Assembly: GCA_043725085.1 (NCBI GenBank) | Contig: JAYSLY010000014.1 | Span: forward strand, 2,748-66,747 | Direction of reading: 5' to 3' | DNA: 64,000 nucleotides | Origin: a bacterium | GTDB taxonomy: Bacteria; Patescibacteriota; Minisyncoccia; Moranbacterales; UBA2206 | Shown: positions 1-64,000 of the stretch, one piece after another | Numbering within the stretch: position 1 is the first letter of the stretch | How the letters are laid out: every line of letters begins with the position of its first letter | Made by a program: the position numbers and the translations under genes | Notes under the pieces: model-generated | What the model was told of the DNA's origin: nothing | The model's database searches: none | The model's input: the letters and a program-made list of their open reading frames with translations, nothing else

Positions 1-51
1 TTTCCAATCCCATTAATCCCGTAAATAGCGATGAATTTCCCTTTTTGCATA

Positions 52-552
52 TTAGTAAATTATTTTGTATTTTAAAACAACTGAATCAGTATTAATCTTT
101 TCCACATTCAATAGCTTTAAGTTTAAATCAAAATCTCCCTTAAAAAGCGAAAGGCCTTCGCCAAATATCTTCGGTTCAATTGTAATATATATTTCGTCAA
201 CCATTTTATGTTCCAAAAACAAACCATTAAGAAATGCCCCTCCGCCGAGCACTGCTAAATCATAGCCCATTTTTTCTAATTCTTTGATGACATCTTCTGG
301 CTCGCCAGAAACCCACTTCACCCCGTCAATCAGCTTTGGATTTTTTTCCAGCGTGAAAACCACATTCAAACGATCTTTTAGTGGCGAGGGAAAAGTGAAA
401 AAGGTTTTATCTCCCATAATCACGACTCCTGCTTCTTTGGAAGTTTTGGCAAAAAAAATTTTATCTTCTTTGCTTGTCCAATCAGGAAAATGCTCACTTG
501 TTTTAGCAATTTTTCCATCCAGCGTCATTGCCATCATCATTATGATTTTCAT
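52..552 (-). CDS. dihydrofolate reductase family protein (RibD C-terminal/DHFR-like)
   Basis: The 166-aa ORF has a DHFR-like N-terminus (MKIIMMMAMTLDGKIAK...) and the motifs GVVIMGDKTF and LAVLGGGAF. It sits directly downstream of thyA in the same orientation. Confidence 0.7.
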   Translation of the reverse strand: MKIIMMMAMTLDGKIAKTSEHFPDWTSKEDKIFFAKTSKEAGVVIMGDKTFFTFPSPLKDRLNVVFTLEKNPKLIDGVKWVSGEPEDVIKELEKMGYDLAVLGGGAFLNGLFLEHKMVDEIYITIEPKIFGEGLSLFKGDFDLNLKLLNVEKINTDSVVLKYKIIY

Positions 553-563
553 AGTTTTTATTT

Positions 564-1376
564 CTAAATTGCGATCGGTGCTTTAATTCCAGGATATGGA
601 TCATATCCGACTAATTCAAAATCTTCAAACTTAAAATCAAAAATATCCTTTACTTCCGGGTTAATTAACATCTGCGGTAATTTTCTCGGCTCGCGGGAAA
701 GTTGCAAATCAACTTGTTCAAAATGATTTTTATAGATATGCACGTCGCCCAGTGTATGGACAAATTCACCTGGTTGAAGTCCGCAAGCTTGAGCCATCAT
801 CATCGTCAGTAATGAGTATGAGGCAATATTAAAAGGCACTCCCAAAAATACATCGCAACTTCTTTGATAGAGCTGGCAAGATAATTTTCCATTAGCAACG
901 TAAAACTGAAATAATAAATGACACGGTGGCGGGGATGTTTTGGTCCCGCGCACCAATCCGCGTAAATCTCCGACATTCCAGCCACTGACCATAATGCGAC
1001 GTGAATCGGGATTTTTTCTAATCATTTCTTGCGCCTCAGCGATTTGATTGATTTTTATTCCATCATTAGCTTCCCAACGCACCCACTGCTTGCCATAGAT
1101 TGGTCCCAGCTCACCATTCTCATCCGCCCACTCATCCCAAATTGTCACGCCATGATCGTTTAGATATTTAATGTTTGTATCACCCTTCAAAAACCAAAGT
1201 AATTCATAGATAATTGATTTCAGATGGGTTTTTTTTGTCGTCACCAAAGGAAAGCCTTCACTCAAATCAAAGCGCATTTGGTAACCGAACAGGCTACGCG
1301 TCCCCGTTCCGGTCCGATCACTTTTATCAACGCCTTTTTCTTTAATCGTTTTTAATAAATCCAAATAATTTTGCAT
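564..1376 (-). CDS. thyA: thymidylate synthase
   Basis: The 270-aa ORF carries the conserved ThyA motifs [21 protein letters not shown] and the PPCH..FQFYV region with the catalytic Cys. Confidence 0.92.
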
Positions 1377-1419
1377 AATTATTTTTTCTGTTTTTTACTA
1401 AATTAGCTTTTATTAAAAA

Positions 1420-1917
1420 TTACATATCCGCATAAGTCTGCATTTTTGCGTTGACTAAGTTATAGGCGATTCCGGCTTCTTGGAAAATTTCCTTACTTCT
1501 CTCTCCTGCATGATAATCTAAGTTACATACTACTTTTTTAATCCCAGCATTAATAATCATCTTGGCACAAGTATAGCAAGGGGTCATATGGCAATATAGC
1601 GTTGCCCCTTCCAATGAAATGCCAAAACGTGCGGCGTTTGCAATTGCATTTAATTCCGCATGGCTTGTTCTAATGCAATGCCGAGTTTCTTTGCCATCTT
1701 CATGCGTAACAGTGTGCATTTCATGGCCAATTTCGTCACAATGCTTTGTGCCAATCGGCGAACCGACATATCCTGTTGAAAGTATTCTTTTATCTTTGGC
1801 GATAACACAACCGGAACGACCACGATCGCAGGTGCCTCTTGAGCCTACTAATTCCACCAGGTTTAAAAAATATTCGTCCCAAGACGGTCGCCGATATTGC
1901 TCTTTTTCTTCTTCCAT
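1420..1917 (-). CDS. deoxycytidylate (dCMP) deaminase
   Basis: The 165-aa ORF has the zinc-binding cytidine/dCMP deaminase motifs HAELNA and PCYTCAKMI, consistent with a ComEB/dCMP-deaminase-like protein. Confidence 0.85.
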   Translation of the reverse strand: MEEEKEQYRRPSWDEYFLNLVELVGSRGTCDRGRSGCVIAKDKRILSTGYVGSPIGTKHCDEIGHEMHTVTHEDGKETRHCIRTSHAELNAIANAARFGISLEGATLYCHMTPCYTCAKMIINAGIKKVVCNLDYHAGERSKEIFQEAGIAYNLVNAKMQTYADM

Positions 1918-1918
1918 A

Positions 1919-2476
1919 TTATTTTCCCTCCCCCAAATCTTTAATTATTTTATCCACTTGATGATAGAGCTCCAAAAATGTCCCTTCGTTGTTGACCACA
2001 AAATCAGCGTAATTTTTCAAATCCTTAATCTGCGACTCCGCTTCTCTTTGATGATCTGCCACAAATTCAGAATAAGGCTTGTGAGCATCATCGGTATTTT
2101 CTCGTCTATTGATAATCCGCTGATAGCGAATGTCGATATTCGCCTCAACATAGATTAATTTGAAACCTTCCAGGTTTTTGAGATATTTGATATCCGCCAT
2201 TCTGCGCACACCGTCAATTGCCACGATTTGATGCGAGTCTTCCTCGGCGTCATGCGCCACAACCATTGAGAGAATATCGTCATTGAAATTTTCGCGAAAA
2301 ATAGTGGAAATTTTTTGCAAATTTTCCCGACTTTCTTCCAAATGCATCCTTCTTGCCACGTCACGAAGCGCTGTTGAAAAGCGATGCGAGCTGCCTTTGT
2401 GTTTTTCTTCAATATGCTTTGCTAGTGTGCCCTTTCCGCTGGCAATCTCTCCGGCAATGCCCAAAATTATTTTCAT
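1919..2476 (-). CDS. P-loop nucleotide/nucleoside kinase (dNMP-kinase / dephospho-CoA-kinase-like fold)
   Basis: The N-terminus carries a Walker A motif (GIAGEIASGKGT). The gene lies in the thyA/dCMP-deaminase cluster; the substrate cannot be called from sequence alone. Confidence 0.5.
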   Translation of the reverse strand: MKIILGIAGEIASGKGTLAKHIEEKHKGSSHRFSTALRDVARRMHLEESRENLQKISTIFRENFNDDILSMVVAHDAEEDSHQIVAIDGVRRMADIKYLKNLEGFKLIYVEANIDIRYQRIINRRENTDDAHKPYSEFVADHQREAESQIKDLKNYADFVVNNEGTFLELYHQVDKIIKDLGEGK

Positions 2477-2537
2477 GTCATTTTTCTTTTAGTGCTTATC
2501 TAGTTTTTATATTCTACTAGATTTAGCTTCGGGCGTC

Positions 2538-2574
2538 AAAAAACAAAAAGCCATCAAGTGATTCCCCTGATGAC
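2538..2574 (-). terminator. putative rho-independent terminator downstream of ftsX
   Basis: On the minus strand the stem GTCATCA...TGATGGC (7 bp, one G·U wobble) has an 11-nt loop and is followed by TTTTTGTTTTTT. Confidence 0.45.
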
Positions 2575-2596
2575 TTTTTTGAAATTTGTCAAATGC

Positions 2597-3505
2597 CTAA
2601 ATTTTAAGATATTTTCTAATCGCAAACCAGCTGCTAATTGATCCCAGGAGCGCCCCGATCAGAAGTTGCATGCCAAAAATTACCACCAAATTAGAAAGAA
2701 AAAGTGAAATCATGTTGACACTTGGGATGAGATGCGTTGTGAAGCGCTCTGAGGACTTCAGGGCGATAAATAGCAGCAGTGTGGAGATAATTGAAGCGAC
2801 AAGGCCATAGATAATGCCTTCAAAAATAAACGGCAAACGGATGAAAGTATTAGACGCGCCGACCAAGCGCATCACTTCCACCTCTTTTCTGTGGGTATAG
2901 ATTGTGATCCGCACAGTATTAAAAATAATCAAAAGTGAAATAATTGAGAATAATCCCGCCACGCCCAATCCGATTTTTCGCACTTCCGCCACAATACTGT
3001 TCAGTCGATCAATCACTTCCTTATTTTTTCCATAATTTACCCGGCTAATGTCATCTTTAAAAGAAGCGTTTCCCAAATAGGCGCCCACCATTTCATACTG
3101 ATTTGGATCATTCGCCTGAATAATCAAATAGGAAAGCAACGGATTACCGCCAATTTCGTCCAATGATTGCAAAATTACCGGCTCTGAGGCACTATTTTTC
3201 TTGAAATTTTCCAAGGCTTGCTCTTTCGTGACATATTCCACTGATTTTATCTCGCTATAATTTTCCAGATCTTGTTTGGCTTTCAAGATTGATTCCTCAG
3301 GCACACTGGATTTGAAATAGACACTGACATTCACTTTCTCTTGCATATTTTGAAGAACATTATCCGCAGTGAGCACGATAACATAGAGAGAGCTGACAGT
3401 GAAGAGGCACAGAAGCATCACGCTAACCGCAGCCACACTCAAATAGCCATTGCGAAAAAAATTATTCCATCCGCCTTTGATTGTTCGTCTAATAGTTAGA
3501 AACAT
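2597..3505 (-). CDS. ftsX: cell division permease FtsX
   Basis: The 302-aa ORF has the FtsX topology: an N-terminal TM segment, an extracellular loop domain and C-terminal TM helices. It lies immediately downstream of ftsE. Confidence 0.8.
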   Translation of the reverse strand: MFLTIRRTIKGGWNNFFRNGYLSVAAVSVMLLCLFTVSSLYVIVLTADNVLQNMQEKVNVSVYFKSSVPEESILKAKQDLENYSEIKSVEYVTKEQALENFKKNSASEPVILQSLDEIGGNPLLSYLIIQANDPNQYEMVGAYLGNASFKDDISRVNYGKNKEVIDRLNSIVAEVRKIGLGVAGLFSIISLLIIFNTVRITIYTHRKEVEVMRLVGASNTFIRLPFIFEGIIYGLVASIISTLLLFIALKSSERFTTHLIPSVNMISLFLSNLVVIFGMQLLIGALLGSISSWFAIRKYLKI

Positions 3506-3510
3506 AGTAT

Positions 3511-4200
3511 TTAGGAAATCTTATATTTACCTTTTTCGTCATCAAAAATAACCCGACCTTTCTCGAGCACAACCACTCTCTTTGCCGCTTTATTTACGAT
3601 ATCTCGGTCATGACTAGCCAGCACAACTGTCGTGCCTAGTTTGTTAATTTTCAAAAGTAGCTGCATAATTTCCAAAGAAGAAACCGGATCAAGATTGCCT
3701 GTCGGCTCATCAGCGATGATTACTAATGGTTTGTGAATAAGCGCTCTTGCCATAGCAACTCGTTGCTGCTCCCCGCCGGAAAGTTCGTGGGGATATTTAT
3801 TTTGCTGATCTCCTAAGCCCACGATTTCCAATATTTGAGGTACATCCTCAAGAATTTCCTCTCGCGGTGCGCCACAAACTTCCAGGGCATAGGCCACGTT
3901 TTCAAATGCGGTTTTTTTGTTCAGCAATTTAAAATCCTGAAAAACTGTCCCGATATTTCTTCGATGCTCCGAGATGCGCCTTCTACTGATACTATCAAGA
4001 GGTTTTTCGGCAAAAAATACTTGCCCCTCGGTTGGAGCCTCTTCGGCATAAATCATCTTGAGGATTGTTGATTTTCCGGCACCACTCTGACCAACAATGG
4101 AAACGAACTCCCCTGCTTTGATTTCCAGATTAATATCCTCCAGCGCGATATAGTTATCTTTATAGATTTTCGAAACCTTATCAAACTTAATCATTGCCAT
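3511..4200 (-). CDS. ftsE: cell division ATP-binding protein FtsE
   Basis: An ABC ATPase with Walker A (GQSGAGKST), the ABC signature (LSGGEQQRV) and Walker B (VIIADEPTGNLD), paired with ftsX. Confidence 0.9.
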   Translation of the reverse strand: MAMIKFDKVSKIYKDNYIALEDINLEIKAGEFVSIVGQSGAGKSTILKMIYAEEAPTEGQVFFAEKPLDSISRRRISEHRRNIGTVFQDFKLLNKKTAFENVAYALEVCGAPREEILEDVPQILEIVGLGDQQNKYPHELSGGEQQRVAMARALIHKPLVIIADEPTGNLDPVSSLEIMQLLLKINKLGTTVVLASHDRDIVNKAAKRVVVLEKGRVIFDDEKGKYKIS

Positions 4201-4238
4201 TTCTCTTTTTATTATTATTTCATTTGTAACCTCTTATA

Positions 4239-5331
4239 TTATACACCGCTTTTAAAATATTTCAAATAGCTTTCCATAAATTCTTTCAAATTCCCCGCTA
4301 AAACGTCGTCGACTTGAGCTGTTTCCCATTTAGTCCTGTGATCTTTGACTAATTTATAGGGATGAACAACATAGGAACGAATCTGACTGCCCCATTCCGC
4401 GCTCGACTTCTCGCCACGCAACTTTCTTTTTTCCGCTTCAACTTCTTCCAAATATTTTTTGTGCAATTTGGCAGTGAGAATTCGCATCGCTTGTTCCTTG
4501 TTTTGCAACTGACTCCTTTCATTTTGACACGAAGCCACCGTTCCCGTGGGAACGTGGGTAATCCGCACTGCGCTATCAGTCGTGTTCACGCTTTGCCCGC
4601 CAGCTCCCGAAGAACGATAAACATCCACCCGCAAATCCTCCGGATTGATTTTTACTTCCTTGATTTCTCCGATAATTGGCAGGATTTCTACGACTGCAAA
4701 AGAAGTTTGGCGCAGATTATCTGAATTAAAGGGCGAGAGTCGCACCAACCGATGCGTACCCATTTCACTTTTTAGGTAGCCATAGCTATAGGCACCAGCA
4801 ACTTCCAGCGTCGCGCTTTTTATTCCTGCTTCTTGTCCGCGCGTTTCATCAACAAGTTTCATCTTGAAACCATTTTTTTCACCCCATTTCAGATACATTC
4901 GCAAAAGCATTTCCGCCCAATCCTGCGCGTCCACGCCGCCGGCACCGGAATAGATATTCAAAATAGCGTCATTTGCATCATACTCTCCACCCAAAAGCGT
5001 CTTGAATTCCAGTTCTGAAATGGCCTTCTCCACTTCGACGATTTTTTGCTCCAACTCTTTTTCATCTTGCAACGTTTCAACCATTTTGGAAAATTCAATC
5101 AGCTCATCCAACTCTTTTTCCAAGCTTTCGAAAGAAGCTATTTCTGTGCTTAGTCTCTCCAATTCTCGCATAACTTGCGAAGCTTTTTGATTATCACTCC
5201 AGAAATCCGTCGCGCGCGACTGGTCCTCAAGCTCAAAAACTTTCTGTTTTTTTTGGGCTAAGTCAAAGACAGTCCCGAAGATTCGGGAGTTTATTTTTTA
5301 GCTCTTCGATTTTTTGAGTAAAGTTTTGCAT
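4239..5331 (-). CDS. prfB: peptide chain release factor 2 with programmed +1 frameshift
   Basis: The GGQ motif (SGAGGQSVNTTDSAVRITHVPTG) is present. Frame 1 starts at ATG 5331 (MQNFTQKIEELKNKLPNLRDCL) and runs into CTT TGA C at 5268..5262. A +1 shift there continues as DLAQKKQKVFELEDQ... in frame with the 310-aa ORF. Confidence 0.9.
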
Positions 5332-5335
5332 GTTG

Positions 5336-6073
5336 TTATTCCACTAAGAGTATTCCTAACATTAACCCGATTCCGACTAAAAATGCAAGTACTTGAAAAA
5401 TCCCTTTTTTGGCTTCATTTTGCTTGTGAAGCTCCGGGATCAAATCTGTTCCTGCGACATAGATGAATCCGCCAGCCGCAAAAGGAATGAGAAATCGTGT
5501 TGGATCGATATTGGCATTAATTGCCAGCACTATCACAGCGCCAATTATCGCCACAAGAGCACTGAGAAAATTGTAGAGCAAAGCTTTTCCAACAGAAAAA
5601 CCGCCATACAAAAGCGACGCAAAATTACCAAACTCGTGAGGAATTTCATGAAAAATCACCGCTATGGTTGTGGCGATGCCCAAAGGCACGCTCACGATGA
5701 AACTTGCGGCAATCACCATTCCATCAATAAAATTATGCAATGCGTCTCCAACCAGAATTATGTAGGAAAAGGGATGCGGATGATCGGCACAAGGCTCCTC
5801 GTGGCAATGTCGCCAATGCAACACTTTTTCTAAAATAAAAAAAAGGAAAATTCCTCCCAGGATGTAGAGCGATGGCCAAATGTTGGAACTTTCACGAAAA
5901 GCATTGGGAATGAGATGGATAAAAGCATCGCCCATCAAAGTCCCTGCCGAAAGACTCACGAGATAAATCAAATATTTATATAATTTATTGCGGTCTATCG
6001 CAAGAGTAAAAACCCCGATAAGTGAAATCAGGCTAACAATGAAAACCGAGCATAAAGTATAAATCCAGAGCAT
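5336..6073 (-). CDS. ZIP family metal (zinc) transporter
   Basis: The 245-aa polytopic membrane protein has the ZIP signature HEIPHEFGNF and a His-rich loop (HWRHCHEEPCADHPHP). Confidence 0.8.
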   Translation of the reverse strand: MLWIYTLCSVFIVSLISLIGVFTLAIDRNKLYKYLIYLVSLSAGTLMGDAFIHLIPNAFRESSNIWPSLYILGGIFLFFILEKVLHWRHCHEEPCADHPHPFSYIILVGDALHNFIDGMVIAASFIVSVPLGIATTIAVIFHEIPHEFGNFASLLYGGFSVGKALLYNFLSALVAIIGAVIVLAINANIDPTRFLIPFAAGGFIYVAGTDLIPELHKQNEAKKGIFQVLAFLVGIGLMLGILLVE

Positions 6074-6106
6074 AAAAAAATAAATGACACCTGCGTACGT
6101 ATAAAA

Positions 6107-6625
6107 TTATAAAAACCTTTTAATAAGTTCAATATGTCCCATCTCCGCTTGCATTATCGCGCCAAAAAACTTGCGCACATGTTCTTCTGATGCTTCGACT
6201 GCAAATTTTTTATACAGCTCAACAGCATGATCTTCCAACTCGATTGTTTTTTTGAAATTCTCCAAATCATCACTGGAACAATTTTCCGCTTTTATTTCCG
6301 GCATTGTAATGTTCAAAAGTTTGGTTGCGATAATCGCGTGCTCCAATTCCACTTTCGCCAAGCGCTTATACATTTTTACGATCTTATATTCCTTCGCTTC
6401 CCCCGCCATGCAAAGATAAATTGCATTTGCCCGTGTTTCCAGCGCCAATGTTTCCATGAGATTTTTTTTGGAAAGCTCGCTAATTTCAGTTTTAATTTCC
6501 GCTATCGGCTCGGCCTGCGATCCGTTTTTGATAAAATTTCCCTTTGCTCCGCAAAAAGGACAATCACTCGGCCGCTCTTCGCCAATATAGGCATCACCGC
6601 AAATTTCACAGATATATAGTTGCAT
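6107..6625 (-). CDS. rubrerythrin-like ferritin-fold protein with N-terminal rubredoxin-like zinc ribbon
   Basis: An N-terminal CEICGD...CPFCGA motif is followed by E..H diiron-type helices (ELEHAI, EMGHIE), a domain order reversed from canonical rubrerythrin. Confidence 0.6.
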   Translation of the reverse strand: MQLYICEICGDAYIGEERPSDCPFCGAKGNFIKNGSQAEPIAEIKTEISELSKKNLMETLALETRANAIYLCMAGEAKEYKIVKMYKRLAKVELEHAIIATKLLNITMPEIKAENCSSDDLENFKKTIELEDHAVELYKKFAVEASEEHVRKFFGAIMQAEMGHIELIKRFL

Positions 6626-6669
6626 ATAGTTGAATTATTTAGTTATTTATTATATTATAAATTAGTTGC

Positions 6670-6686
6670 CATCTTAGCTCAGTTTC
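6670..6686 (+). repeat. 17-nt duplicate of the 5' end of tRNA-Thr (partial tRNA remnant)
   Basis: GCCATCTTAGCTCAGTT is identical to the first 17 nt of the tRNA at 6747. It is followed by the GC-rich hairpin CCGCC-AGA-GGCGG and no tRNA cloverleaf can be completed. Confidence 0.6.
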
Positions 6687-6746
6687 CGCCAGAGGCGGAC
6701 AGGGTCCGAGCGACGGCCGATTGACGCATTTTTGAAAACCAGACAA

Positions 6747-6822
6747 GCCATCTTAGCTCAGTTGGTAGAGCGACGGTATCGTAAACCGTAGGTCATCAGT
6801 TCGATCCTGATAGATGGCTCCA
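6747..6822 (+). tRNA. tRNA-Thr (anticodon CGT)
   Basis: A manual cloverleaf gives acceptor GCCATCT/AGATGGC, D arm GCTC..GAGC, anticodon stem ACGGT/ACCGT with loop ATCGTAA, a TΨC loop TTCGATC, and an encoded CCA. Confidence 0.85.
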
Positions 6823-6856
6823 AAATCTAAGCTTACGCAAAATAACCCCACACAGG

Positions 6857-8938
6857 TTACGGCGTCGTAGCATTGAGAATCACTTCGACTCTTTTTTCAT
6901 TCATCGGAATTTTGCTGACAAAAAGTTGTGGGAAATATTCCACTTCTGCTTTTTCTATGTTAGGATAGGTTTTCAAATATTCCCCCAACTCGTCATTATT
7001 TTTTCCCAAAATCCCTCTCTTTAAATTCCCCAAGTCAATATTGGGCTGCATAACATTCGAAGCATGCGTTTTTATCTCAATTGTTCCAAGTTTGAAATTA
7101 GCATTAGGCTTTCCATAATCAATAAGTACCGTTCCACTATCAATATTAATCTTGCCATTTCCCGATTTAGCAATAACAGAATTGGCAACTTTCTTAATAT
7201 CACTCTCGAAAAAAACCAACGCTCGCGCATGCGCCTGAACTTTAATTTCAAAACTATCGGCTGTCTCGCCTTCTGAATTTGAAACACGATACACAGGTTC
7301 ATCAATTACAATTGCGTCATCCAAAACTACTGTTCCGGCAGCTGATTCTTTTACCTTATCCTTAATCGCACTATTTATTTCCAAAGAAATCTTGTCCTTA
7401 GCACCACTAATATCTTTATCCGTCACTACCTTGACAGCATCGTTGCCATTGCCACCACCCGCCATCTTCATTTCCGATTTAGCATAAATTTTAGTGTATT
7501 TATCATTTCCGCTGCTTTTGAACCCGGGAATAGTGAAACTAGTTGCATCAATATTATAGCTATCTCCCGCTTCATCCGCAACAATGTCTGCTTCCACCAC
7601 GCCAGGCTTAGTTTCACTGCCAACCACAGTTGTGCCGGGAACAGTCACTCCTTGCACCAGACGAAACATTTTCTGATTGTCACTCAAAAATCTTGTCGTT
7701 GCCACAAGTGGTTGCGGTGAGGAGCTAAATTCATTATAGATAGTAATTTTCCCTTTGGCTTTTTGATTGGAAACATTTTTTGAGCCAGTAGCATCAAAAG
7801 TCTTTGCCACCTCCTCATCAAATTCCATCAGTTTTGCCGGAATAATTGATTTGTCATAATCAATACTATCCGCGTTCACATCTCCAGTGATTGTCATATC
7901 AGCTGATTTAACTTCTTTTTTAGCAAAAATAGTAACTGTTGCCTTAGGAACATAAATATAGGCAACATAAGCTAATCCCAAAACCAAAACAACCGCTCCC
8001 AAGATCGTAACCGCCTTCAAAAATCTCCCGCTCTTTCCATTCGCCTCCTGTTTGCTGGAATCATATTTTTCCCCATTTTTATCTGAAAAATTATTAGCAT
8101 AAAAAAAGTTTTCCAGCTGCTTGTCTCTTGGAATTTCTTTTTGCTTGGTTTCATAGTCACGTGAAACATTTTGATCATACCCTTTTCGCGTTTTGCTAAA
8201 AGGAATTTCTGAAAATTCTTCAGGTACCGGATAAGTGTCAATACTTGCTTTTTGAGCAGGCACAGCACTTCGCATAGACCTACCCGCATCATTACGTGAA
8301 GCATTGCGGGCAGGCCCGCCTGCATCGTTATGCGAAGCATTTCGGGCAGGAGCCGACACATCCATTGTAGCCATATTTCGTTTTCTTGAGGCACCGCCAT
8401 CGCTCAAATTGCCATTAGCCACAGCCATTGTTTTTTCACCAAGGCCGACTTCAGGCAAAACTTCTTTTTCTTTTATCCTGTCTAGTTCATTCCAGTCCGC
8501 TTTCTGATCAGAAAAACTGCTATCGCGACTACCGGTCGCAAAATATTCCGCGGAACCAATTTTTTCTAAATTTCTCTTGCTGCGAGAATTAGTATCTCCC
8601 AATTCAGCTGTTTCTATTTCTTTTTTAAATTCCCGCTTGGGCCGATCATCTTCATCGCTAGCATCCCGCAATTCTTCAAGGCTATCTTCCAGCTTTTGCT
8701 GAAGAGAAATTCCGGCTTTTTTAACAAGCATCTTACCTAATTTATCTTGAGTAACAATACTGATTTTGAGCCCCAAATCATCAGCGACCTTTCGTAGCAA
8801 TTTCAGATTAACAATGCTTTGGATAAGCAATGCTCTTTTTGGCACAACCATGACTGCTTCCGGTGCTTCAGTTTTTCTCAATTTTTCCACAATCGAAGTT
8901 ATCTCTTCATCGATGTCGATATAAAATGTTTGATGCAT
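6857..8938 (-). CDS. hypothetical single-pass membrane protein (cytoplasmic N-domain, large extracellular region) downstream of ftsA
   Basis: The 693-aa ORF has one central TM helix (FLKAVTILGAVVLVLGLAYVAYIYV). A 13-aa tandem repeat (ARNAS[HR]NDAG x2) is encoded by a 39-bp DNA repeat near 8260..8340. Confidence 0.4.
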   Translation of the reverse strand: MHQTFYIDIDEEITSIVEKLRKTEAPEAVMVVPKRALLIQSIVNLKLLRKVADDLGLKISIVTQDKLGKMLVKKAGISLQQKLEDSLEELRDASDEDDRPKREFKKEIETAELGDTNSRSKRNLEKIGSAEYFATGSRDSSFSDQKADWNELDRIKEKEVLPEVGLGEKTMAVANGNLSDGGASRKRNMATMDVSAPARNASHNDAGGPARNASRNDAGRSMRSAVPAQKASIDTYPVPEEFSEIPFSKTRKGYDQNVSRDYETKQKEIPRDKQLENFFYANNFSDKNGEKYDSSKQEANGKSGRFLKAVTILGAVVLVLGLAYVAYIYVPKATVTIFAKKEVKSADMTITGDVNADSIDYDKSIIPAKLMEFDEEVAKTFDATGSKNVSNQKAKGKITIYNEFSSSPQPLVATTRFLSDNQKMFRLVQGVTVPGTTVVGSETKPGVVEADIVADEAGDSYNIDATSFTIPGFKSSGNDKYTKIYAKSEMKMAGGGNGNDAVKVVTDKDISGAKDKISLEINSAIKDKVKESAAGTVVLDDAIVIDEPVYRVSNSEGETADSFEIKVQAHARALVFFESDIKKVANSVIAKSGNGKINIDSGTVLIDYGKPNANFKLGTIEIKTHASNVMQPNIDLGNLKRGILGKNNDELGEYLKTYPNIEKAEVEYFPQLFVSKIPMNEKRVEVILNATTP

Positions 8939-8965
8939 AGCATTTCTCTTTACTAATTACTAAGC

Positions 8966-10264
8966 TTATTTCTGAATCATTTTCACTGCGCGCCTGAGGA
9001 TTCCTGCCAGCACTTTTTCCTCTCCAACCAATTCTATGACTAAATTTGCCAGACCCATTGGGGTAATATCTTGCGGATCTCGCAATTCCCTTGTCTCATC
9101 AAATATATTGACCACATCCTTTGGTTGCAGAAAACTTACCTCCACTTCCTTGGCAAAAGGCAAATTCTTCGTCCAAGTCGAGGTCGTGAGTGCTTTTTTG
9201 ACACCCGGCAATCCCGATCCTCCGCCACACAAAAATATCTTATTTGGCAACAAGTCATTCTCGGAAAATTCAGAGAGCGACAACTCCACTCCGGAAAGCC
9301 AGACGTTGCAATCATCGGCAAACATTTTTTCAATTTTTCCTGAAACATCCTTTCCTAGTTTCCCTTCGGCATACCTGATCTTGAAGCTTTCCGCTTCTTC
9401 AAAGCCTACACTCAATTCAACTGCTAATCTTTTCGTAAACGCTCTGCCGCCCAAAGCAAACATTTTTGTTCCCTCAAGACCGCCATTTCTTACGAGCGCA
9501 ATATCAGTTGTTCCGCCGCCGATATCAATGAAAATAGCACTGAAGTCCACAATATCATCCACGCCCATTGATTTTGCCACAGCATATGGTTCGGCTGCAA
9601 TAGAGAGAAGATCGAGCTTCAATTCATCCGCGATTGTTTGCAGTGCCCCCAGGTGCACCATTGGCGCATAGGCATTAAAGACAGAGATAGAAACATCTTT
9701 TCCCTGAAAACCCAAGGGATTAGTAATTTTATACCCGTCAATCCGCACATCCACAATTGCTGCGTTGATAAGTTTTACCTCGATTTCGTTATGTCCGGTT
9801 TCCCAGGCTAATTGTTGGCGGATACGATCAAAAGCCTTCCATTGAACTTTTTGAATAATATTTTTCAGTTCCGGAAAATCGATCCGCATTTCCGGTTTAA
9901 TTCTCTCATAGTGCACTGTCGTTGTCGTGCCTTTAACCAACTCACCGGCAATGCCCACAATCGCCTTTTCCACCTTTTTTATTCCCGCCATTTGTGTTGC
10001 CGCATCAATCGCATGTCGACAATTTTCAATCACCCCGGTGATGTCAGAAACGGCCCCGCTATGCATATCTTTCAGTCCTTGTCTCGCCCGTCCAACGCCT
10101 TTTATAATCCCTGTTCCGTTTTCTGCATCAACCTTAAAAACGAGAGCTTTCACCACTTCCGTTCCAATATCAAGCGACAGATAATAATCCGACGAAGATT
10201 TCCCTGTGCTAAAAATTTTAGAAAAAATTCCCATTGAAAAAATTCTTTTTTGTATTTCACCCAA
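8966..10264 (-). CDS. ftsA: cell division protein FtsA (actin-like ATPase)
   Basis: Actin-fold phosphate motifs (LSLDIGTEVVKALVF; IDIGGGTTDIALV) are present. The ~430-aa length and a C-terminal amphipathic tail fit FtsA rather than PilM. Confidence 0.7.
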   Translation of the reverse strand: MGEIQKRIFSMGIFSKIFSTGKSSSDYYLSLDIGTEVVKALVFKVDAENGTGIIKGVGRARQGLKDMHSGAVSDITGVIENCRHAIDAATQMAGIKKVEKAIVGIAGELVKGTTTTVHYERIKPEMRIDFPELKNIIQKVQWKAFDRIRQQLAWETGHNEIEVKLINAAIVDVRIDGYKITNPLGFQGKDVSISVFNAYAPMVHLGALQTIADELKLDLLSIAAEPYAVAKSMGVDDIVDFSAIFIDIGGGTTDIALVRNGGLEGTKMFALGGRAFTKRLAVELSVGFEEAESFKIRYAEGKLGKDVSGKIEKMFADDCNVWLSGVELSLSEFSENDLLPNKIFLCGGGSGLPGVKKALTTSTWTKNLPFAKEVEVSFLQPKDVVNIFDETRELRDPQDITPMGLANLVIELVGEEKVLAGILRRAVKMIQK

Positions 10265-10307
10265 CAGCTTTATTATAAAACAAAAGGTGATTTATTACAA
10301 ATAGAAT

Positions 10308-11243
10308 CTATTGTTTTTTACGACTTTTCAAATACATCGGAAAAGCAACAAAACTGAGAAGCATCTGGAGAAATCGCCCCAAGATTGCAGCAACAATAAT
10401 GGGAGCGCTGCTTACTCCGAAAAAACCAAAAAAGGTCACGTAGGCCCATTCCTTGAGACCGATGTTATTGACTGTAACAGGAATTGCCGAAACAATTGTA
10501 ATAAGAAAAATAACCGACAGATAATTAAGAAAACTAATTTGCACACCAAGCGCTTTCAAAAGCACTAAATTTGCCATCGCCATTCCCACCATCGCAAACA
10601 AACCACCCCAAGCAATTGATTTCCACAACACACCATGATCTTGATTGTAGGCTTGCAGCTCACGAAAAAAATGACGGATTTTTTCAGGCAAAAATCTTGC
10701 GGATAGTTTTTGCAAAAAAGCAAAATTCCTGATTTTCATAATTAACAAATCCACCACCAAAAATCCGACAATCGCCAGATTAAAAAGCACTAAAACTTTG
10801 TTTTCTGCGACAACTTTCCAATTCAAAAGACTAAAAAACAAGGCCAAAATCGTAGCAGCAACAAGACCAGTCAGTCGATCCATCACCACAGTCGAAGCAG
10901 CCTCGGGATATTTTTTTTCCGGTCGGCCGATTTGATAGGCGCGATACGTGTCTCCACCAATAAAAGACGGCATAAAATTATTTACAAAAGAACCAGTCAG
11001 ATAAAACTTAAAAAAGTCCCCAAATGGACTATGAATTTTTTTGTGATTAGCCAGGATCTTCCACTTATACGACGAAATGAGCATACCAACAACTACCAAA
11101 GCCAGGTACAATACTATTTGCCAAATTTGCACACGCACAAGATAGGTCCAGGCTTCATGCCAATTAATCTTGAGAATTACCCAAGTCAAAAGTCCAAGAC
11201 TAACTAATAATTTTAGAACAAACTTTGCTATTTTTTTTGGCAT
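10308..11243 (-). CDS. lysylphosphatidylglycerol-synthase-TM-region-like (UPF0104, flippase-like) membrane protein
   Basis: The 311-aa polytopic membrane protein carries the conserved PSFIGGDTYRAY-type motif of this family, which is often linked to glycosyltransferases. Confidence 0.55.
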   Translation of the reverse strand: MPKKIAKFVLKLLVSLGLLTWVILKINWHEAWTYLVRVQIWQIVLYLALVVVGMLISSYKWKILANHKKIHSPFGDFFKFYLTGSFVNNFMPSFIGGDTYRAYQIGRPEKKYPEAASTVVMDRLTGLVAATILALFFSLLNWKVVAENKVLVLFNLAIVGFLVVDLLIMKIRNFAFLQKLSARFLPEKIRHFFRELQAYNQDHGVLWKSIAWGGLFAMVGMAMANLVLLKALGVQISFLNYLSVIFLITIVSAIPVTVNNIGLKEWAYVTFFGFFGVSSAPIIVAAILGRFLQMLLSFVAFPMYLKSRKKQ

Positions 11244-12418
11244 TATTTCTTTTTACTAATTTGTCTATACACTTCCGCATATTTCTGCGCTACATTTTCC
11301 CAGCTCATTTTCTCTGCAATTTTTCGACTTTCAATACCCATACTCTTAGTTAGCGCAGGGTCGTTGATTAATTTTTCCAGTTTTTCAGCGATATCTCCAC
11401 TGTCTTTAAATTTAACGATATAGCCATTCACACCCTCATCGATAAGCTCATCAGCTCCGCCAGTCGGAGTCATAATAATCGGCATTCCGCTAGCCATTGC
11501 TTCTAGCATATTATTACTCATTCCTTCATTGTCAGAAGGTAAAACAAAAACATCCGAAGCGCGATGATGAATCACAAACTCCGTGTTAGGCGTGACCAGA
11601 CCAGTGAAGTGGACTAAATTTTCAAGTCCAAGTTTTTTAACTTGCTCTTTCAATTCTCCCTCGGCATTGCCCTCTCCGCCAGCAATAGTCAAGCGAAGAC
11701 TGGGATACTTTTTATAAATTTTAGCAAAAGCATCAATTACATAATTAAACCCCTTTCTCCGAGAAAGCCGAGAAGCACAAAGAATCGTGAAATTTTCGTG
11801 CAATGTCGGATTCTCCAGTGGCTTAAAAATATCAGTGTAAACTCCGTTATAGATAACTCCGATTTCTTGGTGTCGGCTACTCTTCAGTGCAAGCTTTTTA
11901 ATCACAAGGCTATTAGCAATCACAGCGGCAGCCATTTTCCAGATAAACACAATCGGCCATTTAAGAATATAATAAATCCAAGTAAAACGTTCGCTATACC
12001 AAGGAACATCGGAGCCACGAAGAGAAATAATATAGGGCAAGCCAAATTCAAATCTGAGTAGCATCGACACAAATCCACAAGGCACCGTAAAAAAAGAATG
12101 TGTCAAATTATATGGCTTTTTTTCTAAGCTTGCCTTTTTGATTAATTTTCTTGCAAATATGAAGGCTTTCCAAGAATACACAATTAAATCTTTTTGCGAT
12201 TGATACATCGCATTTTCACTATTTTTCCCAATCGGCAAAAGATGAACACGAATATTTTCACTGATTTTATATAGATGATATTCGCTATTAAAAGAAGAAC
12301 TAACGAAATCAACTTCCAAACCGGAAAGTTTAGCATATTCTTTTAATATGCTCTTGGACGCATTCGCCGCTCCCCCGCCCAAAGGCGGATACTCATAGTT
12401 GAAAAATAATATTTTCAT
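11243..12418 (-). CDS. glycosyltransferase family 4 (GT-B)
   Basis: It has the GT4 N-terminus (MKILFFNYEYPPLGGGA) and a C-terminal E..E-type GT-B motif region. Confidence 0.8.
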   Translation of the reverse strand: MKILFFNYEYPPLGGGAANASKSILKEYAKLSGLEVDFVSSSFNSEYHLYKISENIRVHLLPIGKNSENAMYQSQKDLIVYSWKAFIFARKLIKKASLEKKPYNLTHSFFTVPCGFVSMLLRFEFGLPYIISLRGSDVPWYSERFTWIYYILKWPIVFIWKMAAAVIANSLVIKKLALKSSRHQEIGVIYNGVYTDIFKPLENPTLHENFTILCASRLSRRKGFNYVIDAFAKIYKKYPSLRLTIAGGEGNAEGELKEQVKKLGLENLVHFTGLVTPNTEFVIHHRASDVFVLPSDNEGMSNNMLEAMASGMPIIMTPTGGADELIDEGVNGYIVKFKDSGDIAEKLEKLINDPALTKSMGIESRKIAEKMSWENVAQKYAEVYRQISKKK

Positions 12419-12427
12419 AAATTGAGA

Positions 12428-13762
12428 TTACAAAGAAGCGCGACCGATTGAATGATATTCGAAGCCCTGTTCTTTCATTTTCTTTGGATCATACAGAAGG
12501 CGTCCATCAAAAACCACGGGTTGTTTTAGGCGTTTTTTTATCTCATCAAAATCAACACTGCGAAATTCTTTCCACTCCGTGATGATGAGCAGCGCATCAG
12601 AATGATCAATTGCATCATATTTACTTTCAAAATAAGCAATGTTTTCATTGTCGCCAAAATATTGAGGAGTTTTGGCCATATTCATTGCCTCCGGATCATG
12701 CGCTTGGATTTTTGCCCCGCGCGCGATAAGATCGTTGATAATCGTTATAGCAGCGGATTCGCGCATATCGTCAGTTCCCGCCTTGAACGCCAAACCCCAA
12801 ACAGAAAACGTCTTGCCTTTCAGATCCTCGCCAAATTTGTCGACTACCATGTTGCTGAGAACGTGTTTTTGTTTTTCGTTCGTCGCAAGAGTTTGTCGAA
12901 ACATTTCCGCATCATAGTTGTAATCTTTGGCAATTTTCACCAGTGCTTTGACGTCTTTCGGAAAGCAACTACCTCCAAATCCCACTGAAGCATAGATAAA
13001 CGCTTCACCGATTCTTGGATCGGCACCAATCGCTTTTCTGATGTGATCAAAGTCTGCCCCGACACGAGCACAGATATTAGCCAGCTCATTACTAAGTGAA
13101 ACTTTAGCCGCCAAAAAACTATTGGCCGCATATTTGACAGTCTCGGCTGTTTTGGGGTCCATGGCAAAAAAACGGCTTTCTCTGCGCATAAATGGCCCAT
13201 ACAATTCTCGCATTGTTTCAATTACAACCGGGTCATCTGCCCCAATGACCACTCGGCTAGGCTCCATAAAATCCTTAACAGCTGTTCCTTGAGCCAAAAA
13301 TTCCGGATTACTGACAACGTGAAAAGGAATATCAGATCCACGCTTTGCTTGCTCTTCAGCAATTGTTTTTCTAACTAACTCAGCAGTGCCAACAGGCACG
13401 GTTGATTTGTCCACCACAATCAATGGATGGTCGATTATTTGCCCGATTGAACGAGCCACGTCGAGCACATGGGTGAGATCAGCGCTACCATCTTCATTGG
13501 GCGGAGTCCCAACAGCAATAAAAAGAATGTTGCTAGCCTTTAGGGCTTCCTCAAAATTAGTGGTGAAACGCAAAGTCTTCGCCTTGAGATTTTCCCTAAC
13601 CAATTCATCCAAATCATCCTCATGCAACGGCACATTACCGGAACTAAACTGATCAATTTTTTTCTGATCCTTGTCAACACAAATAACTGTATTGCCCATC
13701 TCAGCAAAACACGCTCCCGTAACCGAACCAACATAACCTGTTCCAATGACTGCGATCTTCAT
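12428..13762 (-). CDS. ugd: UDP-glucose 6-dehydrogenase / nucleotide-sugar dehydrogenase
   Basis: A Rossmann N-terminus (MKIAVIGTGYVGSV) and the catalytic-Cys motif GFGGSCFPKD are present in a 444-aa ORF. Confidence 0.85.
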   Translation of the reverse strand: MKIAVIGTGYVGSVTGACFAEMGNTVICVDKDQKKIDQFSSGNVPLHEDDLDELVRENLKAKTLRFTTNFEEALKASNILFIAVGTPPNEDGSADLTHVLDVARSIGQIIDHPLIVVDKSTVPVGTAELVRKTIAEEQAKRGSDIPFHVVSNPEFLAQGTAVKDFMEPSRVVIGADDPVVIETMRELYGPFMRRESRFFAMDPKTAETVKYAANSFLAAKVSLSNELANICARVGADFDHIRKAIGADPRIGEAFIYASVGFGGSCFPKDVKALVKIAKDYNYDAEMFRQTLATNEKQKHVLSNMVVDKFGEDLKGKTFSVWGLAFKAGTDDMRESAAITIINDLIARGAKIQAHDPEAMNMAKTPQYFGDNENIAYFESKYDAIDHSDALLIITEWKEFRSVDFDEIKKRLKQPVVFDGRLLYDPKKMKEQGFEYHSIGRASL

Positions 13763-13830
13763 GGTTTCTCTACGAATTACAAATTTGTACGAATGTACGA
13801 ATCCGCACTCGCCTAATTAATAAATTATTT

Positions 13831-14769
13831 TTAGCTTTCAATTATTTCTTTAATCGAATAATTCATATGTCCTTGGCTCTTGTAGTAATTCTTAATAAGG
13901 ATATCGGCGAGAAGTCCGAAAATGAAAAGTTGGATTCCAACGAGCACTAAAAATATTCCAACGAGTGGCCAGATCCTGTCTGAAAGCGAAGCATGAAAGA
14001 AGATCTTATCAATCATCATCCAAACTAAGATTAAAAACCCGACAAAAGACAAGACGATTCCACTGCCGCCAAAAAGATGAAGCGGCCGATTGGCATATTT
14101 GCGCCAAAACCAAATCGAAATCATATCTACAAAACCTTTCATGCCACGACGCCAGTTATATTTTGTTATGCCGTGCACACGAGGATGATGAGATACCTTC
14201 ACTTCTCCAACCCTATAACCCTGCATTTCCAAAATTGCCGGAATGAAACGATGCATCTCACCAAACAAGTCAACATCCTTAAAGCATTCTCGCTTATACG
14301 CCTTAAGACTACAGCCGCTATCATGAATTTTATCTTGAATTAAAATCTTGCGCAAAAAATTCGCCGCGCGCGAAAAAACTTTTTTGGAGAAACTATCTTT
14401 TCTTTGCCAACGCCAACCAGCTACCACGTCATAACCCTTATCCATCTCTTCCAAAAGCAAAGGAATATCAGCCGGGTCATTTTGCAAATCGCCATCCATC
14501 ATAATAATAACCTCGCCCGAAGACGCTTTAATGCCAGCATCAAAAGCAGCGGTTTGACCGAAATTTTTGCGAAATTTAATCAGCCGCAATGGCGTCAAGC
14601 CCTTGCATTCCTCAACTGTTGCATCCTGAGAACCATCATCAATAAAAATAATTTCATAATTCTTGCCCAACTCTGTGCAAGCCGCTTTGATTCGCCTGTG
14701 CATCTCAATAACATTTCCGGCTTCATTTTTGAGCGGAATAATGACAGAAAGGTCTTTTTTTTCTTCCAT
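13831..14769 (-). CDS. GT2 polyprenyl-phosphate sugar synthase (Dpm1/GtrB-like)
   Basis: A GT2 catalytic domain (DDGSQD, DGDLQ) is followed by two C-terminal TM helices, as in DPM1, GtrB and ArnC. Confidence 0.75.
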   Translation of the reverse strand: MEEKKDLSVIIPLKNEAGNVIEMHRRIKAACTELGKNYEIIFIDDGSQDATVEECKGLTPLRLIKFRKNFGQTAAFDAGIKASSGEVIIMMDGDLQNDPADIPLLLEEMDKGYDVVAGWRWQRKDSFSKKVFSRAANFLRKILIQDKIHDSGCSLKAYKRECFKDVDLFGEMHRFIPAILEMQGYRVGEVKVSHHPRVHGITKYNWRRGMKGFVDMISIWFWRKYANRPLHLFGGSGIVLSFVGFLILVWMMIDKIFFHASLSDRIWPLVGIFLVLVGIQLFIFGLLADILIKNYYKSQGHMNYSIKEIIES

Positions 14770-14792
14770 AAACCAAATTGGTTAATATTTAG

Positions 14793-15164
14793 TTAATTCT
14801 TAGCCATTATAGCACTCTCTTTTTCGTCATGCAATTCATAAAAAGCCAGCACGGCTGTAAAAATCATAAGATAATAGGCCCAAATTGCGCTTGTTTCGGC
14901 CCAACTGTCTTGCTTGATTGCAAGCAAAATTGCTGTCGCGACGAGAAAAACAATGGCACCGATTGCGGAAAAGCGACTTGCAATCGGATGAATAATCAAT
15001 ATAATGAACAGAATAAAAAATACGAAATTAGCAGTTTCCCATTGGAAATACCAGCCCAAAAAAAATGCCGCCAAAAGCACAAAAACTTCAAGCATTTTTC
15101 CTCCCAGGGTTTTTTGTGAAAATTCTTTAAGCATATTTTGCAATATTAGCATTTTATTCATCAA
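14793..15164 (-). CDS. small polytopic membrane protein (possibly GtrA-like)
   Basis: The 123-aa ORF has ~3-4 TM helices and lies directly downstream of the GtrB-like GT2. No diagnostic motif was recognised. Confidence 0.3.
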   Translation of the reverse strand: MMNKMLILQNMLKEFSQKTLGGKMLEVFVLLAAFFLGWYFQWETANFVFFILFIILIIHPIASRFSAIGAIVFLVATAILLAIKQDSWAETSAIWAYYLMIFTAVLAFYELHDEKESAIMAKN

Positions 15165-15173
15165 AACAAATAT

Positions 15174-16844
15174 CTATTTGATCCTCAAATCTGCGGTGAT
15201 TTGTAAATTTTTTAGCGAGAAAGAGCGACCCTTACTAGTATCATTTGGATCATAGGTAATCTTGAAATAAACCGTTCGGACATCTTTTGTCGGAACGATA
15301 TCCGCATTAAAGACTTGCGCGGTTTCCTGTGTTGCCACATCACTTTGACCACTGGAGTTATCAGCAGAATTGTTATTATCACTATTATTGTCAGAATTGC
15401 CACTATCCGCGCCGCTTGATTGATCGAGAGGCAAGCTACCAATAGCATTACTAACAGCTTCTGATTTTTCCGAGAAAGGCAAATCAACCCAGCTGTTTTG
15501 ATCGAAAGAATAGCTCACTTTGACATTTTTCCAGCCTGCCTTGAGTTGCTTGGCGGAAAAATTCATCTTGCTAATGGGATAGAGAGTGTTAACGTCATAG
15601 CTAAAACTTGCATTATTGAGAGCCGGGGCATAGATAGCCTTATCACCATCACTAAACGCTGTCCCGAGAGAGGCGGTTTCCAGATCAAACAGATCAATAA
15701 ATTTCCCATTGGTAGCATAGGAATATTTGCCGATTCCCTTGCCTAAATCCTCAATCTTGGCACCATTCAAAATTCTCACCCCGTTTTCCAAAGAAAGATC
15801 TGCCCCATAAATCTTAAAATATAAATCGCCATCAATCGGATAGAGCTCCTTGCCTTTTCTCATCACAGCTGAACCGTCGGGATAGCTGCTATCGTCCTTG
15901 CCTCCCTTGAATTCCAAATAATTTTGATCACTGACTTCCACTTTCGAGTTATCAATACTAATAAGATAATATTTATCTTTTTGAAGCGCGCCATACATCG
16001 GGAAAAGAAATGTGCCATCAATCTGACGATATTTTTCAATACCACTAATCGAAAAAGGGCTGTCAGCAATCACCGGACCATTTAGGGAAACTTTTTCTCC
16101 ATCATAATTAACTTCTCGCAAACTTAAATCATATTGTCGATTGCCGGGATTGAGATTTTTGTTTATATCAATCTTAAGCGCTACACCGGAAATAATATCG
16201 TCTTTCGCTTGAAAAACTTGCCCAAGCATAGTTTTTGCTTCTTTAAGCCAGGGGAAAGAGTAATCGGAAACCGACTGACTAATTTTGACCGTATCTATAT
16301 TCGTCTCGCCTATGACAGTTTTTTTCATTGACGCCAGCTCAGCTTGGCTGGTAATATTGAGCTTAGTGATGCTTTCCATTTCAATAAAAGTGTTTCCCGC
16401 CGAATTGAGATTTTCTTTTTGAAACAGCAAACTATCGAAACCATCCGGCAAAAAGAAAAAGGCTTCTTGTTTTTGAAATTGAGCCGAAGGGCTAAGCACC
16501 AGTTCTTCAATTTGATTTTCTTTTTCGGTGTACGTGCTCAACTTTAACAATACTTTTTCCGCCTGATCCGATTTTGCGCGAAAAGTTAGGCGATAATAAC
16601 CGGATTCTTGATTTTTGAATAAATCGTCAACATAGTAATAGCCAGTATCTTGTGATAGTTGCGGTTTTTCCGGCGAGCTGGTTAAGCATTTTCCATTAGC
16701 ACATGATTCAGCGGTTTTTTTGTAATTGGCGTAAAGCGCATAATTAACCAGCAGGGCTAAAAATAAAAAAGCCAGCGCAAAAAAGCTGCGTTTTTCTTTT
16801 TTCACAAAGCTCAAGGTTTTTTGATAATTCCAGTTTTTCATCAT
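15174..16844 (-). CDS. hypothetical membrane-anchored secreted protein
   Basis: The 556-aa ORF has an N-terminal TM/signal anchor and a D/N/S-rich low-complexity stretch near residue 480. Confidence 0.4.
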   Translation of the reverse strand: MMKNWNYQKTLSFVKKEKRSFFALAFLFLALLVNYALYANYKKTAESCANGKCLTSSPEKPQLSQDTGYYYVDDLFKNQESGYYRLTFRAKSDQAEKVLLKLSTYTEKENQIEELVLSPSAQFQKQEAFFFLPDGFDSLLFQKENLNSAGNTFIEMESITKLNITSQAELASMKKTVIGETNIDTVKISQSVSDYSFPWLKEAKTMLGQVFQAKDDIISGVALKIDINKNLNPGNRQYDLSLREVNYDGEKVSLNGPVIADSPFSISGIEKYRQIDGTFLFPMYGALQKDKYYLISIDNSKVEVSDQNYLEFKGGKDDSSYPDGSAVMRKGKELYPIDGDLYFKIYGADLSLENGVRILNGAKIEDLGKGIGKYSYATNGKFIDLFDLETASLGTAFSDGDKAIYAPALNNASFSYDVNTLYPISKMNFSAKQLKAGWKNVKVSYSFDQNSWVDLPFSEKSEAVSNAIGSLPLDQSSGADSGNSDNNSDNNNSADNSSGQSDVATQETAQVFNADIVPTKDVRTVYFKITYDPNDTSKGRSFSLKNLQITADLRIK

Positions 16845-16904
16845 GTTCTAATATTCTCCAGCTTTATTATAATAGCCTAATTATACCCAAAAAACAAGCG
16901 AACT

Positions 16905-18683
16905 TTACCCTCCAAATGCATCACGCCAGATTGTTTGCTGAGGTATGCGGATATATTCAAAACTGTCAGGCAACTTCGGCACATCAATGTCTGTTACCCT
17001 GTCTGTCCTGGGAGTTAACTCATACAGAGTAATTGTTCCAAAGTCCTTCTTGCTTAAAATTTCATAATCTTGTAAATATGCCTTCAAGCCACCAACTCTT
17101 CTTGTTCTAAATATTGCAAAATTATTGGCATGCAGAAAAACCTTGCCTTTCTCGAGCGGACCGGAAGGAGCACCCATTTTTTCCGTTAGATACATAAATG
17201 AACGAAAATACAATAACTCACTATCCATAAGAACGGGGTAATGGTTTTCTTGATAACTATTAGCCATTGCTCGGGATACGGCTTCGAATTGCCTTAATGA
17301 AACTCGCTCCGGTTCTTTTAGGATGCGATCAGAATGAACAGGAATCAATTTTTCACCGGCACCTGCTAAATCCGAAAATCTTTGCAAAATTCTCGAAAAA
17401 TTAGTATAAGAGAACAAAAGGATGATGCATAAAAAAATAATCTTAGCAATAAGTGAATTTTTTTGCCAAATAAATTCTATGATATTCCCCAGAAAAAAGA
17501 ACGGGAGCGGAGCAACCAAAAGATAGAAGCGCGGCTCAAGAGAAATCCGCGTAAAAATCAAAAATGTCACCAGAAAGAATAGCCCGATAATAATTATTGT
17601 TTTTTTTCTTTTAACCATCTGCCAAATAAGCAGAAGCACCCCAAAAAGAAAAAACCCGATTGCCGAATATGACAACCAATGACTAGTTTTTTTGCAAGAA
17701 TTTTTGCAAGAAACATCAATCCAACCGTCCTTAAATCTTATCTCCGGCGTCCAAATCCGATCATTGCCGCTTAGAATCATGGCGTAGCTTTCTGCGCCGG
17801 AACGAACGGTGTTAATCGTTTTTACTGAAAATGAATCCGTATGCTCCGTCTTTGTCGCAAATGCTTGGACAAATTGCCTTGTATTAAATCCCTTCATTAC
17901 CACATCACTGACTACCACCGGAATGTAAAACATCACAACAATACCAACACTCGCTAGCCAAACTTTCCAAGAAAACTTTGGACGCATATATAGAAGATAT
18001 GCCACTAGAAAAATTGGCAAAGCGAAGAAAGCAACAAAGTGAAGCTGTGTCGCTATGCAAAAAAGAATCATGCAAATAACAAACCATCGGCCCGGATGCT
18101 TTGTTTTTTTCTCAGTTGCACGCAACAGACAATAAATTCCCACTATCACAAAAAATGGCAAAAGATTTGGATTCCAGCCAAAGCGAGAATAGATTACCAT
18201 GAAAAAACTGATTGAATACAGATAGGCCAGACCAAGCGAGATTGTAGTGTTAAAAAATTTTTTTGAAAGCATATATAGACCCAGAACTGATGCAATCGAA
18301 AAAATCGCTACAAAATAGGCATGCCCCTGGGGCGTATCGCCAAAAACAAAGGCGCTAACATACTCAAAATAATAATATATCGGCCCGACACGCAACTGGG
18401 TGCCGTCCGCCCGAGGACCCATCATCGGCAGACTACCCAGCCCTTTTTTCAATGCTTCGGAAACCAAAATATTGTCCCGCGACTGATCAAATTCATAGTG
18501 TAACCAATCTGCAAAATGGAAGAGTCTGAGCCACGCAGAAAGCAGAATAATTACTACAATAATCCATACATGCCAATACTGCCTATTGAACAATGTTTTT
18601 AATTTAAGATTCTTTCCACCAAATTTTTGACGACAGTCTGCGACAAACCCATTCAATCCGGTTAGTAAATTTTGTTTTTTCAT
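16905..18683 (-). CDS. GT-C family glycosyltransferase (ArnT/PMT-like, polyprenyl-P-sugar dependent)
   Basis: The 592-aa protein has an ~400-aa polytopic N-domain carrying a DxSRD loop motif (YEFDQSRDNILVSE) and a C-terminal soluble domain. Confidence 0.55.
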   Translation of the reverse strand: MKKQNLLTGLNGFVADCRQKFGGKNLKLKTLFNRQYWHVWIIVVIILLSAWLRLFHFADWLHYEFDQSRDNILVSEALKKGLGSLPMMGPRADGTQLRVGPIYYYFEYVSAFVFGDTPQGHAYFVAIFSIASVLGLYMLSKKFFNTTISLGLAYLYSISFFMVIYSRFGWNPNLLPFFVIVGIYCLLRATEKKTKHPGRWFVICMILFCIATQLHFVAFFALPIFLVAYLLYMRPKFSWKVWLASVGIVVMFYIPVVVSDVVMKGFNTRQFVQAFATKTEHTDSFSVKTINTVRSGAESYAMILSGNDRIWTPEIRFKDGWIDVSCKNSCKKTSHWLSYSAIGFFLFGVLLLIWQMVKRKKTIIIIGLFFLVTFLIFTRISLEPRFYLLVAPLPFFFLGNIIEFIWQKNSLIAKIIFLCIILLFSYTNFSRILQRFSDLAGAGEKLIPVHSDRILKEPERVSLRQFEAVSRAMANSYQENHYPVLMDSELLYFRSFMYLTEKMGAPSGPLEKGKVFLHANNFAIFRTRRVGGLKAYLQDYEILSKKDFGTITLYELTPRTDRVTDIDVPKLPDSFEYIRIPQQTIWRDAFGG

Positions 18684-18709
18684 ATATACACCTTACGTTT
18701 TATTATTAC

Positions 18710-20485
18710 TCAAATACCCAAATTCCCTGTCCGTATTTTGCTAAGCGCATCGCCCCAGGTAATCTGAAAAGGCACCGCTATATACCGAAAACTATCCACC
18801 AACGGAGGAACTTCAACTGCTGAACTTTTTGGCGCTTTTGGACTGAGCTCAAATAAGCTAAGCGTCCCAAATTCCTTCTTATTGATAAGATCATAATTAT
18901 TTAGATAAGCATTTATATTCTTGGATCTTTTAGTCCGGAGAATAACAAACGGATTGGCATGAAGATAGACACTATTTTTATCAAGCGGACCGGAAGGAGC
19001 ACCCATTTTTTCCGTTAGATACATAAAAGAGCGAAAATAAATATTCTCGGCACTTATAAGTACGGGATAGCCATTTTCTTCGTACTTTCCTGCCATATAC
19101 CTAGAAATAGCTTGAAATTGCTTCAACGAGATACGTTCAGGTTCGTTAATTACTCGATCAGCCTCAACTGAAATCATTTTTTTATCAGCGTTACCTAATT
19201 CTGAGAACCGCTGAAGTACGCGAGATATGTTGGTGTAGGAAAAAATAATCACAAAACCGACCAGAATTATTTTTGCCACCAAGGCATTTCTTTGCCAGAT
19301 TAGCTCGATTATATTTCCAAGAAAAAAGAAAGGCATAAGGATAACCAAAAAATAGAAGTGCGACTCTATTGCACCGGAAATTTGAACAAACATAAGAAAC
19401 ACGATCAGAAAAAAAAGTCCGATAATGATAAATTGTTTTTTTCTCGCAAACATTCTCCAAATAAAAAGTAGCGCACCAAAAAGAAAAAAGCTCATAGCCG
19501 AATAGTTCACCCAGGGACTAGTTTTTTTGCAATGATTTTTACATGACAGACCAACCCAGCCTTTTTCGAATTTTATCCTTGGTGTCCAAATGCGATCGTT
19601 GCCACTCAAGATTAATGCATAATATTCTGATCCTGATCGCATCACAATAATGGACTTTTCTAAAATAGTCTCTTTTTGATCGGACTTCACCGAAAATGCT
19701 CTCACAAACTCTCGAAAATTATACCCATCAAGTGCGATATCATTTATTACTACGGGAATATAAAGCGCAATGATTATTAGAATACTGGCGCCCCAGGCTT
19801 TATAGGAAAATTTGGTTCGCTTGTAGAGAAGATAGCAAATGGTCAGCGCCGGTAAAGCAAAGAATGCGACAAAATGAACCTGAGTTGCCACGCCAAAGAG
19901 AAAAGCACAAGCCACAAACCATCTTCCAGGATATTTTGATTGCCCATCTGTTGCTCGCAAAAGACAATAAATTCCCGCTATCACAAAAAATGGCAACACG
20001 TTAGGATTCCAACCGTAACGCGAATGTATCACCACAAAAAAACTGATTGAATAAAGATACGTCAGAGAAAGCGAAATGGCTATATTAAAAAACCGATGCA
20101 AAAGCAGATAGAATATCAGGATTGATGCAATGGAAAGCAGGGGCACAAAGAAAGCATGTCCCTGTGGCGTATCGCTAAAAATAAGAGCGCTAAAATATTC
20201 CAGATAATAATAAGCCGGCCCAAGCCGCAGCTGCGTACCGGACGCCCTGGGGCCAAGCAACGGCAAGCTAGATGGCCCATGCTTAATCGCCTCTGCCACA
20301 AGAATATTGTCTCGTGACTCATCCGCTTCATAGTGAATCCAATCGGCAAAATGGTATAGCCTAAGCCATGCACCAAAAGAAATAACCAGAAAAAATAGGG
20401 CAAAAAAAAATATTTTTTTTCGACCTATTTTTTGAAAACTTTTTTCAATAAAATCAAATATTTTTTTAACCAATCCGTTTTGCAT
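18710..20485 (-). CDS. GT-C family glycosyltransferase (ArnT/PMT-like), tandem paralog
   Basis: It is colinear with 16905..18683 at roughly 55-60% identity (YEADESRDNILVAE). The start was set at the internal Met (MQNGLVKK, ATG ~20485) that aligns with the paralog and removes the overlap with the upstream gene. Confidence 0.55.
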   Translation of the reverse strand: MQNGLVKKIFDFIEKSFQKIGRKKIFFFALFFLVISFGAWLRLYHFADWIHYEADESRDNILVAEAIKHGPSSLPLLGPRASGTQLRLGPAYYYLEYFSALIFSDTPQGHAFFVPLLSIASILIFYLLLHRFFNIAISLSLTYLYSISFFVVIHSRYGWNPNVLPFFVIAGIYCLLRATDGQSKYPGRWFVACAFLFGVATQVHFVAFFALPALTICYLLYKRTKFSYKAWGASILIIIALYIPVVINDIALDGYNFREFVRAFSVKSDQKETILEKSIIVMRSGSEYYALILSGNDRIWTPRIKFEKGWVGLSCKNHCKKTSPWVNYSAMSFFLFGALLFIWRMFARKKQFIIIGLFFLIVFLMFVQISGAIESHFYFLVILMPFFFLGNIIELIWQRNALVAKIILVGFVIIFSYTNISRVLQRFSELGNADKKMISVEADRVINEPERISLKQFQAISRYMAGKYEENGYPVLISAENIYFRSFMYLTEKMGAPSGPLDKNSVYLHANPFVILRTKRSKNINAYLNNYDLINKKEFGTLSLFELSPKAPKSSAVEVPPLVDSFRYIAVPFQITWGDALSKIRTGNLGI

Positions 20486-20495
20486 CTTCTCTTTT

Positions 20496-22763
20496 CTATT
20501 TAGCTTTATTAGCGAGAGCTCTCCCTCTTTGCTTTTTCCAGGCATAGCCCAAATATGCAATGCAGCAAAGAAGAGTTAGGCCTGAGACAACTACTCCGTA
20601 ATTAAAATATTTTGCCGGTTTGAAATATAATGTCAACTCCAAATCTATTGAGCCATCAGGATTTTCTTTGTAATCACTCTTAGGGAAGTTTTTTCGGATA
20701 TCTTGCGGATCAATTGTCCAGCCGTTGGCATAATCAAAGACCAAATCGTGCGATCCGCTGACAAATGTCCTGTCATCCGGCGTGAAATGCAATTCCCAGA
20801 GCTTATGATATGGATCCAAAAATACCAACTTTTCTTTTTCCGCCAGGTTGCTAATTTTAATTTGATACGCGGAGCTGGAAATTTTTTCATAGCTCACTTG
20901 AGAAAAATCATGCGGAACTTTTTCAATCGTATTTGTCAGGTATATTTTTTCATTATCAAATTGATCATTTATCCTATAGAGCGAATAACGCTTCCCAAAA
21001 TCACGCACTTTGTCACCCAAAACAACATCAAAAAGATCCTTTTGCTGAGCATTGTAGAGCACACTTTTATAGAAATAGCTTTGTTGCAAGTCCGGCGAGA
21101 TATCATTATTAACAATGATATATTTAACATTCATCCCCTGCATGAATTTGCCCACACTCGCGTAGTCCCTGTCTAAAATTAAGTTTTGCAAATAAACATT
21201 AAATTTTCCAAAGCTCATAAAGCCCGCAAAATCAGAAGTGTTTGCTAAAAACTGCAGCGGTGAAGTGCCGGCATAATAATGATTATCCAAATTCTTATCT
21301 TGAATCAATGTATAGCCCGCGCGGTTCATCGGCAACCAAAGATAGCGCGATGCTTCATGATTATTTTTTAGATAATCCAAAAGGTCATAGAAATCGGCAT
21401 TAAAATCTTTGATTGTATTGTGCGTATTTTTCGTTGTCCAAATCGGACTCTCATAGTAATCACCAAATATAAACGGCTTAGCGCCTAGGATTGTAATCAA
21501 AAAAATGCTAACCAGGACAATTTTCTTAATTAAAATTTTATCCAAATTCTCAAAAAATATCTTCAAACTGATCGCCAGCAAAAAAGCATAGCTAAAAGCA
21601 AGCGCCAAGCCAAACTTATCATGCATATTGCGAAACATCGAAAATCCCGGGATGTTGGTGTTGAGCCAAAGAAAAACCGACGTGCCCCAAGAACTGACAT
21701 GGGCAGTAAAAAAGAATAACCCGATCACCCAAGCTGCCAGAGATGCGATAAACAAACCACGCCTGTCTCGATTGGATTTACTGGCATAAAAAGCTCCCAA
21801 AAAAACAATTAGCAAAAAAATCAAATTCAAGGAAAAAAACTTAAGATTCCAATCTCGATAAATTCCATAATTCGCCCAATGAGAAGTTTCCTGAAGTTGC
21901 TTATGAAAAAGATTGAACATGGGATACATCAGCTGATTATGCCGAGAAACATCCATAATAATCCCATTATTATCCTCTCTAAATTGCGAGGAGGTTACGC
22001 TAGATATAGCATCTCCACTATTGTCGGAGCTAAACGGCGCATAAACAAAGTGGACCAGCCAATAAAAATTCACGAGTACCGCCAGGGATAAAAAAATGAC
22101 CACGGCTTTGGCAAATACTTTCTTATTCTTTAGAAATACATAAAAAACTAACGGGGATGTGGAAATAATCAAAGCCATTAGCCATGGGGTCGTCCACAAA
22201 ACAACGCTGAACAAAAAACTCACAATAGCGGCTGTGACCAAATAGATATAGTTTTTTTTCAAGACAGCCTTGATGAATAAATAAAATAACAAGGGAAAAA
22301 CAGAAACCAGATACACTGAAAAAAGCTGAAGACTCCAGACAGTGAAAAAAGAAAAGGTGGAAAATAAATAAAAAAGACCGGAAAATATTTTAATAAAAAA
22401 ACTATCCCAGTCATCATCCGTGATAAACAGGCCAAGAGAAAGATAGAAAAATAAAAAACCTCCGGCAAGATTGAGACCGAATAAGAGCGATTGGGTGTCT
22501 AAAAAATAAAATGCCCATTTTACCATTCCAATAAAAGTCAAAAATGGGATTGCAAATTGAATTGGGAAATATGACCCCAGCGAACCAGCCGAATTATCTG
22601 AAATAATGCTATTCCTGTAACTCGAAATTTGTTCAAAAGGAAATTGGTAGTATAGTTTTCCATCATCACCTCCAACACGAAAAAAACCATGATTCCAAAA
22701 AAATGGCACTAAAATAAGCAAAAATGCGCAAACTATCAGGATGAGGTTCTGTTTTTTTCGCAT
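20496..22763 (-). CDS. large polytopic membrane protein (possible GT-C/YfhO-like) with C-terminal TM anchor
   Basis: The 755-aa ORF has more than 10 TM helices in its N-terminal half, a soluble domain, and a terminal TM followed by a basic tail (...YAWKKQRGRALANKAK). Confidence 0.4.
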   Translation of the reverse strand: MRKKQNLILIVCAFLLILVPFFWNHGFFRVGGDDGKLYYQFPFEQISSYRNSIISDNSAGSLGSYFPIQFAIPFLTFIGMVKWAFYFLDTQSLLFGLNLAGGFLFFYLSLGLFITDDDWDSFFIKIFSGLFYLFSTFSFFTVWSLQLFSVYLVSVFPLLFYLFIKAVLKKNYIYLVTAAIVSFLFSVVLWTTPWLMALIISTSPLVFYVFLKNKKVFAKAVVIFLSLAVLVNFYWLVHFVYAPFSSDNSGDAISSVTSSQFREDNNGIIMDVSRHNQLMYPMFNLFHKQLQETSHWANYGIYRDWNLKFFSLNLIFLLIVFLGAFYASKSNRDRRGLFIASLAAWVIGLFFFTAHVSSWGTSVFLWLNTNIPGFSMFRNMHDKFGLALAFSYAFLLAISLKIFFENLDKILIKKIVLVSIFLITILGAKPFIFGDYYESPIWTTKNTHNTIKDFNADFYDLLDYLKNNHEASRYLWLPMNRAGYTLIQDKNLDNHYYAGTSPLQFLANTSDFAGFMSFGKFNVYLQNLILDRDYASVGKFMQGMNVKYIIVNNDISPDLQQSYFYKSVLYNAQQKDLFDVVLGDKVRDFGKRYSLYRINDQFDNEKIYLTNTIEKVPHDFSQVSYEKISSSAYQIKISNLAEKEKLVFLDPYHKLWELHFTPDDRTFVSGSHDLVFDYANGWTIDPQDIRKNFPKSDYKENPDGSIDLELTLYFKPAKYFNYGVVVSGLTLLCCIAYLGYAWKKQRGRALANKAK

Positions 22764-23042
22764 ATACCAAACTAATAATACCAGCTAACCCAGCAATCTA
22801 CAATTAAGTTAATGACCTGTTTTATTGTATCAAAATATCCCCAGCCTGTCACTTTCTGCGCCGAAACTAGTTAGCTTGACAAATATCCCACCAGCCCTCT
22901 ATGAAAAAAAAGGGGGTTATTTTTTCAGCGTTCAGAAATGAGCTTTTCTTTTATCATCCTGGTTACAGTTTTTTTGGCCCAATTACTACCATTTTGATCC
23001 CTGACTAATCCACAAATAGCATCAACAAGACGAATAAAAGCA

Positions 23043-24058
23043 TTATTTTCTTTTCTTTTTCTGCGCCCCTAGCACTTTTTTTATTTCACGATCAAAATCA
23101 GAAACATAATCCATATCTTGCTTCACATGATATTTTTCATATTCACCGAGCGCCAAACTTTCCGCCACTTCGTGACTAATTTTCCCTGCATTCATCAAGA
23201 TTTCATATTCGGTAAATTTAAGAAAAGCATTAAGTTTAGCCACCCAATCTTTCATTGTCATTGCCCTGCCTCGAATCGCTTGCATTTCAGCGTAGTCTAG
23301 GTACATATTCCCAATGCGATTTAAGTGCTCAAGCTCTTTTTTAGCAAGATAGTTTTTGGCAATTACCACGTCACTTGGCATAATTTTCCCCTTCGGAGAC
23401 CGTTGCCAAGAAGTCAGCCCCATTTTTTCTTTCTTGCTACTCACACGCTCTGTAATAATCTCCGCCGCCGTTTTTCCGGTAATAGCAAAATGCAGCTTAT
23501 TTTGGACTGTCGCAAAGAATTTTTTACTTTCATAAGCTTTAGGCGAGTAATCAATTGCCGTTGCATAAATATCGGTAATTTTTTGATAAATCCTTCGCTC
23601 ACTGGTGCGAATATCTTTTATTTCTTCATACAGATCTTCGAAATACCTAGCACTAAAGCGAGAACCATATTTCATCCTATCAATATCCAGTGCATAGCCT
23701 TTATGGATATAATTTTTCAAAATTCCAGTCGCCCACTTGCGAAATTGCGTGCCTCGCTCAGAATTTACCCGATAACCAACAGCAATAATCGCTTCGAGAG
23801 AATAAAATTTCGTCTTGTAGTTTTTCCCATCCCTAGCAGTTATTAAGAAATCCTTAATAACTGAACCTTCATCCAATTCCTTCTTCCTAAATACGCTTTT
23901 TAAGTGCATATTAACATTTGGCACCGTCGTATCAAAAAGCTCCGCCATACGTTTTTGTGGCAACCAAATATTTTCCTCAGAATATAGCACCTCAATGTTT
24001 ACTGAGCCTTCCGGTGTTTGATAAAAGGCGATCTGATCATCCGGCAATTTGTTTTTCA
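23043..24058 (-). CDS. RhuM-family (virulence-RhuM/Fic-DOC-related) DNA-binding protein
   Basis: The conserved block FYSLEAIIAVGYRVNSERGTQFRKWAT is typical of PF13310 family members. Confidence 0.65.
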
Positions 24059-24097
24059 TATTTTTTCTTTTAGTCTTATCATACTGATATAATAACA

Positions 24098-26779
24098 CTA
24101 AACTATTTTCCGGTCAAGCTTTTTTTGTTTGCGCCTCTTTTTCCAGTCATAAACTAAATACCCAATGCACGCTAGCAATGTCGACAAAGATATCGCCAAG
24201 CCTATATAAAAAAGTCTCTGCGGCCAAAATTCCACCACCATTTCAAAATCATACGTCCCGTCGGGATTCCTAATACATTTAATATTGCCACCAGCACAAA
24301 CTTGATTTGTATCAATCACCCAAGAATTAGCATAGCCATTGGCTGTCAGATGATTGGCATTATTTTCAATCGGACGCCGAAACCAGGTCTCCCAAAAATG
24401 CCCGTTTGGCAAATTATCATTCTGAATTGTGCCTTGAAAATTTTTGGACACAAAGTCAATATTATATTTTTCCGCATAATCCAACTGCTCCTGCCCGCTT
24501 GCCCCGTGATCGTCAGCAGACGATTTTACGGGGTCGGCCCATTTTTTATGTTCGATCGTTTTTTCCTTTCCATCCCCCAGTGTCGTCACATAACCATTGT
24601 CAAGATCATTCTGCAATTCATCTTTTGTCGCCTGATCCTCCGCATTACCGTCTAATGTTTTATATTTGCTTAAGTTGTCATTCCCGCGTAGGCGGGAATC
24701 CACTCCTTGATTTACTAAATAGCTTTTCCATCCATCATGAAAACTTTCAGAAAATACTAGTGGGAAAACTCCGCTTGCACCATGCACCCGCACGCGATAT
24801 TTGGTCGGATTGATTTTTTTGAATTCCAAAGTTGGCGACACCACGCCACCTTTATCTACACAATTATTATTACCGGAATCACTGCTATTTTGATTATTAC
24901 TACTCTTTAATTTTTCCAGAACATTCTCTCGTCCAACATTTTGCCCTGCAAAGAATACTGCTGAACGAGTTTGCCAATCGGGGCTAGAAAGAATTTTTGG
25001 CAAGTCATCAATGGTTCTTTGTGAAATTATAGAATTTTGAGAAGTGTAAAAAAATGCAGCTTGCGAATTGTTTATCTTGTACACATTAAAGTAGCTGTTG
25101 TCTTCAATTTTTGTAATCAAATTGTTTTTTTCGTAATACTCAATCTTGCCCATTGTTTGTGCAACAAATTGATCTGCTACGTCTTTATGAAAAATAATAT
25201 ATTTAATACCCAGGAGATCAACAAAAGGAATAAGCCACCCGGAATTCTCTTCATTCTGCTCATTCCAGATCTTACCATAATTCCAGTTACCAAAAGCTTG
25301 TGGGGCATTCATTTGCACCACTGGTTGATTAAATAACTGGATAGTCGGATCAGATCCAATCGCTTTCCACTTGGGAAAATTAATCCAGCCGATAGAGTTA
25401 AGCACATTATAGGGGGCGCTAAAAAGTCTAAAGTCCAATCTTCTCATCGCCAATCTATTACTCAATGCATAATATTCGTCAGGAATTTTTACTATATAGG
25501 CGTACTCGCTTGATTTATAATCCTTACCAATATCGATACCCATATAATTAGTTAGCAGCTTACCCTGAAAAGCTGGATATAGCGGAACAGTGGTAAAAAA
25601 TAAAAACAAAACGCTAACAACATAACTAGTTTTTTTATTTTCAATACTCCCTAAAAACAGCAGGATTACAATGAGCATAAAAAATGGAAGAAAAATCAAA
25701 GTCTTGTCTAGACTTCGAATGGAAGAAAAAATCGGATTTCCGCCAAAAATTTCCATAACTGCCTCCTTACTTAAGATACCCTTGCCCTTGTTAATCAAAA
25801 AAATTGCAAAAAAAACCAAGCTAGCAAAAATAGCAACGATTTTAGTTTTTTCGTGTAAATGCTTTTTACGAATGGCAATGATAAAAAAAATAAAAAGAGT
25901 CATTCCGGGCAAAAGAGCAGCTATTGAATATATTTTCGTCATCCCCAAAATATCATCAGAAAAAAACCACAAACCCCTAAAGTCCAATGCCTGCCAGAAT
26001 ATCCATTCATCTAGATTAAAATAACCGCCGCCGCCAGAAAAATTACTAACCATATTGAGTAGCCCGGGTATCTGAGGAATAATAGCTATAAAGCTAGTTA
26101 AAAAGAAAAGACCATAAAAAATCAAAGCTTTTTTGAAAAATAAAACAAACTTTATAGTTTTTCTATGCAAAAACAACACCAGTAGCAAAAAGACGAACAA
26201 AAAGATGTTTAGGGATATAAAAAAAGCCGCATTACCGAAAGCAATATTTGCAACAAACAAAACTATGCCCAAAATCGACAAGTTCACATCAATCAGCTTG
26301 CTTTTTAAGAAATACTTATAAGTCAAAGCAAAAATTGGCGGAATAACTAAATAAAGAAAAGAGAATGGCGTAGGAGAAATAAATTTATTAAAAGTGTAAA
26401 TATTCAATGCATAAGTAAAGGAAAGCACATTGATAATAAATTCTTTTTTAGCAGAAAAAAAAGCTCTAGAAAATATTCTAAAAGATAAGAAGCTGCTCAA
26501 TAAAAAAAAGGCTGAATAAAAAATGAGAATGTGATTTACCCCTACTATTTCCTGAATAATCGCAAAAAAAATAAAATAAGGAAAATAGCTGAATAGAATA
26601 GAAAAACCGCCAAGTCCATAACTTGCCCAATTATATTTTAGAGTTTCCAGGACAAAAGAAAAATTTAGGATCTGAGCAAAATCGCCACTTAAAAAAATAT
26701 ACCCAGCTGGAATATTATTAGCAATGCTGATAGCAAAAATTGCAAACAAAAAAATATAGGTATTTTTCCGCAAAATCAT
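24098..26779 (-). CDS. very large polytopic membrane protein (possible GT-C/YfhO-like) with C-terminal TM anchor
   Basis: The 893-aa ORF has many TM helices and the same C-terminal TM-plus-basic-tail architecture (...YLVYDWKKRRKQKKLDRKIV) as 20496..22763. Confidence 0.4.
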   Translation of the reverse strand: MILRKNTYIFLFAIFAISIANNIPAGYIFLSGDFAQILNFSFVLETLKYNWASYGLGGFSILFSYFPYFIFFAIIQEIVGVNHILIFYSAFFLLSSFLSFRIFSRAFFSAKKEFIINVLSFTYALNIYTFNKFISPTPFSFLYLVIPPIFALTYKYFLKSKLIDVNLSILGIVLFVANIAFGNAAFFISLNIFLFVFLLLVLFLHRKTIKFVLFFKKALIFYGLFFLTSFIAIIPQIPGLLNMVSNFSGGGGYFNLDEWIFWQALDFRGLWFFSDDILGMTKIYSIAALLPGMTLFIFFIIAIRKKHLHEKTKIVAIFASLVFFAIFLINKGKGILSKEAVMEIFGGNPIFSSIRSLDKTLIFLPFFMLIVILLFLGSIENKKTSYVVSVLFLFFTTVPLYPAFQGKLLTNYMGIDIGKDYKSSEYAYIVKIPDEYYALSNRLAMRRLDFRLFSAPYNVLNSIGWINFPKWKAIGSDPTIQLFNQPVVQMNAPQAFGNWNYGKIWNEQNEENSGWLIPFVDLLGIKYIIFHKDVADQFVAQTMGKIEYYEKNNLITKIEDNSYFNVYKINNSQAAFFYTSQNSIISQRTIDDLPKILSSPDWQTRSAVFFAGQNVGRENVLEKLKSSNNQNSSDSGNNNCVDKGGVVSPTLEFKKINPTKYRVRVHGASGVFPLVFSESFHDGWKSYLVNQGVDSRLRGNDNLSKYKTLDGNAEDQATKDELQNDLDNGYVTTLGDGKEKTIEHKKWADPVKSSADDHGASGQEQLDYAEKYNIDFVSKNFQGTIQNDNLPNGHFWETWFRRPIENNANHLTANGYANSWVIDTNQVCAGGNIKCIRNPDGTYDFEMVVEFWPQRLFYIGLAISLSTLLACIGYLVYDWKKRRKQKKLDRKIV

Positions 26780-27534
26780 TATTTTCTACTTATTGAAATT
26801 AAAACCGGACGATTTTTTTTAGGGGACGCTCCTTGGGATATGAAAAAAATATACCAAACCAAATCGACTAATCGAGTGATCGCTGGCAACACAATCTTTT
26901 TTAGCACTTTCTTTAATAACTTGTTATCATTAGGCGCATAGGCAACTAATTCTTTTATCATAATATTTTTCGGTTTAAATCCTGCCAGAAGCAATATCTC
27001 TTGCATGGATTCTGGAGTATACAATATTTCGTGTGTTATATCGACATAGCGATCATGACTTCCGCTTATCGCGTTATTTCCATTGGGAATATTAATAATC
27101 AGCACTCCGTCTTTTTTCAATGAACTCTTTAATATTTTTAAGAAACTTATTATTTCTTCTTTTTTAATATGCTCGACAACATGATAAATTGTAATCACAT
27201 CAAAAAAATCATTCTTTCCTTTTAAATACTCCTCTGCTAAAACTTTTTCCACGTGGAAACCTTTTTTTTCGCAAAAAGCGATACACTCAGAAGAGATATC
27301 AATTCCCGTAAAATTTTTATAGCCTAATCGAGAGAAAGTGTATAGATTTTGGCCCAATCCGCACCCAATATCTAAAATTCGACTGTTTTTGTCCCTTGGC
27401 AGATGACTGCCAACATATTTCTTGTTCCAAAAATAAAGATTGGCATACTCCTTCTCGATATTCGCATTTCGATCTGATGAGGAGTAGACCACTGACATAT
27501 AATTTTCGAATATTTCTCTTTCCATAGTAATCAC
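26779..27534 (-). CDS. class I SAM-dependent methyltransferase
   Basis: Motif I (ILDIGCGLGQ) and an acidic post-I residue are present in a 251-aa ORF. Confidence 0.75.
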   Translation of the reverse strand: MITMEREIFENYMSVVYSSSDRNANIEKEYANLYFWNKKYVGSHLPRDKNSRILDIGCGLGQNLYTFSRLGYKNFTGIDISSECIAFCEKKGFHVEKVLAEEYLKGKNDFFDVITIYHVVEHIKKEEIISFLKILKSSLKKDGVLIINIPNGNNAISGSHDRYVDITHEILYTPESMQEILLLAGFKPKNIMIKELVAYAPNDNKLLKKVLKKIVLPAITRLVDLVWYIFFISQGASPKKNRPVLISISRK

Positions 27535-27549
27535 GAGGTATTAAAAAAA

Positions 27550-28455
27550 TTAATTTATTTTGTGCAAGATCGAGTAGAAAATCAATCCCCTGTTCGGAAA
27601 TATCTTTTTTAGAAAATCGAGTTTTTTGCTTTTTTTCAAATAATTACACGTACCATATTCGAGAATTCCAAAATTGGGCAAACACTCTTTTCTAACTTTT
27701 TGAAAATCAATGCCGCCCCTAGCCACATGGATGTCAATAATTCCAAAAATTTCATCAAGTTTCAACTCATGCCCTATTACTCCCTCCTTTAACAATTGAT
27801 CATTTATTTTTTGGCAGATTTTCTTATACTCATTTTCTCCGGTCAACTTGCTAAATTTGTCATATAGGCCTAATTTCAAAACTAAGTCAAAACAAGCATC
27901 CTTCGGACTGATTATAAAGTTAATCATTTTAAGCAAGACAGATCTGCTGGCCTTATAGTTTGGCTCATGCGCAACCATCAAAATTCCATCCTTCTTCAAT
28001 AATCGATCAAATTCTCTTAGTACTTTTTTATAATCTGGCAGATGATGCAAAACAGAATTCACGGTTATGGCATCAACTGAGTTACTTGGAATTTCTGACA
28101 TAGTATCGGAATCTATTTTAATATACTCAAAATTAACCGTAAAAACTTGGGAAAATTTTTTCTTACAAATTTCTAGTTTTTCTCTTGAGATGTCAACTAG
28201 TTTCATTTCACTGCCATCAGCGAGATAATCTAGCATCACAGAAGGAACAAAACCGGTGCCAGCACTAAAATCCAAAACTACCATAGCGCCTTTGCCTGAA
28301 AAATATCTCTTTGACCATTCTTTCCAATTCATTGCTTCGTCAACGAAAATTTCATCATGAATATTATCATATTCATTGCCCTCAAGATCACTAAATAACT
28401 CGTTTACTCTTTTTACCAAATTAGCAGATACCTCTTTCTTTGCCATAATTTTCAT
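27550..28455 (-). CDS. class I SAM-dependent methyltransferase
   Basis: It has the motif VVLDFSAGTG and a downstream VDAITVNSVLHHL block. Confidence 0.7.
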   Translation of the reverse strand: MKIMAKKEVSANLVKRVNELFSDLEGNEYDNIHDEIFVDEAMNWKEWSKRYFSGKGAMVVLDFSAGTGFVPSVMLDYLADGSEMKLVDISREKLEICKKKFSQVFTVNFEYIKIDSDTMSEIPSNSVDAITVNSVLHHLPDYKKVLREFDRLLKKDGILMVAHEPNYKASRSVLLKMINFIISPKDACFDLVLKLGLYDKFSKLTGENEYKKICQKINDQLLKEGVIGHELKLDEIFGIIDIHVARGGIDFQKVRKECLPNFGILEYGTCNYLKKSKKLDFLKKIFPNRGLIFYSILHKIN

Positions 28456-29584
28456 TTATAAGTTTAACATATTTCCCCGTAATTAATTCGGGACTGAAAC
28501 ATTTAGCGAAATATTCACGCTGAAGAGCTGTTTTTACTTTAGCCTCGGCATAATTTTCAATAATTGCGTCTATTTTTTCCATAAACTCATTCTCATCATT
28601 CTGACTCGTGACAACATTATCATAATCAGAAAATGTCCTAATATACTCCGCTACTCCACAATTCCTTGTTATAATCGTTGGCGTTCCAAGAGTAATGGAT
28701 TCTACTGCGGTATAGAGGAATGACTCAAACTGTGATGGCAGGATGACCAATTTTGCATTCTTAATAATGGGATGAAGTCTTCCTTTTTCTCCAATATAGC
28801 CCAAGAAAATTACCCTATCATTCCCCTCGAAGAACCCAGACATGCCTTCGCAATCTCTTCCAACAATTACAAAGAGTGCTTCTGGATATCCAATCATTAT
28901 TCGCTCTATTATTCTTTTCAGGATAGCGCTACCTTTCTTTTTCTGCAAACTCCCATAGAAAAGAAAATAATCCTTTCCCACCAACTTCTCTGGCAAAATA
29001 CCACACTTAGTCTCATGCTTTTCTAATGTTATTGGAAGAGGAAGGATGCTCATTCTGGAAAAATCAATATTCCAGAGAAAGAATGAATATACCCCCATCA
29101 AAGAAGAGTTTGCAATAATCAACCTAGCTCTTTTTACAATAAACTTCTCAAATAAATTCAAAACAGTTCTGAAGATAAGATATTTTAGACTATTTTTTCT
29201 TTCCAAAGAATAAACTTCATGGCTTGTGCCATGCAGTCGAGCAATATATTTGTATTTTTTTCCTAAAATCATTTTAGCAAAAACCGCATAACCGCCAAAA
29301 ATTTCATCTTCTATTAAATCATATTTTCTATAGTTTCTCAGCAGCCACCAGGAAATAGCCCAATAGACCCCAAGAGGATTATGGCGATTGGCCTTCACAC
29401 GTATCACTTCAATATCCTCCTCTCGAGTCCTTTTGCTTTTCTCGAAAGAAACACTCAAAACAGAAACTTCCATAACTTGATTATGACGCTTTATGGCCTT
29501 CGCCATTTCGTACACGTAAGTTCCGATCCCGCCCGCCCCTGTTTCGGGTGGATATTCAGGGGAAATAAAGAGAATATTTTTCAT
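28421..29584 (-). CDS. glycosyltransferase (GT4/GT1, GT-B fold)
   Basis: It has a GT-B N-terminus (MKNILFISPEYPPETGAGG) and a C-terminal EGFG-type region. Confidence 0.7.
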   Translation of the reverse strand: MKNILFISPEYPPETGAGGIGTYVYEMAKAIKRHNQVMEVSVLSVSFEKSKRTREEDIEVIRVKANRHNPLGVYWAISWWLLRNYRKYDLIEDEIFGGYAVFAKMILGKKYKYIARLHGTSHEVYSLERKNSLKYLIFRTVLNLFEKFIVKRARLIIANSSLMGVYSFFLWNIDFSRMSILPLPITLEKHETKCGILPEKLVGKDYFLFYGSLQKKKGSAILKRIIERIMIGYPEALFVIVGRDCEGMSGFFEGNDRVIFLGYIGEKGRLHPIIKNAKLVILPSQFESFLYTAVESITLGTPTIITRNCGVAEYIRTFSDYDNVVTSQNDENEFMEKIDAIIENYAEAKVKTALQREYFAKCFSPELITGKYVKLINENYGKERGIC

Positions 29585-29589
29585 AGCTA

Positions 29590-31071
29590 TTATTTTCTAT
29601 TAACTACAAAATTCCACGCGTATTTTTCAATTGGAAATCTGTAAATATTATTCCTCAAAACAAACCCGAGCCACTTATTAGCAATTTTTCTGATATTTCG
29701 AGAAACTACCCCGAGATTGCCACGAAGGTTCATGGTGCCGATATAAAGATAGAGAAAAAGATTAAGTGTGTCGACATACTCCGGATTCTCCAGCCAAGGC
29801 ATTTCTTTTGTCTTGCACATATTGCCGATTGTATCATCAGAAAGTTCCGCAATCCATTCCTCATTGCTTGTCGGAATCTTGAATCCATATTCTTTTGCAT
29901 CCTCAATCAATGGCGATCCAGGGTAGGGACGATAAAGTTGCGGACCAAAAATTTTAGCATTAGGATTTTCATCAAGAAGTCTTATAATAAAATCTTTTGT
30001 CTTCAAAATCTCTGCGTAAGTTTCACCAGGTATTCCAATAATGAAAGACAAACCGATTTTAATCCCGGCTTCTTTGCACATTCGATTAGCTTTTTCAATT
30101 TCAGCAACGGTAATATTTTTGTTTAATAAATTCAGAACTCTTTGACTGCCACTTTCTGCGCCAAGATCCAGCTCAATGCAGCCCTCTTCTTTTAAGATCT
30201 TCAGAAACTCCATATCCACAACTGTTTCAAAGAGATTAGCTCTGATATTTGCAAACCAATAAAATTTCAGGTTTTTTTCTTTTTTCATTCGAATAAACTC
30301 CCGCACTCTTTGAATGGATCCAAAGAAAAATTCATCCCCAATATTAAAGTATCTAATATCATATTTTTGGATAAGTGCCTCAATCTGAGAAACAAACTCG
30401 CCCATATCCATCGCCCGCCACGTTCTGTTTTCTGCAACATTGATACAGAAACGGCATTTATACGGACAGCCAACCGAGGAAATAACATCGGCAAAACGGA
30501 CAAGCTGACTCCCATTTAAACTATTTCGTCGGTAGCCGTCAATATTTAGAAGATTGTACGGAAAAGACTTTAAGGAATACGTTTTTGATTTAACCTCCGG
30601 ATTAATTCTTACCCGTTCTCCGTCATGAAAGCAAATTCCATCGACATTCTTCCAATCCCTACCATCCGTAATTCGCTCAAATATTTCGGCTACGGTTTCA
30701 TGCCCTTCTCCGAGAACTCCAGCATCGACTTGAAAAATTTTTGCAATTTGCTCTGGAAATAGAGTAACATGGGAACCACCCCAAATAATTAGACTATTTG
30801 GAGAATTTTTTTTTATCTGCTCACTAATCATAATTGCTCTCTGAAGGTTATGAGTCATCACCGAAAGACCCACCATTTTTGGTTTGAAATTTTGGAAATA
30901 TTTACCTATTTGATTTAGGAAATCTCCATCAACTGCTTCATCATAAATATCCACAGTAACATTGCGAGCAACAAGGCTTCCAGCAACAGCTAAAATCCCC
31001 AGCGGCATAACGGCATTACCACTCCCTGGGACAACATTGCTGATATTTATCAATAAACATGTATTAGTCAT
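29590..31071 (-). CDS. B12-binding domain radical SAM enzyme
   Basis: An N-terminal cobalamin-binding-like Rossmann domain is followed by the radical SAM motif CPYKCRFC. Confidence 0.8.
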   Translation of the reverse strand: MTNTCLLINISNVVPGSGNAVMPLGILAVAGSLVARNVTVDIYDEAVDGDFLNQIGKYFQNFKPKMVGLSVMTHNLQRAIMISEQIKKNSPNSLIIWGGSHVTLFPEQIAKIFQVDAGVLGEGHETVAEIFERITDGRDWKNVDGICFHDGERVRINPEVKSKTYSLKSFPYNLLNIDGYRRNSLNGSQLVRFADVISSVGCPYKCRFCINVAENRTWRAMDMGEFVSQIEALIQKYDIRYFNIGDEFFFGSIQRVREFIRMKKEKNLKFYWFANIRANLFETVVDMEFLKILKEEGCIELDLGAESGSQRVLNLLNKNITVAEIEKANRMCKEAGIKIGLSFIIGIPGETYAEILKTKDFIIRLLDENPNAKIFGPQLYRPYPGSPLIEDAKEYGFKIPTSNEEWIAELSDDTIGNMCKTKEMPWLENPEYVDTLNLFLYLYIGTMNLRGNLGVVSRNIRKIANKWLGFVLRNNIYRFPIEKYAWNFVVNRK

Positions 31072-31085
31072 ACTCTTTTAACTTT

Positions 31086-31622
31086 TTACGTTGTTGATTC
31101 TGCTAATTTTTGTTTTTTAGAAAAATAGCTGGTCACAAACTCAAAAAAACCAAAAATAATAACTGAGTAAACCAAATCGCCAGCGATAGTGTTTCTAAAG
31201 AATGGGATTGCCATCATAAAACACGTCTCCAGTCCAGCGAGTGTTTTAGGATACCAGGAAGTAAAAATCCAAACCGATGCATTAGTAAACAGAAAGAAAA
31301 TTACCGAGCTAATAATGGACACAACGATCAAGATATACCACCTTTTATGATTTGAATAGACTCGTCCCAATAAAAAGGTCGCCAAAAAACACAAATACAC
31401 AAAAAACATTAATTTTATATCATAAAGTCCAATAAATAAATCACTAATAAATAATGCCAAAAATGGGACAATAAGCCAGCGATATTTCTTCATATAGCAC
31501 CCAGAAAATAATGCCATAGCAGTAATAGGAGTAAAATTAAGTGGGTGCTTTATCAATCTAGCGCTGGCCAAAAGCAAAATAACACCAATGATTATTATCC
31601 TGTCTAAATATTTCTTACTCAT
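31086..31622 (-). CDS. hypothetical polytopic membrane protein
   Basis: The 178-aa ORF has 4-5 TM helices; no family was recognised. Confidence 0.3.
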   Translation of the reverse strand: MSKKYLDRIIIIGVILLLASARLIKHPLNFTPITAMALFSGCYMKKYRWLIVPFLALFISDLFIGLYDIKLMFFVYLCFLATFLLGRVYSNHKRWYILIVVSIISSVIFFLFTNASVWIFTSWYPKTLAGLETCFMMAIPFFRNTIAGDLVYSVIIFGFFEFVTSYFSKKQKLAESTT

Positions 31623-33456
31623 AGTATTTCCTGTGCCAATAATTAAAATTAAAAATTCTCAAAAGTTTAAAACGATGATCCATCTTGCCTGTCATATGTT
31701 CATCATAGATCAGCTTTACATATCCTAGATCAAAAAATCCATTGTCTTTAAATAAAAATTCTTGAAATAAGTCCTTTAGTTCCCGCCTAATCCACTTGTC
31801 CAATGGTACACCAAAACCGCTTTTTTTTCTATAGACAAGATCTTGGTCGAAATATTTGCTGGCTAGTTTTTTTAGAACATATTTTTGCTCGCCATTTCTA
31901 ATTTTCCATTTTCCAGAAAGCGAAAAAGCAAACTCCGCTAAATCCTTGTCCAAAAGCGGATTGCGCATCTCAAGCGATGTCGCCATTGTCGCCCGGTCCC
32001 CCTTCACAAGATACCAGTCAGGCAATTGAATTTTGCAATCTAAAAATAAACTTCTGTTTATCGCATCTTTTTGTTCGAAAGTATTTTCATATTTTCGCGC
32101 TTCTTCAAAAACCAGATCGAGTTTTATTGGTTTTTTTAATAATTTTTCCGCTTCTTCCGGTAGAAAGCTACCGCTGCCAAAAATAAACTGACGCGCACTA
32201 AAATCCAAACCGAAGCTTTTCAATAATTTATAATATGGGCTTTTTTTAGAGATAAGTTTTCCGCCAAGTTCGGAAAGGAAACCCAAAAAACCAAAGTCCT
32301 CAATAAATTTCTGCGCTTTATATTTATTATATCCTCCAAAAATTTCATCCCCACCATCACCGCTCAAAACTACAGTAATTTTATCCTTAGCAAATTTAGA
32401 AACGAAATAGAGTGGAATGATTGCTGCATCCGCCATTGGTTCATCCAGATAATCCAAAATTTCTAAGAAATTTTCCTGGACAATTTGGTCTTCAAAATAG
32501 CAAAGATTATAATTTATGCCCAGCTTATTTGCCACTCTCTTGGCATACTCCGATTCATCCGCTTCAGGCGAATTCTTATAGCAAACAGTAAACGCATTTG
32601 TTTGTGGAGAATATCCGGAAAGATACTTTGCGATTAAACTACTATCCACACCTCCGCTCAAAAAGATTCCTAAGGGAACATCTGCCATTAGTCTTTTTTC
32701 AACTGATTTCTTAATTAATTCCTCTACTCTGCTCAATACTTCATTCTCTGGATAATTATTTTTTATTTTAACATCTTCCAATTTCCAAAAATCATATCTA
32801 TTGATTATTTTCCAATTCTTCAAATCAAACTGGAAAGTAGTCGCCGGTTCTAGTTTTTTTATTTTGTCAAATATGCTATTAGGCGAAGGAATGTAGCCAT
32901 AAAATAAATATTTTGCTAAGGATGACTCGTCAATTTTTAATTTTTGTTTAATTTGCGGATTCTCAATAATCGCCTTAAGCTCTGATGCAAAACAAAAAAT
33001 TTCTTCGTCCAAATAGTAATACAGCGGTTTTTTCCCAAAATGATCACGCGCCAGCGTCAGGAGATTATTTTTTTTGTCATAAATAGCAAAGGCAAACATC
33101 CCCTCGATTTTTTCCACTATTTTTTGCCCAAACTCCTCATAGCCATGAATCAAAACCTCCGTGTCTGACTTGCTTTTCCACTGATGATCGCCTCCCAATT
33201 CTTTTTTAACATTTTGATAATTATATATTTCGCCATTGAAAATTATGGCGATACTTTCATCTTCATTAAACATTGGCTGCTTTCCAGCTTCTGAAAGATC
33301 AATGATAGAAAGACGTCTTTGACCCAAGGCAATATTATCAACAAAAAAATCACCCGACTGATCGGGGCCTCTTTTTTTGAGAGTATTGAGCATTTCCGAA
33401 AATAGCTCTTGATTTACCGGTCCAGTTCTATTTAATTGTCCTAAAATTCCACACAT
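31615..33456 (-). CDS. asnB: asparagine synthase (glutamine-hydrolysing) family amidotransferase
   Basis: The N-terminal nucleophile MCGI and the PP-loop SGGVDSS are present in a 613-aa ORF. Confidence 0.85.
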   Translation of the reverse strand: MCGILGQLNRTGPVNQELFSEMLNTLKKRGPDQSGDFFVDNIALGQRRLSIIDLSEAGKQPMFNEDESIAIIFNGEIYNYQNVKKELGGDHQWKSKSDTEVLIHGYEEFGQKIVEKIEGMFAFAIYDKKNNLLTLARDHFGKKPLYYYLDEEIFCFASELKAIIENPQIKQKLKIDESSLAKYLFYGYIPSPNSIFDKIKKLEPATTFQFDLKNWKIINRYDFWKLEDVKIKNNYPENEVLSRVEELIKKSVEKRLMADVPLGIFLSGGVDSSLIAKYLSGYSPQTNAFTVCYKNSPEADESEYAKRVANKLGINYNLCYFEDQIVQENFLEILDYLDEPMADAAIIPLYFVSKFAKDKITVVLSGDGGDEIFGGYNKYKAQKFIEDFGFLGFLSELGGKLISKKSPYYKLLKSFGLDFSARQFIFGSGSFLPEEAEKLLKKPIKLDLVFEEARKYENTFEQKDAINRSLFLDCKIQLPDWYLVKGDRATMATSLEMRNPLLDKDLAEFAFSLSGKWKIRNGEQKYVLKKLASKYFDQDLVYRKKSGFGVPLDKWIRRELKDLFQEFLFKDNGFFDLGYVKLIYDEHMTGKMDHRFKLLRIFNFNYWHRKYYE

Positions 33457-34371
33457 TTATTTTCCCAAAGAATTTCTTAGTTTTCCGGTAAGAAAATACC
33501 ACATTCCGTCAAGAAATCCCTTCCAATAGAGTTTGATTAAGTCAAATCTTCTCTCCCGAAGCATCAAAATAGAATAGGTCAATGGCCAAAACCAGGAAAA
33601 AACTATCAGATATACAACTTTCTGATACCACTTGCCATAGCGAGAAACCATCACTGCCCTGTTTCGCATTAAGCAATAGGCTTTTTGCGTATACTGTCCG
33701 CCCAATGCCCTTGAACGCATGACATCATCCGAGCTAACGTCGTGATAAATCTTGGCCTTTTTTATTATTCCACATTTATAACCATACTTTCTAGCATTAA
33801 AAGCAAAGTCTGGTTCAGTGAAAGTCTGAATTAATTTTTCATCAAAAAGACCACATTCATCAAAAACTTTTTTTCTGATCAGAAAGGCGTTAGGAATGCC
33901 ATCACTCTCACAAACTGACCGACCTGCCTTATCAATCATTCCTGAAGTTTTTCCGGTTAATAAATTTATCCTCTGAAAATCCAAATACTTTTCCTTGGTG
34001 CTTAAATAATACATTGATGGACCAACTATACCATAAATTTTATTTCTTTGAGCAAAATCAACCAATTCATTCAGCATCTCCGAATCAAACACGTTGTCAT
34101 CATCAATAAACATCAGATACTCACCGATTGACTCCTTAACGCCAATATTCCGCGATTTAACCATCATTTTCTGTTTGACATTGTGAACAATTTTTATGTT
34201 AGAAAAATCAAAATCTTTAATCTCAAGTTTCTCGGTTCCATCATCAGAGCTATCATCAACAATTATCAGTTCCCACTCTAGCTTTTTAAAATTAGATCGG
34301 CGTACCGATTCAAGACACCTAATCAGATCCTTTTTTCTATTTCTTGTTGTTATGATAATTGATAGATCCAT
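33457..34371 (-). CDS. glycosyltransferase family 2
   Basis: It has the GT-A N-terminus (LSIIITTRNRKKDLIRCLESV) and a DDD-type motif (FIDDDN). Confidence 0.75.
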   Translation of the reverse strand: MDLSIIITTRNRKKDLIRCLESVRRSNFKKLEWELIIVDDSSDDGTEKLEIKDFDFSNIKIVHNVKQKMMVKSRNIGVKESIGEYLMFIDDDNVFDSEMLNELVDFAQRNKIYGIVGPSMYYLSTKEKYLDFQRINLLTGKTSGMIDKAGRSVCESDGIPNAFLIRKKVFDECGLFDEKLIQTFTEPDFAFNARKYGYKCGIIKKAKIYHDVSSDDVMRSRALGGQYTQKAYCLMRNRAVMVSRYGKWYQKVVYLIVFSWFWPLTYSILMLRERRFDLIKLYWKGFLDGMWYFLTGKLRNSLGK

Positions 34372-34379
34372 TTTTTTGA

Positions 34380-34880
34380 TTATTTATGGTCCTCATTAAA
34401 TCTGTTTTTTATAAATCTCGCAGGAACCCCACCAACTATCGTGTAGGGATCAACGTTTTTTGTTACTACTGCATTAGCGCCAACAATAGAACCCTCCCCG
34501 ATTGTTACACCCGGAGACACAACAACGTTTGCCCCAAGCCAAACGTCATCTTTTATCACCACCAGGCCCATACTTTCTCCCTGAGACATCATTGGAACTC
34601 CTCTTTTCCTATACTCATGATTTGACGTCAATATATTGCAATTTGGAGCAATCATTACATTATTGCCGATTCTCAATCCGCCCTGGCCCGATATTGTCGT
34701 ATAACGATTAATACTGACATTGTTTCCAATTTCAATTCCAAAAGGACTCATAATATAGCATCCCTTCATGATATATACGCCCACGCCCATTTTTTTGCAA
34801 AACAGACCCCAAAAAACGGCCCGCATTCTGGAGGTTAAAAATACCGTTTTATTGAAAATTTTTTGCGACAAAACCCCTAA
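34380..34880 (-). CDS. hexapeptide-repeat (LbH) acetyl/acyltransferase
   Basis: Left-handed beta-helix hexapeptide repeats are present (GANVVVSPGVTIGEGSIVGANAVV...GGVPARFI). The start is uncertain and was trimmed to avoid overlap with the upstream GT4. Confidence 0.7.
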   Translation of the reverse strand, partial: LGVLSQKIFNKTVFLTSRMRAVFWGLFCKKMGVGVYIMKGCYIMSPFGIEIGNNVSINRYTTISGQGGLRIGNNVMIAPNCNILTSNHEYRKRGVPMMSQGESMGLVVIKDDVWLGANVVVSPGVTIGEGSIVGANAVVTKNVDPYTIVGGVPARFIKNRFNEDHK

Positions 34881-34882
34881 CA

Positions 34883-36070
34883 TTAAGTTACTTTTTTTAC
34901 ATTTTTTGTTAAAATCAATTCCAATTCTTCTCTGAAAACTACATCCCAATTAAACTTTTTCGCATATGCAATGGCATTTTTGCGATATTCTTTCAAAGTT
35001 TTTTCATCTTTGAGAAGAGCCACCACCTTCTGAGCAATCTCGTTTTTATCTTGACTAATGATGAATCCACAATGCTTTTCCTCGATTTCTTTTGCATTGT
35101 GTGAAACATCGGAAAGCAAAATTGGCAACCCTCCTGCTAAATAAGCTTTAATTTTCCCCGGATCGGAAAAATTTGTAAAACTCAGATTGCCATTTTGATC
35201 GTATTTTTCATACAACGCAACCGCGCAAGCACACCGGGAAAGCATTTTTTCCACATCACTATGCTTTTCCACATAACCGGTAAATTCGATAAATTCCGCC
35301 ACTTCCAATTTTCTCGCTTGCTCTTTTAATTTTTCCAGATATTCTCCGCCACCAATTACTAGAAATTTAAAATCGGAAACTTCCTTTATTATAGCAGGAA
35401 TTGCTGAAATAACATATTGCACGCCCTGTTTTTCCAGAATATGCCCCATAAAGACCAGCTTGCGCTTTTCAATCTGAGAAAAATCTAACCGCGGAAAACG
35501 CGAAAACCAAATCCCAATGGGAACTGTTTTTTGCGTTCCTCCGCTAAAATTAAAGTATTTTTTCCGCCCTTCCGCCATTCGAGAAGACAGATTCCAGGTT
35601 TCATCAGCGCACTTAACGCAAAACTGATCAAGTTTGTGGTAGATATAATTTAAAAAAGTATTCTGAAATCGCTTAGGATTGTAGTCAATAACATAATAAG
35701 CGACCTTTTCGACTTTACCTAATTTCCTAAGAATAATTCCTGAAAAAGCATTTAGATTATCACTGCCGACATACAAATTCCATTTTTCACCAGTTGTCCA
35801 AGTCCAAAAAATATTCAGAAAAATATCCTTGAGATACGCGATTGGCGCAGGAATTCTCCTTATTTTTCCATAGCTTTTCTTTTTAAGTTCTCCCTTTTCA
35901 TACTGCTCATAGCCAGAACCCTTTAACTTTTTATTATAAAACAACGGGTGTCCAATAAATAGAATTTTCCCACTTTTTTCCTTTAGCAAATATTCCCGCA
36001 AATCCTGCGCTGGTCCGGTTGTATAGACATGCGTAGCAATCACTATTTTTTTATCTTCCAACTCAAGCAT
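34883..36070 (-). CDS. glycosyltransferase family 4
   Basis: The 395-aa ORF has a GT-B fold and a C-terminal GGLPILLSD...E motif. Confidence 0.7.
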   Translation of the reverse strand: MLELEDKKIVIATHVYTTGPAQDLREYLLKEKSGKILFIGHPLFYNKKLKGSGYEQYEKGELKKKSYGKIRRIPAPIAYLKDIFLNIFWTWTTGEKWNLYVGSDNLNAFSGIILRKLGKVEKVAYYVIDYNPKRFQNTFLNYIYHKLDQFCVKCADETWNLSSRMAEGRKKYFNFSGGTQKTVPIGIWFSRFPRLDFSQIEKRKLVFMGHILEKQGVQYVISAIPAIIKEVSDFKFLVIGGGEYLEKLKEQARKLEVAEFIEFTGYVEKHSDVEKMLSRCACAVALYEKYDQNGNLSFTNFSDPGKIKAYLAGGLPILLSDVSHNAKEIEEKHCGFIISQDKNEIAQKVVALLKDEKTLKEYRKNAIAYAKKFNWDVVFREELELILTKNVKKVT

Positions 36071-36992
36071 AGTTTTCCAAAAAATAACTTATCGTCATTT
36101 TTAAACCCTTATCTAAATCAATTTCGTGTTTCCAACCAAGATTGTTAAGCTTGCTAACGTCAAGTAGTTTGCGAGGCGTTCCATCCGGCTTCTGAGTATC
36201 CCAAACAATCTCACCGGCAAAACCAATTATCTTTTTGATTTTCTCCGCTAGCTCCTTAATACTAACATCCTTGCCTGTGCCAATATTAATAATTTCTTCG
36301 CTAGAATAGTTATTCATCAAATATACACAAGCGTCCGCCAAATCATCAACATGCAAAAATTCCCGCTTCGGCGTTCCCGTGCCCCATAAAATTACTTCTT
36401 TTTTATTTTCTCTTTTTGCCTCGTAAAATTTTCGAATTAAAGCCGGAAGAACATGGCTCGATTCCAGATCAAAATTATCATTCGGACCATATAAATTTGT
36501 CGGCATAACTGAGATAAAATTAGTACCATATTGCTCATTAAAGCTTTGGCACATCTTTATTCCGGCAATTTTAGCCATCGCATAAGCATCATTAGTCTCC
36601 TCAAGCGGTCCGGTCATAAAATATTCCTCCTTGATGGGTTGTGAACAAAGTTTAGGATAAATACACGACGAACCCAGAAATAAAAGCTTTTTTACACCAG
36701 ATTTCCAAGCCGCATGAATGACATTATTTTGAATTTCCAAATTTTCATAGATAAAATCCGCTTTTTTGGCTTTATTCGCCATAATTCCTCCAACTTTAGC
36801 TGCAGCCAAAAAAACATACTCCGGTTTTTCCAGAGCAAAAAAATTTTCCACTGCCATTTTGTCTAAAAGATCAAGACTCACACGATCTTTTAAGATTAAA
36901 TTTGAAAAACCCTCCGCAGAAAGTTTGCGCACCAACGCTGAGCCAACAAGACCTCTATGCCCAGCCACAAAAATTTTTGCGTTTTTTTCCAT
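36063..36992 (-). CDS. fcl: GDP-L-fucose synthase (GDP-4-keto-6-deoxymannose 3,5-epimerase/4-reductase)
   Basis: It is an SDR with an Fcl-type N-terminus (KIFVAGHRGLVGSA) and lies immediately downstream of gmd. Confidence 0.85.
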   Translation of the reverse strand: MEKNAKIFVAGHRGLVGSALVRKLSAEGFSNLILKDRVSLDLLDKMAVENFFALEKPEYVFLAAAKVGGIMANKAKKADFIYENLEIQNNVIHAAWKSGVKKLLFLGSSCIYPKLCSQPIKEEYFMTGPLEETNDAYAMAKIAGIKMCQSFNEQYGTNFISVMPTNLYGPNDNFDLESSHVLPALIRKFYEAKRENKKEVILWGTGTPKREFLHVDDLADACVYLMNNYSSEEIINIGTGKDVSIKELAEKIKKIIGFAGEIVWDTQKPDGTPRKLLDVSKLNNLGWKHEIDLDKGLKMTISYFLENYA

Positions 36993-38033
36993 TTATTTAT
37001 TCAACCTCATTTCTTCTTGCAAGTCCGCTTCGGCCATAATCTTGACCAACTCTTTGAATTTTGTTTTTGCGCTCCAGCCAAGCTGTGTTTTAGCTTTGGT
37101 CGGATCGCCAATTAACAGGTCGACTTCCGCCGGTCGGAAATATTTCGGGTCAATCTCGATGATTACTTTTCCGGTTTTTTTATCGATGCCTTTTTCATTC
37201 ATATCTGCTCCTCTCCACTCCAAATCAAACCCTAAATGCACCGCTGTTTCTTCAATAAACTCTCGCACCGTGTGCGTTTCTCCCGTTGCCAAAACATAAT
37301 CATCCGGTTTTTCTTGTTGGAGCATAAGCCACATTCCTTCGACATAGTCTTTAGCATAGCCCCAATCTCTTTTAGCATTGATATTTCCCAGATAGAGTTT
37401 TTCTTCCAAGCCCAATTTAATCCTTGAGAGTCCCCGCGTGATTTTCCTGGTCACAAAAGTTTCCCCGCGCCTTGGCGACTCATGATTAAACAAAATTCCA
37501 TTACAAGCAAACAAATCATAACTCTCTCTGTAATTAACAGTAATCCAGTAAGCATAAATTTTAGCACAAGCATAAGGCGAACGCGGATAAAAAGGAGTAG
37601 TTTCCCGCTGAGGAATCTCTTGGACTTTTCCATACAGCTCGCTGCTTGATGCTTGATAAAATTTGGTATTAATGCCTGTCTCTTTTATAGCATCCAGAAG
37701 TCTAAGTGTCCCTAGGCCCGTAACATCTCCGGTATATTCAGGTATGTCAAAACTAACCCGAACATGTGATTGCGCTGCAAGATTATATATCTCATCCGGC
37801 TTTATCTTTTCAATAATTCGAGAGATATTACTTCCATCAGACAAATCGCCATAGTGCAAAAAAAGTCGTACTCCATTAATGTGAGAGTCTTCATAGAGGT
37901 GATCAATTCTTTTCGTGTTGAAAGTTGAGGCACGACGGATTACTCCATGTACCTCATAGCCTTTTTCTAAAAGCAACTCCGCCAAATATGACCCATCCTG
38001 TCCTGTTATTCCTGTTATTAATGCTTTTTTCAT
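36993..38033 (-). CDS. gmd: GDP-mannose 4,6-dehydratase
   Basis: It has the Gmd N-terminus [30 protein letters not shown]. Confidence 0.9.
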
Positions 38034-38160
38034 ATTTATATTTTATAATCAGTTTTGCAAAGATAAATTACTGCAAAAACTATCCGGCATTTTTTATATC
38101 CCGCTTGAAAAAATTTACACCAAAGCTTTTTCCAATTTTATCAAATATCGCTTCTAAACG

Positions 38161-38688
38161 CTATTTATCCCTCACCACCATCCCGCCAGCCAACGTTTTT
38201 TGATTCAGCGCTTTTTCGATTCGTTCCAGCTTAGCTTCAATTTGTTTTCTCCAAGATAAATCCCAACCCTTCTTTTCGTAATTTTCTTCCAGATCTTTTC
38301 TGAGCCTTTGCAAGTCATCTTCGATGTGCGAAAGATAATCAAGAATTTGAGCTTGTCCGGATTTCAGATCTGACACATCTACTTTCAAAACAGACACATC
38401 GGATTTTAGGTCAGCTACATCAGTTTTCAGAATAGAAACATCAGATTTCAAAACTGACACATCAGATTTTAGAATTGACACGTCGGATTTGAGAACAGAA
38501 ATATCTGCCTCCATATGATCCATCTTCCCCTCCATGCGATCCATACGATCATCCAATTTACCAATAGACCGATCCAATCCTTGATGCCCTTCTGCTATCA
38601 ATTTCATATCACTCCGCATATCTTCCAGCAGAATTGTTAAGTAGTCCTTCTTTCTATCCTCTTCTTTTTTAGCTTTTTTTATTGCCAT
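38161..38688 (-). CDS. small coiled-coil protein with seven tandem heptad repeats
   Basis: The repeat (I/V)SVLKSDVS x7 is encoded by 21-bp tandem DNA repeats at ~38380..38510. Its N-terminal ~45 aa is homologous to ORF 47730..48140. Confidence 0.5.
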   Translation of the reverse strand: MAIKKAKKEEDRKKDYLTILLEDMRSDMKLIAEGHQGLDRSIGKLDDRMDRMEGKMDHMEADISVLKSDVSILKSDVSVLKSDVSILKTDVADLKSDVSVLKVDVSDLKSGQAQILDYLSHIEDDLQRLRKDLEENYEKKGWDLSWRKQIEAKLERIEKALNQKTLAGGMVVRDK

Positions 38689-38727
38689 AAACTTAAGTTA
38701 AGATTCGTAACCGGCATTTTTCCATTA

Positions 38728-38761
38728 TAGCACATCCTGGCTATTGCTTCCAATTTTCCCG
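38728..38761. repeat. 34-bp direct repeat copy 1 (TAGCACATCCTGGCTATTGCTTCCAATTTTCCCG)
   Basis: It is identical to 40207..40240, and the pair flanks the AlbA_2-domain gene. Confidence 0.85.
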
Positions 38762-38800
38762 CCAAAAAAGTATTTCGACTCCTCATCCGATCCGCCACTT

Positions 38801-40195
38801 TTAGGACTGCAAAACCTCCCAATGTCCGCCTTTGTCCGGACCAATTCTTTTGATTATACCTTTCTCCTTTAACACACTAAGATTCCATTCAACTCCTCTT
38901 CGGCTAAGACCGGTTTTCATTATCAGCTCTTTTGTGGTAATAGCAGGAGCTTCCCTGATCATATCGACTATTTTCTCCACAGTTTTCTCCACAGTTTTCT
39001 CCCTAGCTTTCTCTCCAAATTCTTTACTCAAAATAGTAAACCTAAAACCTCCGGAACTCTCTTCGATTAAAGGCTCAGCCAGTCCATATTCTTTTATTTG
39101 TTCAATAGCCCGCTTAACCCCGCTGCCGTATCTTTCAATCAATCCAGCATCACGAAAAATTTCCGCTACCAGTTTGTTGCGTGGTTTCGATTCACGTTTT
39201 CCCTCCTTAACATCTTCAATGGTAAAATCAAAAGGCAACCAACCACTATTCCAAAGCACGAGCTTGTCAAAATAAACTCGAAATTGGGAATGAGTCCCTT
39301 CTTGATAATCCCGATGAATGATCGCGTTGATCACTATTTCTCGGATAGCGTCAATGGGATATTGCCACCTTTCTTCCCGTTGTGGACGACCGGTTATAAT
39401 AAATTCTTTCAAGATATACGTCTTGATAAAATCCATCACTTCATCCGCCTCGCTAATTAAATCCTGCCGAATTATTTTGTTTTTCTTAATCGTGATATCA
39501 TCCTGGAATAAGCCTATTTGGATATCGGTTTGCCGAGAAGGAACTTTTGAAAATAACAGCAAACTGGCATTGGCTGGATAGTCATTACCATCTTCTTCCA
39601 CTATTAAAGAATATTTGCGCAAAAAATTGAAAGCACCACCCAAATCAATCCCTAGATTGCTTTCGATCATACCCTTGACTTTCTCAATTTTTTCCAAATC
39701 TAAATCATCCAAACTTTTTTCTTTATTGGGATAAAAATCCCAACTGGAGTTTTTTGTCCGCAGATACATCTCGGATATTTCCTGCAAAGTCAAAAGATGA
39801 TTACCATTATTTTTTCGCAAATAAAAACGCCCCTTGAAAGACACGGGCTTCAAGGGAAATTCAGCTACCTCAAAAATAACAACCGTTTTATTGTCAATTA
39901 TTCGATTTTCGATTTCAACACTCAGAAAGGGTTGCGTTTTACTTCTGATTTCGCTAGCCCAAGACCCAATACTCTCCCGATTCAAGTCTATGCCCTTAAT
40001 TTTTCTATTATCGGATACGCCAATAATCACCACCCCGCCTCGATGATTCGCCATAGCAACCAAGCTGATAATTACCTCATCGGAAAAAGATGATTTCAAT
40101 TCAACATTCACACTCTCCCCGTTTTTTATCAGTTCTTTTATTGTTTTTGTGTCCATAAACCAAAATAAAAAATCAGCCAGTAGCTTTTCTTTCAA
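38801..40195 (-). CDS. AlbA_2 (Schlafen-like 'divergent AAA') + HATPase_c_4 + C-terminal wHTH putative nucleic-acid-binding ATPase/regulator
   Basis: The 464-aa ORF shows the RecG-C-terminal-like/AlbA_2 N-domain pattern (VELKSSF...ANHRGGVVIIGV), an HATPase_c_4-like middle region, and a C-terminal winged HTH (ITTKELIMKTGLSRRGVEWNLSVLKEKGII). Confidence 0.6.
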   Translation of the reverse strand: MKEKLLADFLFWFMDTKTIKELIKNGESVNVELKSSFSDEVIISLVAMANHRGGVVIIGVSDNRKIKGIDLNRESIGSWASEIRSKTQPFLSVEIENRIIDNKTVVIFEVAEFPLKPVSFKGRFYLRKNNGNHLLTLQEISEMYLRTKNSSWDFYPNKEKSLDDLDLEKIEKVKGMIESNLGIDLGGAFNFLRKYSLIVEEDGNDYPANASLLLFSKVPSRQTDIQIGLFQDDITIKKNKIIRQDLISEADEVMDFIKTYILKEFIITGRPQREERWQYPIDAIREIVINAIIHRDYQEGTHSQFRVYFDKLVLWNSGWLPFDFTIEDVKEGKRESKPRNKLVAEIFRDAGLIERYGSGVKRAIEQIKEYGLAEPLIEESSGGFRFTILSKEFGEKAREKTVEKTVEKIVDMIREAPAITTKELIMKTGLSRRGVEWNLSVLKEKGIIKRIGPDKGGHWEVLQS

Positions 40196-40206
40196 CTTTT
40201 CTATTC

Positions 40207-40240
40207 TAGCACATCCTGGCTATTGCTTCCAATTTTCCCG
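40207..40240. repeat. 34-bp direct repeat copy 2
   Basis: It is identical to 38728..38761 and overlaps the last 7 codons plus the stop of the GT2 gene 40220..41254. Confidence 0.85.
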
Positions 40241-41254
40241 GCTCATTTCCGCTTGATTGAAAATTCCCGCCACTTTCCCCCAGCCATAGACGAAAAGTGT
40301 CACCCAGCAAGCGGGAACGTGAAAAAACCAGGCCAAATCCCTTTTGCGCTTGTAGCCGATGAGAGCTTGTCCAAGCAAGGGGAAAATGAAGATGGTATAA
40401 AAAATAAATTTCAAAAGGCCAAGAGACGATTCTCCGCCAATCTCGAATTTGCTCCAATCAAAAACGCGGGATTTGTTTTTTTTGTGAAAAGTATAATCTT
40501 TGATCCGTCTTTGTTGTTTTCTGATAAATTTACCAAAATCCGCTTCGCAAAAGGTGTGAATGATACCTACCTTGACTTTGGCAATATGAATCAACCCTTT
40601 TTCGGCGATTTCTTTGGCAATAACATCGATATCAAAAAGATACTTTCCCGTGTTAATTTCTTGCAAAAAAGCAGTGCGAAAGATTGTTCCATTTGCTCCA
40701 ACTGTCGGAATTCCCGCCTTGGTCAGTTTTATCTTAAGATATCCTGCAAAATCTTCTTCTTCGTGTGGCACAGCGGTCCATTTTTTGGTGAGATAATTCC
40801 AACGATCATAGTTACCCAAAAAAAGGCACACCGGATCATTCATCCCGATGAGCGCGCAGTAACGCTCAATGTAGCCGCCTTCTAAGCGGTAGGTATATTT
40901 GATTGGCTCAGATAGTTTTATTTCCGAATCAGAAAAAGGCGCAACCATTTTTCTAAGCCACCCCGAATCCGGCAAAAAATTATCCGAATCCAAAATCAGC
41001 ACCAATTCATTTTTTACCTCTTTGAGCGCAACCGCCTTGCCGGATTCTCCGGTTTTGAGCGGATTGGAAAAAACCCGTCCGCCATATTTTTTAGCAATCG
41101 CGATAGTTTTGTCAGTTGATCCGCCATCACCGACAACCAATTCGATCCGGTCTTGGGGATAATCTTGCGAAGTCAGGCGCTTGAGACATTCCTCGAGCAC
41201 TGCCTCGGCATTGAGCGTCGCCATGCAAACACTGATTTTTGGTAGATTTTCCAT
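40220..41254 (-). CDS. glycosyltransferase family 2 (Dpm1/ArnC-like)
   Basis: It has the GT-A N-terminus (ISVCMATLNAEAVLEECL; VVGDGGSTD) and a C-terminal TM region. Confidence 0.75.
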   Translation of the reverse strand: MENLPKISVCMATLNAEAVLEECLKRLTSQDYPQDRIELVVGDGGSTDKTIAIAKKYGGRVFSNPLKTGESGKAVALKEVKNELVLILDSDNFLPDSGWLRKMVAPFSDSEIKLSEPIKYTYRLEGGYIERYCALIGMNDPVCLFLGNYDRWNYLTKKWTAVPHEEEDFAGYLKIKLTKAGIPTVGANGTIFRTAFLQEINTGKYLFDIDVIAKEIAEKGLIHIAKVKVGIIHTFCEADFGKFIRKQQRRIKDYTFHKKNKSRVFDWSKFEIGGESSLGLLKFIFYTIFIFPLLGQALIGYKRKRDLAWFFHVPACWVTLFVYGWGKVAGIFNQAEMSRENWKQ

Positions 41255-41274
41255 CTATTTCTTATGCCTTGATT

Positions 41275-42276
41275 TTACTTATCATACCCATTCGGATGCC
41301 CCGCATACCATTTTTTCAAACTTTCCACGCTCTCGGCGATACCTTTTTTGGAATGCCACTTGAGAATTTTTTGCGCCTTTTTGGGATTGGCAAAAATATT
41401 GGCGTATTCCCCTTTTCTAGCCTTAGCCTTTTTCTTTTTTAATTTTATTCCGAAATTCTTTTCCACTTCATTTACAATTTCTTTGACTGAATAGCCCTTG
41501 CCATTGCCCAGGTTGAACACTTCGCTTTTTCCACCTTTTTCCAAATACTCATAGGCGGCGAAATGCGCCTCAACCAAATCTTCCACGTCGATATAATCGC
41601 GAATCGGTGTGCCATCGGGCGTTTTTACTTTGGCACAAGTGAAGGCAAATGGCTCGATTCCCATTGCCCCGCGCACAGCATTTTGCACCAAAAGCTGAGA
41701 CGGTTTTTTACTGTCTCCGATTATGCCTGAAGTGGCTGCGCCACAAATATTGAAATAGCGCAAAATCACATGTCGAATCCCGAAAGCTTCATACCAGGGC
41801 AGCATTTTCTCTACCAATAGCTTTGATTCGCCATAGGGATTGATCGGATCTTGCGGATGCGCTTCATCGACTGGCAAATATTTGGTCTCGCCATAGGTCG
41901 CGCAAGTTGAAGAAAAAATGATTTTCCCGACTTTGTGCTTTTTCATTGCTTCCAAAAGGTTGAGGCTCCCCAAAACGTTGTTGTCAAAATATAGCCCCGG
42001 GTTTTCCATCGACTCGTTCACGAGACAAAGCGCGGCAAAATGCAAAACTCCATCAATTCTATGTTTGCGGAAAACTTTTTCAATGTCCGCTTTGTTTCTC
42101 AAATCACCTTCCACAAAATCTAGCTTACCAATCTTTTTCAGAATGTTAATCGGCTCGCGAAAGCCACGAAACAGATTATCAAAAACCACCACGTCGTAGC
42201 CCTTTTCCAGGAATAACTTAACGGCGTGAGAGCCGATATATCCCGCGCCGCCGGTGATTAGTATTTTCTTTTTCAT
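41275..42276 (-). CDS. galE: UDP-glucose 4-epimerase
   Basis: An SDR N-terminus ([14 protein letters not shown]) and the YxxxK catalytic dyad are present in a 333-aa ORF. Confidence 0.85.
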
Positions 42277-43211
42277 AGAGTTATTCCTCGAAAATATTCA
42301 ATTGTCTTTTTTAGTCCCTCTTCCAATTGAATTGTCGGCTCCCAGTCCAATTCTTTTTTGGCGAGAGAGATGTCCGGTTTTCTTTGTTTTGGATCGTCTT
42401 GTGGCAAATCTTTGAAGATAATTTTACTCGTACTTTCCGGAATCATCGCAATCACTTTTTCGGCTAATTCTTTGATAGTAAACTCGACCGGATTGCCAAT
42501 GTTTACCGGCCCGACAAAGCCATTTTCATTATTCATCATCTTGGTCATCCCGGCAATCAGGTCGTCAACATATTGAAAGCTGCGTGTTTGCATTCCGTCG
42601 CCATAGATTGTGATATCTTCATTTTTGAGCGCTTGCACAATGAAATTTGAAACGACGCGCCCATCATGCGGATGCATATTTGGTCCATAAGTATTGAAAA
42701 TTCTGATCACGCGAATAGGCAAATTGTGCTGCCTGTAGTAGTCAAAAAAAAGAGTTTCAGCACAACGCTTGCCTTCGTCATAGCAAGAGCGGATTCCAAT
42801 CGGATTGACGCGCCCCCAATAACTTTCCACTTGCGGGTGCACTTCCGGATCGCCATAGACTTCCGAAGTGGAAGCCTGCAAGATTTTGGCTTTGGTTCTT
42901 TTGGCGAGTCCAAGCATATTGATCGCGCCATGCACGGAAGTTTTGGTTGTTTGAACCGGATCAAATTGATAGTGAATAGGAGAAGCCGGGCAAGCTAGAT
43001 TGTAGATTTGATCAACTTCAACGTAGAGTGGAAAAGTAACATCGTGACGCATAAATTCAAAACGCTTATTCTCCATCAAATCAAGGATGTTGTTTTTGTT
43101 CCCTGTGAAAAAATTATCCGCACAAATCACTTCATTCCCCTCCGCAAGAAGTTTACGACAAAGATGCGACCCGATAAATCCCGCACCACCCGTTACTAAG
43201 ATTTTTTTCAT
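42273..43211 (-). CDS. UDP-glucuronate decarboxylase (UDP-xylose synthase)
   Basis: It carries the UXS/ArnA-decarboxylase-type SDR signature ([16 protein letters not shown]...ADNFFTG) in a 312-aa ORF. Confidence 0.8.
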
Positions 43212-43225
43212 AGTATTTTTATTAT

Positions 43226-43771
43226 TTAATCAAATTTAACTTCTACTCTTTTTTTGAGATACTTTTCATAATTTTGCGGACTGTTGATGTAGTAAATGTC
43301 AAAATTGTGTTTTATGCGATAGACTATGGAATAGGACTTAATTGGCGTTTCATCAATAACAACATCAGCGCACAAATGGAAAAAAAGTCCTAGAGCAAGA
43401 CTCAAAAAAATTGTTTTCGCATATTTATTTCTGAGTAGCAGTGTTAATAGCACGAGGATTATAACATACTCCCAACCGTGAAACAAAACGTAAATTTTCC
43501 CCGATTTCAAAAATTGATAGCCATTTTTGAAATATTCCCAATTCCAATTCCAACCAAAAGCCAGATAATAATCAATAAAGTGGTCAAGATCAACTAAAAA
43601 ACCTCCGATAATACCAAAGGTGAAAGCTAAAAACGGTTTTTTCCAAATTCGCCAAACAATCCCTCCAGCCAGCAGACTGAAAAATATATGAATAGAGAGA
43701 TGTGTAGGCAGCGATAGAATCATAGAAAAAAATTTATCAGCATTCTTCTTTTTTTGATTTAGAAAAATCAA
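43226..43771 (-). CDS. membrane-bound metal-dependent hydrolase-like protein (YdjM/DUF457-like)
   Basis: A polytopic membrane protein carrying LPTHLSIH and DLDHFID motifs. Confidence 0.4.
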
Positions 43772-45212
43772 TCATCTTTCCCAGCCATTTCCAACCAGCC
43801 ATAAACAGGAATTTGATATCGGCAAAATTTCTGATGGAAATTACTTTCCGCCAGATAAACTGCGGGCTGGCAAAAGATTTATACAGTCCTTGCACGAGAT
43901 TTTTTGCTTCTTGCGAACTGATCTGGGATTTCATTACCATTTCTCTTTGATCATAATGAGCATAATCCTTAGTAAGCAATAAATCGTTTTCTTGGCAGTA
44001 TTTATGCAATGGCGTTCCAGGATATGGAATAGTAATTGTACCTTGCAAAGTGTCAACGTAGCCTTTTTTGAAAAGTGTTGCAGCGAGGTTGATCGTCCGC
44101 TCAGCCATTTCCTTTGTCTCCCAAGGATAGCCAATCATAGCGGTGATATGCGGCTCGAGTCCGGCATCTTTGCAAAGTTTCAGCCCCGGCTCAATTTCCT
44201 CAACTTTGAGATTCTTATCAATCCGATCGAGTGTTTCTTGATTAGCCGATTCAAGGCCAAAAAGCACAAAGCGGAAACCGGCTTTTTTCATGAGCGCCCA
44301 AATTTTTGGATCGCGAATTCCGGTGATGCGCATATTGCAACTCATGGTAATTTTTTTGTTGTACCCGCGCGCAATCATGCCATTGCAAAATTCCTCGAGC
44401 CACTGCCCGATCGGAAGCGATCCGGAATCTTCCATAATTTCGCGCGCACCCAATTTGATCAGATTTCCCACTTCGTCAAGTGCTTTCTGAGCCGACATAG
44501 TACGGAAATTTTTCCCCGGAAAAAGAATGGTCCAAGCACAAAAAGTGCACCTTCCCCACCAACAATCTCGCCCGCTCATCATATATGCTCCGGGAGTATA
44601 TTTGAAATTACCATTTTTATACGCATAGAGTTTCCATTTTGTCAGCTCTCGATCAATGAGAGGCAAGCTATTGAGATCATGTTTGGACAAATCAGCCGGA
44701 CCGGAATTGGTAACTTTTCCCTCTCCATTGCGAAACCAAAATCCACCCTCCAAAGCTTCGCCGGTTTTCAAATGATTCGCTAGATTTAGAAGCATAAAAT
44801 CATAATCACCACTGGCAATCACAAAATCTGCAAGCGAATTTTGCATCGACTCCTCGGGAAATGCCGTGACATGATCGCCCATAAGCACTATTTTTGTCTT
44901 GGGAAGTTCTGTTTTTAGTCTGGCAATAACATCCCAATGCATCTTGATGACAGGGGTTTTCGTTTCGAGCGCAATAAGCTCCGGCGCTTCAGTCACAATT
45001 CTTTTTTTCCAAGCTTCAAAACTCAAACCTTCAGCGATACCTTCGTCCCAAAACACATCATAGCCCTTCTTTTTAAGCAAGGATGCGGCATAGGCCGGAA
45101 TGACCGGATAGATATAGGTTGGGGTGCTAAACCATTGGAATTGACGATTTTGACCAAGACAAGCAATACCCTTATTTGATTTTAGGGGCGGATAGGAAAT
45201 AGCGATTTTCAT
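43737..45212 (-). CDS. B12-binding domain radical SAM enzyme
   Basis: An N-terminal B12-binding-like domain precedes the radical SAM motif CWWGRCTFC. The start was set at MKIAISYPP to avoid overlap with rnc. Confidence 0.75.
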   Translation of the reverse strand: MKIAISYPPLKSNKGIACLGQNRQFQWFSTPTYIYPVIPAYAASLLKKKGYDVFWDEGIAEGLSFEAWKKRIVTEAPELIALETKTPVIKMHWDVIARLKTELPKTKIVLMGDHVTAFPEESMQNSLADFVIASGDYDFMLLNLANHLKTGEALEGGFWFRNGEGKVTNSGPADLSKHDLNSLPLIDRELTKWKLYAYKNGNFKYTPGAYMMSGRDCWWGRCTFCAWTILFPGKNFRTMSAQKALDEVGNLIKLGAREIMEDSGSLPIGQWLEEFCNGMIARGYNKKITMSCNMRITGIRDPKIWALMKKAGFRFVLFGLESANQETLDRIDKNLKVEEIEPGLKLCKDAGLEPHITAMIGYPWETKEMAERTINLAATLFKKGYVDTLQGTITIPYPGTPLHKYCQENDLLLTKDYAHYDQREMVMKSQISSQEAKNLVQGLYKSFASPQFIWRKVISIRNFADIKFLFMAGWKWLGKMIDFSKSKKEEC

Positions 45213-45264
45213 AATTATTTGATTAATTAATTTTCCGTAAAAAGCCGCTTTATGGCTCCTCAAG

Positions 45265-45957
45265 TTACCAACCCTTCTCCTCTAATGCTTTTTCCGCCGC
45301 ATTTCTTTGCGCTTCTTGTTTGGAAAGTCCCTCGCCTTTAGCTGCCATTTCTTCTCCCACATAGGCGCCAACAATGAATTTCTTATCATGATCCGGTCCG
45401 GTTTCTTCAAGAACTCGATAAGACGGAGTAAGTCCTGTTCGTTCTTGCGCTTCCTCTTGAAAGCGACTTTTCGCATCAAGGTATAATTTCTTTTCAATAA
45501 TATTAGGCAGTTTTGTCACAACATATTTCAAAATGAATTTTTTGCAAGCATTATAACCTTTTGTTTTTTGATCAAGATAAATTGCTCCGGTAATCGCCTC
45601 GAAGGCATTGGCCAAAAGATATTGACGCGCTCGCCCAGTATCCTTCGCCTCACCGCGACTCATCATCAAATATTCTTCCACGCCGATTTCTCGAGAAATC
45701 ACAGCCAACATTTCGCCGTTTACCAACGCCGCTCGCCAGTTCGTCATCTCCCCTTCGGGATTGTCGGGATAATTATTATAGAGGTACTCTGTCACAACCA
45801 ATTCCAAAACTGCGTCACCCAAAAATTCAAGGCGTTCATTGTGCTCCAGCTTATACTCCCGATGCTCGTTCAAATAGGACCGGTGGGTAACGGCTTGTTG
45901 CAAAAGATCTAAATTATTAAATTTTACACCGACTTTTTTTGCTAATTCCTCAATCAC
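45265..45957 (-). CDS. rnc: ribonuclease III
   Basis: It has the RNase III signature ERLEFLGDAVLE and a C-terminal dsRBD. Confidence 0.9.
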   Translation of the reverse strand: MIEELAKKVGVKFNNLDLLQQAVTHRSYLNEHREYKLEHNERLEFLGDAVLELVVTEYLYNNYPDNPEGEMTNWRAALVNGEMLAVISREIGVEEYLMMSRGEAKDTGRARQYLLANAFEAITGAIYLDQKTKGYNACKKFILKYVVTKLPNIIEKKLYLDAKSRFQEEAQERTGLTPSYRVLEETGPDHDKKFIVGAYVGEEMAAKGEGLSKQEAQRNAAEKALEEKGW

Positions 45958-46048
45958 AAGAATAGATTTCTAATTTCCAATTTTTAAATAATTTACAATG
46001 CTTAAATTTTTAAAAATTATAAAACTAAAAATTTAAAATTAAAAAAAA

Positions 46049-46555
46049 TTAATCAACTTTTTCTTCCTTGGGTTTTGACACGCCCTTATCTTTGACTAGC
46101 TTTTTGTTCTTCTTGGTTGTATCGTCTTTCATTGGCTCGCCGAGTTCTCGATAGATTGTGCCAAGCACTCCGTTCACAAATCGTCCCGAAGATTCTCCAC
46201 CGAAAGACTTGGCTAGCTCAATCGCTTCATTGATTGCTACTTTTGGCGGCACTTCTTTATAGTTACCAAAAAGCAACTCGCAAATCCCTAGGCGCAAGAT
46301 GTTACGATCAACCAGTGTTACTTGATCCAATGGCCATTCTGGCGCGCATTTTTCAATTAAAGGATCAATTTTGTCTTGATTATCTAAAGTTGTTTTCACC
46401 AATAACTCCACAAAAGAGCAATCGTCCATTCCAGGCGCGAACTCTCGAATGTTTTTTTGTATAATTTCCGCGATTGTCTCGTTTTTTCCACCCTTAAAAT
46501 CCCACTCATAGAGAGACTGCATCGCTATTGATCTGGATAGGTGCCGATTTGCCAT
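46049..46555 (-). CDS. nusB: transcription antitermination factor NusB
   Basis: It has a NusB-like all-helical fold with the N-terminal motif [13 protein letters not shown]. Confidence 0.85.
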
Positions 46556-46578
46556 TTTTAAGAAATACTAGGAAATGT

Positions 46579-46785
46579 TTATTTTTTCTTCGCTTTACGA
46601 GCCAATTTTTTGGTTGTGTCAATCACTTCTTTGCCCTTATATTGGCCACAATTACTGCAAACAATGTGGGCTTCGATTTGAGTCTTACAATTCGTGCATT
46701 CCACTAAATTTTTTGGTTTTAGTTTATAGAACACTCGAGCGCGGTCTCTTCTGGCCTTAGTATGGCGTTTTCTTGCTACTGGCAT
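46579..46785 (-). CDS. rpmF: 50S ribosomal protein L32
   Basis: An N-terminal basic RHTKARRDRAR motif and a C4 zinc ribbon (CTNCKT...CSNCGQYKGKEV) are present. Confidence 0.7.
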   Translation of the reverse strand: MPVARKRHTKARRDRARVFYKLKPKNLVECTNCKTQIEAHIVCSNCGQYKGKEVIDTTKKLARKAKKK

Positions 46786-46854
46786 AGTTTAAATATAATA
46801 GTTAATCTGTTATGCAATATATCACTAATATTGTTATTTGGCAAACATGCGCCC

Positions 46855-46927
46855 CGTACACACCCCGTAGAGACGCCCGGCTGGGGCGTCTTTGCATTAT
46901 CGTTACATTATAGACGCCCCAGCGGGG
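46855..46927. promoter_or_regulatory. GC-rich twin-hairpin element between the cyclophilin gene and rpmF (terminator and/or structured element)
   Basis: Two near-identical hairpins, AGACGCCC-GGCTG-GGGCGTCT (46861..46881) and AGACGCCCC-AGC-GGGGCGTCT (46902..46922), are separated by an AT-rich 20-mer and bracketed by CGTAG...CTACG. Confidence 0.5.
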
Positions 46928-46938
46928 CGTCTCTACGA

Positions 46939-47706
46939 TCATTTATCCAAAGGCGTAACGCTCACAATACTCACGTCCTCCACCGGGCGATCAGGCGAAG
47001 TTGTCTTGACACTTTCAATCTTAAGCGCGGTGTCCATGCCGCTCACCACCTCACCAAAAACCGTATAACTTGGCGGCAACGCTACGCTGGGATCAGCCGT
47101 CACAATGAAAAATTGACTGCCATTGGTATCGGGACCGGAATTGGCCATTGCCAATGTTCCTTGCGGATATTTTTCTGTACCTTTTAACTCATCAGGAAAT
47201 TTATACCCTGGGCCACCGGTTCCCCAACTGCCTTTTGCGGCATCATCTTTAGAAAGAGGATCTCCGGTTTGAATCATAAAACCCTTAATCACGCGATGGA
47301 ATTTTGTATTGGCATAGAAATTTGCTTGGGCTAGTTGTAGAAAATTAGTCACAGTGAGTGGCGTGTCAGTGCCATAAAATTTTACCTTAATATCCCCCAG
47401 ACTGGTTTTGATTGTGGCAAAAGGATATTTTTTGATCAAATCCTGATTGACCACTGGTGCTTTTGGTGCGTTTGTACTCATGTTATTTTCTTCATTTAGC
47501 GAGTTACTTAGGTTAGTATTTTCTTTTTGTGTTGCATCGGACACATTTTCTTGTGCCTTCTTTTTGGCATCAATCAGGCCACTTGCCAGTCCCGTCGCTT
47601 GACCTGCAGCTTTGTCCGCCGCACTGTTATCCCCATTAGAACAACCAGAAAACACCATAAGCAGAAAAAACAATCCTACCAAACTGATAGCTCTTTTTGT
47701 TTGCAT
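46939..47706 (-). CDS. cyclophilin-type peptidyl-prolyl cis-trans isomerase, secreted/lipoprotein
   Basis: A signal peptide with lipobox-like SGCS is followed by cyclophilin motifs (FHRVIKGFMIQTGDP; LAMANSGPDTNGSQFFI). Confidence 0.85.
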   Translation of the reverse strand: MQTKRAISLVGLFFLLMVFSGCSNGDNSAADKAAGQATGLASGLIDAKKKAQENVSDATQKENTNLSNSLNEENNMSTNAPKAPVVNQDLIKKYPFATIKTSLGDIKVKFYGTDTPLTVTNFLQLAQANFYANTKFHRVIKGFMIQTGDPLSKDDAAKGSWGTGGPGYKFPDELKGTEKYPQGTLAMANSGPDTNGSQFFIVTADPSVALPPSYTVFGEVVSGMDTALKIESVKTTSPDRPVEDVSIVSVTPLDK

Positions 47707-47729
47707 ATTACAAAAAAATTAAAAAAATA

Positions 47730-48140
47730 TTACGCTGATTTAAGCGCTACCTTCCTCTTCATAAAAGCTCTATATCTCATCATTTCTTTTTCCAACATTT
47801 CCACTCGCCTAGAAAGAGAATCGTTTTCCTTCGGGGTAAGCTTTTTCTCGCCAATACTGACCAGTTCGGATTTAATCTCTTTCAATTCTTTTTCCATCGC
47901 TTCCAGCCTGTCATCAACGCCAAAGAGATGCTTGAGAGAAATATTTTGATTAGCCTCGAGTTGCTTAAATCTAACATTGGCTTGCTCGAATCCGGCACCC
48001 ATTCCTCGTTCCAGCCCCATTAAACCTTCCGCAACCAATTGAATACTATCATCCATTTTTTCCAAAAGCATTATTACCTGACTCTCACTGAATATTTTTT
48101 TTACCTCCCTATCTTCTGAAATTCGTTTTATTTTTTTCAT
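47730..48140 (-). CDS. small coiled-coil protein, paralog of 38161..38688
   Basis: It shares the N-terminal block LLEKMDDSIQLVAEGLMGLERGMG with its paralog (LLEDMRSDMKLIAEGHQGLDRSIG), followed by coiled coil. Confidence 0.4.
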   Translation of the reverse strand: MKKIKRISEDREVKKIFSESQVIMLLEKMDDSIQLVAEGLMGLERGMGAGFEQANVRFKQLEANQNISLKHLFGVDDRLEAMEKELKEIKSELVSIGEKKLTPKENDSLSRRVEMLEKEMMRYRAFMKRKVALKSA

Positions 48141-48239
48141 AAAGTTTAATTTTAAGCATTGACAATAACTCCCTTATTATACTCAAAAACTAACACCTAG
48201 TCAAACAAGCGAACGAACAATAATTATGATAAAAAAGGC

Positions 48240-49010
48240 TTATTTTGCCACAGTCAATTCGCAGATACTCTTCGTGCTTATACAATCATAGACCACATCG
48301 GAAGACTCATCCGTTCGCAGAATTTTAATTTTATCATCTTGCAAGCGATTCAAAACTTCCGTAGTCGGATGGCCATAGCGATTGCCCTTTCCCACAGAAA
48401 CGATCGCTTCTTCCGGTTTCACCGCATCCAAAAATTGGGTGCTCGTGGCTGATTTTGATCCGTGATGAGAAACTTTCAAAACTTTTGTTGGCGAAAACAA
48501 ATTTTCTTTGAGCATTTCGCTTTCTGTTTCCAAGGGCAAATCACCGGTCAAAAGAAAACTATTTTCGCCATAGGTCAGTCGCGCCACAATGCTCGCCGAA
48601 TTGGTGTCTTTCGAGTCTTTGGTATTTTTTTCCTCCGGACCAAGCACTTCCAACTGCGCTTCATCTGAAAGTTTTATTTTCATTCCCCTTCTTGCCAATT
48701 GTTTTTCCACTTTTTTATCGGAAATTATTTTTTCCAATGCGCCAAAAACTTGCGACTCGCTTTTCGCTCCGCTTTCAATCACCTCGTCAACAGCATAGTT
48801 TTTCAAAACATCGACGAGGCCCGTAATGTGATCCGCGTCCGGATGTGTCGCAATCACAATATCAATCTTGCGATCCCAAAACGGCACATATTCTCCAAGT
48901 TTTTCCATCAATTTTTGTCCGCTTGGTCCGCCGTCAATGAGAATTTGTTTTTCACCCGCCGAAATCAAAATCGCGTCCCCCTGCCCCACATCCAAAAACG
49001 CCACAGACAA
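48240..49010 (-). CDS. comEC: ComEC C-terminal metallo-beta-lactamase domain (3' fragment of a frameshifted comEC)
   Basis: It has the MBL motif HPDADHITG and the ComEC-type start FLDVGQGDAILI. Its frame stays open upstream to 49124, encoding a TM helix (KLIYFSLSGLLLVGLTFFALISHA) with no canonical start codon. Confidence 0.7.
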   Translation of the reverse strand: MSVAFLDVGQGDAILISAGEKQILIDGGPSGQKLMEKLGEYVPFWDRKIDIVIATHPDADHITGLVDVLKNYAVDEVIESGAKSESQVFGALEKIISDKKVEKQLARRGMKIKLSDEAQLEVLGPEEKNTKDSKDTNSASIVARLTYGENSFLLTGDLPLETESEMLKENLFSPTKVLKVSHHGSKSATSTQFLDAVKPEEAIVSVGKGNRYGHPTTEVLNRLQDDKIKILRTDESSDVVYDCISTKSICELTVAK

Positions 49011-49102
49011 TTTTTGATTTTGCGCATGCGAAATCAGGGCAAAAAATGTCAGCCCGACCAGAAGTAATCCGGATAAAGAAAAATAGATTAGTTTACGGTT
49101 GT

Positions 49103-50680
49103 TTATATGTTTGTTTTTATTTTTTTATTTTTCACAAAATACACCACACATATTATGATAGCATACCAAACCACCATGCCTTGCCACGAAAGGCCGACCT
49201 CCAGCGCGGCATATTTCAAACTTGCTGCGTAGTTGATGACATCTACCTCATAGCGTAAAGGCAAATAGGTTAGCCAGGAAAAAACAATGGCGAGCGGCCA
49301 AAAAAGAAAACTGATTGCTACCGCCAAAAATCCCAAAAGCATTGTGAGCGGTAAAATTGGCAAAACCAAAACATTCGTCAGCGGAGAGATGAGTGAAAGT
49401 TTTTGAAAATTAAAAAGAATAATCGGCAACACAAAAACTTGCGCGCTCAGTGACATAAACAGAATTTCCGCAATGAAAGAAAAAACGGCCGGATATTTTT
49501 TCAACTTTTCACCAAAATATTTTTCGAACAGCGGATAGAAATAGACAATGCCGATTGTCGCCAGAAATGACAGCTGAAATCCGACGTCATAGCGAAGAAG
49601 GAGCGGATTCCAAAAAAGCATCACGGCGGCGGCAAAAATAATTGCATTTTGGGCATTAGCCAGCCTTCCATTTTTCATTGCATAAAGGAGCAGCGTGCCC
49701 ATCACACCGGCGCGAATGGCTGAAGCGGGAAAACCGGTCATTAAAATAAAAATCCAAATGCCCAAAAGCGCAAACCAAAACGCTTGCCGACGCCAGAGAC
49801 CCAAAAACAATCCCAAGAGCATCAAATATTCCGCCACAATCGTGATGTTATACCCTGACACTGCCACAATATGCGTCATGCCGGTACGTGAAAAATTATC
49901 TTGAATACTTTTAGAAAGCTTATCATCCCCGCCAATAATCAAGCCTTCCAAAAGTCCCGCTTCCGGCGCGGGAATGAGCAATGAAATCTTGGCGCTGAAT
50001 TTGTTTTTCAAACTAATCACTGCGCCATAAAAAATATTTCCCAAATTTTTTCGTCCGCCAGCCGGCGGATTTTCAATTTGCGGTTTTTGGCAAAGATAGA
50101 AAATATCATCTCGCGCCAAATAGGCCACGTAGTCAAAATCCGAGTCTTCTCTGTTTTTTGGTTTGGTTAAGTTGCAAGTCAACTTCAACTCCTCGCCATA
50201 GGCATAACTTTCATAGATACTTTCTTGAATGAGCACGTTGTAGTTTTCACCTTCGGGAGCAAAGATGATTTCTTGCACTTTTTCCTTGATTTTCGGTTCG
50301 CGTGCAATCATCCCTTGTCCGGAAAAATCAATTTCCTCTGGCGCGCTCTCGAATGAATTTATTTTATCGATTTTTTTCTGAGTCAGATGAAAGCCAAAAA
50401 CAAACATAATGAGCGCGCCGCAAATCAGCATCACCATTTTATTTTTATAGAAAACAAAAAGAGCGCTAAGCGTAAAAAGCAAAAGTATATATGAAAATGC
50501 CGTGCCAAAAATAGCGGGATAGAAAAATGAAGCGCAAAAAACTCCAAAAATAAAACTCAAAGAAAACAGCAAAAATATTTTCGCTTTGGTCATTTTTGAC
50601 ATGAGTTTATTATAGCAGAAATTATCCAGACCCCTAAAAACAGCTATACTTGACTTTGCATACCAATGCATCTTATCCAA
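49103..50680 (-). CDS. comEC: ComEC N-terminal OB (DUF4131) + competence membrane domain (5' fragment of a frameshifted comEC)
   Basis: It contains the competence-domain motif (TGMTHIVAVSGYNITIV). It ends ...FVKNKKIKTNI* inside the A-rich run AAAAATAAAAAAATAAAAAC, and a +1-nt change there joins it to the downstream MBL frame. Confidence 0.7.
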   Translation of the reverse strand: MDKMHWYAKSSIAVFRGLDNFCYNKLMSKMTKAKIFLLFSLSFIFGVFCASFFYPAIFGTAFSYILLLFTLSALFVFYKNKMVMLICGALIMFVFGFHLTQKKIDKINSFESAPEEIDFSGQGMIAREPKIKEKVQEIIFAPEGENYNVLIQESIYESYAYGEELKLTCNLTKPKNREDSDFDYVAYLARDDIFYLCQKPQIENPPAGGRKNLGNIFYGAVISLKNKFSAKISLLIPAPEAGLLEGLIIGGDDKLSKSIQDNFSRTGMTHIVAVSGYNITIVAEYLMLLGLFLGLWRRQAFWFALLGIWIFILMTGFPASAIRAGVMGTLLLYAMKNGRLANAQNAIIFAAAVMLFWNPLLLRYDVGFQLSFLATIGIVYFYPLFEKYFGEKLKKYPAVFSFIAEILFMSLSAQVFVLPIILFNFQKLSLISPLTNVLVLPILPLTMLLGFLAVAISFLFWPLAIVFSWLTYLPLRYEVDVINYAASLKYAALEVGLSWQGMVVWYAIIICVVYFVKNKKIKTNI

Positions 50681-51671
50681 AATGATCCGTCTCCTTCAAC
50701 TTCTGCTGCAACTTCTTCCCATTTCCATGTCGCAACATTCCCAAATACGAAGTCAACCTTCCTGGATCGTAATTTCTTCGCATCTTTTTTATCATTCTTC
50801 TTTTGGTACTTGTCCTCAACACCCTGTGATCAGAAAAATTTACCCAACCCAGAAAATCCACACCAGAAGAAAAAGTTTTGATAAAAACTTTACTAGGATG
50901 CAGTTTTAATTTCAGTTTAGTTTCCAAAAAATCGGATATTTCAGGAATTAAACTCTCCAAATGGTTTTTATCTTCTGACAAAATCACAAAATCATCCGCG
51001 TAACGGATATAGTATTTGACTTTCAATTTATGTTTCATAAACTGATCGAATTTGTTCATGTAAATATTGACGAATAATTGCGAAGTTAAATTGCCCAGTG
51101 GCAATCCGACATTCGTCTTTCCTGGAGTTGCAAAACTTTCAATCACATTTTTCAAAAGCCAGATGATGTTTTCGTCCGGAACATGTTCGGCTAAAATGTT
51201 TTTGAGTATTTGATGATCAATATTGGCAAAGAATTTTCTGATGTCGCATTCCAGAATCCAGCAAGTTTTCGTATTATTTTGACTGACTTTCTGAAAATAT
51301 TTTCTAAACTTGTTAATTGCTTTATGTGTGCCTTTATTATTCCGGCAGGAATATGAATCAGCGATAAAAGTCTTGTCGAAAAAGGGATAGAGTTTTCGAT
51401 AGATGGCATGATGAAGGAGTCTGTCTTTAATGCAAGCTTTGTGGATGTCTCTCGGTTTGGGATCGTTGATTTTGAAAGCTTGATAGCTGCCGTGTTTGTA
51501 GGTATGATGAAGAAGCTCGTGGTGCAGTGAAAAGATGTTGTCCATGAGACAAAGAGAAAATTCCTGGACATCATATTTCTTCCTTTTGCCGTTTTGGAAT
51601 TCTTTCCAGGCCAAAAGTAAGTTTTCCAGGCTAATAATATCTTCAAAACTATGAGTCAGTTGAATTTTCAT
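50673..51671 (-). CDS. diversity-generating retroelement (DGR) reverse transcriptase
   Basis: The 332-aa ORF has RT motifs 1-7, with YIRYADDFVIL in motif 5. Motif 4 reads GLPLGNLTSQLFVNIYMN, the DGR-diagnostic (I/L)GNLTSQ form. There is no maturase or endonuclease domain. Confidence 0.85.
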   Translation of the reverse strand: MKIQLTHSFEDIISLENLLLAWKEFQNGKRKKYDVQEFSLCLMDNIFSLHHELLHHTYKHGSYQAFKINDPKPRDIHKACIKDRLLHHAIYRKLYPFFDKTFIADSYSCRNNKGTHKAINKFRKYFQKVSQNNTKTCWILECDIRKFFANIDHQILKNILAEHVPDENIIWLLKNVIESFATPGKTNVGLPLGNLTSQLFVNIYMNKFDQFMKHKLKVKYYIRYADDFVILSEDKNHLESLIPEISDFLETKLKLKLHPSKVFIKTFSSGVDFLGWVNFSDHRVLRTSTKRRMIKKMRRNYDPGRLTSYLGMLRHGNGKKLQQKLKETDHFG

Positions 51672-51744
51672 AGCAAAAATTTTAATCCGTTAACGCCCCC
51701 CCCCAAGACTTCCGCAGGTTTTTGAAAAAGTAAAATCGCTCTAT

Positions 51745-52080
51745 TTGGCTTGGTATGAATATTATCAGATTTTACCAACCACCCATCGATATACTCTGGG
51801 ACAAAAAATCGATAAATACTTTACGGAAATTATTGAATCGATTGCCATTGCTGCTTTTCTGAAACCGGAAGAAAAAATACCGTATGTCCGGTTGGCTATT
51901 CGCAAATCCGATGTTTTGAAAATTTTTCTGAATATTCTTTGGGAAACAAAATCTTTGGATGACAAGAAATATATTTTGCTTTCGGATAAATTAAATTCTG
52001 TCGGTCGCGATCTTGGTGGCTGGAGTGGAAGCCTTACAAAGAAAAACTCTCCCGATTCAAAACAGGGAGAGCGAAAATGA
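51745..52080 (+). CDS. avd: Avd-like accessory variability determinant (four-helix-bundle protein), TTG start
   Basis: The 111-aa ORF is basic and helical, and its C-terminus (VGRDLGGWSGSLTKKN) resembles Bordetella phage Avd (VGRILGSWIARVNRKG). It lies between the RT and TR but on the opposite strand. Confidence 0.55.
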   Translation: MAWYEYYQILPTTHRYTLGQKIDKYFTEIIESIAIAAFLKPEEKIPYVRLAIRKSDVLKIFLNILWETKSLDDKKYILLSDKLNSVGRDLGGWSGSLTKKNSPDSKQGERK

Positions 52081-52089
52081 AAATAGTTT

Positions 52090-52211
52090 CGGGGCGACGA
52101 ACGCAAACCCATCGTCATCGTTCCACCTGTTGTCAGGCCTGTCATACGCAGTGTTCAACCACCGACCATCATCGTTGCGGTTGGCGTTGAGCAGGTTCGG
52201 ATCGCCGTCAG
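52090..52211 (-). repeat. DGR template repeat (TR) including IMH*-like 3' end
   Basis: It aligns to 52577..52699. All 15 mismatches over 101 aligned nt are TR adenines (minus-strand sense) opposite non-A bases in VR. The GC-rich end reads TTTGCGTTCGTCGCCCCG. Confidence 0.85.
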
Positions 52212-52475
52212 TTTTGCGCGATATGCCTTCCTTGCCACTGCCCGTTGAATACTCTCCGGGCTGAATCGAATTCCGCATCTTAAATGCGCTAGCATACCAC
52301 ACCAAGTATCTTCATTTTTTTGAAGTTTCTGCATACGCCACTTTATCCGAAACCGTGATCGCGGATAATCTCGACGTATGGATACTGGATTCGGAAGCGG
52401 GAAACCTACCTACCGGCAGGCAGGCGTGATCGCCCGCATTCTTCCCTACTACCTTTTTTATTTTACCAAATTTAA

Positions 52476-52521
52476 GAGCCTTGTGCGAGAATTCAACACA
52501 AGGCTCCGTTTTTAATTTTTT
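52476..52521. terminator. strong hairpin with T-run between TR and VR (terminator-like, plus-strand sense)
   Basis: A perfect 10-bp stem GAGCCTTGTG...CACAAGGCTC with an 11-nt loop is followed by CGTTTTTAATTTTTT on the plus strand; the minus-strand side is weaker (TTAAATTTGG). Confidence 0.45.
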
Positions 52522-52522
52522 A

Positions 52523-52563
52523 GGACTGAGTTTTTGAGGACTAGTCCTCAGTAGCTGAGTCCT
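52523..52563 (-). promoter_or_regulatory. hairpin/cruciform immediately 3' of VR/IMH (DGR homing-associated structure)
   Basis: A perfect 14-bp palindrome GAGGACTAGTCCTC (52536..52549) overlaps the target stop codon and is nested within AGGACT...AGTCCT arms. Confidence 0.6.
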
Positions 52564-53216
52564 GAGCACTGACTTGCGGGGCGACGAACGCAAAACCCAA
52601 CGTCACCGCACCACCTGTAGTCAGGCCTGTCAAACGCAGAGTCCAACCACCGACCACCATCGCGGCGGTAGGCGCTGAGCAGGCGCGGATCGCCGTCAGA
52701 ATCTTTGATGGGCTCGTGCATTACCACGACCCACCAGAGACCCATCGCTTCGATTTCCTCATCCGCGAATTTCTCCCGGATAAGACAGGCTACTTCGGCA
52801 TTCGGCTTCTCGAGCTTCCGCTCATCGGCTTCGGCGCGAATGTTCTTGGTAATGCGATCGCTATCTTTCCACAGATTGCCCTTGAGGACAATGATGTGGT
52901 AGGACACTCCATTCGTCGGCTTGAAGTCTCCCGACATAAGGACGCTCTTCGCGTAATCACCGACTCTGAAACCCTTCTTCTCGAGTCTTTTGATCCACTC
53001 GAGTCCGGTCGTTCCGTCGGAAGTCATGATACCGAGATCGATCACGCCGTCTTGTTCCTTCCATGAGCGCACGACTTCAGAAACGATCCATTCTTTGGAA
53101 TTGATCCTGCGAACAGCTTCGTTCGCGTCGGCGATTCCCATCTGACTCATGATGGTTTTCACCATCGCATTGAGTTTTCCCGGCATAACTTCCGCAATTG
53201 CAAATCCGTCTGACAT
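52548..53216 (-). CDS. DGR target protein with C-terminal variable region (minimal C-type-lectin-like VR)
   Basis: The 222-aa ORF ends in the VR-encoded tail ...GDPRLLSAYRRDGGRWLDSAFDRPDYRWCGDVGFCVRRP. The TR translation is GDPNLLNANRNDDGRWLNTAYDRPDNRWNDDDGFAFVAP, with AAY(Asn) codons at the variable sites. No signal peptide is evident. Confidence 0.75.
   Translation of the reverse strand: MSDGFAIAEVMPGKLNAMVKTIMSQMGIADANEAVRRINSKEWIVSEVVRSWKEQDGVIDLGIMTSDGTTGLEWIKRLEKKGFRVGDYAKSVLMSGDFKPTNGVSYHIIVLKGNLWKDSDRITKNIRAEADERKLEKPNAEVACLIREKFADEEIEAMGLWWVVVMHEPIKDSDGDPRLLSAYRRDGGRWLDSAFDRPDYRWCGDVGFCVRRPASQCSGLSY
52577..52699 (-). repeat. DGR variable repeat (VR) with IMH at 3' end
   Basis: See the TR entry for the alignment. 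The IMH reads TTTTGCGTTCGTCGCCCCG in minus sense and differs from the TR copy by one T. Confidence 0.85.
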
Positions 53217-53469
53217 AATAACCTCCTTGCGCTAAGTCGCGCAGTTTTATTTTCCTCTTATCCGAGGAAGGAGCCATGTCCACCCATTTGGTCATAGCCA
53301 AGAAATGCCATTCTATGGAATTTTTTGGCTACGACCAATGCAAGTCAATTAAAAAGAGCTTTCCGAAACTGAATAAGTAAGTATACACTAAATCGCTGTT
53401 TTGTCAATGTTTTCACAATTAAATGGCTAGAACAAGCCATTTTTAGAACAATTTAGGTAAATTCTTGCG

Positions 53470-53697
53470 TTATTTTTCATCATCCACATCCACCATCTTC
53501 CTCCTCGCCGTTTTTCCGCCGACAATCGTCACGGCGGATTTTGGCACGCCAAAAAATTTCGCCACAAGCTCAATGAGTGCTTCATTGGCTTTGCCGTCCA
53601 CTGGTGGAGCGTTTAGCCAAGCGCGATATTCCCCTTCGCTGATTTTTTCCAGTCTGTTTTGCGAAGAGCGCGGAATAACTTTAAGATAAATACGCAT
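53470..53697 (-). CDS. DUF167 (YggU/UPF0235) family protein
   Basis: The 75-aa ORF has the motifs VDGKANEALIELVAKFFGV and VTIVGGKTARRK typical of YggU-like proteins. Confidence 0.6.
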   Translation of the reverse strand: MRIYLKVIPRSSQNRLEKISEGEYRAWLNAPPVDGKANEALIELVAKFFGVPKSAVTIVGGKTARRKMVDVDDEK

Positions 53698-53979
53698 CTA
53701 AATTTTCAGATCGGAAAACTCACGCAAAGTTTTTAGCGTCGCCTCCACTGTCACATTTTCCGTGTTGAGCAATTGGACGTTTTTGAACCGCTTAGCCAAT
53801 TTTGTCACCACCTCATCCGCCCAAGATGGCGTCAACACCTTAACGCCAGAAAAGTCAATTTCTATCTCCTCATTTTCGTTAAGATCTTTTAAGTTATAAG
53901 CAGACATCGCCAAAAACGCTTCCCTTCCCGCAGGACGAGAAATTAACACTTCGCCAAATTTTTTTAGTTCAATGCGCAT
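53698..53979 (-). CDS. STAS-like domain protein (DUF4325-like)
   Basis: The start was taken at MRIELKKFGEVLISRPAGREAF. It is a small alpha/beta protein matching the DUF4325/STAS-like pattern, a low-confidence call. Confidence 0.35.
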   Translation of the reverse strand: MRIELKKFGEVLISRPAGREAFLAMSAYNLKDLNENEEIEIDFSGVKVLTPSWADEVVTKLAKRFKNVQLLNTENVTVEATLKTLREFSDLKI

Positions 53980-54263
53980 AATAATGCAAGACTTTATAAT
54001 GTTATAACTGCCAAGCAACCTTGAATGTTTTCCGGATTTTTTTCTATCAGCATTTTTTCATTCAGCTCCGCCTTGCCTGTCCCTGAAATAAAAGTTAGAT
54101 GCATTTTTTTAGCTTTTATATTTTCTCTTACAAATTTTAGTCCATTTCCTCTTGACTCAGGCGCCCTTCCTGAAATTCTTTCAGTAAAAGCGGTTTAGCA
54201 AATCATTTTCCATACCTGCAGTCTAACAAAAATGCGCTCCATCGTCAAAGAAAAACAAATCGC

Positions 54264-55130
54264 CTAATCTGCTTCGATTTTTTTAGCAAAAATAGCATTT
54301 TTTAGTTTCAGCAGAAGCGCCAGCGCAAGCATACCAGCCAAATATAAATTTAACCCGAGAAAAATTTCTCGCGCCAAACCGGTTTTGAGATCCGTGCCTA
54401 GATAGTAAGCGTGAAAAAAAGCCACGGCATAAAGCGCAATATTCAAAAAATGGGTAATACGCCAAACGCGATAAGTTAGATATTTGCGAAAATAGGAAGT
54501 CAAAATGAGCGCCAGCATCAGATACATCCCCAAAACTCCCAACGTAACGAGTTCAGGTTTGTATGTTGAAGCAAGCGGCACAAAAATATCTTTGAGACTA
54601 AAGTTAAGATATTTGTCGGTTAAAAGAACCAACGAATGAATGAAAACAAAAATAAGCGCTTGAACGGAAATCCAACGATGCAGCTCATATGAATAAATCG
54701 GCTCTAGCATCTTTTTGAGCCAAGGAAAACTGATCGCTATTCCAAAAAAGATTGAAAGATAGAGCAGAAAAAATGAAATCAAGCCGCCGGCACGCGAAAG
54801 GTACCACGACCATAATTCTTTTTCTTGCTCAGGATATTGCAAAACCGTAATATTTTTTACCGCGCTTGGGTCATTCGGATCTAGCGGATTGGTTCCCGCT
54901 TTTACCTCCGCGCCGTCCATCATTCCATCACCGTCTGTGTCAGGATTGTTCGGGTTGGTATGATAGATTTGTTTTTCGCCTTCATCAGTGAGACCATCCA
55001 GGTCGCTGTCTAGAATTGGATTATTTCCATAATCAACCGTTTTTGGCGCTTCTGCCGCTAGCGCCACGCCAAAACGCGAACCTAAGAGAATTATTGCGAT
55101 AATAAATGCGATTTTTTTCATTAGTTTCAT
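54264..55130 (-). CDS. ferric-reductase-like transmembrane domain protein with N-terminal thrombospondin-type-3 Ca-binding repeats
   Basis: A signal peptide is followed by DxDxDG repeats (DSDLDGLTDEGE; DTDGDGMMDG; NPLDPNDP). A 6-TM domain then carries conserved His residues (HRWISVQ; FHAYYLG). Confidence 0.5.
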   Translation of the reverse strand: MKLMKKIAFIIAIILLGSRFGVALAAEAPKTVDYGNNPILDSDLDGLTDEGEKQIYHTNPNNPDTDGDGMMDGAEVKAGTNPLDPNDPSAVKNITVLQYPEQEKELWSWYLSRAGGLISFFLLYLSIFFGIAISFPWLKKMLEPIYSYELHRWISVQALIFVFIHSLVLLTDKYLNFSLKDIFVPLASTYKPELVTLGVLGMYLMLALILTSYFRKYLTYRVWRITHFLNIALYAVAFFHAYYLGTDLKTGLAREIFLGLNLYLAGMLALALLLKLKNAIFAKKIEAD

Positions 55131-55275
55131 AGCTTACGCGTTTACCCGAGTCAACCGTATTGGCTAAAAAAATCCTGTTTGAGCATGCCTTTTTTCTTTA
55201 AAATTTTCCATTGGTTGCCGTCGAGGGAGGGGAAATTTTAAAAAAGAAAAAAGAGTGTGCGAGTTATTTTTTTAG

Positions 55276-56241
55276 TCAATGCGGTTGTGAGGTGCAATGC
55301 GTAACTCCTAAGTTTTTTGAAAAATTATTTTTAATCTCTTTTGAAACCCAAGCGTTCCCTCGATAATCCAAAAAAATGCTTTTGAGCTTTCTCTCCTCGG
55401 ACAATTTTTGACCTTTTTCTTTGCCTAAGATAAATAATACTTTGGCCCAAAAATCTGCTTCAATCGCATTTTTTGCAACAACTGTAACGGATTGCAAATC
55501 GAAAGAAAAATTTTCAGGACTTTTTGGATTGATCAAATGATGAAATCTTTTTTCTCCTCGCTCCCATTTGCGTTTGCCAATTCCGGATGTCACAATTGCT
55601 TCATCTTTTAGTATAACGAGGATTTTTTCCTGCGCAATGCCTTCCACATCAACTCGATAGTTTTCTCCATTTTTATCCTTGCCGATTGCCAAAATATCCC
55701 CACCGGAATCAAGCAAAAAATTTTCCCCTCCCGCCTGTTTCAAAATTTCTCCCACCGTGTCAGTGATATACCCTTTGGCAATCCCGGCAAAATCCATCCG
55801 CTCTCTAAACATAATTTTACCACCGCGAACAACCAAATCCTTTTCTAGACTTTGCGTGCTCGTCGCAGGGAAAATTCTTTCGTGATGAGGTATGACCTTA
55901 GTCTCTTTGAAATCCTTGTCATATCCGATCCATTCTAACACTCCGATAATCCGCGGGTCAAACAGGCCTTCGCTCAGTTTGTGGTAATATAGAATTTTTT
56001 CTGTTAGCGCCAAAAAATGCGCTGAAGCCGGAAGAAATTTTCCCAAATTATTATTAAAATAATTCAACTCGCTATTTTCATCAAAGCGGCTAAAAGTTTT
56101 TTCGGCTTGTCGATAAAAATCCACCACTGCTTCCAAGTCCTTTTTGGCTTTTTCTTTTCGACTTTCAGCGCAGACTAATTGCAAATAAACGTCCGTCCCC
56201 AAAGCCTTAAATTCTTTTTCCACCGCTTCCAACTTTTCCAT
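55276..56241 (-). CDS. apbE: FAD:protein FMN transferase (ApbE family)
   Basis: It has the ApbE motifs ALGTDVYLQLV, DFAGIAKGYITD and LDSGGDILAIG. The start was taken at the internal Met (MEKLEAV...), so it does not overlap 56246..56581. Confidence 0.8.
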   Translation of the reverse strand: MEKLEAVEKEFKALGTDVYLQLVCAESRKEKAKKDLEAVVDFYRQAEKTFSRFDENSELNYFNNNLGKFLPASAHFLALTEKILYYHKLSEGLFDPRIIGVLEWIGYDKDFKETKVIPHHERIFPATSTQSLEKDLVVRGGKIMFRERMDFAGIAKGYITDTVGEILKQAGGENFLLDSGGDILAIGKDKNGENYRVDVEGIAQEKILVILKDEAIVTSGIGKRKWERGEKRFHHLINPKSPENFSFDLQSVTVVAKNAIEADFWAKVLFILGKEKGQKLSEERKLKSIFLDYRGNAWVSKEIKNNFSKNLGVTHCTSQPH

Positions 56242-56245
56242 TTGC

Positions 56246-56581
56246 TTATTTTTCAAATTGATCAACAATCCCGTTTTTATTATCATCCACCACAATATAT
56301 ATCTCAGGAATATTCGGGTGCGGATCATTTCCGTCCAACAGTCCGTCCCCATCGCTGTCTTTTTGGACTGTGGTTTTCGTGACCACATCCGTTGTTACTT
56401 TTGTCTCGGTTTTGGTCGATCCGCTGCCGGAACTGGAGGAGTTTGCGCTGGTTGATTTGGTCACCGTAGGTTGATCTTCTTTACCCACCTCATTATCATC
56501 CGCCAAAATAAATCTTACCGCAATCAGAGAAGTTACTCCAGCTAAGAAAAGTATTAAATAAAATTTAATATTTTTTTGCAT
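56246..56581 (-). CDS. small membrane-anchored Ser/Thr-rich protein with TSP3-like Ca-binding motif
   Basis: An N-terminal TM segment is followed by an S/T-rich linker and a DSDGDGLLDGNDPHPN motif. Confidence 0.35.
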   Translation of the reverse strand: MQKNIKFYLILFLAGVTSLIAVRFILADDNEVGKEDQPTVTKSTSANSSSSGSGSTKTETKVTTDVVTKTTVQKDSDGDGLLDGNDPHPNIPEIYIVVDDNKNGIVDQFEK

Positions 56582-56585
56582 ATAT

Positions 56586-56921
56586 TTATGATTTTTTTGT
56601 TGTACGACTGCTAGATTTGCTCGAGCTGCTTGATGAATTTGTCGAAGTTGGTTTGGTCACTGCCGTCGTAGTTGTTGTTGTCACTTGCTGTGTTTTTAGG
56701 GCCTGCGGGGTATTATTCAGTTGACGCAATTTATTTTCCCGATCAGTCGAGATCATATTTTGGGCATCGAGCACCTTTTGGTCAATCGGGGCAAGAATCG
56801 ATTCTGTGCTAGTTTCAGTCGCCAAGTTTTTCCGATCTTGTTCTTTGATTATCAAAACAGCAACCACCATCAGTAAAATATTAACAACAAAGATCAGAAC
56901 CTTATGAAGATGTTTTTGCAT
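56586..56921 (-). CDS. small membrane-anchored Ser/Thr-rich protein
   Basis: An N-terminal TM segment is followed by a poly-T/S low-complexity tail; it has an MQK start and the same architecture as its neighbour. Confidence 0.3.
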   Translation of the reverse strand: MQKHLHKVLIFVVNILLMVVAVLIIKEQDRKNLATETSTESILAPIDQKVLDAQNMISTDRENKLRQLNNTPQALKTQQVTTTTTTAVTKPTSTNSSSSSSKSSSRTTKKS

Positions 56922-57067
56922 AATTTATTTCAATTAGCCAATTAAACCAAGGTTTCGTGAATTATACCCCCGGCTCGTAAACTTGTAAACGCGCGCGCAG
57001 TACTCGATTAGAAACGCAATTTACCACAGCTTATTATTTCATTATAAAGACACCCTTTATGGCGTCT

Positions 57068-57772
57068 TTATCTGCGGATTCCCATTTCCTCGAAGTTTTT
57101 TTCAATCGACTTTTTAATTTTTTCCAAATCAATCTTTTTGCCTTTAGTTTTCTTTTTTAAGTTCTTATCCAAAATCACATCTTCGCGATATTCCTGGAGA
57201 TAATAGGCACGTGAGCCCGAGAGCCATTTGGCAATTTCCAAAAAATCTTTTTCCGTGTGGATTCCCGGCACAACCGTGGTGCGAAATTCATAGGACAGAC
57301 GACTGTTTCTGATGAGCTCCACGCTAAGTTTTATGCGCTCCGTGTCCACTTTCACGCCCACCGTTTCGCTGTAACGCGCAAGTTGATTTTTAATATCCAT
57401 CGCCACAAAATCCAGCAGTTTCAAATCCAAGAGTTTTTTCAAAATATCCGGCCGCGCCCCATTCGTGTCAAGCTTAATTCGAAATCCCAATGCACGGACT
57501 TTCTTTATGAAATCAATAAGATCCGGCTGCAAAGTCGGCTCCCCTCCTGTGATGCAAACGCCTTCCAATTTTCCCTTTCGCTTTTTGAGAAATTCAAAAA
57601 ATTCCTGTTCCGTTTTATTTTCCGTTCCTGAAGCAATTTGACCCGCACCCAAAACTAATTCCGGGTTATGACAAAATGGGCAACGAAAATTACAACCCAC
57701 AGTAAAAACAGTGGCCGCCAGAGTTCCCGGAAAGTCAATTAAAGTTAATTTTTGATAGCCGCCGATGTTCAT
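57068..57772 (-). CDS. nrdG: anaerobic ribonucleoside-triphosphate reductase activating protein (radical SAM)
   Basis: It has the cluster motif CNFRCPFCHN and is adjacent to nrdD. Confidence 0.8.
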   Translation of the reverse strand: MNIGGYQKLTLIDFPGTLAATVFTVGCNFRCPFCHNPELVLGAGQIASGTENKTEQEFFEFLKKRKGKLEGVCITGGEPTLQPDLIDFIKKVRALGFRIKLDTNGARPDILKKLLDLKLLDFVAMDIKNQLARYSETVGVKVDTERIKLSVELIRNSRLSYEFRTTVVPGIHTEKDFLEIAKWLSGSRAYYLQEYREDVILDKNLKKKTKGKKIDLEKIKKSIEKNFEEMGIRR

Positions 57773-57832
57773 GAGTTAAAATTCAGGGCAATCCCGTCAA
57801 AAAAACAAGATTGCCCCACTATCTTTCTTTAT

Positions 57833-58096
57833 TTAGCAAACGCAGGTTGCATCCCCTAGCTTGAATTCCTTGCGATCAGAAAATTCTGCCTGTTTGCCTC
57901 CGTTCCATTGCGCGACTGGACGAATGTAACCCACGACGCGCGAATAGACTTCCGTTCTTTGAAAATTGCGAAGAACCGGATCTGCCTCGTGACAACTCTT
58001 ACATTTGCAAAACTCACCGCTTTCGGAAGCATAATTCATAAATTCTTCGTTCATCTTGAGCTCTCGGCCACAGTCGTGGCATATTTGTTTTTGCAT
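57833..58096 (-). CDS. mini NrdD-C-terminal paralog: zinc-ribbon + glycyl-radical motif protein (candidate glycyl-radical spare part)
   Basis: The 87-aa ORF has Cys pairs CHDCG...CKCKSC followed by TEVYSRVVGYIRPVAQWNGGKQAEFSDRKEF. This is ~97% identical to the NrdD C-terminus, with ~84% DNA identity over ~95 bp (57866..57960 vs 58163..58257). Confidence 0.55.
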   Translation of the reverse strand: MQKQICHDCGRELKMNEEFMNYASESGEFCKCKSCHEADPVLRNFQRTEVYSRVVGYIRPVAQWNGGKQAEFSDRKEFKLGDATCVC

Positions 58097-58133
58097 ATTG
58101 TTTTTATTATTGATTATTTTATTTTAAATTTAA

Positions 58134-60365
58134 CTAGTTTTTATTGTTCTCCACCTTAAACTCCTTACGATCGTCAAATTCTGCCTGTTTCCCTCCGTTC
58201 CATTGTGCGACTGGGCGGATATAGCCCACAACACGGGAATAGACTTCGGTTTTTTGTTCCATCACGCATTTCGGACAAAATGGATGCTCGCCGTTGATGT
58301 AGCCATGCACCGGGCAAATGCTGAAAGTTGGCGTGAGCGTGAAATACGGTAAAGAATAATTTTCAGCAATTTTTCGCACTAACTGTTTGGTTGTTTCAAT
58401 GTCCCAAATTCGCTCCCCCAAAAATCCATGCAAAACTGTCCCCCCTGTATACTTCGTTTGCAATTTGTCTTGCAAATCAAGCGCTTCAAAAATATCTTCA
58501 GTATGATGCACCGGCAGCTGCGACGAATTGGTATAATACGGCTCAGCATTTTTCTCTTTAACATTCTGATCGTTGGCAAAAATAATTTCCGGATATTTTT
58601 TGCGATCAATTCTGGCCAGGCGGTAGGATGTGCCTTCGGCCGGCGTAGCTTCCAGGTTGTAGAGATTGCCAGTTTCTTTTTGATATCCGATAATTCTTTG
58701 GCGCATGTGCGAGAGAATTTCTTCGGCCAATTTCTGTCCCGCTTGAGTTGTGATATCTTTACCGATTAGATTCACTAGCGCTTCATTCATCCCCACAAGA
58801 CCAATGGTTGAGAAATGATTGGCCCAATACTGCCCGCGACGCATCTTGATTGGAGCAAGATAGAATTTAGTGTAGGGATAGAGTCCGCCTTCAGTCAGTT
58901 TTTCCACCATCGTTCTTTTGGTTTCCAAACTTTCCCTCGCTAAATCCATGAGGTGGTTTAGTTGTTTTAGGAATTCTTTTTTATTCTTCGCCACATGTCC
59001 CACGCGCGGCATGTTAATTGTTACCACACCGACTGAGCCGGTGAGCGGATTGGCCCCAAACAGTCCGCCGCCACGCTTGTGAAGTTCGCGATTATCCAAA
59101 CGCAGCCGGCAACACATTGAGCGCGCATCATCCGGATCCATGTCAGAATTCACGAAATTAGCAAAGTATGGGATGCCATATTTAGCCGTCATTTCCCAAA
59201 TCGCGTCAAACCGCCTGTCCGTCCAATCAAAATCCTTGCCAATGTTATAGGTCGGAATCGGAAAAGTGAAAATTCGCCCATTCGCATCCCCCTCTGTCAT
59301 CACTTCCGCAAAAGCGCGGTTAATCATATTCATCTCTTCTTGAAATTCACCATAGGTTTCCTTTTGAGGAAAACCGCCAAAAATCACCGCTTCGTTTTTG
59401 AGATTCTTGGGACAAGTAATGTCCATCGTAATATTGGAAAATGGCGTTTGAAATCCCACGCGAGTAGAAACATTCATATTGAACACGTAGGACTGAATTT
59501 CTTGTTTCACTTGATCATAGGTCAATTTGTCATAGCGAATGAAAGGAGCCAGTAGTGTGTCAAAATTGGAAAATGCTTGCGCGCCAGCCACTTCGCCCTG
59601 GGTTGTGTATGTGAAATTCACCATCTGTCCCAAAATTGAACCCAAATGTTTGGCCGGTTTGCAGGCCACTTTTCCCGGCACGCCAGTGAAACCACGCCTG
59701 AGCAGATCTTGCAGATCCCAACCGCAACAATAGGCGGCGAGGAGTTGCAAATCGTGGATGTGAAAATCTCCGCCTTCATGCGCTTCGCGAATCTCTTTCG
59801 TGTACACCCGATTCATCCAATATTTCGAACTGACGATTGATGAAATATAGTTATTCAAACCCTGGAGAGAATAGGCCATATTGGCATTTTCTTTCACCTT
59901 CCAATCAATTTCTTGAATATATTTATCCACCAAATTAACTGCTTCGTCCAGCGATTCTTGCGCCTCACGATTTTTTCTGTGCTGTTCGCGATAAAGTATA
60001 TAGGCCTTAGCCGTTTCTTCAAAATCCAAAATCATGAGCACTCTTTCCACAAGATCTTGAATCTCTTCAATTTCCGGCACATAACCTTCTTTGTGTTTTC
60101 TCCCCAAGAGCTTTACTACTTTTTCAGTTACTTTTTTAGCATCATCCAAAGTGCCTTCTTTGGTTGAAGTGAGAGCCTTAGCCACACCTTTTGCAATCTT
60201 GCTCTCGTCGAAATTTGCAATAACGCCATTGCGCTTGATAACTTTTTTAATTTTGATTTCGTCTTTCTTTACTTCTTTTTTTACGATTCTAACTACCGCT
60301 TTCTTAGCAGCCTTCGCTTTTTTTGCACCATTCCCCTTTCCCCCTTTTTTCATTTTTGTTTTCAT
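58134..60365 (-). CDS. nrdD: anaerobic ribonucleoside-triphosphate reductase (class III) with Lys-rich N-terminal extension and ATP-cone
   Basis: The 743-aa ORF has an ATP-cone (VIKRNGVIANFDESKI), a C-terminal Zn ribbon (CPVHGY...CPKC) and the glycyl-radical motif SRVVGYIRP. Its first ~45 aa are about 50% Lys (MKTKMKKGGKGNGAKKAKAAKK...). Confidence 0.9.
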   Translation of the reverse strand: MKTKMKKGGKGNGAKKAKAAKKAVVRIVKKEVKKDEIKIKKVIKRNGVIANFDESKIAKGVAKALTSTKEGTLDDAKKVTEKVVKLLGRKHKEGYVPEIEEIQDLVERVLMILDFEETAKAYILYREQHRKNREAQESLDEAVNLVDKYIQEIDWKVKENANMAYSLQGLNNYISSIVSSKYWMNRVYTKEIREAHEGGDFHIHDLQLLAAYCCGWDLQDLLRRGFTGVPGKVACKPAKHLGSILGQMVNFTYTTQGEVAGAQAFSNFDTLLAPFIRYDKLTYDQVKQEIQSYVFNMNVSTRVGFQTPFSNITMDITCPKNLKNEAVIFGGFPQKETYGEFQEEMNMINRAFAEVMTEGDANGRIFTFPIPTYNIGKDFDWTDRRFDAIWEMTAKYGIPYFANFVNSDMDPDDARSMCCRLRLDNRELHKRGGGLFGANPLTGSVGVVTINMPRVGHVAKNKKEFLKQLNHLMDLARESLETKRTMVEKLTEGGLYPYTKFYLAPIKMRRGQYWANHFSTIGLVGMNEALVNLIGKDITTQAGQKLAEEILSHMRQRIIGYQKETGNLYNLEATPAEGTSYRLARIDRKKYPEIIFANDQNVKEKNAEPYYTNSSQLPVHHTEDIFEALDLQDKLQTKYTGGTVLHGFLGERIWDIETTKQLVRKIAENYSLPYFTLTPTFSICPVHGYINGEHPFCPKCVMEQKTEVYSRVVGYIRPVAQWNGGKQAEFDDRKEFKVENNKN

Positions 60366-60406
60366 ACGGTTTTTGTTTATCCCCCGACAATTTAATTAAA
60401 AAATTT

Positions 60407-60856
60407 TTATTTATCAAACGTATCCAACTCTTTTTTGAAACTCTCCACGCTGGCAAATGATTTGTAGACGCTGGCAAATCTGACATAGGCCACTTCATCC
60501 AGTTCGCGCAGTTTCTTGAGAATGATTTTGCCGATTTCTTTTGAAGTAATTTCCGGTTTTTCTTTCGAACTGATTTCATATTCCACCTCTCCGATAAACT
60601 GCGTAATTTTTTCCTCTGTCACCGGACGCTTTTCAAGTGCTTTTCTCACACCGGTTTCGATTTTCGATTTGTCATAGTCCACTTTGAGACCATTCTTTTT
60701 GAGCACGCTCAGCCGCAAAAGCTCTATCTCTTCATAGGTGCTGAAACGCGACTCGCATTTCAGACATTCCCGACGCCGGCGCGTGATCTTGCCTTCATTG
60801 GTTTCTCGCGAATCAACCACCTTGGTTTCTGTGTTATTGCAAAACGGGCAATTCAT
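60407..60856 (-). CDS. nrdR: transcriptional repressor NrdR
   Basis: It has an N-terminal zinc ribbon (MNCPFCNN...CLKC) and an ATP-cone. The start was set at MNCPFC. Confidence 0.85.
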   Translation of the reverse strand: MNCPFCNNTETKVVDSRETNEGKITRRRRECLKCESRFSTYEEIELLRLSVLKKNGLKVDYDKSKIETGVRKALEKRPVTEEKITQFIGEVEYEISSKEKPEITSKEIGKIILKKLRELDEVAYVRFASVYKSFASVESFKKELDTFDK

Positions 60857-60991
60857 ACTTTTTTCTCTTTTTATACTATATATAGTGTAACGCAATAGAA
60901 TTATACCACAATGAGAATTAATGCCAAGGGGTATATTTTAAGCCAAAAAGAAGAGTTATCCACAGGAGGGATTTTGTAAATAAATTATAAC

Positions 60992-63184
60992 CTACTTCGA
61001 AACCCGAAGACTATTCAGGACAACCGAGACTGAACTAAATGACATTGCCGCGGCGGCAATTGCCGGGGTGAGAAAACCGAGCATCGCGAGTGGAATGGCG
61101 ACGATGTTATAGAAAAAAGCCCAAAACAAATTTTGCCTAATCGCGCGGAAGGTTTTGCGGGAAATCAGAATCGCTTCTATCACTTTTTTGAGACTGTTTT
61201 CCAGCATCACAATTTGCCCCGCTTCCTTGGCAATATCCATCGCGCTTCCCATGGCAATCCCGAGATCGGCTTGGATGAGACTTGGGGCATCATTAATTCC
61301 GTCACCGATAAAGATGACTTTTTCGCCTTGCAGTTGAAATTTCTTGATCACTTCCAATTTCTCATGTGGCAAAACATCAGCGATAATATTATCAATCCCC
61401 AAATCCTTTGCTACCGCCTGCGCCACAACCATACGATCCCCCGTAATCATTCCGATTTTCATGTGCATTTTTTTGAGCGTTTTCACTACTTCCTTTGCTT
61501 CATCGCGAATCTCATCTTCAATAAGAAATGCTCCAAGCACCACACCGTCACACGCTACAAAAAGAAGCGCTCCTGCCTGATTTTTTGGGTCTTTTTCCAT
61601 TTCAGCAATCCACGAGCTCGCAAGCTTGTTTTCTGTGATAATCTTAGCATTACCCAAAAAAACTTCTCTGCGCTTATCATCCACACCGGAAAGCCCCCGA
61701 CCTTTATGCTCCTTGCTGTCACTAACTCTTTTGCCATCTGCCACTAAATTCAAACTATTGGCATAGGCTACGATTGCCTTGGAATAGGGATGTTCGGAAT
61801 TAAGCGCAAGATTGTGCGCAAGAGCCAACAAGTCGGCGTCAATATTTTTCGCTTGGGGATTTCTCAATATTTCCCTTACAACCGGCTTGCCCTTGGTCAA
61901 TGTTCCTGTTTTATCAAAAATGACCATCGATATGTCCTTTATCCGTTCAAAACTTTCTCCGCTTTTGAAAAGAATTCCTTGCTTTGCTCCACGTCCTGCC
62001 CCCACCATAATCGCGGTTGGCGTCGCAAGGCCAAGAGCGCATGGGCAAGCAATAACCAGTACGGAAACAGCATAAATAACTGCTCTGGTCATATCGTGCG
62101 CGAAAAATGACCAGCTCAAAAAAGTGAAAAGAGCGAGCACAAGCACAGTTGGCACAAAAATTCTTGAAGCTTTATCTGCCAATTTTTGAATCGGCGTTTT
62201 GGAATTTTGCGCTTCTTCGACCGTCCTGATAATTTGTGCCAAAGCCGTTCCCTCGCCGGTTTGCGAAACGCGCACTTTGAGAATTCCGTCTTCATTAAGC
62301 ATGGCACCAAAAACGTAATCACCTTTTTTTTTCTCTACTAAAAGTGACTCGCCCGTGAGCATTGACTCGTCAACTGCTGAACGCCCTTCCAGGACATAGC
62401 CATCCAGCGGAATCTTCTCACCCGGTCGCACCACCACAACATCTCCAATCTTAAGCTCAGAAATTTCCACTTCTCTCTCTTCTCCGCCAACAAGAATGCG
62501 CGCCCGCTTTGCTCCCAGTTCCATTAGTTTTCGCATTGCTTCTCCCGTCTTTTGCACACTAATATCTTCCAAATATTTTCCCAAAAGAATAAAAATAATA
62601 ATCACCGCTGCTGTTTCGAAATATTCTTTTTGCCCATAAAAAACTGCCCAGAGACTGAAAAAATAGGCCACCAAAGTTCCCATAGAAATCAAGCTATCCA
62701 TATTAGCTTCCTTTTTTTTCGCCTGGAGGTAAGCCATACGATGAAAGGGCCAACCCAAGATAAACACAACAAAAGTTGCCAAAAATATGTGTACCCACAT
62801 TACAAAATCAATTCCCAAAAGCATTACTCCGGATTTATACTTAAAAAACATGCCGAGAAGAATGGGAAAGGAAAAAATTATGGCCAACACAAGCCGCACT
62901 TTCACATTGCCAAAAAGTTCATTTTTATACTGAGCATATTTATTGATAATCTGATATTTCCGCACACGATCACCGCCAATCCCATAGCCATTGGAAAGAA
63001 TAATTTTTTTAACTTCCGCTTCGCTTAGCAGCTTGTCATCATATTCCACAAAGGCTTTTTTCGTAGCAAAATTAACAGCGGCTTTTTTAATTCCCAAAGT
63101 CTTAGCAAGCACCCGTTCATTACTCGCGCTGCAACTCGCACAAGTCATCCCGGTTATCTCAAAAATGATTTTTTTCGTTGGCAT
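60992..63184 (-). CDS. copA: copper-translocating P-type ATPase
   Basis: It has an N-terminal HMA motif (GMTCASC), CPC in TM6 ([10 protein letters not shown]), DKTGTLT and GDGINDAP motifs. Confidence 0.9.
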
Positions 63185-63329
63185 ATACTTCTTGAATTTG
63201 AAATTTTAAATTATAAATTTTAATTCAAATCTAAATTATTAAATTTTTAATTATCAATTATTCCTTTGAACATTTATTCATTTGACCTTGATTTTAAATT
63301 TCAGATTTAAAATTTAAAATTGCTTGGCA

Positions 63330-63989
63330 TTATTCCACAATAAATTTACCACGAACCATACCCATCCAGCAACTGAATGGAATTTCTTCGATTTTATCGG
63401 GAGTGAAGCTTATGACGTTATCCCCGGAACTGATACTCTCGGAAATTTTGAGACTCGGCACGATAATTTTGCTTGTACAACTTGTCACATTATCCCCTTT
63501 TACCACCCAGCGCACCTTCACGCCTTTTTTGATATGCAGCACGCTCGGTGAAAATCCGGCATTAGTCACATGCATTTCCACCACTTGCTCCGCCACATCA
63601 TTTGCCACGCTTTTCACCTGTTCTTTTTGACTATTTTGATTGCCAAAAACATTGCCGGATGCGCCAATCAGCGCCAACCCGGAATTAAAAGCATAGAAAG
63701 CAAAAAGGATAATGAGCATCCCGGCTACTTTTTGAAAGATCGCCGCGTTTTTGCTCTTGCTCCAAGAAGTTGTCACCCCAAGTGCAAGAAGAGACGGCAC
63801 TGTGCCAAGCGCAAAGAAAAACATTCCCAGTCCCCCGCGCATAAAACTACCCGAAGTAATCGCGAGAATTTGCATGCTCTGCGTGAAACCGCAAGGCAAA
63901 AAGAAAGTCATCACACCCAAAAGAAACGGCGCCGCTGGGTTCTCTGATTGTTTCAACTTGCCCCACGGAGAGCTGAAAAATCTCGGCAT
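63330..63989 (-). CDS. membrane protein with C-terminal cupredoxin-like/metal-binding beta domain (N-terminus may lie beyond window)
   Basis: An N-terminal 4-TM region (TauE/CcdA-like, LPCGF) is followed by a C-terminal soluble domain with Cys/Met/His candidate ligands (FSCWMGM). It lies adjacent to copA. Confidence 0.35.
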   Translation of the reverse strand: MPRFFSSPWGKLKQSENPAAPFLLGVMTFFLPCGFTQSMQILAITSGSFMRGGLGMFFFALGTVPSLLALGVTTSWSKSKNAAIFQKVAGMLIILFAFYAFNSGLALIGASGNVFGNQNSQKEQVKSVANDVAEQVVEMHVTNAGFSPSVLHIKKGVKVRWVVKGDNVTSCTSKIIVPSLKISESISSGDNVISFTPDKIEEIPFSCWMGMVRGKFIVE

Positions 63990-64000
63990 TCGAAGTCCCA

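Follow-up and report, generated by a model that had tools for sequence, protein, structure and literature searches.

The window analysed here, the whole of a 64-kb stretch of DNA, lies on a contig of Candidatus Moranbacteria (CPR), and every gene described below is encoded on its minus strand. An earlier note on this DNA had described positions 26779-45263 as one heavily decorated glycan locus. We confirmed that the genes it listed are present and on the minus strand, and that the region is one of glycan biosynthesis, with an AsnB homologue, two class I methyltransferases, an acetyltransferase and glycosyltransferases (GTs) identified. However, this 18.5-kb stretch consists of two neighbouring surface-glycan modules and not one unit: spacer genes (38161-40195) lie between the conserved module and the strain-specific one. 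Module A (40220-45212) comprises the radical SAM gene rSAM2, a small membrane protein gene, a UXS-like gene, galE and a GT2 gene; its conservation extends across Moranbacteria and Parcubacteria. The operon of module B (24098-38033) is tightly packed, low in GC and specific to the strain, with the order gmd, fcl, GT4, acetyltransferase, GT2, asnB, DUF6580, rSAM1, GT4, two methyltransferases and a membrane protein. The spacer holds, by Pfam, a coiled-coil protein gene (38161-38688), with a 43% identical homologue in locus L006, and a Schlafen-like gene (AlbA_2/HATPase_c_4/HTH; 38801-40195), for which no homologue was found in L006. When proteins were clustered at 90% identity, rSAM2 and the product of the flanking rnc each fell into multi-member clusters, and each of the four proteins checked from module B (Gmd, AsnB, DUF6580 and rSAM1) was a singleton. 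Orthologues of rSAM2, the small membrane protein, UXS, GalE and the GT2 at 40220 were found in a sister genome at 68-91% identity. GC falls to 0.32-0.36 across 26-36 kb, and with the starts as listed, intergenic gaps in module B lie between -35 and +15 nt, the acetyltransferase overlap excepted.

Module B opens with gmd (36993..38033), encoding a GDP-mannose 4,6-dehydratase (TIGR01472, 600 bits, cut-off 415), which is abutted (gap 0) by fcl (36063..36992), encoding a GDP-L-fucose synthase (NF047922, 491 bits, cut-off 500). These are followed by a GT4 gene (34883..36070; Glycos_transf_1, 75 bits), with a 73% identical orthologue in L006, and by a gene for a left-handed beta-helix (hexapeptide) O-acetyltransferase of WcaF/WbbJ type (34380..34949; Hexapep, 58 bits; NF007797 WcaF, 95 bits, below cut-off), whose listed TTG start, giving a 67-nt overlap, is probably too far upstream. 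After a GT2 gene (33457..34371; Glycos_transf_2, 94 bits) comes the gene for the AsnB-type glutamine-dependent amidotransferase (31615..33456; Asn_synthase, 276 bits; GATase_7, 150 bits), which carries an N-terminal MCG nucleophile. This protein could be a housekeeping asparagine synthetase, as it passes TIGR01536 (467 bits, cut-off 267); the XrtA-system amidotransferase model gives 475 bits, below its cut-off, and AsnB homologues occur in 5 of 80 rSAM1-family loci and in L003. Beyond the DUF6580 and rSAM1 genes, a second GT4 gene (28421..29584; Glycos_transf_1, 73 bits) starts 5 nt downstream of rSAM1 and is followed by two class I SAM methyltransferase genes, one UbiE-like (27550..28455; Ubie_methyltran, 65 bits) and one matching Methyltransf_23 (26779..27534; 63 bits). 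Regarding sugar supply, gmd/fcl, galE, the UXS-like gene and ugd are all real, but ugd, which had been counted within the locus, sits outside 26779-45263 at 12428..13762 (three UDPG_MGDP_dh domains; TIGR03026, 446 bits, cut-off 190; UDP-glucose 6-dehydrogenase).

Both radical SAM proteins had been described as having a cobalamin-binding domain, which the sequence supports for rSAM1 (29590..31071), whose Pfam matches, motifs and profile matches are those of a class B (cobalamin-dependent type) enzyme. It matches Radical_SAM with 86 bits and B12-binding with 64 bits (cut-off 32.1), and its cluster motif CPYKCRFC is a canonical CX3CX2C. The N-terminal 190 aa alone match TokK (7e-6) and TsrM (8e-4), with GG.H and GEG aligned. 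GxSxM, GG.H and GEGE, the counterparts of the cobalamin-tail motifs reported in OxsB, TsrM and TokK (PMC9204698), are conserved in the rSAM1 family, with G68, G98, G99, H101 and G121 invariant and G123 and E124 almost invariant. For rSAM1, cobalamin dependence is most likely, and C-methyltransferase activity the most probable function. Because neither rSAM1 nor rSAM2 reaches the cut-off of a curated NCBIfam subfamily, we infer the chemistry of both radical enzymes. An alternative explanation is that rSAM1 uses cobalamin for something other than methylation, for instance ring contraction, epimerisation or the formation of C-C/C-O bonds on a sugar, as in the known class B non-methylases OxsB, BchE and HpnJ (PMC9204698). 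The family profile indeed finds its top PDB match in OxsB, over the Cbl and core domains (1.7e-34), and the best NCBIfam matches include BchE, HpnJ and a ladderane enzyme (about 112-122 bits); moreover, the operon already has two separate class I methyltransferases for methylation. We nevertheless consider this unlikely, as the nearest matches of the N-terminal domain by itself are two methylases, TokK and TsrM, which the family profile also matches over both domains, and methylases make up most of the class B enzymes characterised (PMC9204698, PMC12931638). A methylation theme is also suggested by natural fusions of rSAM1-type and UbiE-type (class I) methyltransferase domains (P0005, P0060) and by adjacency, a 40% identical homologue of the 26779..27534 methyltransferase being encoded immediately upstream of the closest homologue of rSAM1 (L001). 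Across phyla, the neighbourhoods of the rSAM1 family (80 metagenomic loci) are rich in glycosyltransferases, with GT4 in 58 and SDR in 20; GT2, class I methyltransferase, GtrA, UGDH, AsnB, acetyltransferase and deacetylase genes also occur.

Between asnB and rSAM1 lies a gene missing from the earlier note's list (31086..31622), which overlaps asnB by 8 nt and ends 14 nt upstream of rSAM1. It encodes a 178-aa DUF6580 membrane protein (PF20221, 158 bits) with an ECF S-component fold. The best Foldseek matches of its AF2 model (pLDDT 96.3) were BtuM structures with cobalamin (8c7p, 8ovv; probability 1.00, TM 0.62, 13-16% identity), and the sole match of the family profile among PDB sequences was a weak one to 6fnp_A, an ECF-CbrT entry (E 3.6e-4, N-terminal half only). 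In 43 of 80 DUF6580 loci, a cobalamin riboswitch, a class II-type ribonucleotide reductase (RNR), a PduO-type adenosyltransferase or a B12-rSAM gene was present within 3 kb. The S-component fold with its BtuM match, the CbrT profile match and these neighbourhoods therefore make it probable that the operon carries its own corrinoid uptake gene, and we propose that DUF6580 is a corrinoid uptake or binding component. The likely answer to the puzzle of cofactor supply thus lies inside the operon. It is improbable, in our view, that DUF6580 has nothing to do with cobalamin, serving as an S-component-like protein for another small molecule or as a membrane accessory of glycan assembly that adjoins rSAM1 by coincidence. 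Such a role would fit the many specificities of S-component folds (PanT, ThiT, FolT and RibU were matched lower down), the absence of the invariant cysteine that defines BtuM (PMC6072759), the 37 of 80 family loci with no strict B12 feature within 3 kb, and the 64-kb window itself, in which no cobalamin riboswitch, DUF4430 gene or ECF module was found. Against it, riboswitches occur in 33 of the 80 family loci compared to none in either the window or control loci totalling about 67 kb, and the best matches of two independent methods are the two known cobalamin S-component-type proteins. The pairing with B12 genes also recurs in CPR loci. In CPR genomes (L032, L050, L059 and L060), DUF6580 shares an operon with genes for a class II-type reductase and a PduO-type adenosyltransferase, together with an AdoCbl riboswitch. 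B12-rSAM neighbours were found in L013, L037, L099, L103, L131, L167, L168 (headed by an AdoCbl-II riboswitch) and L169. Among homologues whose operon is led by a riboswitch, the closest is 48% identical, and of the homologues on long contigs, the three closest ones looked up adjoin B12-rSAM genes in sugar loci. Against our reading, DUF6580 occurs in only 3 of the 80 rSAM1-family loci.

The second radical SAM protein, rSAM2 (43737..45212; family-consistent ATG at 45212), belongs to a highly conserved CPR-wide family, its best 120 homologues being at least 67% identical among 6604 matches at E<=1e-10. Its partners in module A are a small polytopic membrane protein (43226..43771; about 165 aa if the start is the ATG at 43723; weak YdjM match, no NCBIfam match), a UXS-like SDR of the UDP-glucuronate decarboxylase/4-keto-pentose synthase type (42273..43211; Pfam GDP_Man_Dehyd and Epimerase; NCBIfam UDP-4-keto-pentose/UDP-xylose synthase, 125 bits, below cut-off), the UDP-glucose 4-epimerase GalE (41275..42276; TIGR01179, 356 bits, cut-off 262; 87% identical in L006) and a GT2 with C-terminal hydrophobic segments (40220..41254; Glycos_transf_2, 67 bits; 86% identical in L006; PDB matches confined to the N-terminal GT-A part). 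Orthologues of the small membrane protein (45-68% identical) adjoin or lie near rSAM2 in L004, L006, L170 and L171, and those of the UXS-like protein (69-89% identical) occur in the rSAM2 loci L005, L006 and L170.

The N-terminal domain of rSAM2 has a B12-binding-like Rossmann fold, so the cobalamin-type fold is not missing, but its B12-binding match (29.1 bits, E 9e-7) is slightly below the cut-off of 32.1; Radical_SAM gives 58 bits. We consider it quite doubtful that rSAM1 and rSAM2 are both cobalamin-dependent class B C-methyltransferases acting on one heavily decorated glycan, as proposed earlier. In its favour, each protein has a Pfam B12-binding match at E<1e-6 together with a radical SAM core, homology between the two families extends over both domains (hhalign probability 100% for the N-terminal domains), the rSAM2 model also superposes on OxsB, MgmA, TsrM, CysS and TokK, and methylases predominate among characterised class B enzymes. 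However, the cluster motif CWWGRCTFC of rSAM2 is a non-canonical CX4CX2C, compared to CX3CX2C, in 121 of 121 family members, and the cobalamin-tail motifs are replaced (MGDH for GG.H, GD[YF]D for GEGE, ALETKT for GxSxM), conserved as such across the family members read. A sequence search of the N-terminal domain against solved cobalamin domains gave no match, and rSAM1 and rSAM2 lie in modules that are conserved separately. The best Foldseek match of the AF2 model (pLDDT 91) was AprD4 with its aminoglycoside substrate (TM 0.72/0.78), a sugar dehydratase that binds no cobalamin, and the best curated models, HpnJ (157 bits, cut-off 578; E 9e-46, residues 73-459) and BchE, represent non-methylases (PMC9204698). 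Assignment of rSAM2 to the class B methylases is thus unsupported.

A cobalamin-independent radical sugar enzyme, either an AprD4-like 1,2-diol dehydratase or an enzyme of ring contraction, as proposed for HpnJ and Cds on lipid-linked hexoses (PMC13459092), is a tentative reading that falls somewhat short of even odds. Its substrate would be the product of the conserved GT2 partner, a nucleotide- or lipid-linked sugar of a CPR-wide envelope pathway. Besides the fold and HMM matches and the degenerate cobalamin motifs, it is favoured by the gene order flippase, GT2, (SDR), GT2 (about 335 aa), rSAM2 and small membrane protein, which is conserved in L004, L170 and L171 and kept in part in L005 and L006. 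However, the scores are far under the cut-offs (AprD4, 33 bits, cut-off 500; HpnJ as above), no AprD3-like reductase partner was identified, and the orthologue of the upstream GT2 is absent from the window. In addition, rSAM2 may still bind cobalamin, because its N-terminal domain is homologous to that of rSAM1 and contains an invariant QNRQFQW loop.

Overall, we favour, with a probability of about 0.6, two glycan modules in which rSAM1 is cobalamin-dependent, DUF6580 is its corrinoid component and rSAM2 is a different radical enzyme. Module B would make GDP-fucose, and its two GT4 and one GT2 would assemble an oligosaccharide; we infer the substrates of these glycan enzymes. The acetyltransferase would O-acetylate the glycan, AsnB would amidate a carboxylate of a uronic acid provided by ugd elsewhere in the window, and the two class I methyltransferases would add O- or N-methyl groups. 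In the radical step contributed by rSAM1, hydrogen would be abstracted from the sugar by a 5'-deoxyadenosyl radical, with methylcobalamin as the methyl donor; the corrinoid, presumably beyond the genome's own synthesis, would be taken up or handed over by DUF6580. Module A is a conserved CPR unit in which rSAM2 would perform a different, likely cobalamin-independent radical reaction on a sugar, which could be dehydratase-like or rearrangement-like rather than a methylation. In this CPR sugar-coat cluster, a probably B12-dependent radical enzyme adjoins a B12-importer-like membrane protein.

The last gene of the module B operon (24098..26779), which shares 1 nt with the methyltransferase gene before it, encodes an 893-aa polytopic membrane protein with no match in Pfam or NCBIfam. 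As read from the sequence, its N-terminal two-fifths are hydrophobic and a large C-terminal part is extracytoplasmic, and it is possibly a glycan transferase or polymerase.

Searches against Pfam and NCBIfam confirmed the genes on which the earlier note had based a single, heavily decorated glycan locus. Both radical SAM proteins, encoded at 29590-31071 (hereafter rSAM1) and 43737-45212 (hereafter rSAM2), have a B12-binding-type domain at the N-terminus. They are accompanied by four glycosyltransferases (two GT4, two GT2), a WcaF-like hexapeptide acetyltransferase, two methyltransferases of class I and an AsnB-type amidotransferase, and by gmd, fcl, galE and a UXS-like SDR gene, all of them on the minus strand, as is every gene from 23 kb to 48 kb. 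The ugd gene counted among them does exist, but it is located outside the stretch concerned, at 12428-13762. A 178-aa membrane protein of the Pfam family DUF6580, encoded at 31086-31622, had been overlooked.

An organization of these genes as one 18-kb operon was considered and rejected; since conservation, GC content and synteny are not the same in the two halves, we describe them as two modules. Module B comprises twelve genes from gmd (38033) to a gene for an 893-aa membrane protein (24098), and was read as one operon because the genes are tightly spaced (-35 to +15 nt if the listed starts are taken); the exception is a 67-nt overlap at the acetyltransferase gene, whose listed TTG start probably lies too far upstream. 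Module A extends from rSAM2 to a GT2 gene (40220-45212), and the space between the two modules (38161-40195, minus strand) holds two genes, one for a coiled-coil protein and one of the Schlafen/AlbA_2 type (Pfam). At 90% identity, rSAM2 belongs to a cluster of 7 members and the flanking RNase III to one of 24, the named members of both coming from MAGs of Moranbacteria or Parcubacteria, whereas gmd, AsnB, DUF6580 and rSAM1, the module B proteins looked up, were all singletons. From these cluster mates, the source genome was assigned to Candidatus Moranbacteria (Parcubacteria group, CPR). In the locus of a sister genome (L006), rSAM2 is 91% identical and the orthologues of the small membrane protein, UXS, galE and the GT2 at 40220 are 68-89% identical; the 18.5 kb read there contained no genes for AsnB, DUF6580, rSAM1 or either methyltransferase. 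The GC content was 0.32-0.36 over 26-36 kb compared to 0.38-0.43 in most of the remaining window, and the low-GC part coincides with the strain-specific half. A scan for promoters and terminators gave counts close to chance (59 versus 58.7 and 22 versus 15.3, respectively) and was not used.

Two genes without a counterpart in L006 were observed at the module borders, namely a RhuM-family gene (23043-24098) that shares 1 nt with the end of the glycan operon, and the Schlafen gene itself (AlbA_2/HATPase_c_4/winged helix, 38801-40195), which is inserted between the conserved and the variable glycan module. Glycan genes are also present at 10308-22763 (LPG_synthase_TM, GT4, ugd, an ArnC/PgfS-like GT2 and two PMT_2-type GT-C proteins), which points to polyprenyl-phosphate-sugar donors and extracytoplasmic glycosylation; two large proteins of this region (15174-16844 and 20496-22763) had no Pfam match. 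For the GT2 of module A (40220-41254), matches among PDB sequences were limited to the generic GT-A part.

The two radical SAM proteins, which had been treated alike as B12 enzymes of a class performing C-methylation or other radical chemistry, differ in how far they resemble known cobalamin enzymes. rSAM1 carries the cluster motif CPYKCRFC, with the CX3CX2C spacing conserved in 119 of 120 family members, and matches Radical_SAM with 86 bits and the B12-binding family PF02310 with 64 bits (cut-off 32.1). Its first 190 residues alone match the cobalamin domains of TokK (7e-6) and TsrM (8e-4) with GG.H and GEG aligned, and the family profile aligns with OxsB, TsrM and TokK over both domains. In an alignment of 48 members, the residues of the GxSxM, GG.H and GEGE motifs are invariant or nearly so (G68, G98, G99, H101 and G121 invariant; G123 and E124 nearly invariant), corresponding to the tail-binding motifs (GxSxL-like, Gly-Gly and Gly-Glu) known from the OxsB, TsrM and TokK structures (PMC9204698). 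rSAM1 scored below the cut-offs of all curated NCBIfam subfamilies, which range from 250 to 750 bits, the best being ApyD (126 versus 750 bits), with HpnJ (TIGR03471) at 119.5 versus 577.6 bits and the AprD4 family (NF033070) at 65 versus 500 bits. The closest full-length relative is 45% identical, and the others, from Omnitrophota, Elusimicrobiota, Lokiarchaeota and further groups, are 28-36% identical.

The rSAM1 family is found predominantly in a polysaccharide context. In 80 metagenomic loci of the family, GT4 genes were present in 58 (146 copies) and SDR genes in 20, and GT2, class I methyltransferase, GtrA, UGDH, AsnB, acetyltransferase and deacetylase genes recurred; at least two B12-radical SAM paralogues were present in 28 of the 80. 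Because B12-type radical SAM genes are common in metagenomic glycan loci, the arrangement described by the earlier note is not unique to the source genome. Natural fusions of an rSAM1-type protein with a UbiE-type methyltransferase were also found (P0005 and P0060), and an MT1-like gene adjoins the closest rSAM1 homologue. Class B radical SAM methyltransferases of the TokK, TsrM, GenK and Fom3 type act on sugars and other unactivated carbons, and rSAM1 resembles them in its N-terminal Rossmann cobalamin domain, its GxSx(L/M), GG.H and GE motifs and its CX3CX2C cluster; it differs from them in residing in glycosyltransferase-rich polysaccharide loci and not in antibiotic or RiPP clusters. Given the motifs, the matches to TokK and TsrM and the glycan-locus context, rSAM1 is a credible cobalamin-dependent enzyme of a glycan-locus-associated family, for which, by analogy with these enzymes, C-methylation would be the most likely reaction. 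We found no literature on the rSAM1 family, and nothing relevant on B12-radical SAM enzymes in CPR bacteria or in polysaccharide clusters. The family represents widespread, uncharacterized B12-type radical enzymes set within polysaccharide loci.

rSAM2 belongs to a large family (6604 matches at E ≤ 1e-10, the best 120 of which are all at least 67% identical) with a different cluster motif. CWWG[RK]C[TAS]FC, i.e., CX4CX2C, is present in 121 of 121 family members (CWWGRCTFC at residues 217-225, 44538-44564, in the window copy), so that rSAM2 lacks the CX3CX2C core of the class B enzymes; the same CX4CX2C spacing is found in the solved queuine lyase 6P78 (CIWGKCSFC). Of the cobalamin-binding domain attributed to rSAM2, the fold is present but the sequence signature is not. 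In the AF2 model (pLDDT 91) the N-terminal domain is Rossmann-like, with five strands; the whole model superposed best on AprD4 (TM 0.72/0.78, Foldseek), followed by OxsB, MgmA, TsrM, CysS and TokK, and hhalign showed the N-terminal domains of rSAM2 and rSAM1 to be homologous. The PF02310 score (29.1 bits) is under the cut-off of 32.1; the motifs are exchanged throughout the family members read (GxSxM to ALETKT, GG.H to [LMI]GDH with MGDH in the window copy, and GEGE to GD[YF]D), and neither the N-terminal 200 aa nor the family profile matched any solved cobalamin domain by sequence. The cobalamin site of rSAM2 is therefore probably degenerate, and a dependence on cobalamin appears doubtful, with the odds leaning against it. 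An invariant stretch (KG...QNRQFQW..PT in 62 family members) was noticed at residues 14-32, in the loop between strand 1 and helix 1, which is the position of the 'His loop' in class B enzymes.

Among characterized enzymes, AprD4 (PDB 6FD2), a radical SAM 1,2-diol dehydratase of apramycin biosynthesis, matches rSAM2 structurally over almost its full length, and is itself a sugar-modifying enzyme, whose N-terminal domain is Rossmann-like and binds no cobalamin (PMC12931638). rSAM2 differs from it in sequence (15-16% identity; 33.4 bits versus the AprD4-family cut-off of 500 bits, NF033070), in its CX4CX2C motif, and in its context of GT2, SDR and flippase genes instead of aminoglycoside genes. 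The best curated model was HpnJ (TIGR03471; E 9e-46, 156.7 bits, below the cut-off of 577.6), with BchE also among the best. HpnJ, which forms the hopanoid cyclitol ether and acts downstream of a glycosyltransferase in the hpnI-hpnK-hpnJ pathway, and the calditol synthase Cds are proposed to carry out radical ring contractions of lipid-linked hexoses, and in CPR loci rSAM2 similarly has a conserved GT2 as its partner. In contrast to HpnJ, no hopanoid genes were found in the window or in the rSAM2 loci read. HpnJ and BchE are not methylases (PMC9204698), and for HpnJ and Cds alike the mechanism awaits demonstration in vitro (PMC13459092).

The gene order flippase, GT2 (~311 aa), (SDR), GT2 (~335 aa), rSAM2 and small membrane protein recurs in five other CPR loci, in part in two of them (L005 and L006). 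Orthologous GT2 genes of 331-337 aa, 46-70% identical to one another, directly precede rSAM2 in four loci (L004, L006, L170 and L171); the window has no orthologue of this ~335-aa partner, and rSAM2 directly follows RNase III instead. We conclude that rSAM2 is a radical enzyme of a sugar pathway. As a very conserved CPR example with a non-canonical cluster motif, it calls for caution in annotation, as the label "B12-binding radical SAM" need not imply cobalamin. What the analysis adds to the gene list is this distinction between a canonical and a probably degenerate "B12" enzyme, together with the link between DUF6580 and cobalamin described below.

The DUF6580 gene is situated between the AsnB gene (31615-33456), which it overlaps by 8 nt, and the rSAM1 gene, 14 nt before which it ends. 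The AF2 model of the protein (pLDDT 96.3) gave as top Foldseek matches BtuM with cyano- and hydroxocobalamin (8c7p and 8ovv; probability 1.00, TM 0.62), followed by the ECF S-components PanT, ThiT, FolT and RibU, and on this model the protein is predicted to adopt the S-component fold. A single DUF6580 sequence had no match among PDB sequences. A profile of 45 sequences, searched against all of them, retrieved only 6fnp_A, weakly (E 3.6e-4, 23.6 bits) and over the N-terminal half only; this chain is a 182-aa 'Membrane protein' of the ECF-CbrT cobalamin transporter entry and, judging from its length and the composition of the entry, probably CbrT. The family is large (over 4,500 representatives at E ≤ 0.001), public annotation lists its members as "DUF6580 family putative transport protein" or hypothetical, and a literature search on DUF6580 found no mention of it.

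Both BtuM and CbrT were considered as relatives. DUF6580 shares its fold with BtuM, a solitary S-component-like cobalamin transporter (PDB 6FFV, 8C7P and 8OVV), and the family also resembles it in being found near TonB-dependent receptors behind cobalamin riboswitches and near cobalamin adenosyltransferase genes, BtuM adjoining btuB and btuR (PMC6072759). Membership of DUF6580 in the BtuM family was nevertheless rejected, as sequence similarity and an invariant cysteine are both lacking. The DUF6580 profile did not match BtuM chains at E ≤ 10, and BtuM of T. denitrificans has an invariant cobalt-ligating cysteine, Cys80 (PMC6072759), whereas no cysteine is invariant among 267 DUF6580 members (the position of window residue 134 is Cys in 75%, Ser in 19% and Ala in 6%). 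DUF6580 also has a far wider phyletic range, CPR included. With CbrT, the S-component of ECF-CbrT (PDB 6FNP), it shares a similar length (about 180 aa). CbrT binds cobalamin and cobinamide and needs its ECF module for transport (PMC5997447); in a difference from CbrT, no EcfA, EcfA' or EcfT was found in the 64-kb window, where ftsE and ftsX are the only ABC genes.

Genomic neighbourhoods were compared for 80 DUF6580 loci from GTDB genomes (3-kb flanks; Rfam scan at gathering thresholds; neighbouring genes confirmed with Pfam on representatives). As the broad alignment had no stretch conserved enough, the loci were retrieved with a motif-selected subset of the alignment, and the set is therefore biased towards members of the RL[LVI]PH[PA]PNF type. 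A cobalamin-clan riboswitch was present in 33 of the 80 loci, compared to none in five control loci (about 67 kb) and none in the 64-kb window; 17 of these 33 are upstream on the coding strand, typically before a TonB-dependent receptor gene followed by DUF6580, and 15 are divergent and immediately adjacent. TonB-dependent receptors occurred in 27 loci, 23 of them with a riboswitch. A reductase combining Ribonuc_red_lgC and TSCPD, which we take to be the class II, B12-dependent architecture, occurred in eight, PduO-type cobalamin adenosyltransferase in seven, Peripla_BP_2 and DUF4430 in six each, and a B12-radical SAM gene in three. DUF4430 is presumably transcobalamin-like, but its profile retrieved nothing credible among PDB sequences, and it was therefore excluded from the strict count of B12 features (riboswitch, reductase, adenosyltransferase or B12-radical SAM), which gave 43 of 80 loci overall and 9 of the 13 CPR loci. 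Co-location with btuB and adenosyltransferase genes and membership in a B12 regulon are thus features of the DUF6580 family as a whole and not of the window. Group I introns adjoin tRNA genes in two of the CPR loci (L028, 3132-3364; L059, 6077-6323).

Closer to the window protein, the three nearest DUF6580 homologues on long contigs looked up (48-51% identical) are all DUF4430-DUF6580 pairs beside B12-radical SAM genes in sugar loci (NeuB, SDR, DegT, GT4 and UGDH genes), and the order DUF6580, GT4, rSAM was found in three rSAM1-family loci. One of these three homologues belongs to an operon of a Candidatus Staskawiczbacteria genome (L168, 3260-12561) that is headed by an AdoCbl-II riboswitch and encodes, in order, an SQHop_cyclase-like/dockerin protein, a 236-aa protein, DUF4430, DUF6580, an HTH protein, SDR, B12-radical SAM, SDR, DegT, a TylF-like methyltransferase and NeuB. 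With its first proteins presumably transcobalamin-like, it resembles a unit for B12 capture and uptake joined to a nonulosonic-acid pathway.

Based on the fold, the weak CbrT match and the riboswitch and neighbour counts, we propose that DUF6580 is a corrinoid uptake or binding component, here serving rSAM1; we estimate the probability of a B12-related role at about 0.75. A broader reading, for and against which we see equal odds, is that DUF6580 constitutes a third S-component-type family of corrinoid transporters beside CbrT and BtuM, extending from Proteobacteria and Bacteroidota to CPR, where it would be wired to whichever B12 enzyme has been retained (a class II-type ribonucleotide reductase with adenosyltransferase, or a glycan-modifying B12-radical SAM enzyme), so that CPR surface sugars would carry cobalamin-dependent radical modifications made with scavenged B12. 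The link to cobalamin gives a large DUF a proposed function that can be tested directly. CPR bacteria have small genomes, and a gene for uptake would account for the supply of their B12-dependent enzymes; if uptake holds true, their surface chemistry would be tied to B12 from other community members. In contrast to many CPR DUF6580 loci, the window has no B12-dependent reductase; its only ribonucleotide reductase is a B12-independent class III anaerobic NrdD (58134-60365) with a radical SAM activase (57068-57772).

The AsnB-type protein starts with MCGILG (Cys2, Ntn glutaminase). Its Pfam matches are GATase_7 with 150 bits and Asn_synthase with 276 bits, and its score of 467 bits is above the cut-off (267 bits) of the general asparagine synthase model TIGR01536. 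The protein shares its two-domain architecture and N-terminal Cys nucleophile with the amidotransferases of polysaccharide loci described by the XrtA/PEP-CTERM model TIGR03108, scoring below the cut-off of that model (475 versus 817 bits), and we liken its presumed activity to WbpS-type uronamide formation. Module B most likely builds and decorates a fucose-containing glycan, in which gmd and fcl would supply GDP-fucose and the chain would be assembled by GT4, GT2 and GT4. Decoration would involve the acetyltransferase, amidation of a carboxylate by AsnB, one methylation by each of the two class I enzymes and a single radical step dependent on cobalamin, with DUF6580 supplying the corrinoid, and the 893-aa terminal membrane protein may transfer or polymerize the product. 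Module A would be a conserved CPR envelope-sugar unit with a radical step of its own, probably cobalamin-free.

Outside the two modules, a diversity-generating retroelement was observed on the minus strand at 50673-53216. It consists of a reverse transcriptase gene (RVT_1, Pfam; 50673-51671), a 126-aa ORF without a Pfam match (51765-52145), a template repeat (52105-52211) and a 222-aa target ORF (52548-53216) with the variable repeat (52593-52699) in its 3' end. All 15 mismatches between the two copies of the 107-nt repeat are at adenines of the template copy.

What the first reader, a model, noticed from the sequence alone, without database searches (positions are those of the whole stretch)
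38728..40240. Single-gene insertion (AlbA_2/HATPase_c_4/wHTH protein) flanked by 34-bp perfect direct repeats inside the glycan locus
The repeat TAGCACATCCTGGCTATTGCTTCCAATTTTCCCG occurs at 38728..38761 and 40207..40240. With the preceding ATT(A/C) the match extends to ~38 bp with one mismatch. The right copy encodes the last seven codons plus the stop of the GT2 gene (...SRENWKQ*). The left copy is a displaced duplicate of that gene end, now lying after the inserted gene. Between the repeats lies a single 464-aa ORF with a Schlafen-like AlbA_2 N-domain, an HATPase_c_4-like region and a C-terminal winged HTH. This architecture is common for abortive-infection/defence-associated or regulatory 'divergent AAA' proteins. 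The geometry looks like site-specific insertion of a one-gene cassette with duplication of the attachment sequence, but no recombinase is nearby.
Basis: seen in the sequence. Interest (0 to 1): 0.65.

Follow-up and report, generated by a model that had tools for sequence, protein, structure and literature searches.

The report
Defence gene inserted with duplicated target
A single Schlafen-type defence-like gene has been pasted into a sugar-coat gene cluster of a Candidate Phyla Radiation (CPR) bacterium, copying 44 bases of its landing site, and relatives of this gene show the same poorly understood "insertion with long target duplication" across many phyla.

Summary
A 34-nt perfect direct repeat (44 nt with 2 mismatches) brackets one gene on the minus strand of a Candidatus Moranbacteria contig.

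The right copy is the native 3' end of a GT2 glycosyltransferase gene: six codons (RENWKQ, not seven), the stop and 23 nt. This C-terminus is conserved in homologues. The left copy is a displaced duplicate in front of a coiled-coil gene. A relative (GT2 86% identical) has GT2 followed directly by that gene.

The cargo is a prokaryotic Schlafen of the HisKinase-HTH class, with the catalytic Ex4ExK motif intact.

The repeat is not an att site or a terminator. Homologous genes elsewhere are flanked by repeats of 22-139 nt with unrelated sequences, each derived from the local neighbours. By one uniform test, 12 of 116 such genes carry a flanking repeat, against 6 of 313 neighbouring genes. No recombinase or terminal inverted repeats are present.

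This matches "insertion with long target duplication", described for restriction-modification genes, whose mechanism is unknown. Here the duplicated segment carries the best promoter-like site in the region, so both genes may keep a promoter.

Verdict: a new member of a known kind, of moderate interest.

The parts
40197..40240 (-). Right (gene-proximal, native) copy of the duplicated target. It holds the last 6 codons and stop of GT2 plus 23 nt downstream. The perfect core is 40207-40240.
   Evidence: The C-terminal coding part is conserved in GT2 homologues.
38718..38761 (-). Left (displaced) copy of the duplicated target, lying between the inserted gene and the coiled-coil gene. The perfect core is 38728-38761.
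   Evidence: It contains a GT2 3'-end fragment with no GT2 body attached.
38762..40196 (-). Unique inserted segment of 1,435 nt: 39 nt, then the gene, then 39 nt. If the duplication is really only 34 nt, the insert extends to 40206.
   Evidence: The size and tightness match the mobile unit defined from 92-94% identical genes in unrelated contexts.
38801..40156 (-). Cargo gene: a prokaryotic Schlafen (AlbA_2) nuclease-like domain, a HisKinase/GHKL-like HATPase_c_4 domain and a winged HTH; 451 aa. The catalytic-type motif is E14-x4-E19-x-K21.
   Evidence: Pfam. The motif is invariant in 30 homologues. Model pLDDT is 84.9. Fold hits are 3LMM, SLFN14/12/5/11, the SAMD9 tRNase and histidine-kinase catalytic (CA) domains. 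The class is described in PMC13056530.
40220..41254 (-). Resident GT2 glycosyltransferase gene. Its 3' end is part of the duplicated target, and the gene stays intact.
38161..38688 (-). Resident coiled-coil gene (21-nt repeats coding for heptads), downstream of the insertion. Its orthologue directly follows GT2 in L003/L004.
38724..38753 (-). Promoter-like site inside the left copy: TTGGAA-N18-(TGc)TATAAT, 10 of 12 matches plus an extended -10. It lies 37 nt upstream of the coiled-coil ATG.
   Evidence: this is a consensus match only. A comparable TGGTATAAT sits upstream of the orthologue in L003.
40203..40232 (-). Promoter-like site inside the right copy: TTGGAA-N18-(TGc)TAGAAT, 9 of 12 matches plus an extended -10. 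It now faces the inserted gene, 46 nt upstream of its ATG.
   Evidence: this is a consensus match only.

Best explanation
A bare one-gene cassette entered the junction between GT2 and the coiled-coil gene of a glycan-biosynthesis cluster in a Candidatus Moranbacteria genome. The cassette encodes a prokaryotic Schlafen protein of the HisKinase-HTH class, a probable RNA-cutting defence or conflict gene.

The entry was not site-specific. It was an 'insertion with long target duplication'. 44 bp of the target (34 bp if the last 10 belong to the insert) ended up on both sides of the insert.

Shown by the data: the duplication; which copy is native; the gene-order-level empty site; the absence of a recombinase and of terminal inverted repeats; and recurrence of the same signature around homologous genes in other phyla, with different repeats each time.

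Inferred: the two target strands were opened at staggered positions about 44 nt apart, or on two sister duplexes. A short linear or circular DNA carrying little more than the ORF was joined without homology, and gap filling copied the stretch between the two joints. The DNA may have arrived by natural transformation, since a ComEC homologue is encoded 9 kb away.

Also inferred: the duplicated stretch spans the resident promoter. The upstream copy (TAGAAT) would drive the newcomer while the downstream copy (TATAAT) keeps driving the coiled-coil gene, and GT2 keeps its own stop. A long duplication therefore makes insertions near gene ends harmless, which would explain why the surviving examples overlap gene ends.
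For: The repeat is real and unique.

GT2 ...SRENWKQ* is conserved in L002, L003 and L005, so the right copy is native and the left copy is a fragment. L003/L004 (GT2 86% identical; same upstream genes) have GT2, then 115 nt, then the coiled-coil orthologue at 69% identity.

The closest homologues of the cargo are only 69% and 65% identical and sit in unrelated contexts. GT2 relatives are 80-87% identical and none has the gene.

A second clear case is L010. A 93-nt repeat brackets a 59%-identical homologue, and its downstream copy is the native, conserved 5' end of the next gene. More cases come from at least 8 phyla, with repeats of 22-139 nt and unrelated sequences. The uniform test gives 12 of 116 against 6 of 313, Fisher p = 3.8e-4. 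At least 4 of the 6 control positives were other solitary conflict-type genes (AAA_14/DUF4143, counted twice because L007 and L009 are the same locus in two samples; PDDEXK_2; Bro-N).

Genes 92-94% identical at the DNA level in unrelated contexts share homology only from 0-72 nt before the ATG to about 25 nt after the stop, with sharp edges.

No integrase or transposase is present. ComEC lies at 49103-50680. The best promoter-like site of the region lies in the repeat.

Literature precedent: restriction-modification (RM) genes of types I-IV inserted with 46-423 bp target duplications and no other mobile element. One 46-bp repeat overlaps 15 bp of a gene's 3' end, and most cases are in naturally competent species (PMC2853133). 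A single-gene mcrA homologue shows the same pattern (PMC2993543).
Against: No base-level empty site was found. The best comparison genome is a different species, and its intergenic sequence after the GT2 stop has diverged. The rest of the source genome could not be searched for the 34-mer.

The joining mechanism is entirely inferred. No microhomology is visible at the two junctions.

The consistently tight, ORF-sized unit is not what random fragment capture predicts. It hints at a dedicated mechanism.

The promoters are consensus matches only. About 90% of family members show no detectable flanking repeat under the uniform test.
Confidence: 0.68

Rival explanations
1. The cassette is itself a minimal autonomous mobile element. 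Its own protein (nuclease-like Schlafen domain, GHKL-type ATPase and DNA-binding wHTH) makes or exploits staggered breaks and inserts its own gene. The result would be long target duplications of variable length, as the IS1634/IS1549 group of IS4 elements does with a DDE transposase (the IS comparison is from my own knowledge).
For: The signature recurs around this gene family in many phyla. The transferred unit is the bare ORF with sharp edges in independent contexts; for example L016 and L095 share homology only from -65 to +11. No other mobility gene is present. Furuta et al. raised the same idea for RM genes, namely that DNA breakage by the cargo is involved.
Against: No terminal inverted repeats or conserved ends exist for a protein to recognise. 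In L059, L103 and L021 the ORF even borrows an ATG from the duplicated target. Schlafen nucleases are described as RNases that cut tRNA, and DNA cleavage is not shown. Unrelated solitary genes (AAA_14/DUF4143, PDDEXK_2, Bro-N) show the same flanking repeats, which points to a shared, cargo-independent route. I saw no near-identical multi-copy burst within one genome; the data could only detect this where two loci came from the same sample.
Confidence: 0.13
2. Site-specific integration. The 34-44 bp would be an att core recognised by an integrase supplied in trans or since lost, and the element would carry a copy of the GT2 3' end so that the gene is restored.
For: The geometry resembles integrase-type insertion into a gene's 3' end, with restoration of that end. 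The repeat length is within the range of att duplications discussed in PMC2853133.
Against: No recombinase lies in the 1.4-kb insert or within 20.5-53.2 kb of the window. Related cassettes are flanked by repeats with no common sequence or length, each derived from the local neighbours, which may be 3' ends, 5' ends or whole intergenic regions. The 26-mer core is absent from 241 million metagenome records and from the viral collection.
Confidence: 0.07
3. RNA-mediated (retro) insertion. A transcript of the gene would be copied into DNA at a nicked target by a reverse transcriptase (RT) acting in trans, giving a transcript-sized insert and a target duplication of variable length.
For: The inserts are transcript-sized, with 0-72 nt in front of the ATG. 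The duplication lengths vary. An RT with a 107-nt template/variable-type repeat pair (a diversity-generating retroelement, DGR) lies 10-13 kb away, and a DGR sits next to the closest homologues. The unique insert starts about 7 nt after the -10 hexamer of the duplicated promoter.
Against: The 3' flanks (-4 to +40 nt) are too short for a terminator, and none folds here. DGR reverse transcriptases are known for retrohoming of their own template RNA rather than for copying other transcripts into new sites (my own knowledge), and DGRs are common in CPR genomes (my own knowledge), so the co-occurrence carries little weight.
Confidence: 0.04
4. No dedicated insertion event. The left copy would be the last remnant of a second GT2 paralogue, or of a larger tandem duplication, that was mostly deleted. 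Alternatively the structure arose by recombination between two strain haplotypes at the conserved GT2 end.
For: The junction downstream of GT2 is a rearrangement hotspot, with six different downstream neighbours in relatives. Some other loci (L034, L096) show longer, more diverged duplicated 3' ends of sugar-nucleotide dehydrogenase-like genes (80 to over 139 nt at 86-92% identity). These could be paralogue remnants.
Against: It needs a deletion that left exactly the part of GT2 plus spacer that abuts the coiled-coil gene in the inferred ancestor. The identity also runs 23 nt past the stop into non-coding DNA, with a 34-nt perfect core. It does not explain why the same geometry recurs around this particular gene family.
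Confidence: 0.07

Closest known systems
Insertion with long target duplication of restriction-modification genes (Nobusato et al. 2000, Gene 259:99, cited in PMC2993543; Furuta, Abe and Kobayashi 2010, PMC2853133)
   Same: The insert is a short segment of conflict-type genes with no integrase, transposase or inverted repeats. It is flanked by direct repeats longer than 30 bp that are single-copy in genomes lacking the insert. The repeat length and sequence differ from case to case. The repeat can overlap the 3' end of the neighbouring gene (46 bp overlapping 15 bp of HI0105, compared with 44 bp overlapping 21 bp of GT2 here). A single-gene example exists (an mcrA homologue in Burkholderia). 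The pattern is linked with natural competence, and ComEC is encoded in this window.
   Different: The cargo is a Schlafen-type protein, not a restriction or modification enzyme. The host is a CPR bacterium. The empty site is shown only at gene-order level in another species. Here the duplicated piece coincides with a promoter-like site. The published cases reach 423 bp, whereas I saw 22 to about 139 bp.
Prokaryotic Schlafen (pSlfn) defence proteins, HisKinase-HTH architecture (PMC13056530, Nat Microbiol 2026)
   Same: An N-terminal Slfn/AlbA_2 domain carries the Ex4(E/D)xK motif (E14, E19, K21), followed by a HisKinase-like domain and an HTH. This is the second most common of the 55 pSlfn architectures (19.2%). 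The model resembles SLFN14/12/5/11 N-domains and the SAMD9 tRNase.
   Different: Defence was demonstrated only for the DUF262 and Ig-like fusions, not for this architecture. Here the gene sits in a glycan cluster rather than an obvious defence island. That paper does not mention mobility: the term 'mobile' occurs 0 times.
IS1634/IS1549-type insertion sequences of the IS4 family with long, variable-length target duplications (from my own knowledge; the 'transposon of Mycoplasma' is mentioned in PMC2853133)
   Same: Both give target duplications of tens to hundreds of bp whose length varies between insertions of the same element.
   Different: Those elements encode a DDE transposase and have terminal inverted repeats. 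This cassette has neither.
Integrase-mediated integration into the 3' end of a gene (prophages and integrative elements at tRNA or protein-coding genes)
   Same: A direct repeat includes the 3' end of the target gene, and that gene stays intact.
   Different: There is no recombinase, and no att core is shared among related cassettes.

Membership tests
Insertion with long target duplication (Furuta/Kobayashi criteria, PMC2853133) | The inserted segment is flanked by direct repeats longer than 30 bp. | tested here: met
   34 nt perfect, 44 nt at 95% identity.
Insertion with long target duplication (Furuta/Kobayashi criteria, PMC2853133) | The repeat corresponds to a single-copy sequence in a related genome that lacks the insert (empty site). 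| tested here: inconclusive
   At gene-order level the criterion is met: L003/L004 have GT2 directly followed by the coiled-coil orthologue. The 21 coding nt of the repeat align to the single GT2 3' ends of relatives. The 23 non-coding nt have diverged, so there is no base-level empty site.
Insertion with long target duplication (Furuta/Kobayashi criteria, PMC2853133) | No integrase, transposase or other mobile element lies in or next to the insert, and the insert is shorter than 20 kb. | tested here: met
   The insert is 1,435 nt with one gene. Pfam scans of ORFs from 20.5 to 53.2 kb show no recombinase.
Insertion with long target duplication (Furuta/Kobayashi criteria, PMC2853133) | The repeat is not a dispersed genomic repeat. 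| tested here: met
   Only two copies occur in 64 kb. There are none in the fetched loci other than the same locus (L001), none in metagenome contigs and none in viral contigs. The rest of the source genome was not available.
Insertion with long target duplication (Furuta/Kobayashi criteria, PMC2853133) | The cargo is a restriction-modification system. | tested here: not met
   The cargo is a pSlfn-HisKinase-HTH protein. The match is therefore to the mode of insertion, with a new cargo class.
Prokaryotic Schlafen, HisKinase-HTH class (PMC13056530) | A Slfn/AlbA_2 domain (PF04326) longer than 100 aa. | tested here: met
   PF04326, E = 1.2e-18, residues 27-134 of the 464-aa ORF.
Prokaryotic Schlafen, HisKinase-HTH class (PMC13056530) | The catalytic Ex4(E/D)xK motif. 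| tested here: met
   E14-SVNV-E19-L-K21 in the 451-aa protein. E14, E19 and K21 are invariant in 30 homologues.
Prokaryotic Schlafen, HisKinase-HTH class (PMC13056530) | Fusion to a HisKinase-like domain and an HTH. | tested here: met
   HATPase_c_4 with E = 3.3e-19 and HTH_24 with E = 3.3e-6. Fold hits include histidine-kinase catalytic (CA) domains and winged-helix proteins.
Prokaryotic Schlafen, HisKinase-HTH class (PMC13056530) | Structural similarity to Schlafen nuclease domains. | tested here: met
   Foldseek: 3LMM at 9e-23, SLFN14 at 1e-4, SLFN12, SLFN5 and SLFN11 N-domains, and the SAMD9 tRNase. Model pLDDT is 84.9.
Prokaryotic Schlafen, HisKinase-HTH class (PMC13056530) | Protects against phage, or cleaves tRNA. 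| not testable with these tools
   This needs experiments. The paper showed defence only for other fusion types.
Integrase-type site-specific integration | A recombinase gene in the element or adjacent to it. | tested here: not met
Integrase-type site-specific integration | The same att core flanks related elements at other sites. | tested here: not met
   The flanking repeats of homologous cassettes are unrelated in sequence and range from 22 to 139 nt.
DDE transposon with long variable target duplication (IS1634/IS1549 type) | A transposase gene and terminal inverted repeats. | tested here: not met
   No transposase domain was found. No inverted repeats lie at the insert ends. No conserved ends appear in five pairs of near-identical cassettes.

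The most novel reading that the evidence does not exclude
pSlfn-HisKinase-HTH genes may be self-propagating one-gene mobile elements. The same may hold for other solitary 'ATPase plus wHTH' or nuclease genes such as AAA_14/DUF4143 and PDDEXK_2. On this reading the ORF, with almost no flanking DNA and no inverted repeats, is the transposable unit, and its own product (or a conserved host pathway it recruits) inserts it with long, variable target duplications that copy promoters or gene ends. This would be a transposition mode distinct from all known transposase and recombinase families, and the mechanistic answer to the 25-year-old 'long target duplication' puzzle.
Probability: 0.13. Interest if true: 0.85.

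Novelty: new member of a known kind. Interest (0 to 1): 0.55.

Why it matters
How naked defence genes move without any recombinase is an open question. "Insertion with long target duplication" was described for restriction-modification genes in 2000 and 2010 and has never been explained.

This window adds a clean case with a different cargo, a Schlafen-type gene, in a CPR bacterium. The follow-up shows that the same signature recurs around this very widespread one-gene family in many phyla (about 10% of copies). The transferred unit is essentially the bare ORF.

That gives a large natural set of junctions, including isolate genomes, on which the mechanism could be worked out. It also explains how such genes can land inside operons and gene ends without damage: the duplication restores the interrupted gene end and can hand a promoter to both genes.

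For annotation, short orphan fragments of gene ends next to solitary defence genes can be read as insertion scars.

Tried and rejected
- **Exact look-up of the GT2 product:** not on record. The gene caller used a shorter start; P0001 is that product.
- **Logan contig L001:** it starts inside the left repeat. This only shows a k=31 graph branch and cannot separate filled from empty sites.
- **Scans for the 26-nt core of the repeat:** Metagenome contigs and viral contigs gave 0 hits, so no strain-level empty site or second locus was found.
- **Terminator idea:** rejected. No terminator-like site lies in or next to either copy, and the fold z-score is -0.01.
- **Terminal inverted repeats:** none at the insert ends and none at the sharp homology edges of five cassette pairs. 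A 5-nt ACTGG/CCAGT pair in L016/L095 is too weak to count.
- **False positives of the flanking-repeat screen, set aside by inspection:**
  - Tandem paralogues of the cargo gene (L019, L119; L126 presumed from coordinates, not inspected).
  - Dispersed or hairpin repeats (L020, L036, L055, L168, L044).
  - Short-tandem-repeat arrays on both sides (L141, L121, L102, L101, L134, L107).
- **My first strict filter:** it was flawed because it required an exact 16-mer in both copies. One search replaced it.
- **L173:** fetched as a possible empty site for L010. It shows that the duplicated 5' end is the native N-terminus of that gene, but its upstream genes differ, so it is not a true empty site.
- **PADLOC:** it has no stand-alone model for this protein, only partial hits to a Schlafen-Argonaute model. 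NCBIfam gave nothing useful.
- **Junction microhomology:** none longer than 1 nt.
Full report
**The observation**

No shuffle produced two matches with up to three mismatches. Ungapped extension gives 44 nt with two mismatches, 38718-38761 and 40197-40240.

All genes here run on the minus strand. Read on that strand, the order is as follows:
- GT2 glycosyltransferase (41254..40220), ending ...A-E-M-S-R-E-N-W-K-Q-stop.
- The right repeat copy.
- One gene (ATG at 40156, stop at 38801).
- The left repeat copy.
- A coiled-coil gene (38688..38161).

The perfect core contains six GT2 codons plus the stop, not seven. The 464-aa ORF is a mechanical call from a TTG. The ATG at 40156 gives 451 aa, identical to database protein P0121 and in register with homologues.

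Among the 58 minus-strand ORFs of the window, this is the only one with a flanking repeat (score 36, next best 13).

**Which copy is original**

Close GT2 homologues (80-87% identical) come from Candidatus Moranbacteria and Moraniibacteriota, which places the window in a CPR (Candidate Phyla Radiation) bacterium. Their genes end with the same ...SRENWKQ-stop (L002, L003, L005). The right copy is therefore the native 3' end of GT2. The left copy is a 21-nt piece of coding sequence plus 23 nt of spacer, displaced behind the inserted gene.

In L003/L004 (GT2 86% identical, same two epimerase genes upstream), GT2 is followed after 115 nt by a 155-aa protein. That protein is 69% identical to the window's coiled-coil protein. 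This is the empty arrangement at gene-order level.

The other relatives have different genes after GT2:
- A hypothetical gene, then a lipase-like gene, then the coiled-coil gene (L002).
- A hexapeptide acetyltransferase (L005/L006).
- An amidohydrolase (L171).
- A GT1 glycosyltransferase (L172).

The junction is therefore a hotspot, and none of the relatives carries the inserted gene. The closest relatives of the inserted protein are only 69% and 65% identical. They sit in a quite different neighbourhood, with AAA_14/DUF4143 genes and a diversity-generating retroelement (DGR).

**The cargo**

Pfam gives SLFN_AlbA_2, HATPase_c_4 and HTH_24.

A 2026 paper on prokaryotic Schlafens (pSlfn) lists Slfn-HisKinase-HTH as 19.2% of 5,930 proteins and defines the catalytic motif Ex4(E/D)xK. 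It demonstrated phage defence for two other fusion types only (PMC13056530). The window protein has E14-SVNV-E19-L-K21, and these three residues are invariant in my alignment of 30 homologues.

An AlphaFold model (pLDDT 84.9) matches the following:
- The uncharacterised full-length homologue 3LMM (E = 9e-23).
- The N-domains of SLFN14, SLFN12, SLFN5 and SLFN11.
- The SAMD9 tRNase.
- Histidine-kinase catalytic (CA) domains.

PADLOC has only partial matches to a Schlafen-Argonaute model. Homologues occur on 130 plasmids, some beside type I restriction genes, and in 38 phage or satellite records.

The cargo is best read as a Schlafen-type, probably RNA-cutting, conflict or defence gene. Its function is not shown.

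**Not an att site and not a terminator**

No recombinase or transposase domain was found in the ORFs from 20.5 to 53.2 kb. No terminator-like site lies in or beside the repeat, and the stretch does not fold better than shuffles. The 26-nt core was absent from the metagenome and viral collections and from all other loci I fetched.

The decisive test was to look at homologous genes elsewhere. In L010, a 59%-identical homologue is bracketed by a 93-nt repeat at 95% identity. The downstream copy of that repeat is the true, conserved 5' end of the next gene, and the upstream copy is a displaced duplicate ending in a stop.

I then screened 163 loci from genome and metagenome collections. Further examples have repeats that are unrelated in sequence and are built from the local neighbours:
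- **L059:** 97 nt of intergenic region plus the ATG.
- **L024:** 57 nt.
- **L109:** 100 nt.
- **L167/L169:** 71 and 63 nt of upstream genes' 3' ends.
- **L057:** 53 nt of a downstream gene's 5' end.
- **L166:** 72 nt of a downstream gene's 5' end.
- **L147:** 71 nt.
- **L158:** at least 77 nt.
- **L096:** at least 139 nt.
- **L045:** 33 nt.
- **L021:** 39 nt, in a Sphingobacterium isolate genome.
- **L103:** 22 nt.

Under one uniform rule (both flanks at least 300 nt; unique, non-tandem repeat; score at least 22), 12 of 116 family members were positive against 6 of 313 neighbouring ORFs (Fisher p = 3.8e-4). At least four of the six control positives were themselves solitary conflict-type genes: AAA_14/DUF4143 (L007 and L009, the same locus in two samples), PDDEXK_2 and Bro-N.

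A shared att core is therefore excluded. The repeats are target duplications of variable length.

**The mobile unit**

Several pairs of family members are 92-94% identical at the DNA level but sit in unrelated contexts. In these pairs the homology starts abruptly 0 to 72 nt before the ATG. It stops abruptly between 4 nt before the end of the stop codon and 25 nt after it. There are no inverted repeats or common end motifs.

The window's insert fits this picture: 39 nt, the gene, then 39 nt. What moves is essentially the bare ORF. In L059, L103 and L021 the ORF even uses an ATG that lies inside the duplicated target.

**Comparison with what is known**

This is the geometry that Kobayashi's group named "insertion with long target duplication". 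[quoted passage not shown] In one case the 46-bp repeat overlaps 15 bp of the neighbouring gene's 3' end. Most cases are in naturally competent species, and the mechanism is unknown, with DNA breakage suggested (PMC2853133). A lone mcrA homologue shows the same pattern (PMC2993543).

The window meets the structural criteria except that the cargo is not a restriction-modification gene and the empty site is only at gene-order level. A ComEC competence homologue lies 9 kb away. I found no paper linking AlbA_2/Schlafen genes to this kind of mobility.

**How it most likely works**

Shown:
- The duplication.
- The polarity of the two copies.
- The absence of recombinase and element ends.
- The recurrence around this gene family.
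- The ORF-sized unit.

Inferred:
- The two target strands, or two sister duplexes, were opened about 44 nt apart.
- A short DNA carrying the ORF was joined without homology. No junction microhomology is visible.
- Repair synthesis copied the interval between the two joints.

The duplicated interval contains the best sigma-70-like site of the region: TTGGAA-N18-TGcTATAAT in the left copy and TGcTAGAAT in the right copy. It sits at the same distance from the coiled-coil start as a TGGTATAAT does in L003. If these sites are real promoters, the duplication gives the newcomer a promoter without taking it from the resident gene, and GT2 keeps its stop.

The same logic holds in L010, where the duplication rebuilds the interrupted 5' end of the next gene. 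A long duplication thus makes insertions near gene ends harmless, which would bias the survivors toward exactly the pattern seen.

The two mismatches between the copies both lie in or next to the -10 hexamer. Alternatively, the true duplication is 34 nt and the last 10 nt belong to the insert.

**Rivals**

- **Autonomous one-gene element:** attractive because of the tight unit and the recurrence. It lacks recognisable ends, and unrelated solitary genes share the signature.
- **Integrase acting in trans:** contradicted by the diversity of the repeats.
- **RNA-mediated insertion:** would fit transcript-sized inserts and variable duplications, and a DGR (a reverse transcriptase plus a 107-nt template/variable-type repeat pair) is nearby. 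However, the 3' flanks are too short for terminators, and this is not known DGR behaviour.
- **Paralogue remnant or haplotype recombination:** cannot explain the perfect non-coding part or the recurrence.

**Verdict**

It is a new member (new cargo class, new host group) of a known but mechanistically unexplained kind of gene mobility.

The survey result may be of more general interest than the single locus: this Schlafen family commonly carries the signature, and the unit is the bare ORF.

Noticed in passing
window 50673-53216: A reverse transcriptase gene (RVT_1; 50673-51671, minus strand) lies directly after ComEC. A 107-nt direct repeat pair at 86% identity (52105-52211 and 52593-52699) sits nearby, with one copy near the 3' end of a 222-aa ORF. 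This looks like a diversity-generating retroelement with template and variable repeats.
   Followed up: partly
window 23043-24098: A RhuM-family gene (Virulence_RhuM, E = 1e-101) sits alone between glycan-cluster genes. It is another solitary conflict-type gene. No flanking direct repeat was found (best score 11).
   Followed up: partly
window 17155-17198 and 18984-19027: A 44-nt exact direct repeat lies inside two adjacent large ORFs (16905-18683 and 18710-20560), presumably tandem paralogues. It is the only other long exact repeat in the window.
   Followed up: no
window 38360-38526: The coiled-coil gene contains about 8 tandem 21-nt units coding for heptads (DVSxLKS). Its orthologue in L003 has one unit fewer (a 7-aa gap), so the copy number varies.
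   Followed up: partly
window 38971-38994; L007 6177-6279: The linker between the HATPase_c_4 and wHTH domains of the inserted protein is made of 12-nt tandem units (EKTV x2 here; six or more units in the 69%-identical homologue). The linker length therefore varies through repeat slippage.
   Followed up: no
L007/L009 480-543 and 2145-2208; L046 377-3598; L023 5508-6706; L026 2865-3955: Other solitary genes show the same long flanking direct repeats. An AAA_14/DUF4143 ATPase has a 64-nt repeat whose first copy is the 3' end of the upstream giant Laminin_G_3 gene. Two tandem AAA_14/DUF4143 genes are each preceded by the same 50-69-nt sequence. A PDDEXK_2 'transposase' has a 91-nt repeat, and a Bro-N protein has a 52-nt repeat.
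   Followed up: partly
L010 3331-3376 versus 6351-6396: A 46-nt, 85%-identical copy of the 3' end of the Schlafen gene plus a GCTAGAAT promoter-like motif lies upstream of the wzt-like ABC transporter gene, next to an AAA_14/DUF4143 gene. It looks like a scar of an earlier or relocated cassette.
   Followed up: no
GT2 3' junction in L002, L003/L004, L005/L006, L171, L172 and the window: The position just downstream of this conserved GT2 gene carries six different gene contents in related Moranbacteria. L172 also has an AAA_14/DUF4143 gene between two GT2 genes, without a detectable repeat. The position is a local hotspot of gene turnover.
   Followed up: partly
L141, L121, L102, L101, L134, L107, L104: Several family members are embedded in arrays of short tandem repeats (for example GTTTCGG, CCTCAA and ATTCGT units) that are present on both sides of the gene. 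Whether these arrays are preferred targets or a by-product is unexplained.
   Followed up: no

Follow-up and report, generated by a model that had tools for sequence, protein, structure and literature searches.

Diversity-generating retroelements (DGRs) of CPR/Patescibacteria genomes were reportedly described by Paul and colleagues in Nat Microbiol in 2017. The B3 architecture, TR-(avd)-RT, makes up 90% of CPR DGRs (Wu et al. 2018 NAR, PMC5758913), and DGR clade 2 of Roux et al. 2021 (PMC8144416) is restricted to CPR and has targets without known domains. For the Bordetella phage BPP-1 DGR (mtd-avd-TR-brt; Handa et al. 2018 and 2024), a cryo-EM structure of bRT-Avd-RNA is available (PDB 8ub7), and efficient homing of the Bordetella phage element requires an inverted repeat according to Guo et al. 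2011, as cited in PMC5758913.

Here we analysed a 64-kb stretch of a Patescibacteria contig (JAYSLY010000014.1, positions 2,748 to 66,747; hereafter the window), in which positions 50673-53216 very probably represent a chromosomal DGR of a Patescibacteria (CPR) lineage with the order target(VR) - TR - (avd, reverse strand) - RT. The first-pass annotation had read the locus as a DGR, and this reading is supported by substitutions confined to adenines, an RT nearest to DGR RTs, a match to the Avd model and a target with a predicted C-type-lectin fold; to call the element complete and textbook was an overstatement, since in the assembly avd runs in the inverse orientation and lacks an in-frame start, and a frameshift affects the 3′ end of the VR allele. 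The TR-(avd)-RT order, the reverse-strand avd and the upstream target are those of B3, and the locus further resembles CPR DGRs in its CPR host, in its short target with a C-terminal VR and neither TM segment nor known domain, and in a TR/VR indel with frameshift, which is reported in 7% of DGRs (PMC5758913; PMC8144416). The same gene order is repeated in at least 30 loci from Patescibacteria genomes. The DGR is genuine and of a type already known as common in ultra-small Patescibacteria; because 90% of CPR DGRs are already on record as B3, the element as such is ordinary, and in this respect we found no difference from them. The CPR DGR literature surveyed makes no mention of a repeat at the 5′ end of avd, of a 240-nt RNA domain 5′ of the TR or of the promoter of that domain. 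Either the simple-sequence repeat at avd or the large structured template RNA could control the timing of DGR firing. With the BPP-1 DGR the locus has in common Avd and the mutagenesis of adenines, an IMH-like end rich in GC, an inverted repeat that follows the VR and a stem-loop just 3′ of the TR that resembles the Avd-binding stem-loop. Unlike the phage element, it is carried on a chromosome, and its avd is inverted and convergent on the TR, so that no free "Sp" spacer lies between TR and RT.

The repeat pair lies on the minus strand at the coordinates first proposed, with the TR at 52090..52211 (122 nt, 27 adenines) and the VR at 52577..52699 (123 nt). Aligning TR 52211..52090 with VR 52699..52577 and tabulating the mismatches by TR base confirmed the adenine pattern, with 15 of 15 mismatches changing a TR A to C, G or T in the VR. 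Twelve TR adenines are unchanged and none of the 95 non-A positions differs (hypergeometric P = 2.8e-12 for all 15 mismatches falling at A). All 15 changed positions are codon positions 1 or 2, within codons 178-206 of the 222-aa ORF 53216..52548. The suggestion that the variable sites coincide with Asn codons held for 7 of the 12 changed codons, which are AAC in the TR, the rest being Asp, Thr and Tyr codons. The theoretical repertoire of the TR is ~6e15 protein variants, and the 64-kb window holds a single VR. Among related Patescibacteria loci, TR/VR mismatches numbered 713 for A>N versus 309 for all others, counts that include alignment overhang.

The difference in length between the repeats comes from a T run (an A run on the plus strand), which is TTT at 52105-52107 in the TR and TTTT at 52592-52595 in the VR. 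The extra T of the VR is located just 5′ of the common GC-rich end GCGTTCGTCGCCCCG (52577-52591 in the VR) and alters the reading frame for the last 16 residues, which are thus frameshifted relative to the family consensus GFAFVxxQV. Both the GC-rich end common to TR and VR and a hairpin downstream of the VR are present. The 1-nt indel is the only difference between IMH and IMH*, and discrimination of donor from recipient must therefore rest on flanking sequence; identical IMH/IMH* pairs occur in some DGRs (Wu et al., PMC5758913).

The target gene (52548..53216, minus strand) encodes a 222-aa variable protein in which we detected neither a signal peptide nor a known domain. The protein is predicted to be a C-type-lectin-fold (CLec/FGE-like) protein with the VR in its C-terminal part, the predicted fold class being that of Mtd (1yu0), TvpA (2y3c) and archaeal AvpA, where the VR likewise forms C-terminal strands and loops. 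Downstream of the gene, on the same strand, a hairpin or cruciform at 52522..52563 starts 14 nt beyond the VR and contains the perfect 14-bp palindrome GAGGACTAGTCCTC at 52536-52549, which had been noted within a longer hairpin and proved to be unique in the window; its position corresponds to that of the Bordetella phage DGR inverted repeat. A second, strong and terminator-like hairpin with a 12-bp stem is predicted by folding at 52475..52507 (minus strand), and in an alignment of close relatives the sequence of its stem varies while pairing is retained. The region of both hairpins folds with z = -6.0.

Directly 5′ of the TR, at 52212..52453 on the minus strand, covariation points to a structured RNA domain of ~240 nt with six helices: P1 (52437-52428/52406-52397), P2 (52380-52373/52339-52332), P3 (52367-52357/52354-52344), P4 (52302-52291/52227-52216), P5 (52288-52284/52278-52274) and P6 (52261-52257/52244-52240). 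An nhmmer profile detected the domain in ~95 loci. In a MAFFT alignment of 60 sequences, 39 of the 49 predicted pairs showed compensatory changes, 96.4% of cells were paired (shuffles 80%, slid controls 39-48%), and the covariation score was 0.657, compared with 0.31 for shuffles and 0.12-0.18 for slid controls. The domain had no match in Rfam, and the RT-10 (BPP-1 spacer RNA) and RT-1 to RT-19 models matched neither the window cassette at E<=1 nor six related loci at E<=0.1. The locus thus differs from the BPP-1 DGR, where the RT-10 model describes Sp, in that the large structured RNA is upstream of the TR and the P4 duplex by the TR 5′ end consists entirely of upstream sequence, with no pairing between upstream and downstream sequences.

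The domain is preceded by an extended -10 promoter element for the TR RNA, TGGTAAAAT (52460..52468, minus strand), which is conserved in related loci: in 37 of 64, TGnTAnnnT is followed 6-7 nt later by the first G of the conserved GGTAGTAGG, and the rest of the listed loci have, as judged by eye, a TAnnnT-type -10 at about the same position. On the other side of the TR, directly 3′ and inside the avd 3′ end, the minus strand carries a stem-loop (52072..52046) followed by a U-run (52045..52037), together spanning 52037..52072, that is a putative Avd-binding stem-loop and/or TR RNA terminator. By a crude test, a hairpin with a T-rich tail directly follows the TR in 79 of 100 related loci; of 278 DGRs, 207 have a predicted Avd-binding stem-loop just downstream of the TR (Handa et al. 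2024, bioRxiv 10.1101/2023.10.23.563531). In the mechanism that we propose, the -10 promoter (52468..52460) would drive an RNA of ~415 nt, as judged from its predicted ends, in which the 240-nt six-helix domain, the 122-nt TR and the stem-loop with its U-run would each play a presumptive part. RT and Avd would copy the TR into cDNA with misincorporation opposite adenines, and the cDNA would replace the VR in the 3′-terminal part of the target gene, the common GC-rich end and the hairpin beyond the VR being the probable guides of homing, so that up to 20 codons of the C-type-lectin-fold protein could be recoded.

The accessory gene avd (51694..52080) lies on the plus strand, in the opposite orientation to RT, TR and VR. 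The earlier proposal of an Avd-like protein between RT and TR was borne out by the match to the Avd model and needs amending as to strand and start, since the gene runs on the opposite strand without an in-frame start codon. Its product matched NCBIfam DivGenRetAVD at E 1.6e-13 over profile positions 2-102 of 104 (101/104), with a score of 51 bits against a curated cut-off of 80, and Pfam bAvd at E 1.1e-7, also below the curated cut-off; DivGenRetAVD matched 18 of 18 lineage Avd members tested, and a lineage Avd profile searched against solved structures matched no Avd by sequence. The avd frame is open from 51694 and Avd homology begins at ~51715, upstream of the first in-frame canonical start (TTG 51745) and directly after a C9 run at 51696-51704. 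A stop codon directly precedes this run, and with C9 the gene has no in-frame canonical start. ATG 51651 and TTG 51660 lie upstream, out of the avd frame, and would be in frame if the tract were C8 or C11.

Contingency loci built on simple-sequence repeats include the tetranucleotide repeats of Haemophilus and the poly-G/C tracts of Neisseria, Campylobacter and Bordetella. The C9 tract (51696..51704, plus strand; G9 on the RT/TR-sense strand) is located between the divergent RT and avd starts and is the sole G/C run of at least 7 in the 64-kb window. A strict repeat within 100 nt upstream of RT was found in 80 of 97 non-redundant related loci, compared with 28 per 1.008 Mb elsewhere, and repeats at the avd 5′ end are ~300-fold enriched in related loci. 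They comprise at least six motifs in the lineage, G7-15, (GA)n, (GT)n, (TTGG)n, (TTGA)n and (CTGG)n, and their median distance is 4 nt (sd 2.7) to the N-terminal motif conserved in Avd and 16 nt (sd 9.3) to the start of RT. Modelling the tract as a simple -35/-10 spacer failed, with spacers scattered from 3 to 24 nt. The avd 5′-end repeat is a conserved feature of the lineage, and it is placed as in contingency loci: a slippage-prone repeat (homopolymer, di- or tetranucleotide) sits at the 5′ coding end with conserved position and variable length and unit, close relatives can differ in consensus length, and in-frame and out-of-frame states are mixed. Here, unlike in those loci, the gene that bears the tract belongs to a mutagenesis machine, and the hosts are CPR bacteria that live freely or as episymbionts.

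We tentatively propose that the repeat is a putative stochastic gate on Avd supply, through which DGR activity might be gated. It may instead be no switch, a reading that we consider possible but doubtful: the repeat would act through its sequence or structure, as a pyrimidine-rich leader of avd, as an RT 5′-UTR or promoter element or as a G-rich RNA/DNA motif, or Avd would be made constitutively via transcriptional or ribosomal slippage. Polarity is the same in 85 of 85 scored repeats, with the avd strand C/T/A-rich and the RT strand G-rich, a strictness that also sets them apart from known contingency loci and for which pure mutability is no sufficient explanation. Where a TTG, ATG or GTG lies just downstream of the tract (32 of 85 loci), the repeat would be a leader, but the other 53 lack any canonical start from the tract up to the Avd N-terminal motif, which is conserved and constrained at the protein level, and translation must therefore enter via the repeat. 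In-frame and out-of-frame loci stand at 21 : 32, as random phase gives. Of three strain groups with independent assemblies, two showed a single consensus tract length each (15 contigs with G7, 6 contigs with G10), a stability that favours a non-switching element and is another departure from contingency loci; against it stands one clonal pair of loci, L141 and L145, which differ in assembly consensus solely by G10 versus G8, with 0 other differences in 5765 nt. Finally, the occurrence of at least six unrelated mono-, di- and tetranucleotide units at one spot points to slippage-proneness rather than to a specific sequence.

Because avd lacks an in-frame start behind C9 and the VR carries the +1 T frameshift, the cassette may be switched off or slippage-dependent in this assembly, and this DGR copy could be inactive; its current activity is something that we infer. 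Relatives do show VR turnover: between two contigs of one Falkowbacteria population, 20 differences were counted in 5648 nt, 20 of 20 inside the VR, and members of 90%-identity protein clusters of relatives vary almost exclusively in the VR. We regard it as unlikely that the cassette is a recently inactivated (fossil) DGR, in which the adenine pattern records past homing and the start-less avd and the frameshifted VR end, with its extra T relative to both the TR and the family consensus C-terminus, mark an element that no longer works. No variant copy of the locus was found among the copies searched, the sole other copy (L001) being identical, as a fossil would predict. However, both RT and avd retain intact, well-conserved ORFs, the 95 of 95 identical non-A positions argue for recent homing, and the extra T could be overwritten by a further homing event. 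Moreover, avd is out of frame in 32 of 85 related loci, as it is here, including the G7 population, in which VR turnover is nevertheless seen; the out-of-frame state therefore looks like the normal condition of the lineage, not decay.

The RT gene (50673..51671, minus strand) encodes a DGR-type RT of 332 aa (Pfam RVT_1, E 4.6e-26), and the LGNLTSQ motif reported earlier is present in ORF 51671..50673 together with YADD. That the RT is a group II intron, retron or defence RT and the repeat pair an ordinary diverged duplication has next to no chance of being right: although the best NCBIfam match by name is the group II intron RT/maturase TIGR04416 and several database records name RT relatives "retron-type" or "group II intron" RT, the TIGR04416 score is about half its cut-off (155.6 versus 300 bits), the retron RT model reaches 58.6 bits against 235 and retron and DRT models overall 27-76 bits against 200-600, the Rfam search returned neither an intron RNA (at E<=1) nor a retron RNA, which speaks against both a group II intron and a retron, and the TR/VR divergence is adenine-only (P ~3e-12). 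The claim that the RT is of neither group II nor retron type is supported, its nearest match by score being the Bordetella phage DGR RT (bRT), with other RT family models far below their cut-offs. The best PDB match was bRT 8ub7 (E 1.3e-42, 150 bits), twice the score of the best group II intron RT in the comparison (76 bits), and the 290-residue alignment pairs LGNLTSQLFVNIY with IGSLTSQLFANVY, as well as YADD, the two enzymes sharing the [I/L]GxxxSQ motif. Homologues of the RT number at least 7972 at E<=1e-60, the nearest of them named Moranbacteria.

Aligned in the minus sense, the template repeat (TR, 52211..52090, 122 nt) and the variable repeat (VR, 52699..52577, 123 nt) of the cassette at 50673–53216 differed by 15 mismatches and one 1-nt indel. 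Tabulation of the substitutions by TR base confirmed the adenine-only pattern reported for this repeat pair in the first-pass annotation: all 15 mismatches had A in the TR and C, G or T in the VR, 12 TR adenines were the same in both repeats, and none of the 95 G, C or T positions differed (P = 2.8e-12 for 15 random differences all falling on the 27 TR adenines). Identity at 95 of 95 non-A positions argues, from sequence, that homing at this locus was recent. The mismatches lay at codon positions 1 or 2 in 15 of 15 cases, within codons 178–206 of the 222-amino-acid (aa) target reading frame (53216..52548), which places the VR at the C-terminal end of the protein, as had been proposed. The accompanying claim of Asn codons in the TR at the variable sites held for 7 of the 12 altered codons, which read AAC in the TR, and failed for the remainder, which read as Asp, Thr or Tyr codons. 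An adenine-tolerant search for TR matches across the whole window found none beyond the known VR, so the element has a single VR. The 14-bp palindrome described after the VR was also recovered; it occurs once in the window, as part of a hairpin lying 14 nt 3′ of the VR, with another strong hairpin next (folding of the region, z = -6.0). G+C content is 54% in the target gene (52548–53216) and 59% in the TR, compared with 36% in the RT gene and 39.5% across the window.

The reverse transcriptase (RT, 51671..50673) matched RVT_1 and aligned over 290 residues with the RT of the Bordetella phage diversity-generating retroelement (DGR; PDB 8ub7, E = 1.3e-42), a score double that of the best group II intron RT, with both the DGR-typical LGNLTSQ motif and the YADD motif in register. 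The family models for group II, retron and DRT enzymes scored far under their cut-offs, which supports the earlier assignment of the RT to the DGR type, and a group II intron, a retron or a chance repeat was rejected as the identity of the element. The predicted Avd-like accessory protein is likewise present: the avd reading frame matched the NCBIfam model DivGenRetAVD over 101 of 104 profile positions with a score under the curated cut-offs (E = 1.6e-13), and the same model matched 18 of 18 lineage members tested, again with scores below those cut-offs. Neither a sequence search with Avd nor a profile of the Avd proteins of the lineage reached the solved Avd in the PDB. The target protein had no match in Pfam, NCBIfam or PDB sequence searches; it has 1936 homologues of approximately 218 aa, those with names coming from CPR bacteria (Patescibacteria), and is a compact variable protein of predicted C-type-lectin fold without a signal peptide.

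The target has relatives in 231 species genomes; of the best 80, almost all carried the label Patescibacteria, and at least 30 showed the order target, TR, inverted avd and RT together with A-biased TR/VR mismatches. This architecture, termed B3, accounts for 90% of CPR DGRs (Wu et al. 2018, PMC5758913), and a DGR clade confined to CPR, with targets devoid of recognizable domains, has been described (Roux et al. 2021, PMC8144416). At E ≤ 1e-60 the RT family comprises at least 7972 homologues. Given the known architecture and the size of this CPR lineage, the DGR of the window is unremarkable within a known and very large lineage; the first-pass interpretation was correct and the finding real, and the element as such is one more of a well-known kind, a further example among thousands. 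The new interest lies in two lineage-wide features, a simple-sequence repeat (SSR) at avd and a structured 5′ domain of the TR RNA.

The element is chromosomal, with ComEC, DUF167 and STAS-like genes flanking it. There is an 8-nt overlap (50673–50680) between the RT stop region and the start of the ComEC-like gene that follows (49103..50680), so the DGR is tightly embedded among housekeeping genes rather than carried by a prophage. Elsewhere in the family, about half of the 80 target homologues (loci L003–L081) had no RT or avd within 5 kb, and some genomes hold several target copies (for example, LCGL01000001 with L011 and L018). The whole target domain is tandemly duplicated within a single homologous protein of 385 aa (P0007), and locus L141 carries a second, partial cassette copy that is 91% identical (59–610 versus 2587–2991).

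The 365-nt interval between VR and TR is not a passive spacer. A −10 element on the minus strand (52468..52460), reading TGGTAAAAT, ends 6–7 nt before a conserved GGTAGTAGG, and TGnTAnnnT was present at this site in 37 of the 64 loci inspected. From GGTAGTAGG to the TR, approximately 240 nt are conserved at the nucleotide level in about 95 loci. RNAalifold applied to a 60-sequence MAFFT alignment gave 49 pairs in six helices (P1–P6), with compensatory double changes in 39 of the 49; paired cells amounted to 96.4% (80% when shuffled, 39–48% with slid partners) and the covariation score was 0.657 (0.31 and 0.12–0.18, respectively). The 12-bp helix P4 is the closing helix of a three-way junction, and its end lies 4 nt 5′ of the TR. 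Directly 3′ of the TR, within the 3′ end of avd on the opposite strand, there is a stem-loop followed by a U-run; a crude test detected this arrangement in 79 of 100 loci. Avd-binding stem-loops just 3′ of the TR have been predicted in many DGRs, including those of CPR, in an analysis that was limited to 40 nt upstream of the TR (Handa et al. 2024, bioRxiv 10.1101/2023.10.23.563531). Rfam contained no family matching the 5′ domain, the RT-10 motif (the Bordetella spacer RNA) included, and its matches on the cassette were sub-threshold and spurious (U4, snoR12).

The TR RNA would differ in topology from the Bordetella phage paradigm: there the spacer RNA lies downstream of the TR, whereas here a 240-nt structured domain lies 5′ of it. 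We infer that the TR RNA is transcribed as a separate unit of approximately 415 nt, with predicted ends near 52453 and at 52037–52045 on the minus strand, and that its protein-binding scaffold may lie mainly upstream of the TR, with P4 as a candidate duplex that would stop cDNA synthesis at the TR 5′ boundary. To our knowledge, the RNA requirements of DGR reverse transcription have been detailed structurally for one phage element only. A covarying RNA domain that has a defined promoter and a topology of its own (scaffold 5′ of the TR, avd antisense on the 3′ side) offers a second, very widespread model, and the alignment is a ready basis for a new RNA family. GC-rich palindromes of approximately 20 nt, resembling CCTGCCTGCCGGCAGGCAGG, interrupt this domain in three loci, at a different position in each (window 52408–52429, in the P1 loop; L052; and L177, alignment A7), always outside the predicted helices and consistent with the structure model; each resembles a very small insert, mobile or hairpin-forming.

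The other feature, the SSR, lies between avd and RT, which are divergent and separated by approximately 20–70 nt. In the window it is a C9 run (51696–51704), the only G/C run of at least 7 within the 64 kb. A strict SSR was located no more than 100 nt upstream of RT in 80 of 97 non-redundant related loci, an approximately 300-fold enrichment over the background elsewhere (28 per 1.008 Mb). Read in the RT sense, the units were G7–15, (GA)7–14, (GT)8–12, (TTGG)11, (TTGA)7 and (CTGG)8, with the same polarity in every case and no stop codon in any avd-strand frame. The distance from the SSR to LPVLxKVK, the conserved N-terminal motif of Avd, has a median of 4 nt (s.d. 2.7), and that to the RT start a median of 16 nt (s.d. 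9.3). Avd homology starts right after the SSR, and the stretch that follows is under protein-level constraint, with synonymous and Ser TCG/AGT changes among close loci. Among 85 loci, 32 have a canonical avd start (mostly TTG) just 3′ of the SSR; in 21, an upstream start is in frame across the SSR, including a complete Giovannonibacteria genome in which avd is called as 135 aa and overlaps the RT start; and 32, the window among them, have neither.

Tract length was polymorphic in one of three strain groups with independent assemblies, in which G10 versus G8 was the sole difference between two metagenome contigs over 5765 nt, and was constant in the other two (G7 in 15 contigs, G10 in 6). Further contigs from one protein cluster end at or before the tract. 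In locus L098 (~4003–4012) a scaffold gap (NN) falls exactly at the G-tract, and the contig of L182 stops 6 nt short of the tract. Assemblies tend to break at the tract, a possible source of bias in the lengths observed. In a sub-lineage represented by L184 and L185 (RT P0240, 65 contigs), there is no SSR between avd and RT, and the gap of 190 nt contains a long near-perfect palindrome (cacttagggactaagtcccc..ggggacttagtccctaagtg).

We tentatively propose, as a possibility that we would not yet call probable, that in this Patescibacteria DGR lineage avd is gated by a hypermutable SSR and a 240-nt 5′ RNA domain replaces the downstream spacer RNA. SSR slippage, at the DNA level (phase variation) and/or at the transcript level, would control the production of Avd. 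Cells with targeted hypermutation switched on would then form a stochastic minority, with a contingency switch layered over the diversity generator. The fixed SSR polarity, and VR turnover where the consensus avd is out of frame, are left unexplained by a simple on/off switch. A promoter-spacer model, with a −35 element (TTGGGG), the tract in the spacer and a −10 element before the RT start, was rejected in its simple form: spacers scatter over 3–24 nt, with no sign that tract length offsets distance (r = -0.23). When considered as a universal avd start, the antisense ATG of RT codon 7 was in frame in 8 loci, at +1 in 11 and at +2 in 6, with no departure from random. A poly-G sequencing artefact was dismissed because the tract is internal, has unique flanks and recurs at the same place in well over 100 loci, drawn from numerous separate samples and assemblies. 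Under SSR gating, the conserved, slippage-prone tract at the 5′ end of avd provides a concrete hypothesis for the regulation of DGR activity. The literature searched, which did not extend to the main CPR DGR paper (Paul et al. 2017), held no link of DGRs or avd to such repeats and no description of the avd SSR or the structured 5′ domain; both may already have been described in Paul et al. 2017.

In the C9 state of the window, the upstream ATG (51651) and TTG (51660) run into a stop at 51723; C8 or C11 would put them in frame with Avd. The target gene is also shifted: the VR has TTTT (52592–52595) where the TR has TTT (52105–52107), and the extra T, which adjoins the last mutated adenine, makes the target protein end in GFCVRRPASQCSGLSY, whereas the family-typical ending GFAFVAPQVSAQDSATED would stop at TAG 52543..52541. 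The last 16 residues consequently depart from the family consensus GFAFVxxQV. The extra T may be a product of imprecise homing or an assembly error; TR and VR are unequal in length in 7% of DGRs (Wu et al., PMC5758913). It is present too in an independent Logan contig (L001), the only other copy of the window locus found, which is identical to the window.

An exact look-up of the window RT for other copies returned no contig, the protein itself being in the collection as P0152, and a search of JGI metagenomes using a DNA pattern in which each TR-adenine position was set to N returned no strain variant of the window locus. Across the family, variation among members of 90%-identity protein clusters was almost confined to the VR. 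Two contigs from one Falkowbacteria population differed at 20 positions over 5648 nt, all within the VR, and these positions mostly corresponded to adenines of a related TR. At the locus of this Falkowbacteria population (Crystal Geyser; L010, L082–L097), the VR of the target abuts avd and is followed by the post-TR stem-loop, without a separate TR or 5′ RNA domain, yet two alleles differ at the 20 VR positions; the arrangement could have arisen by VR/TR recombination and be serviced in trans, or the locus could be self-templating.
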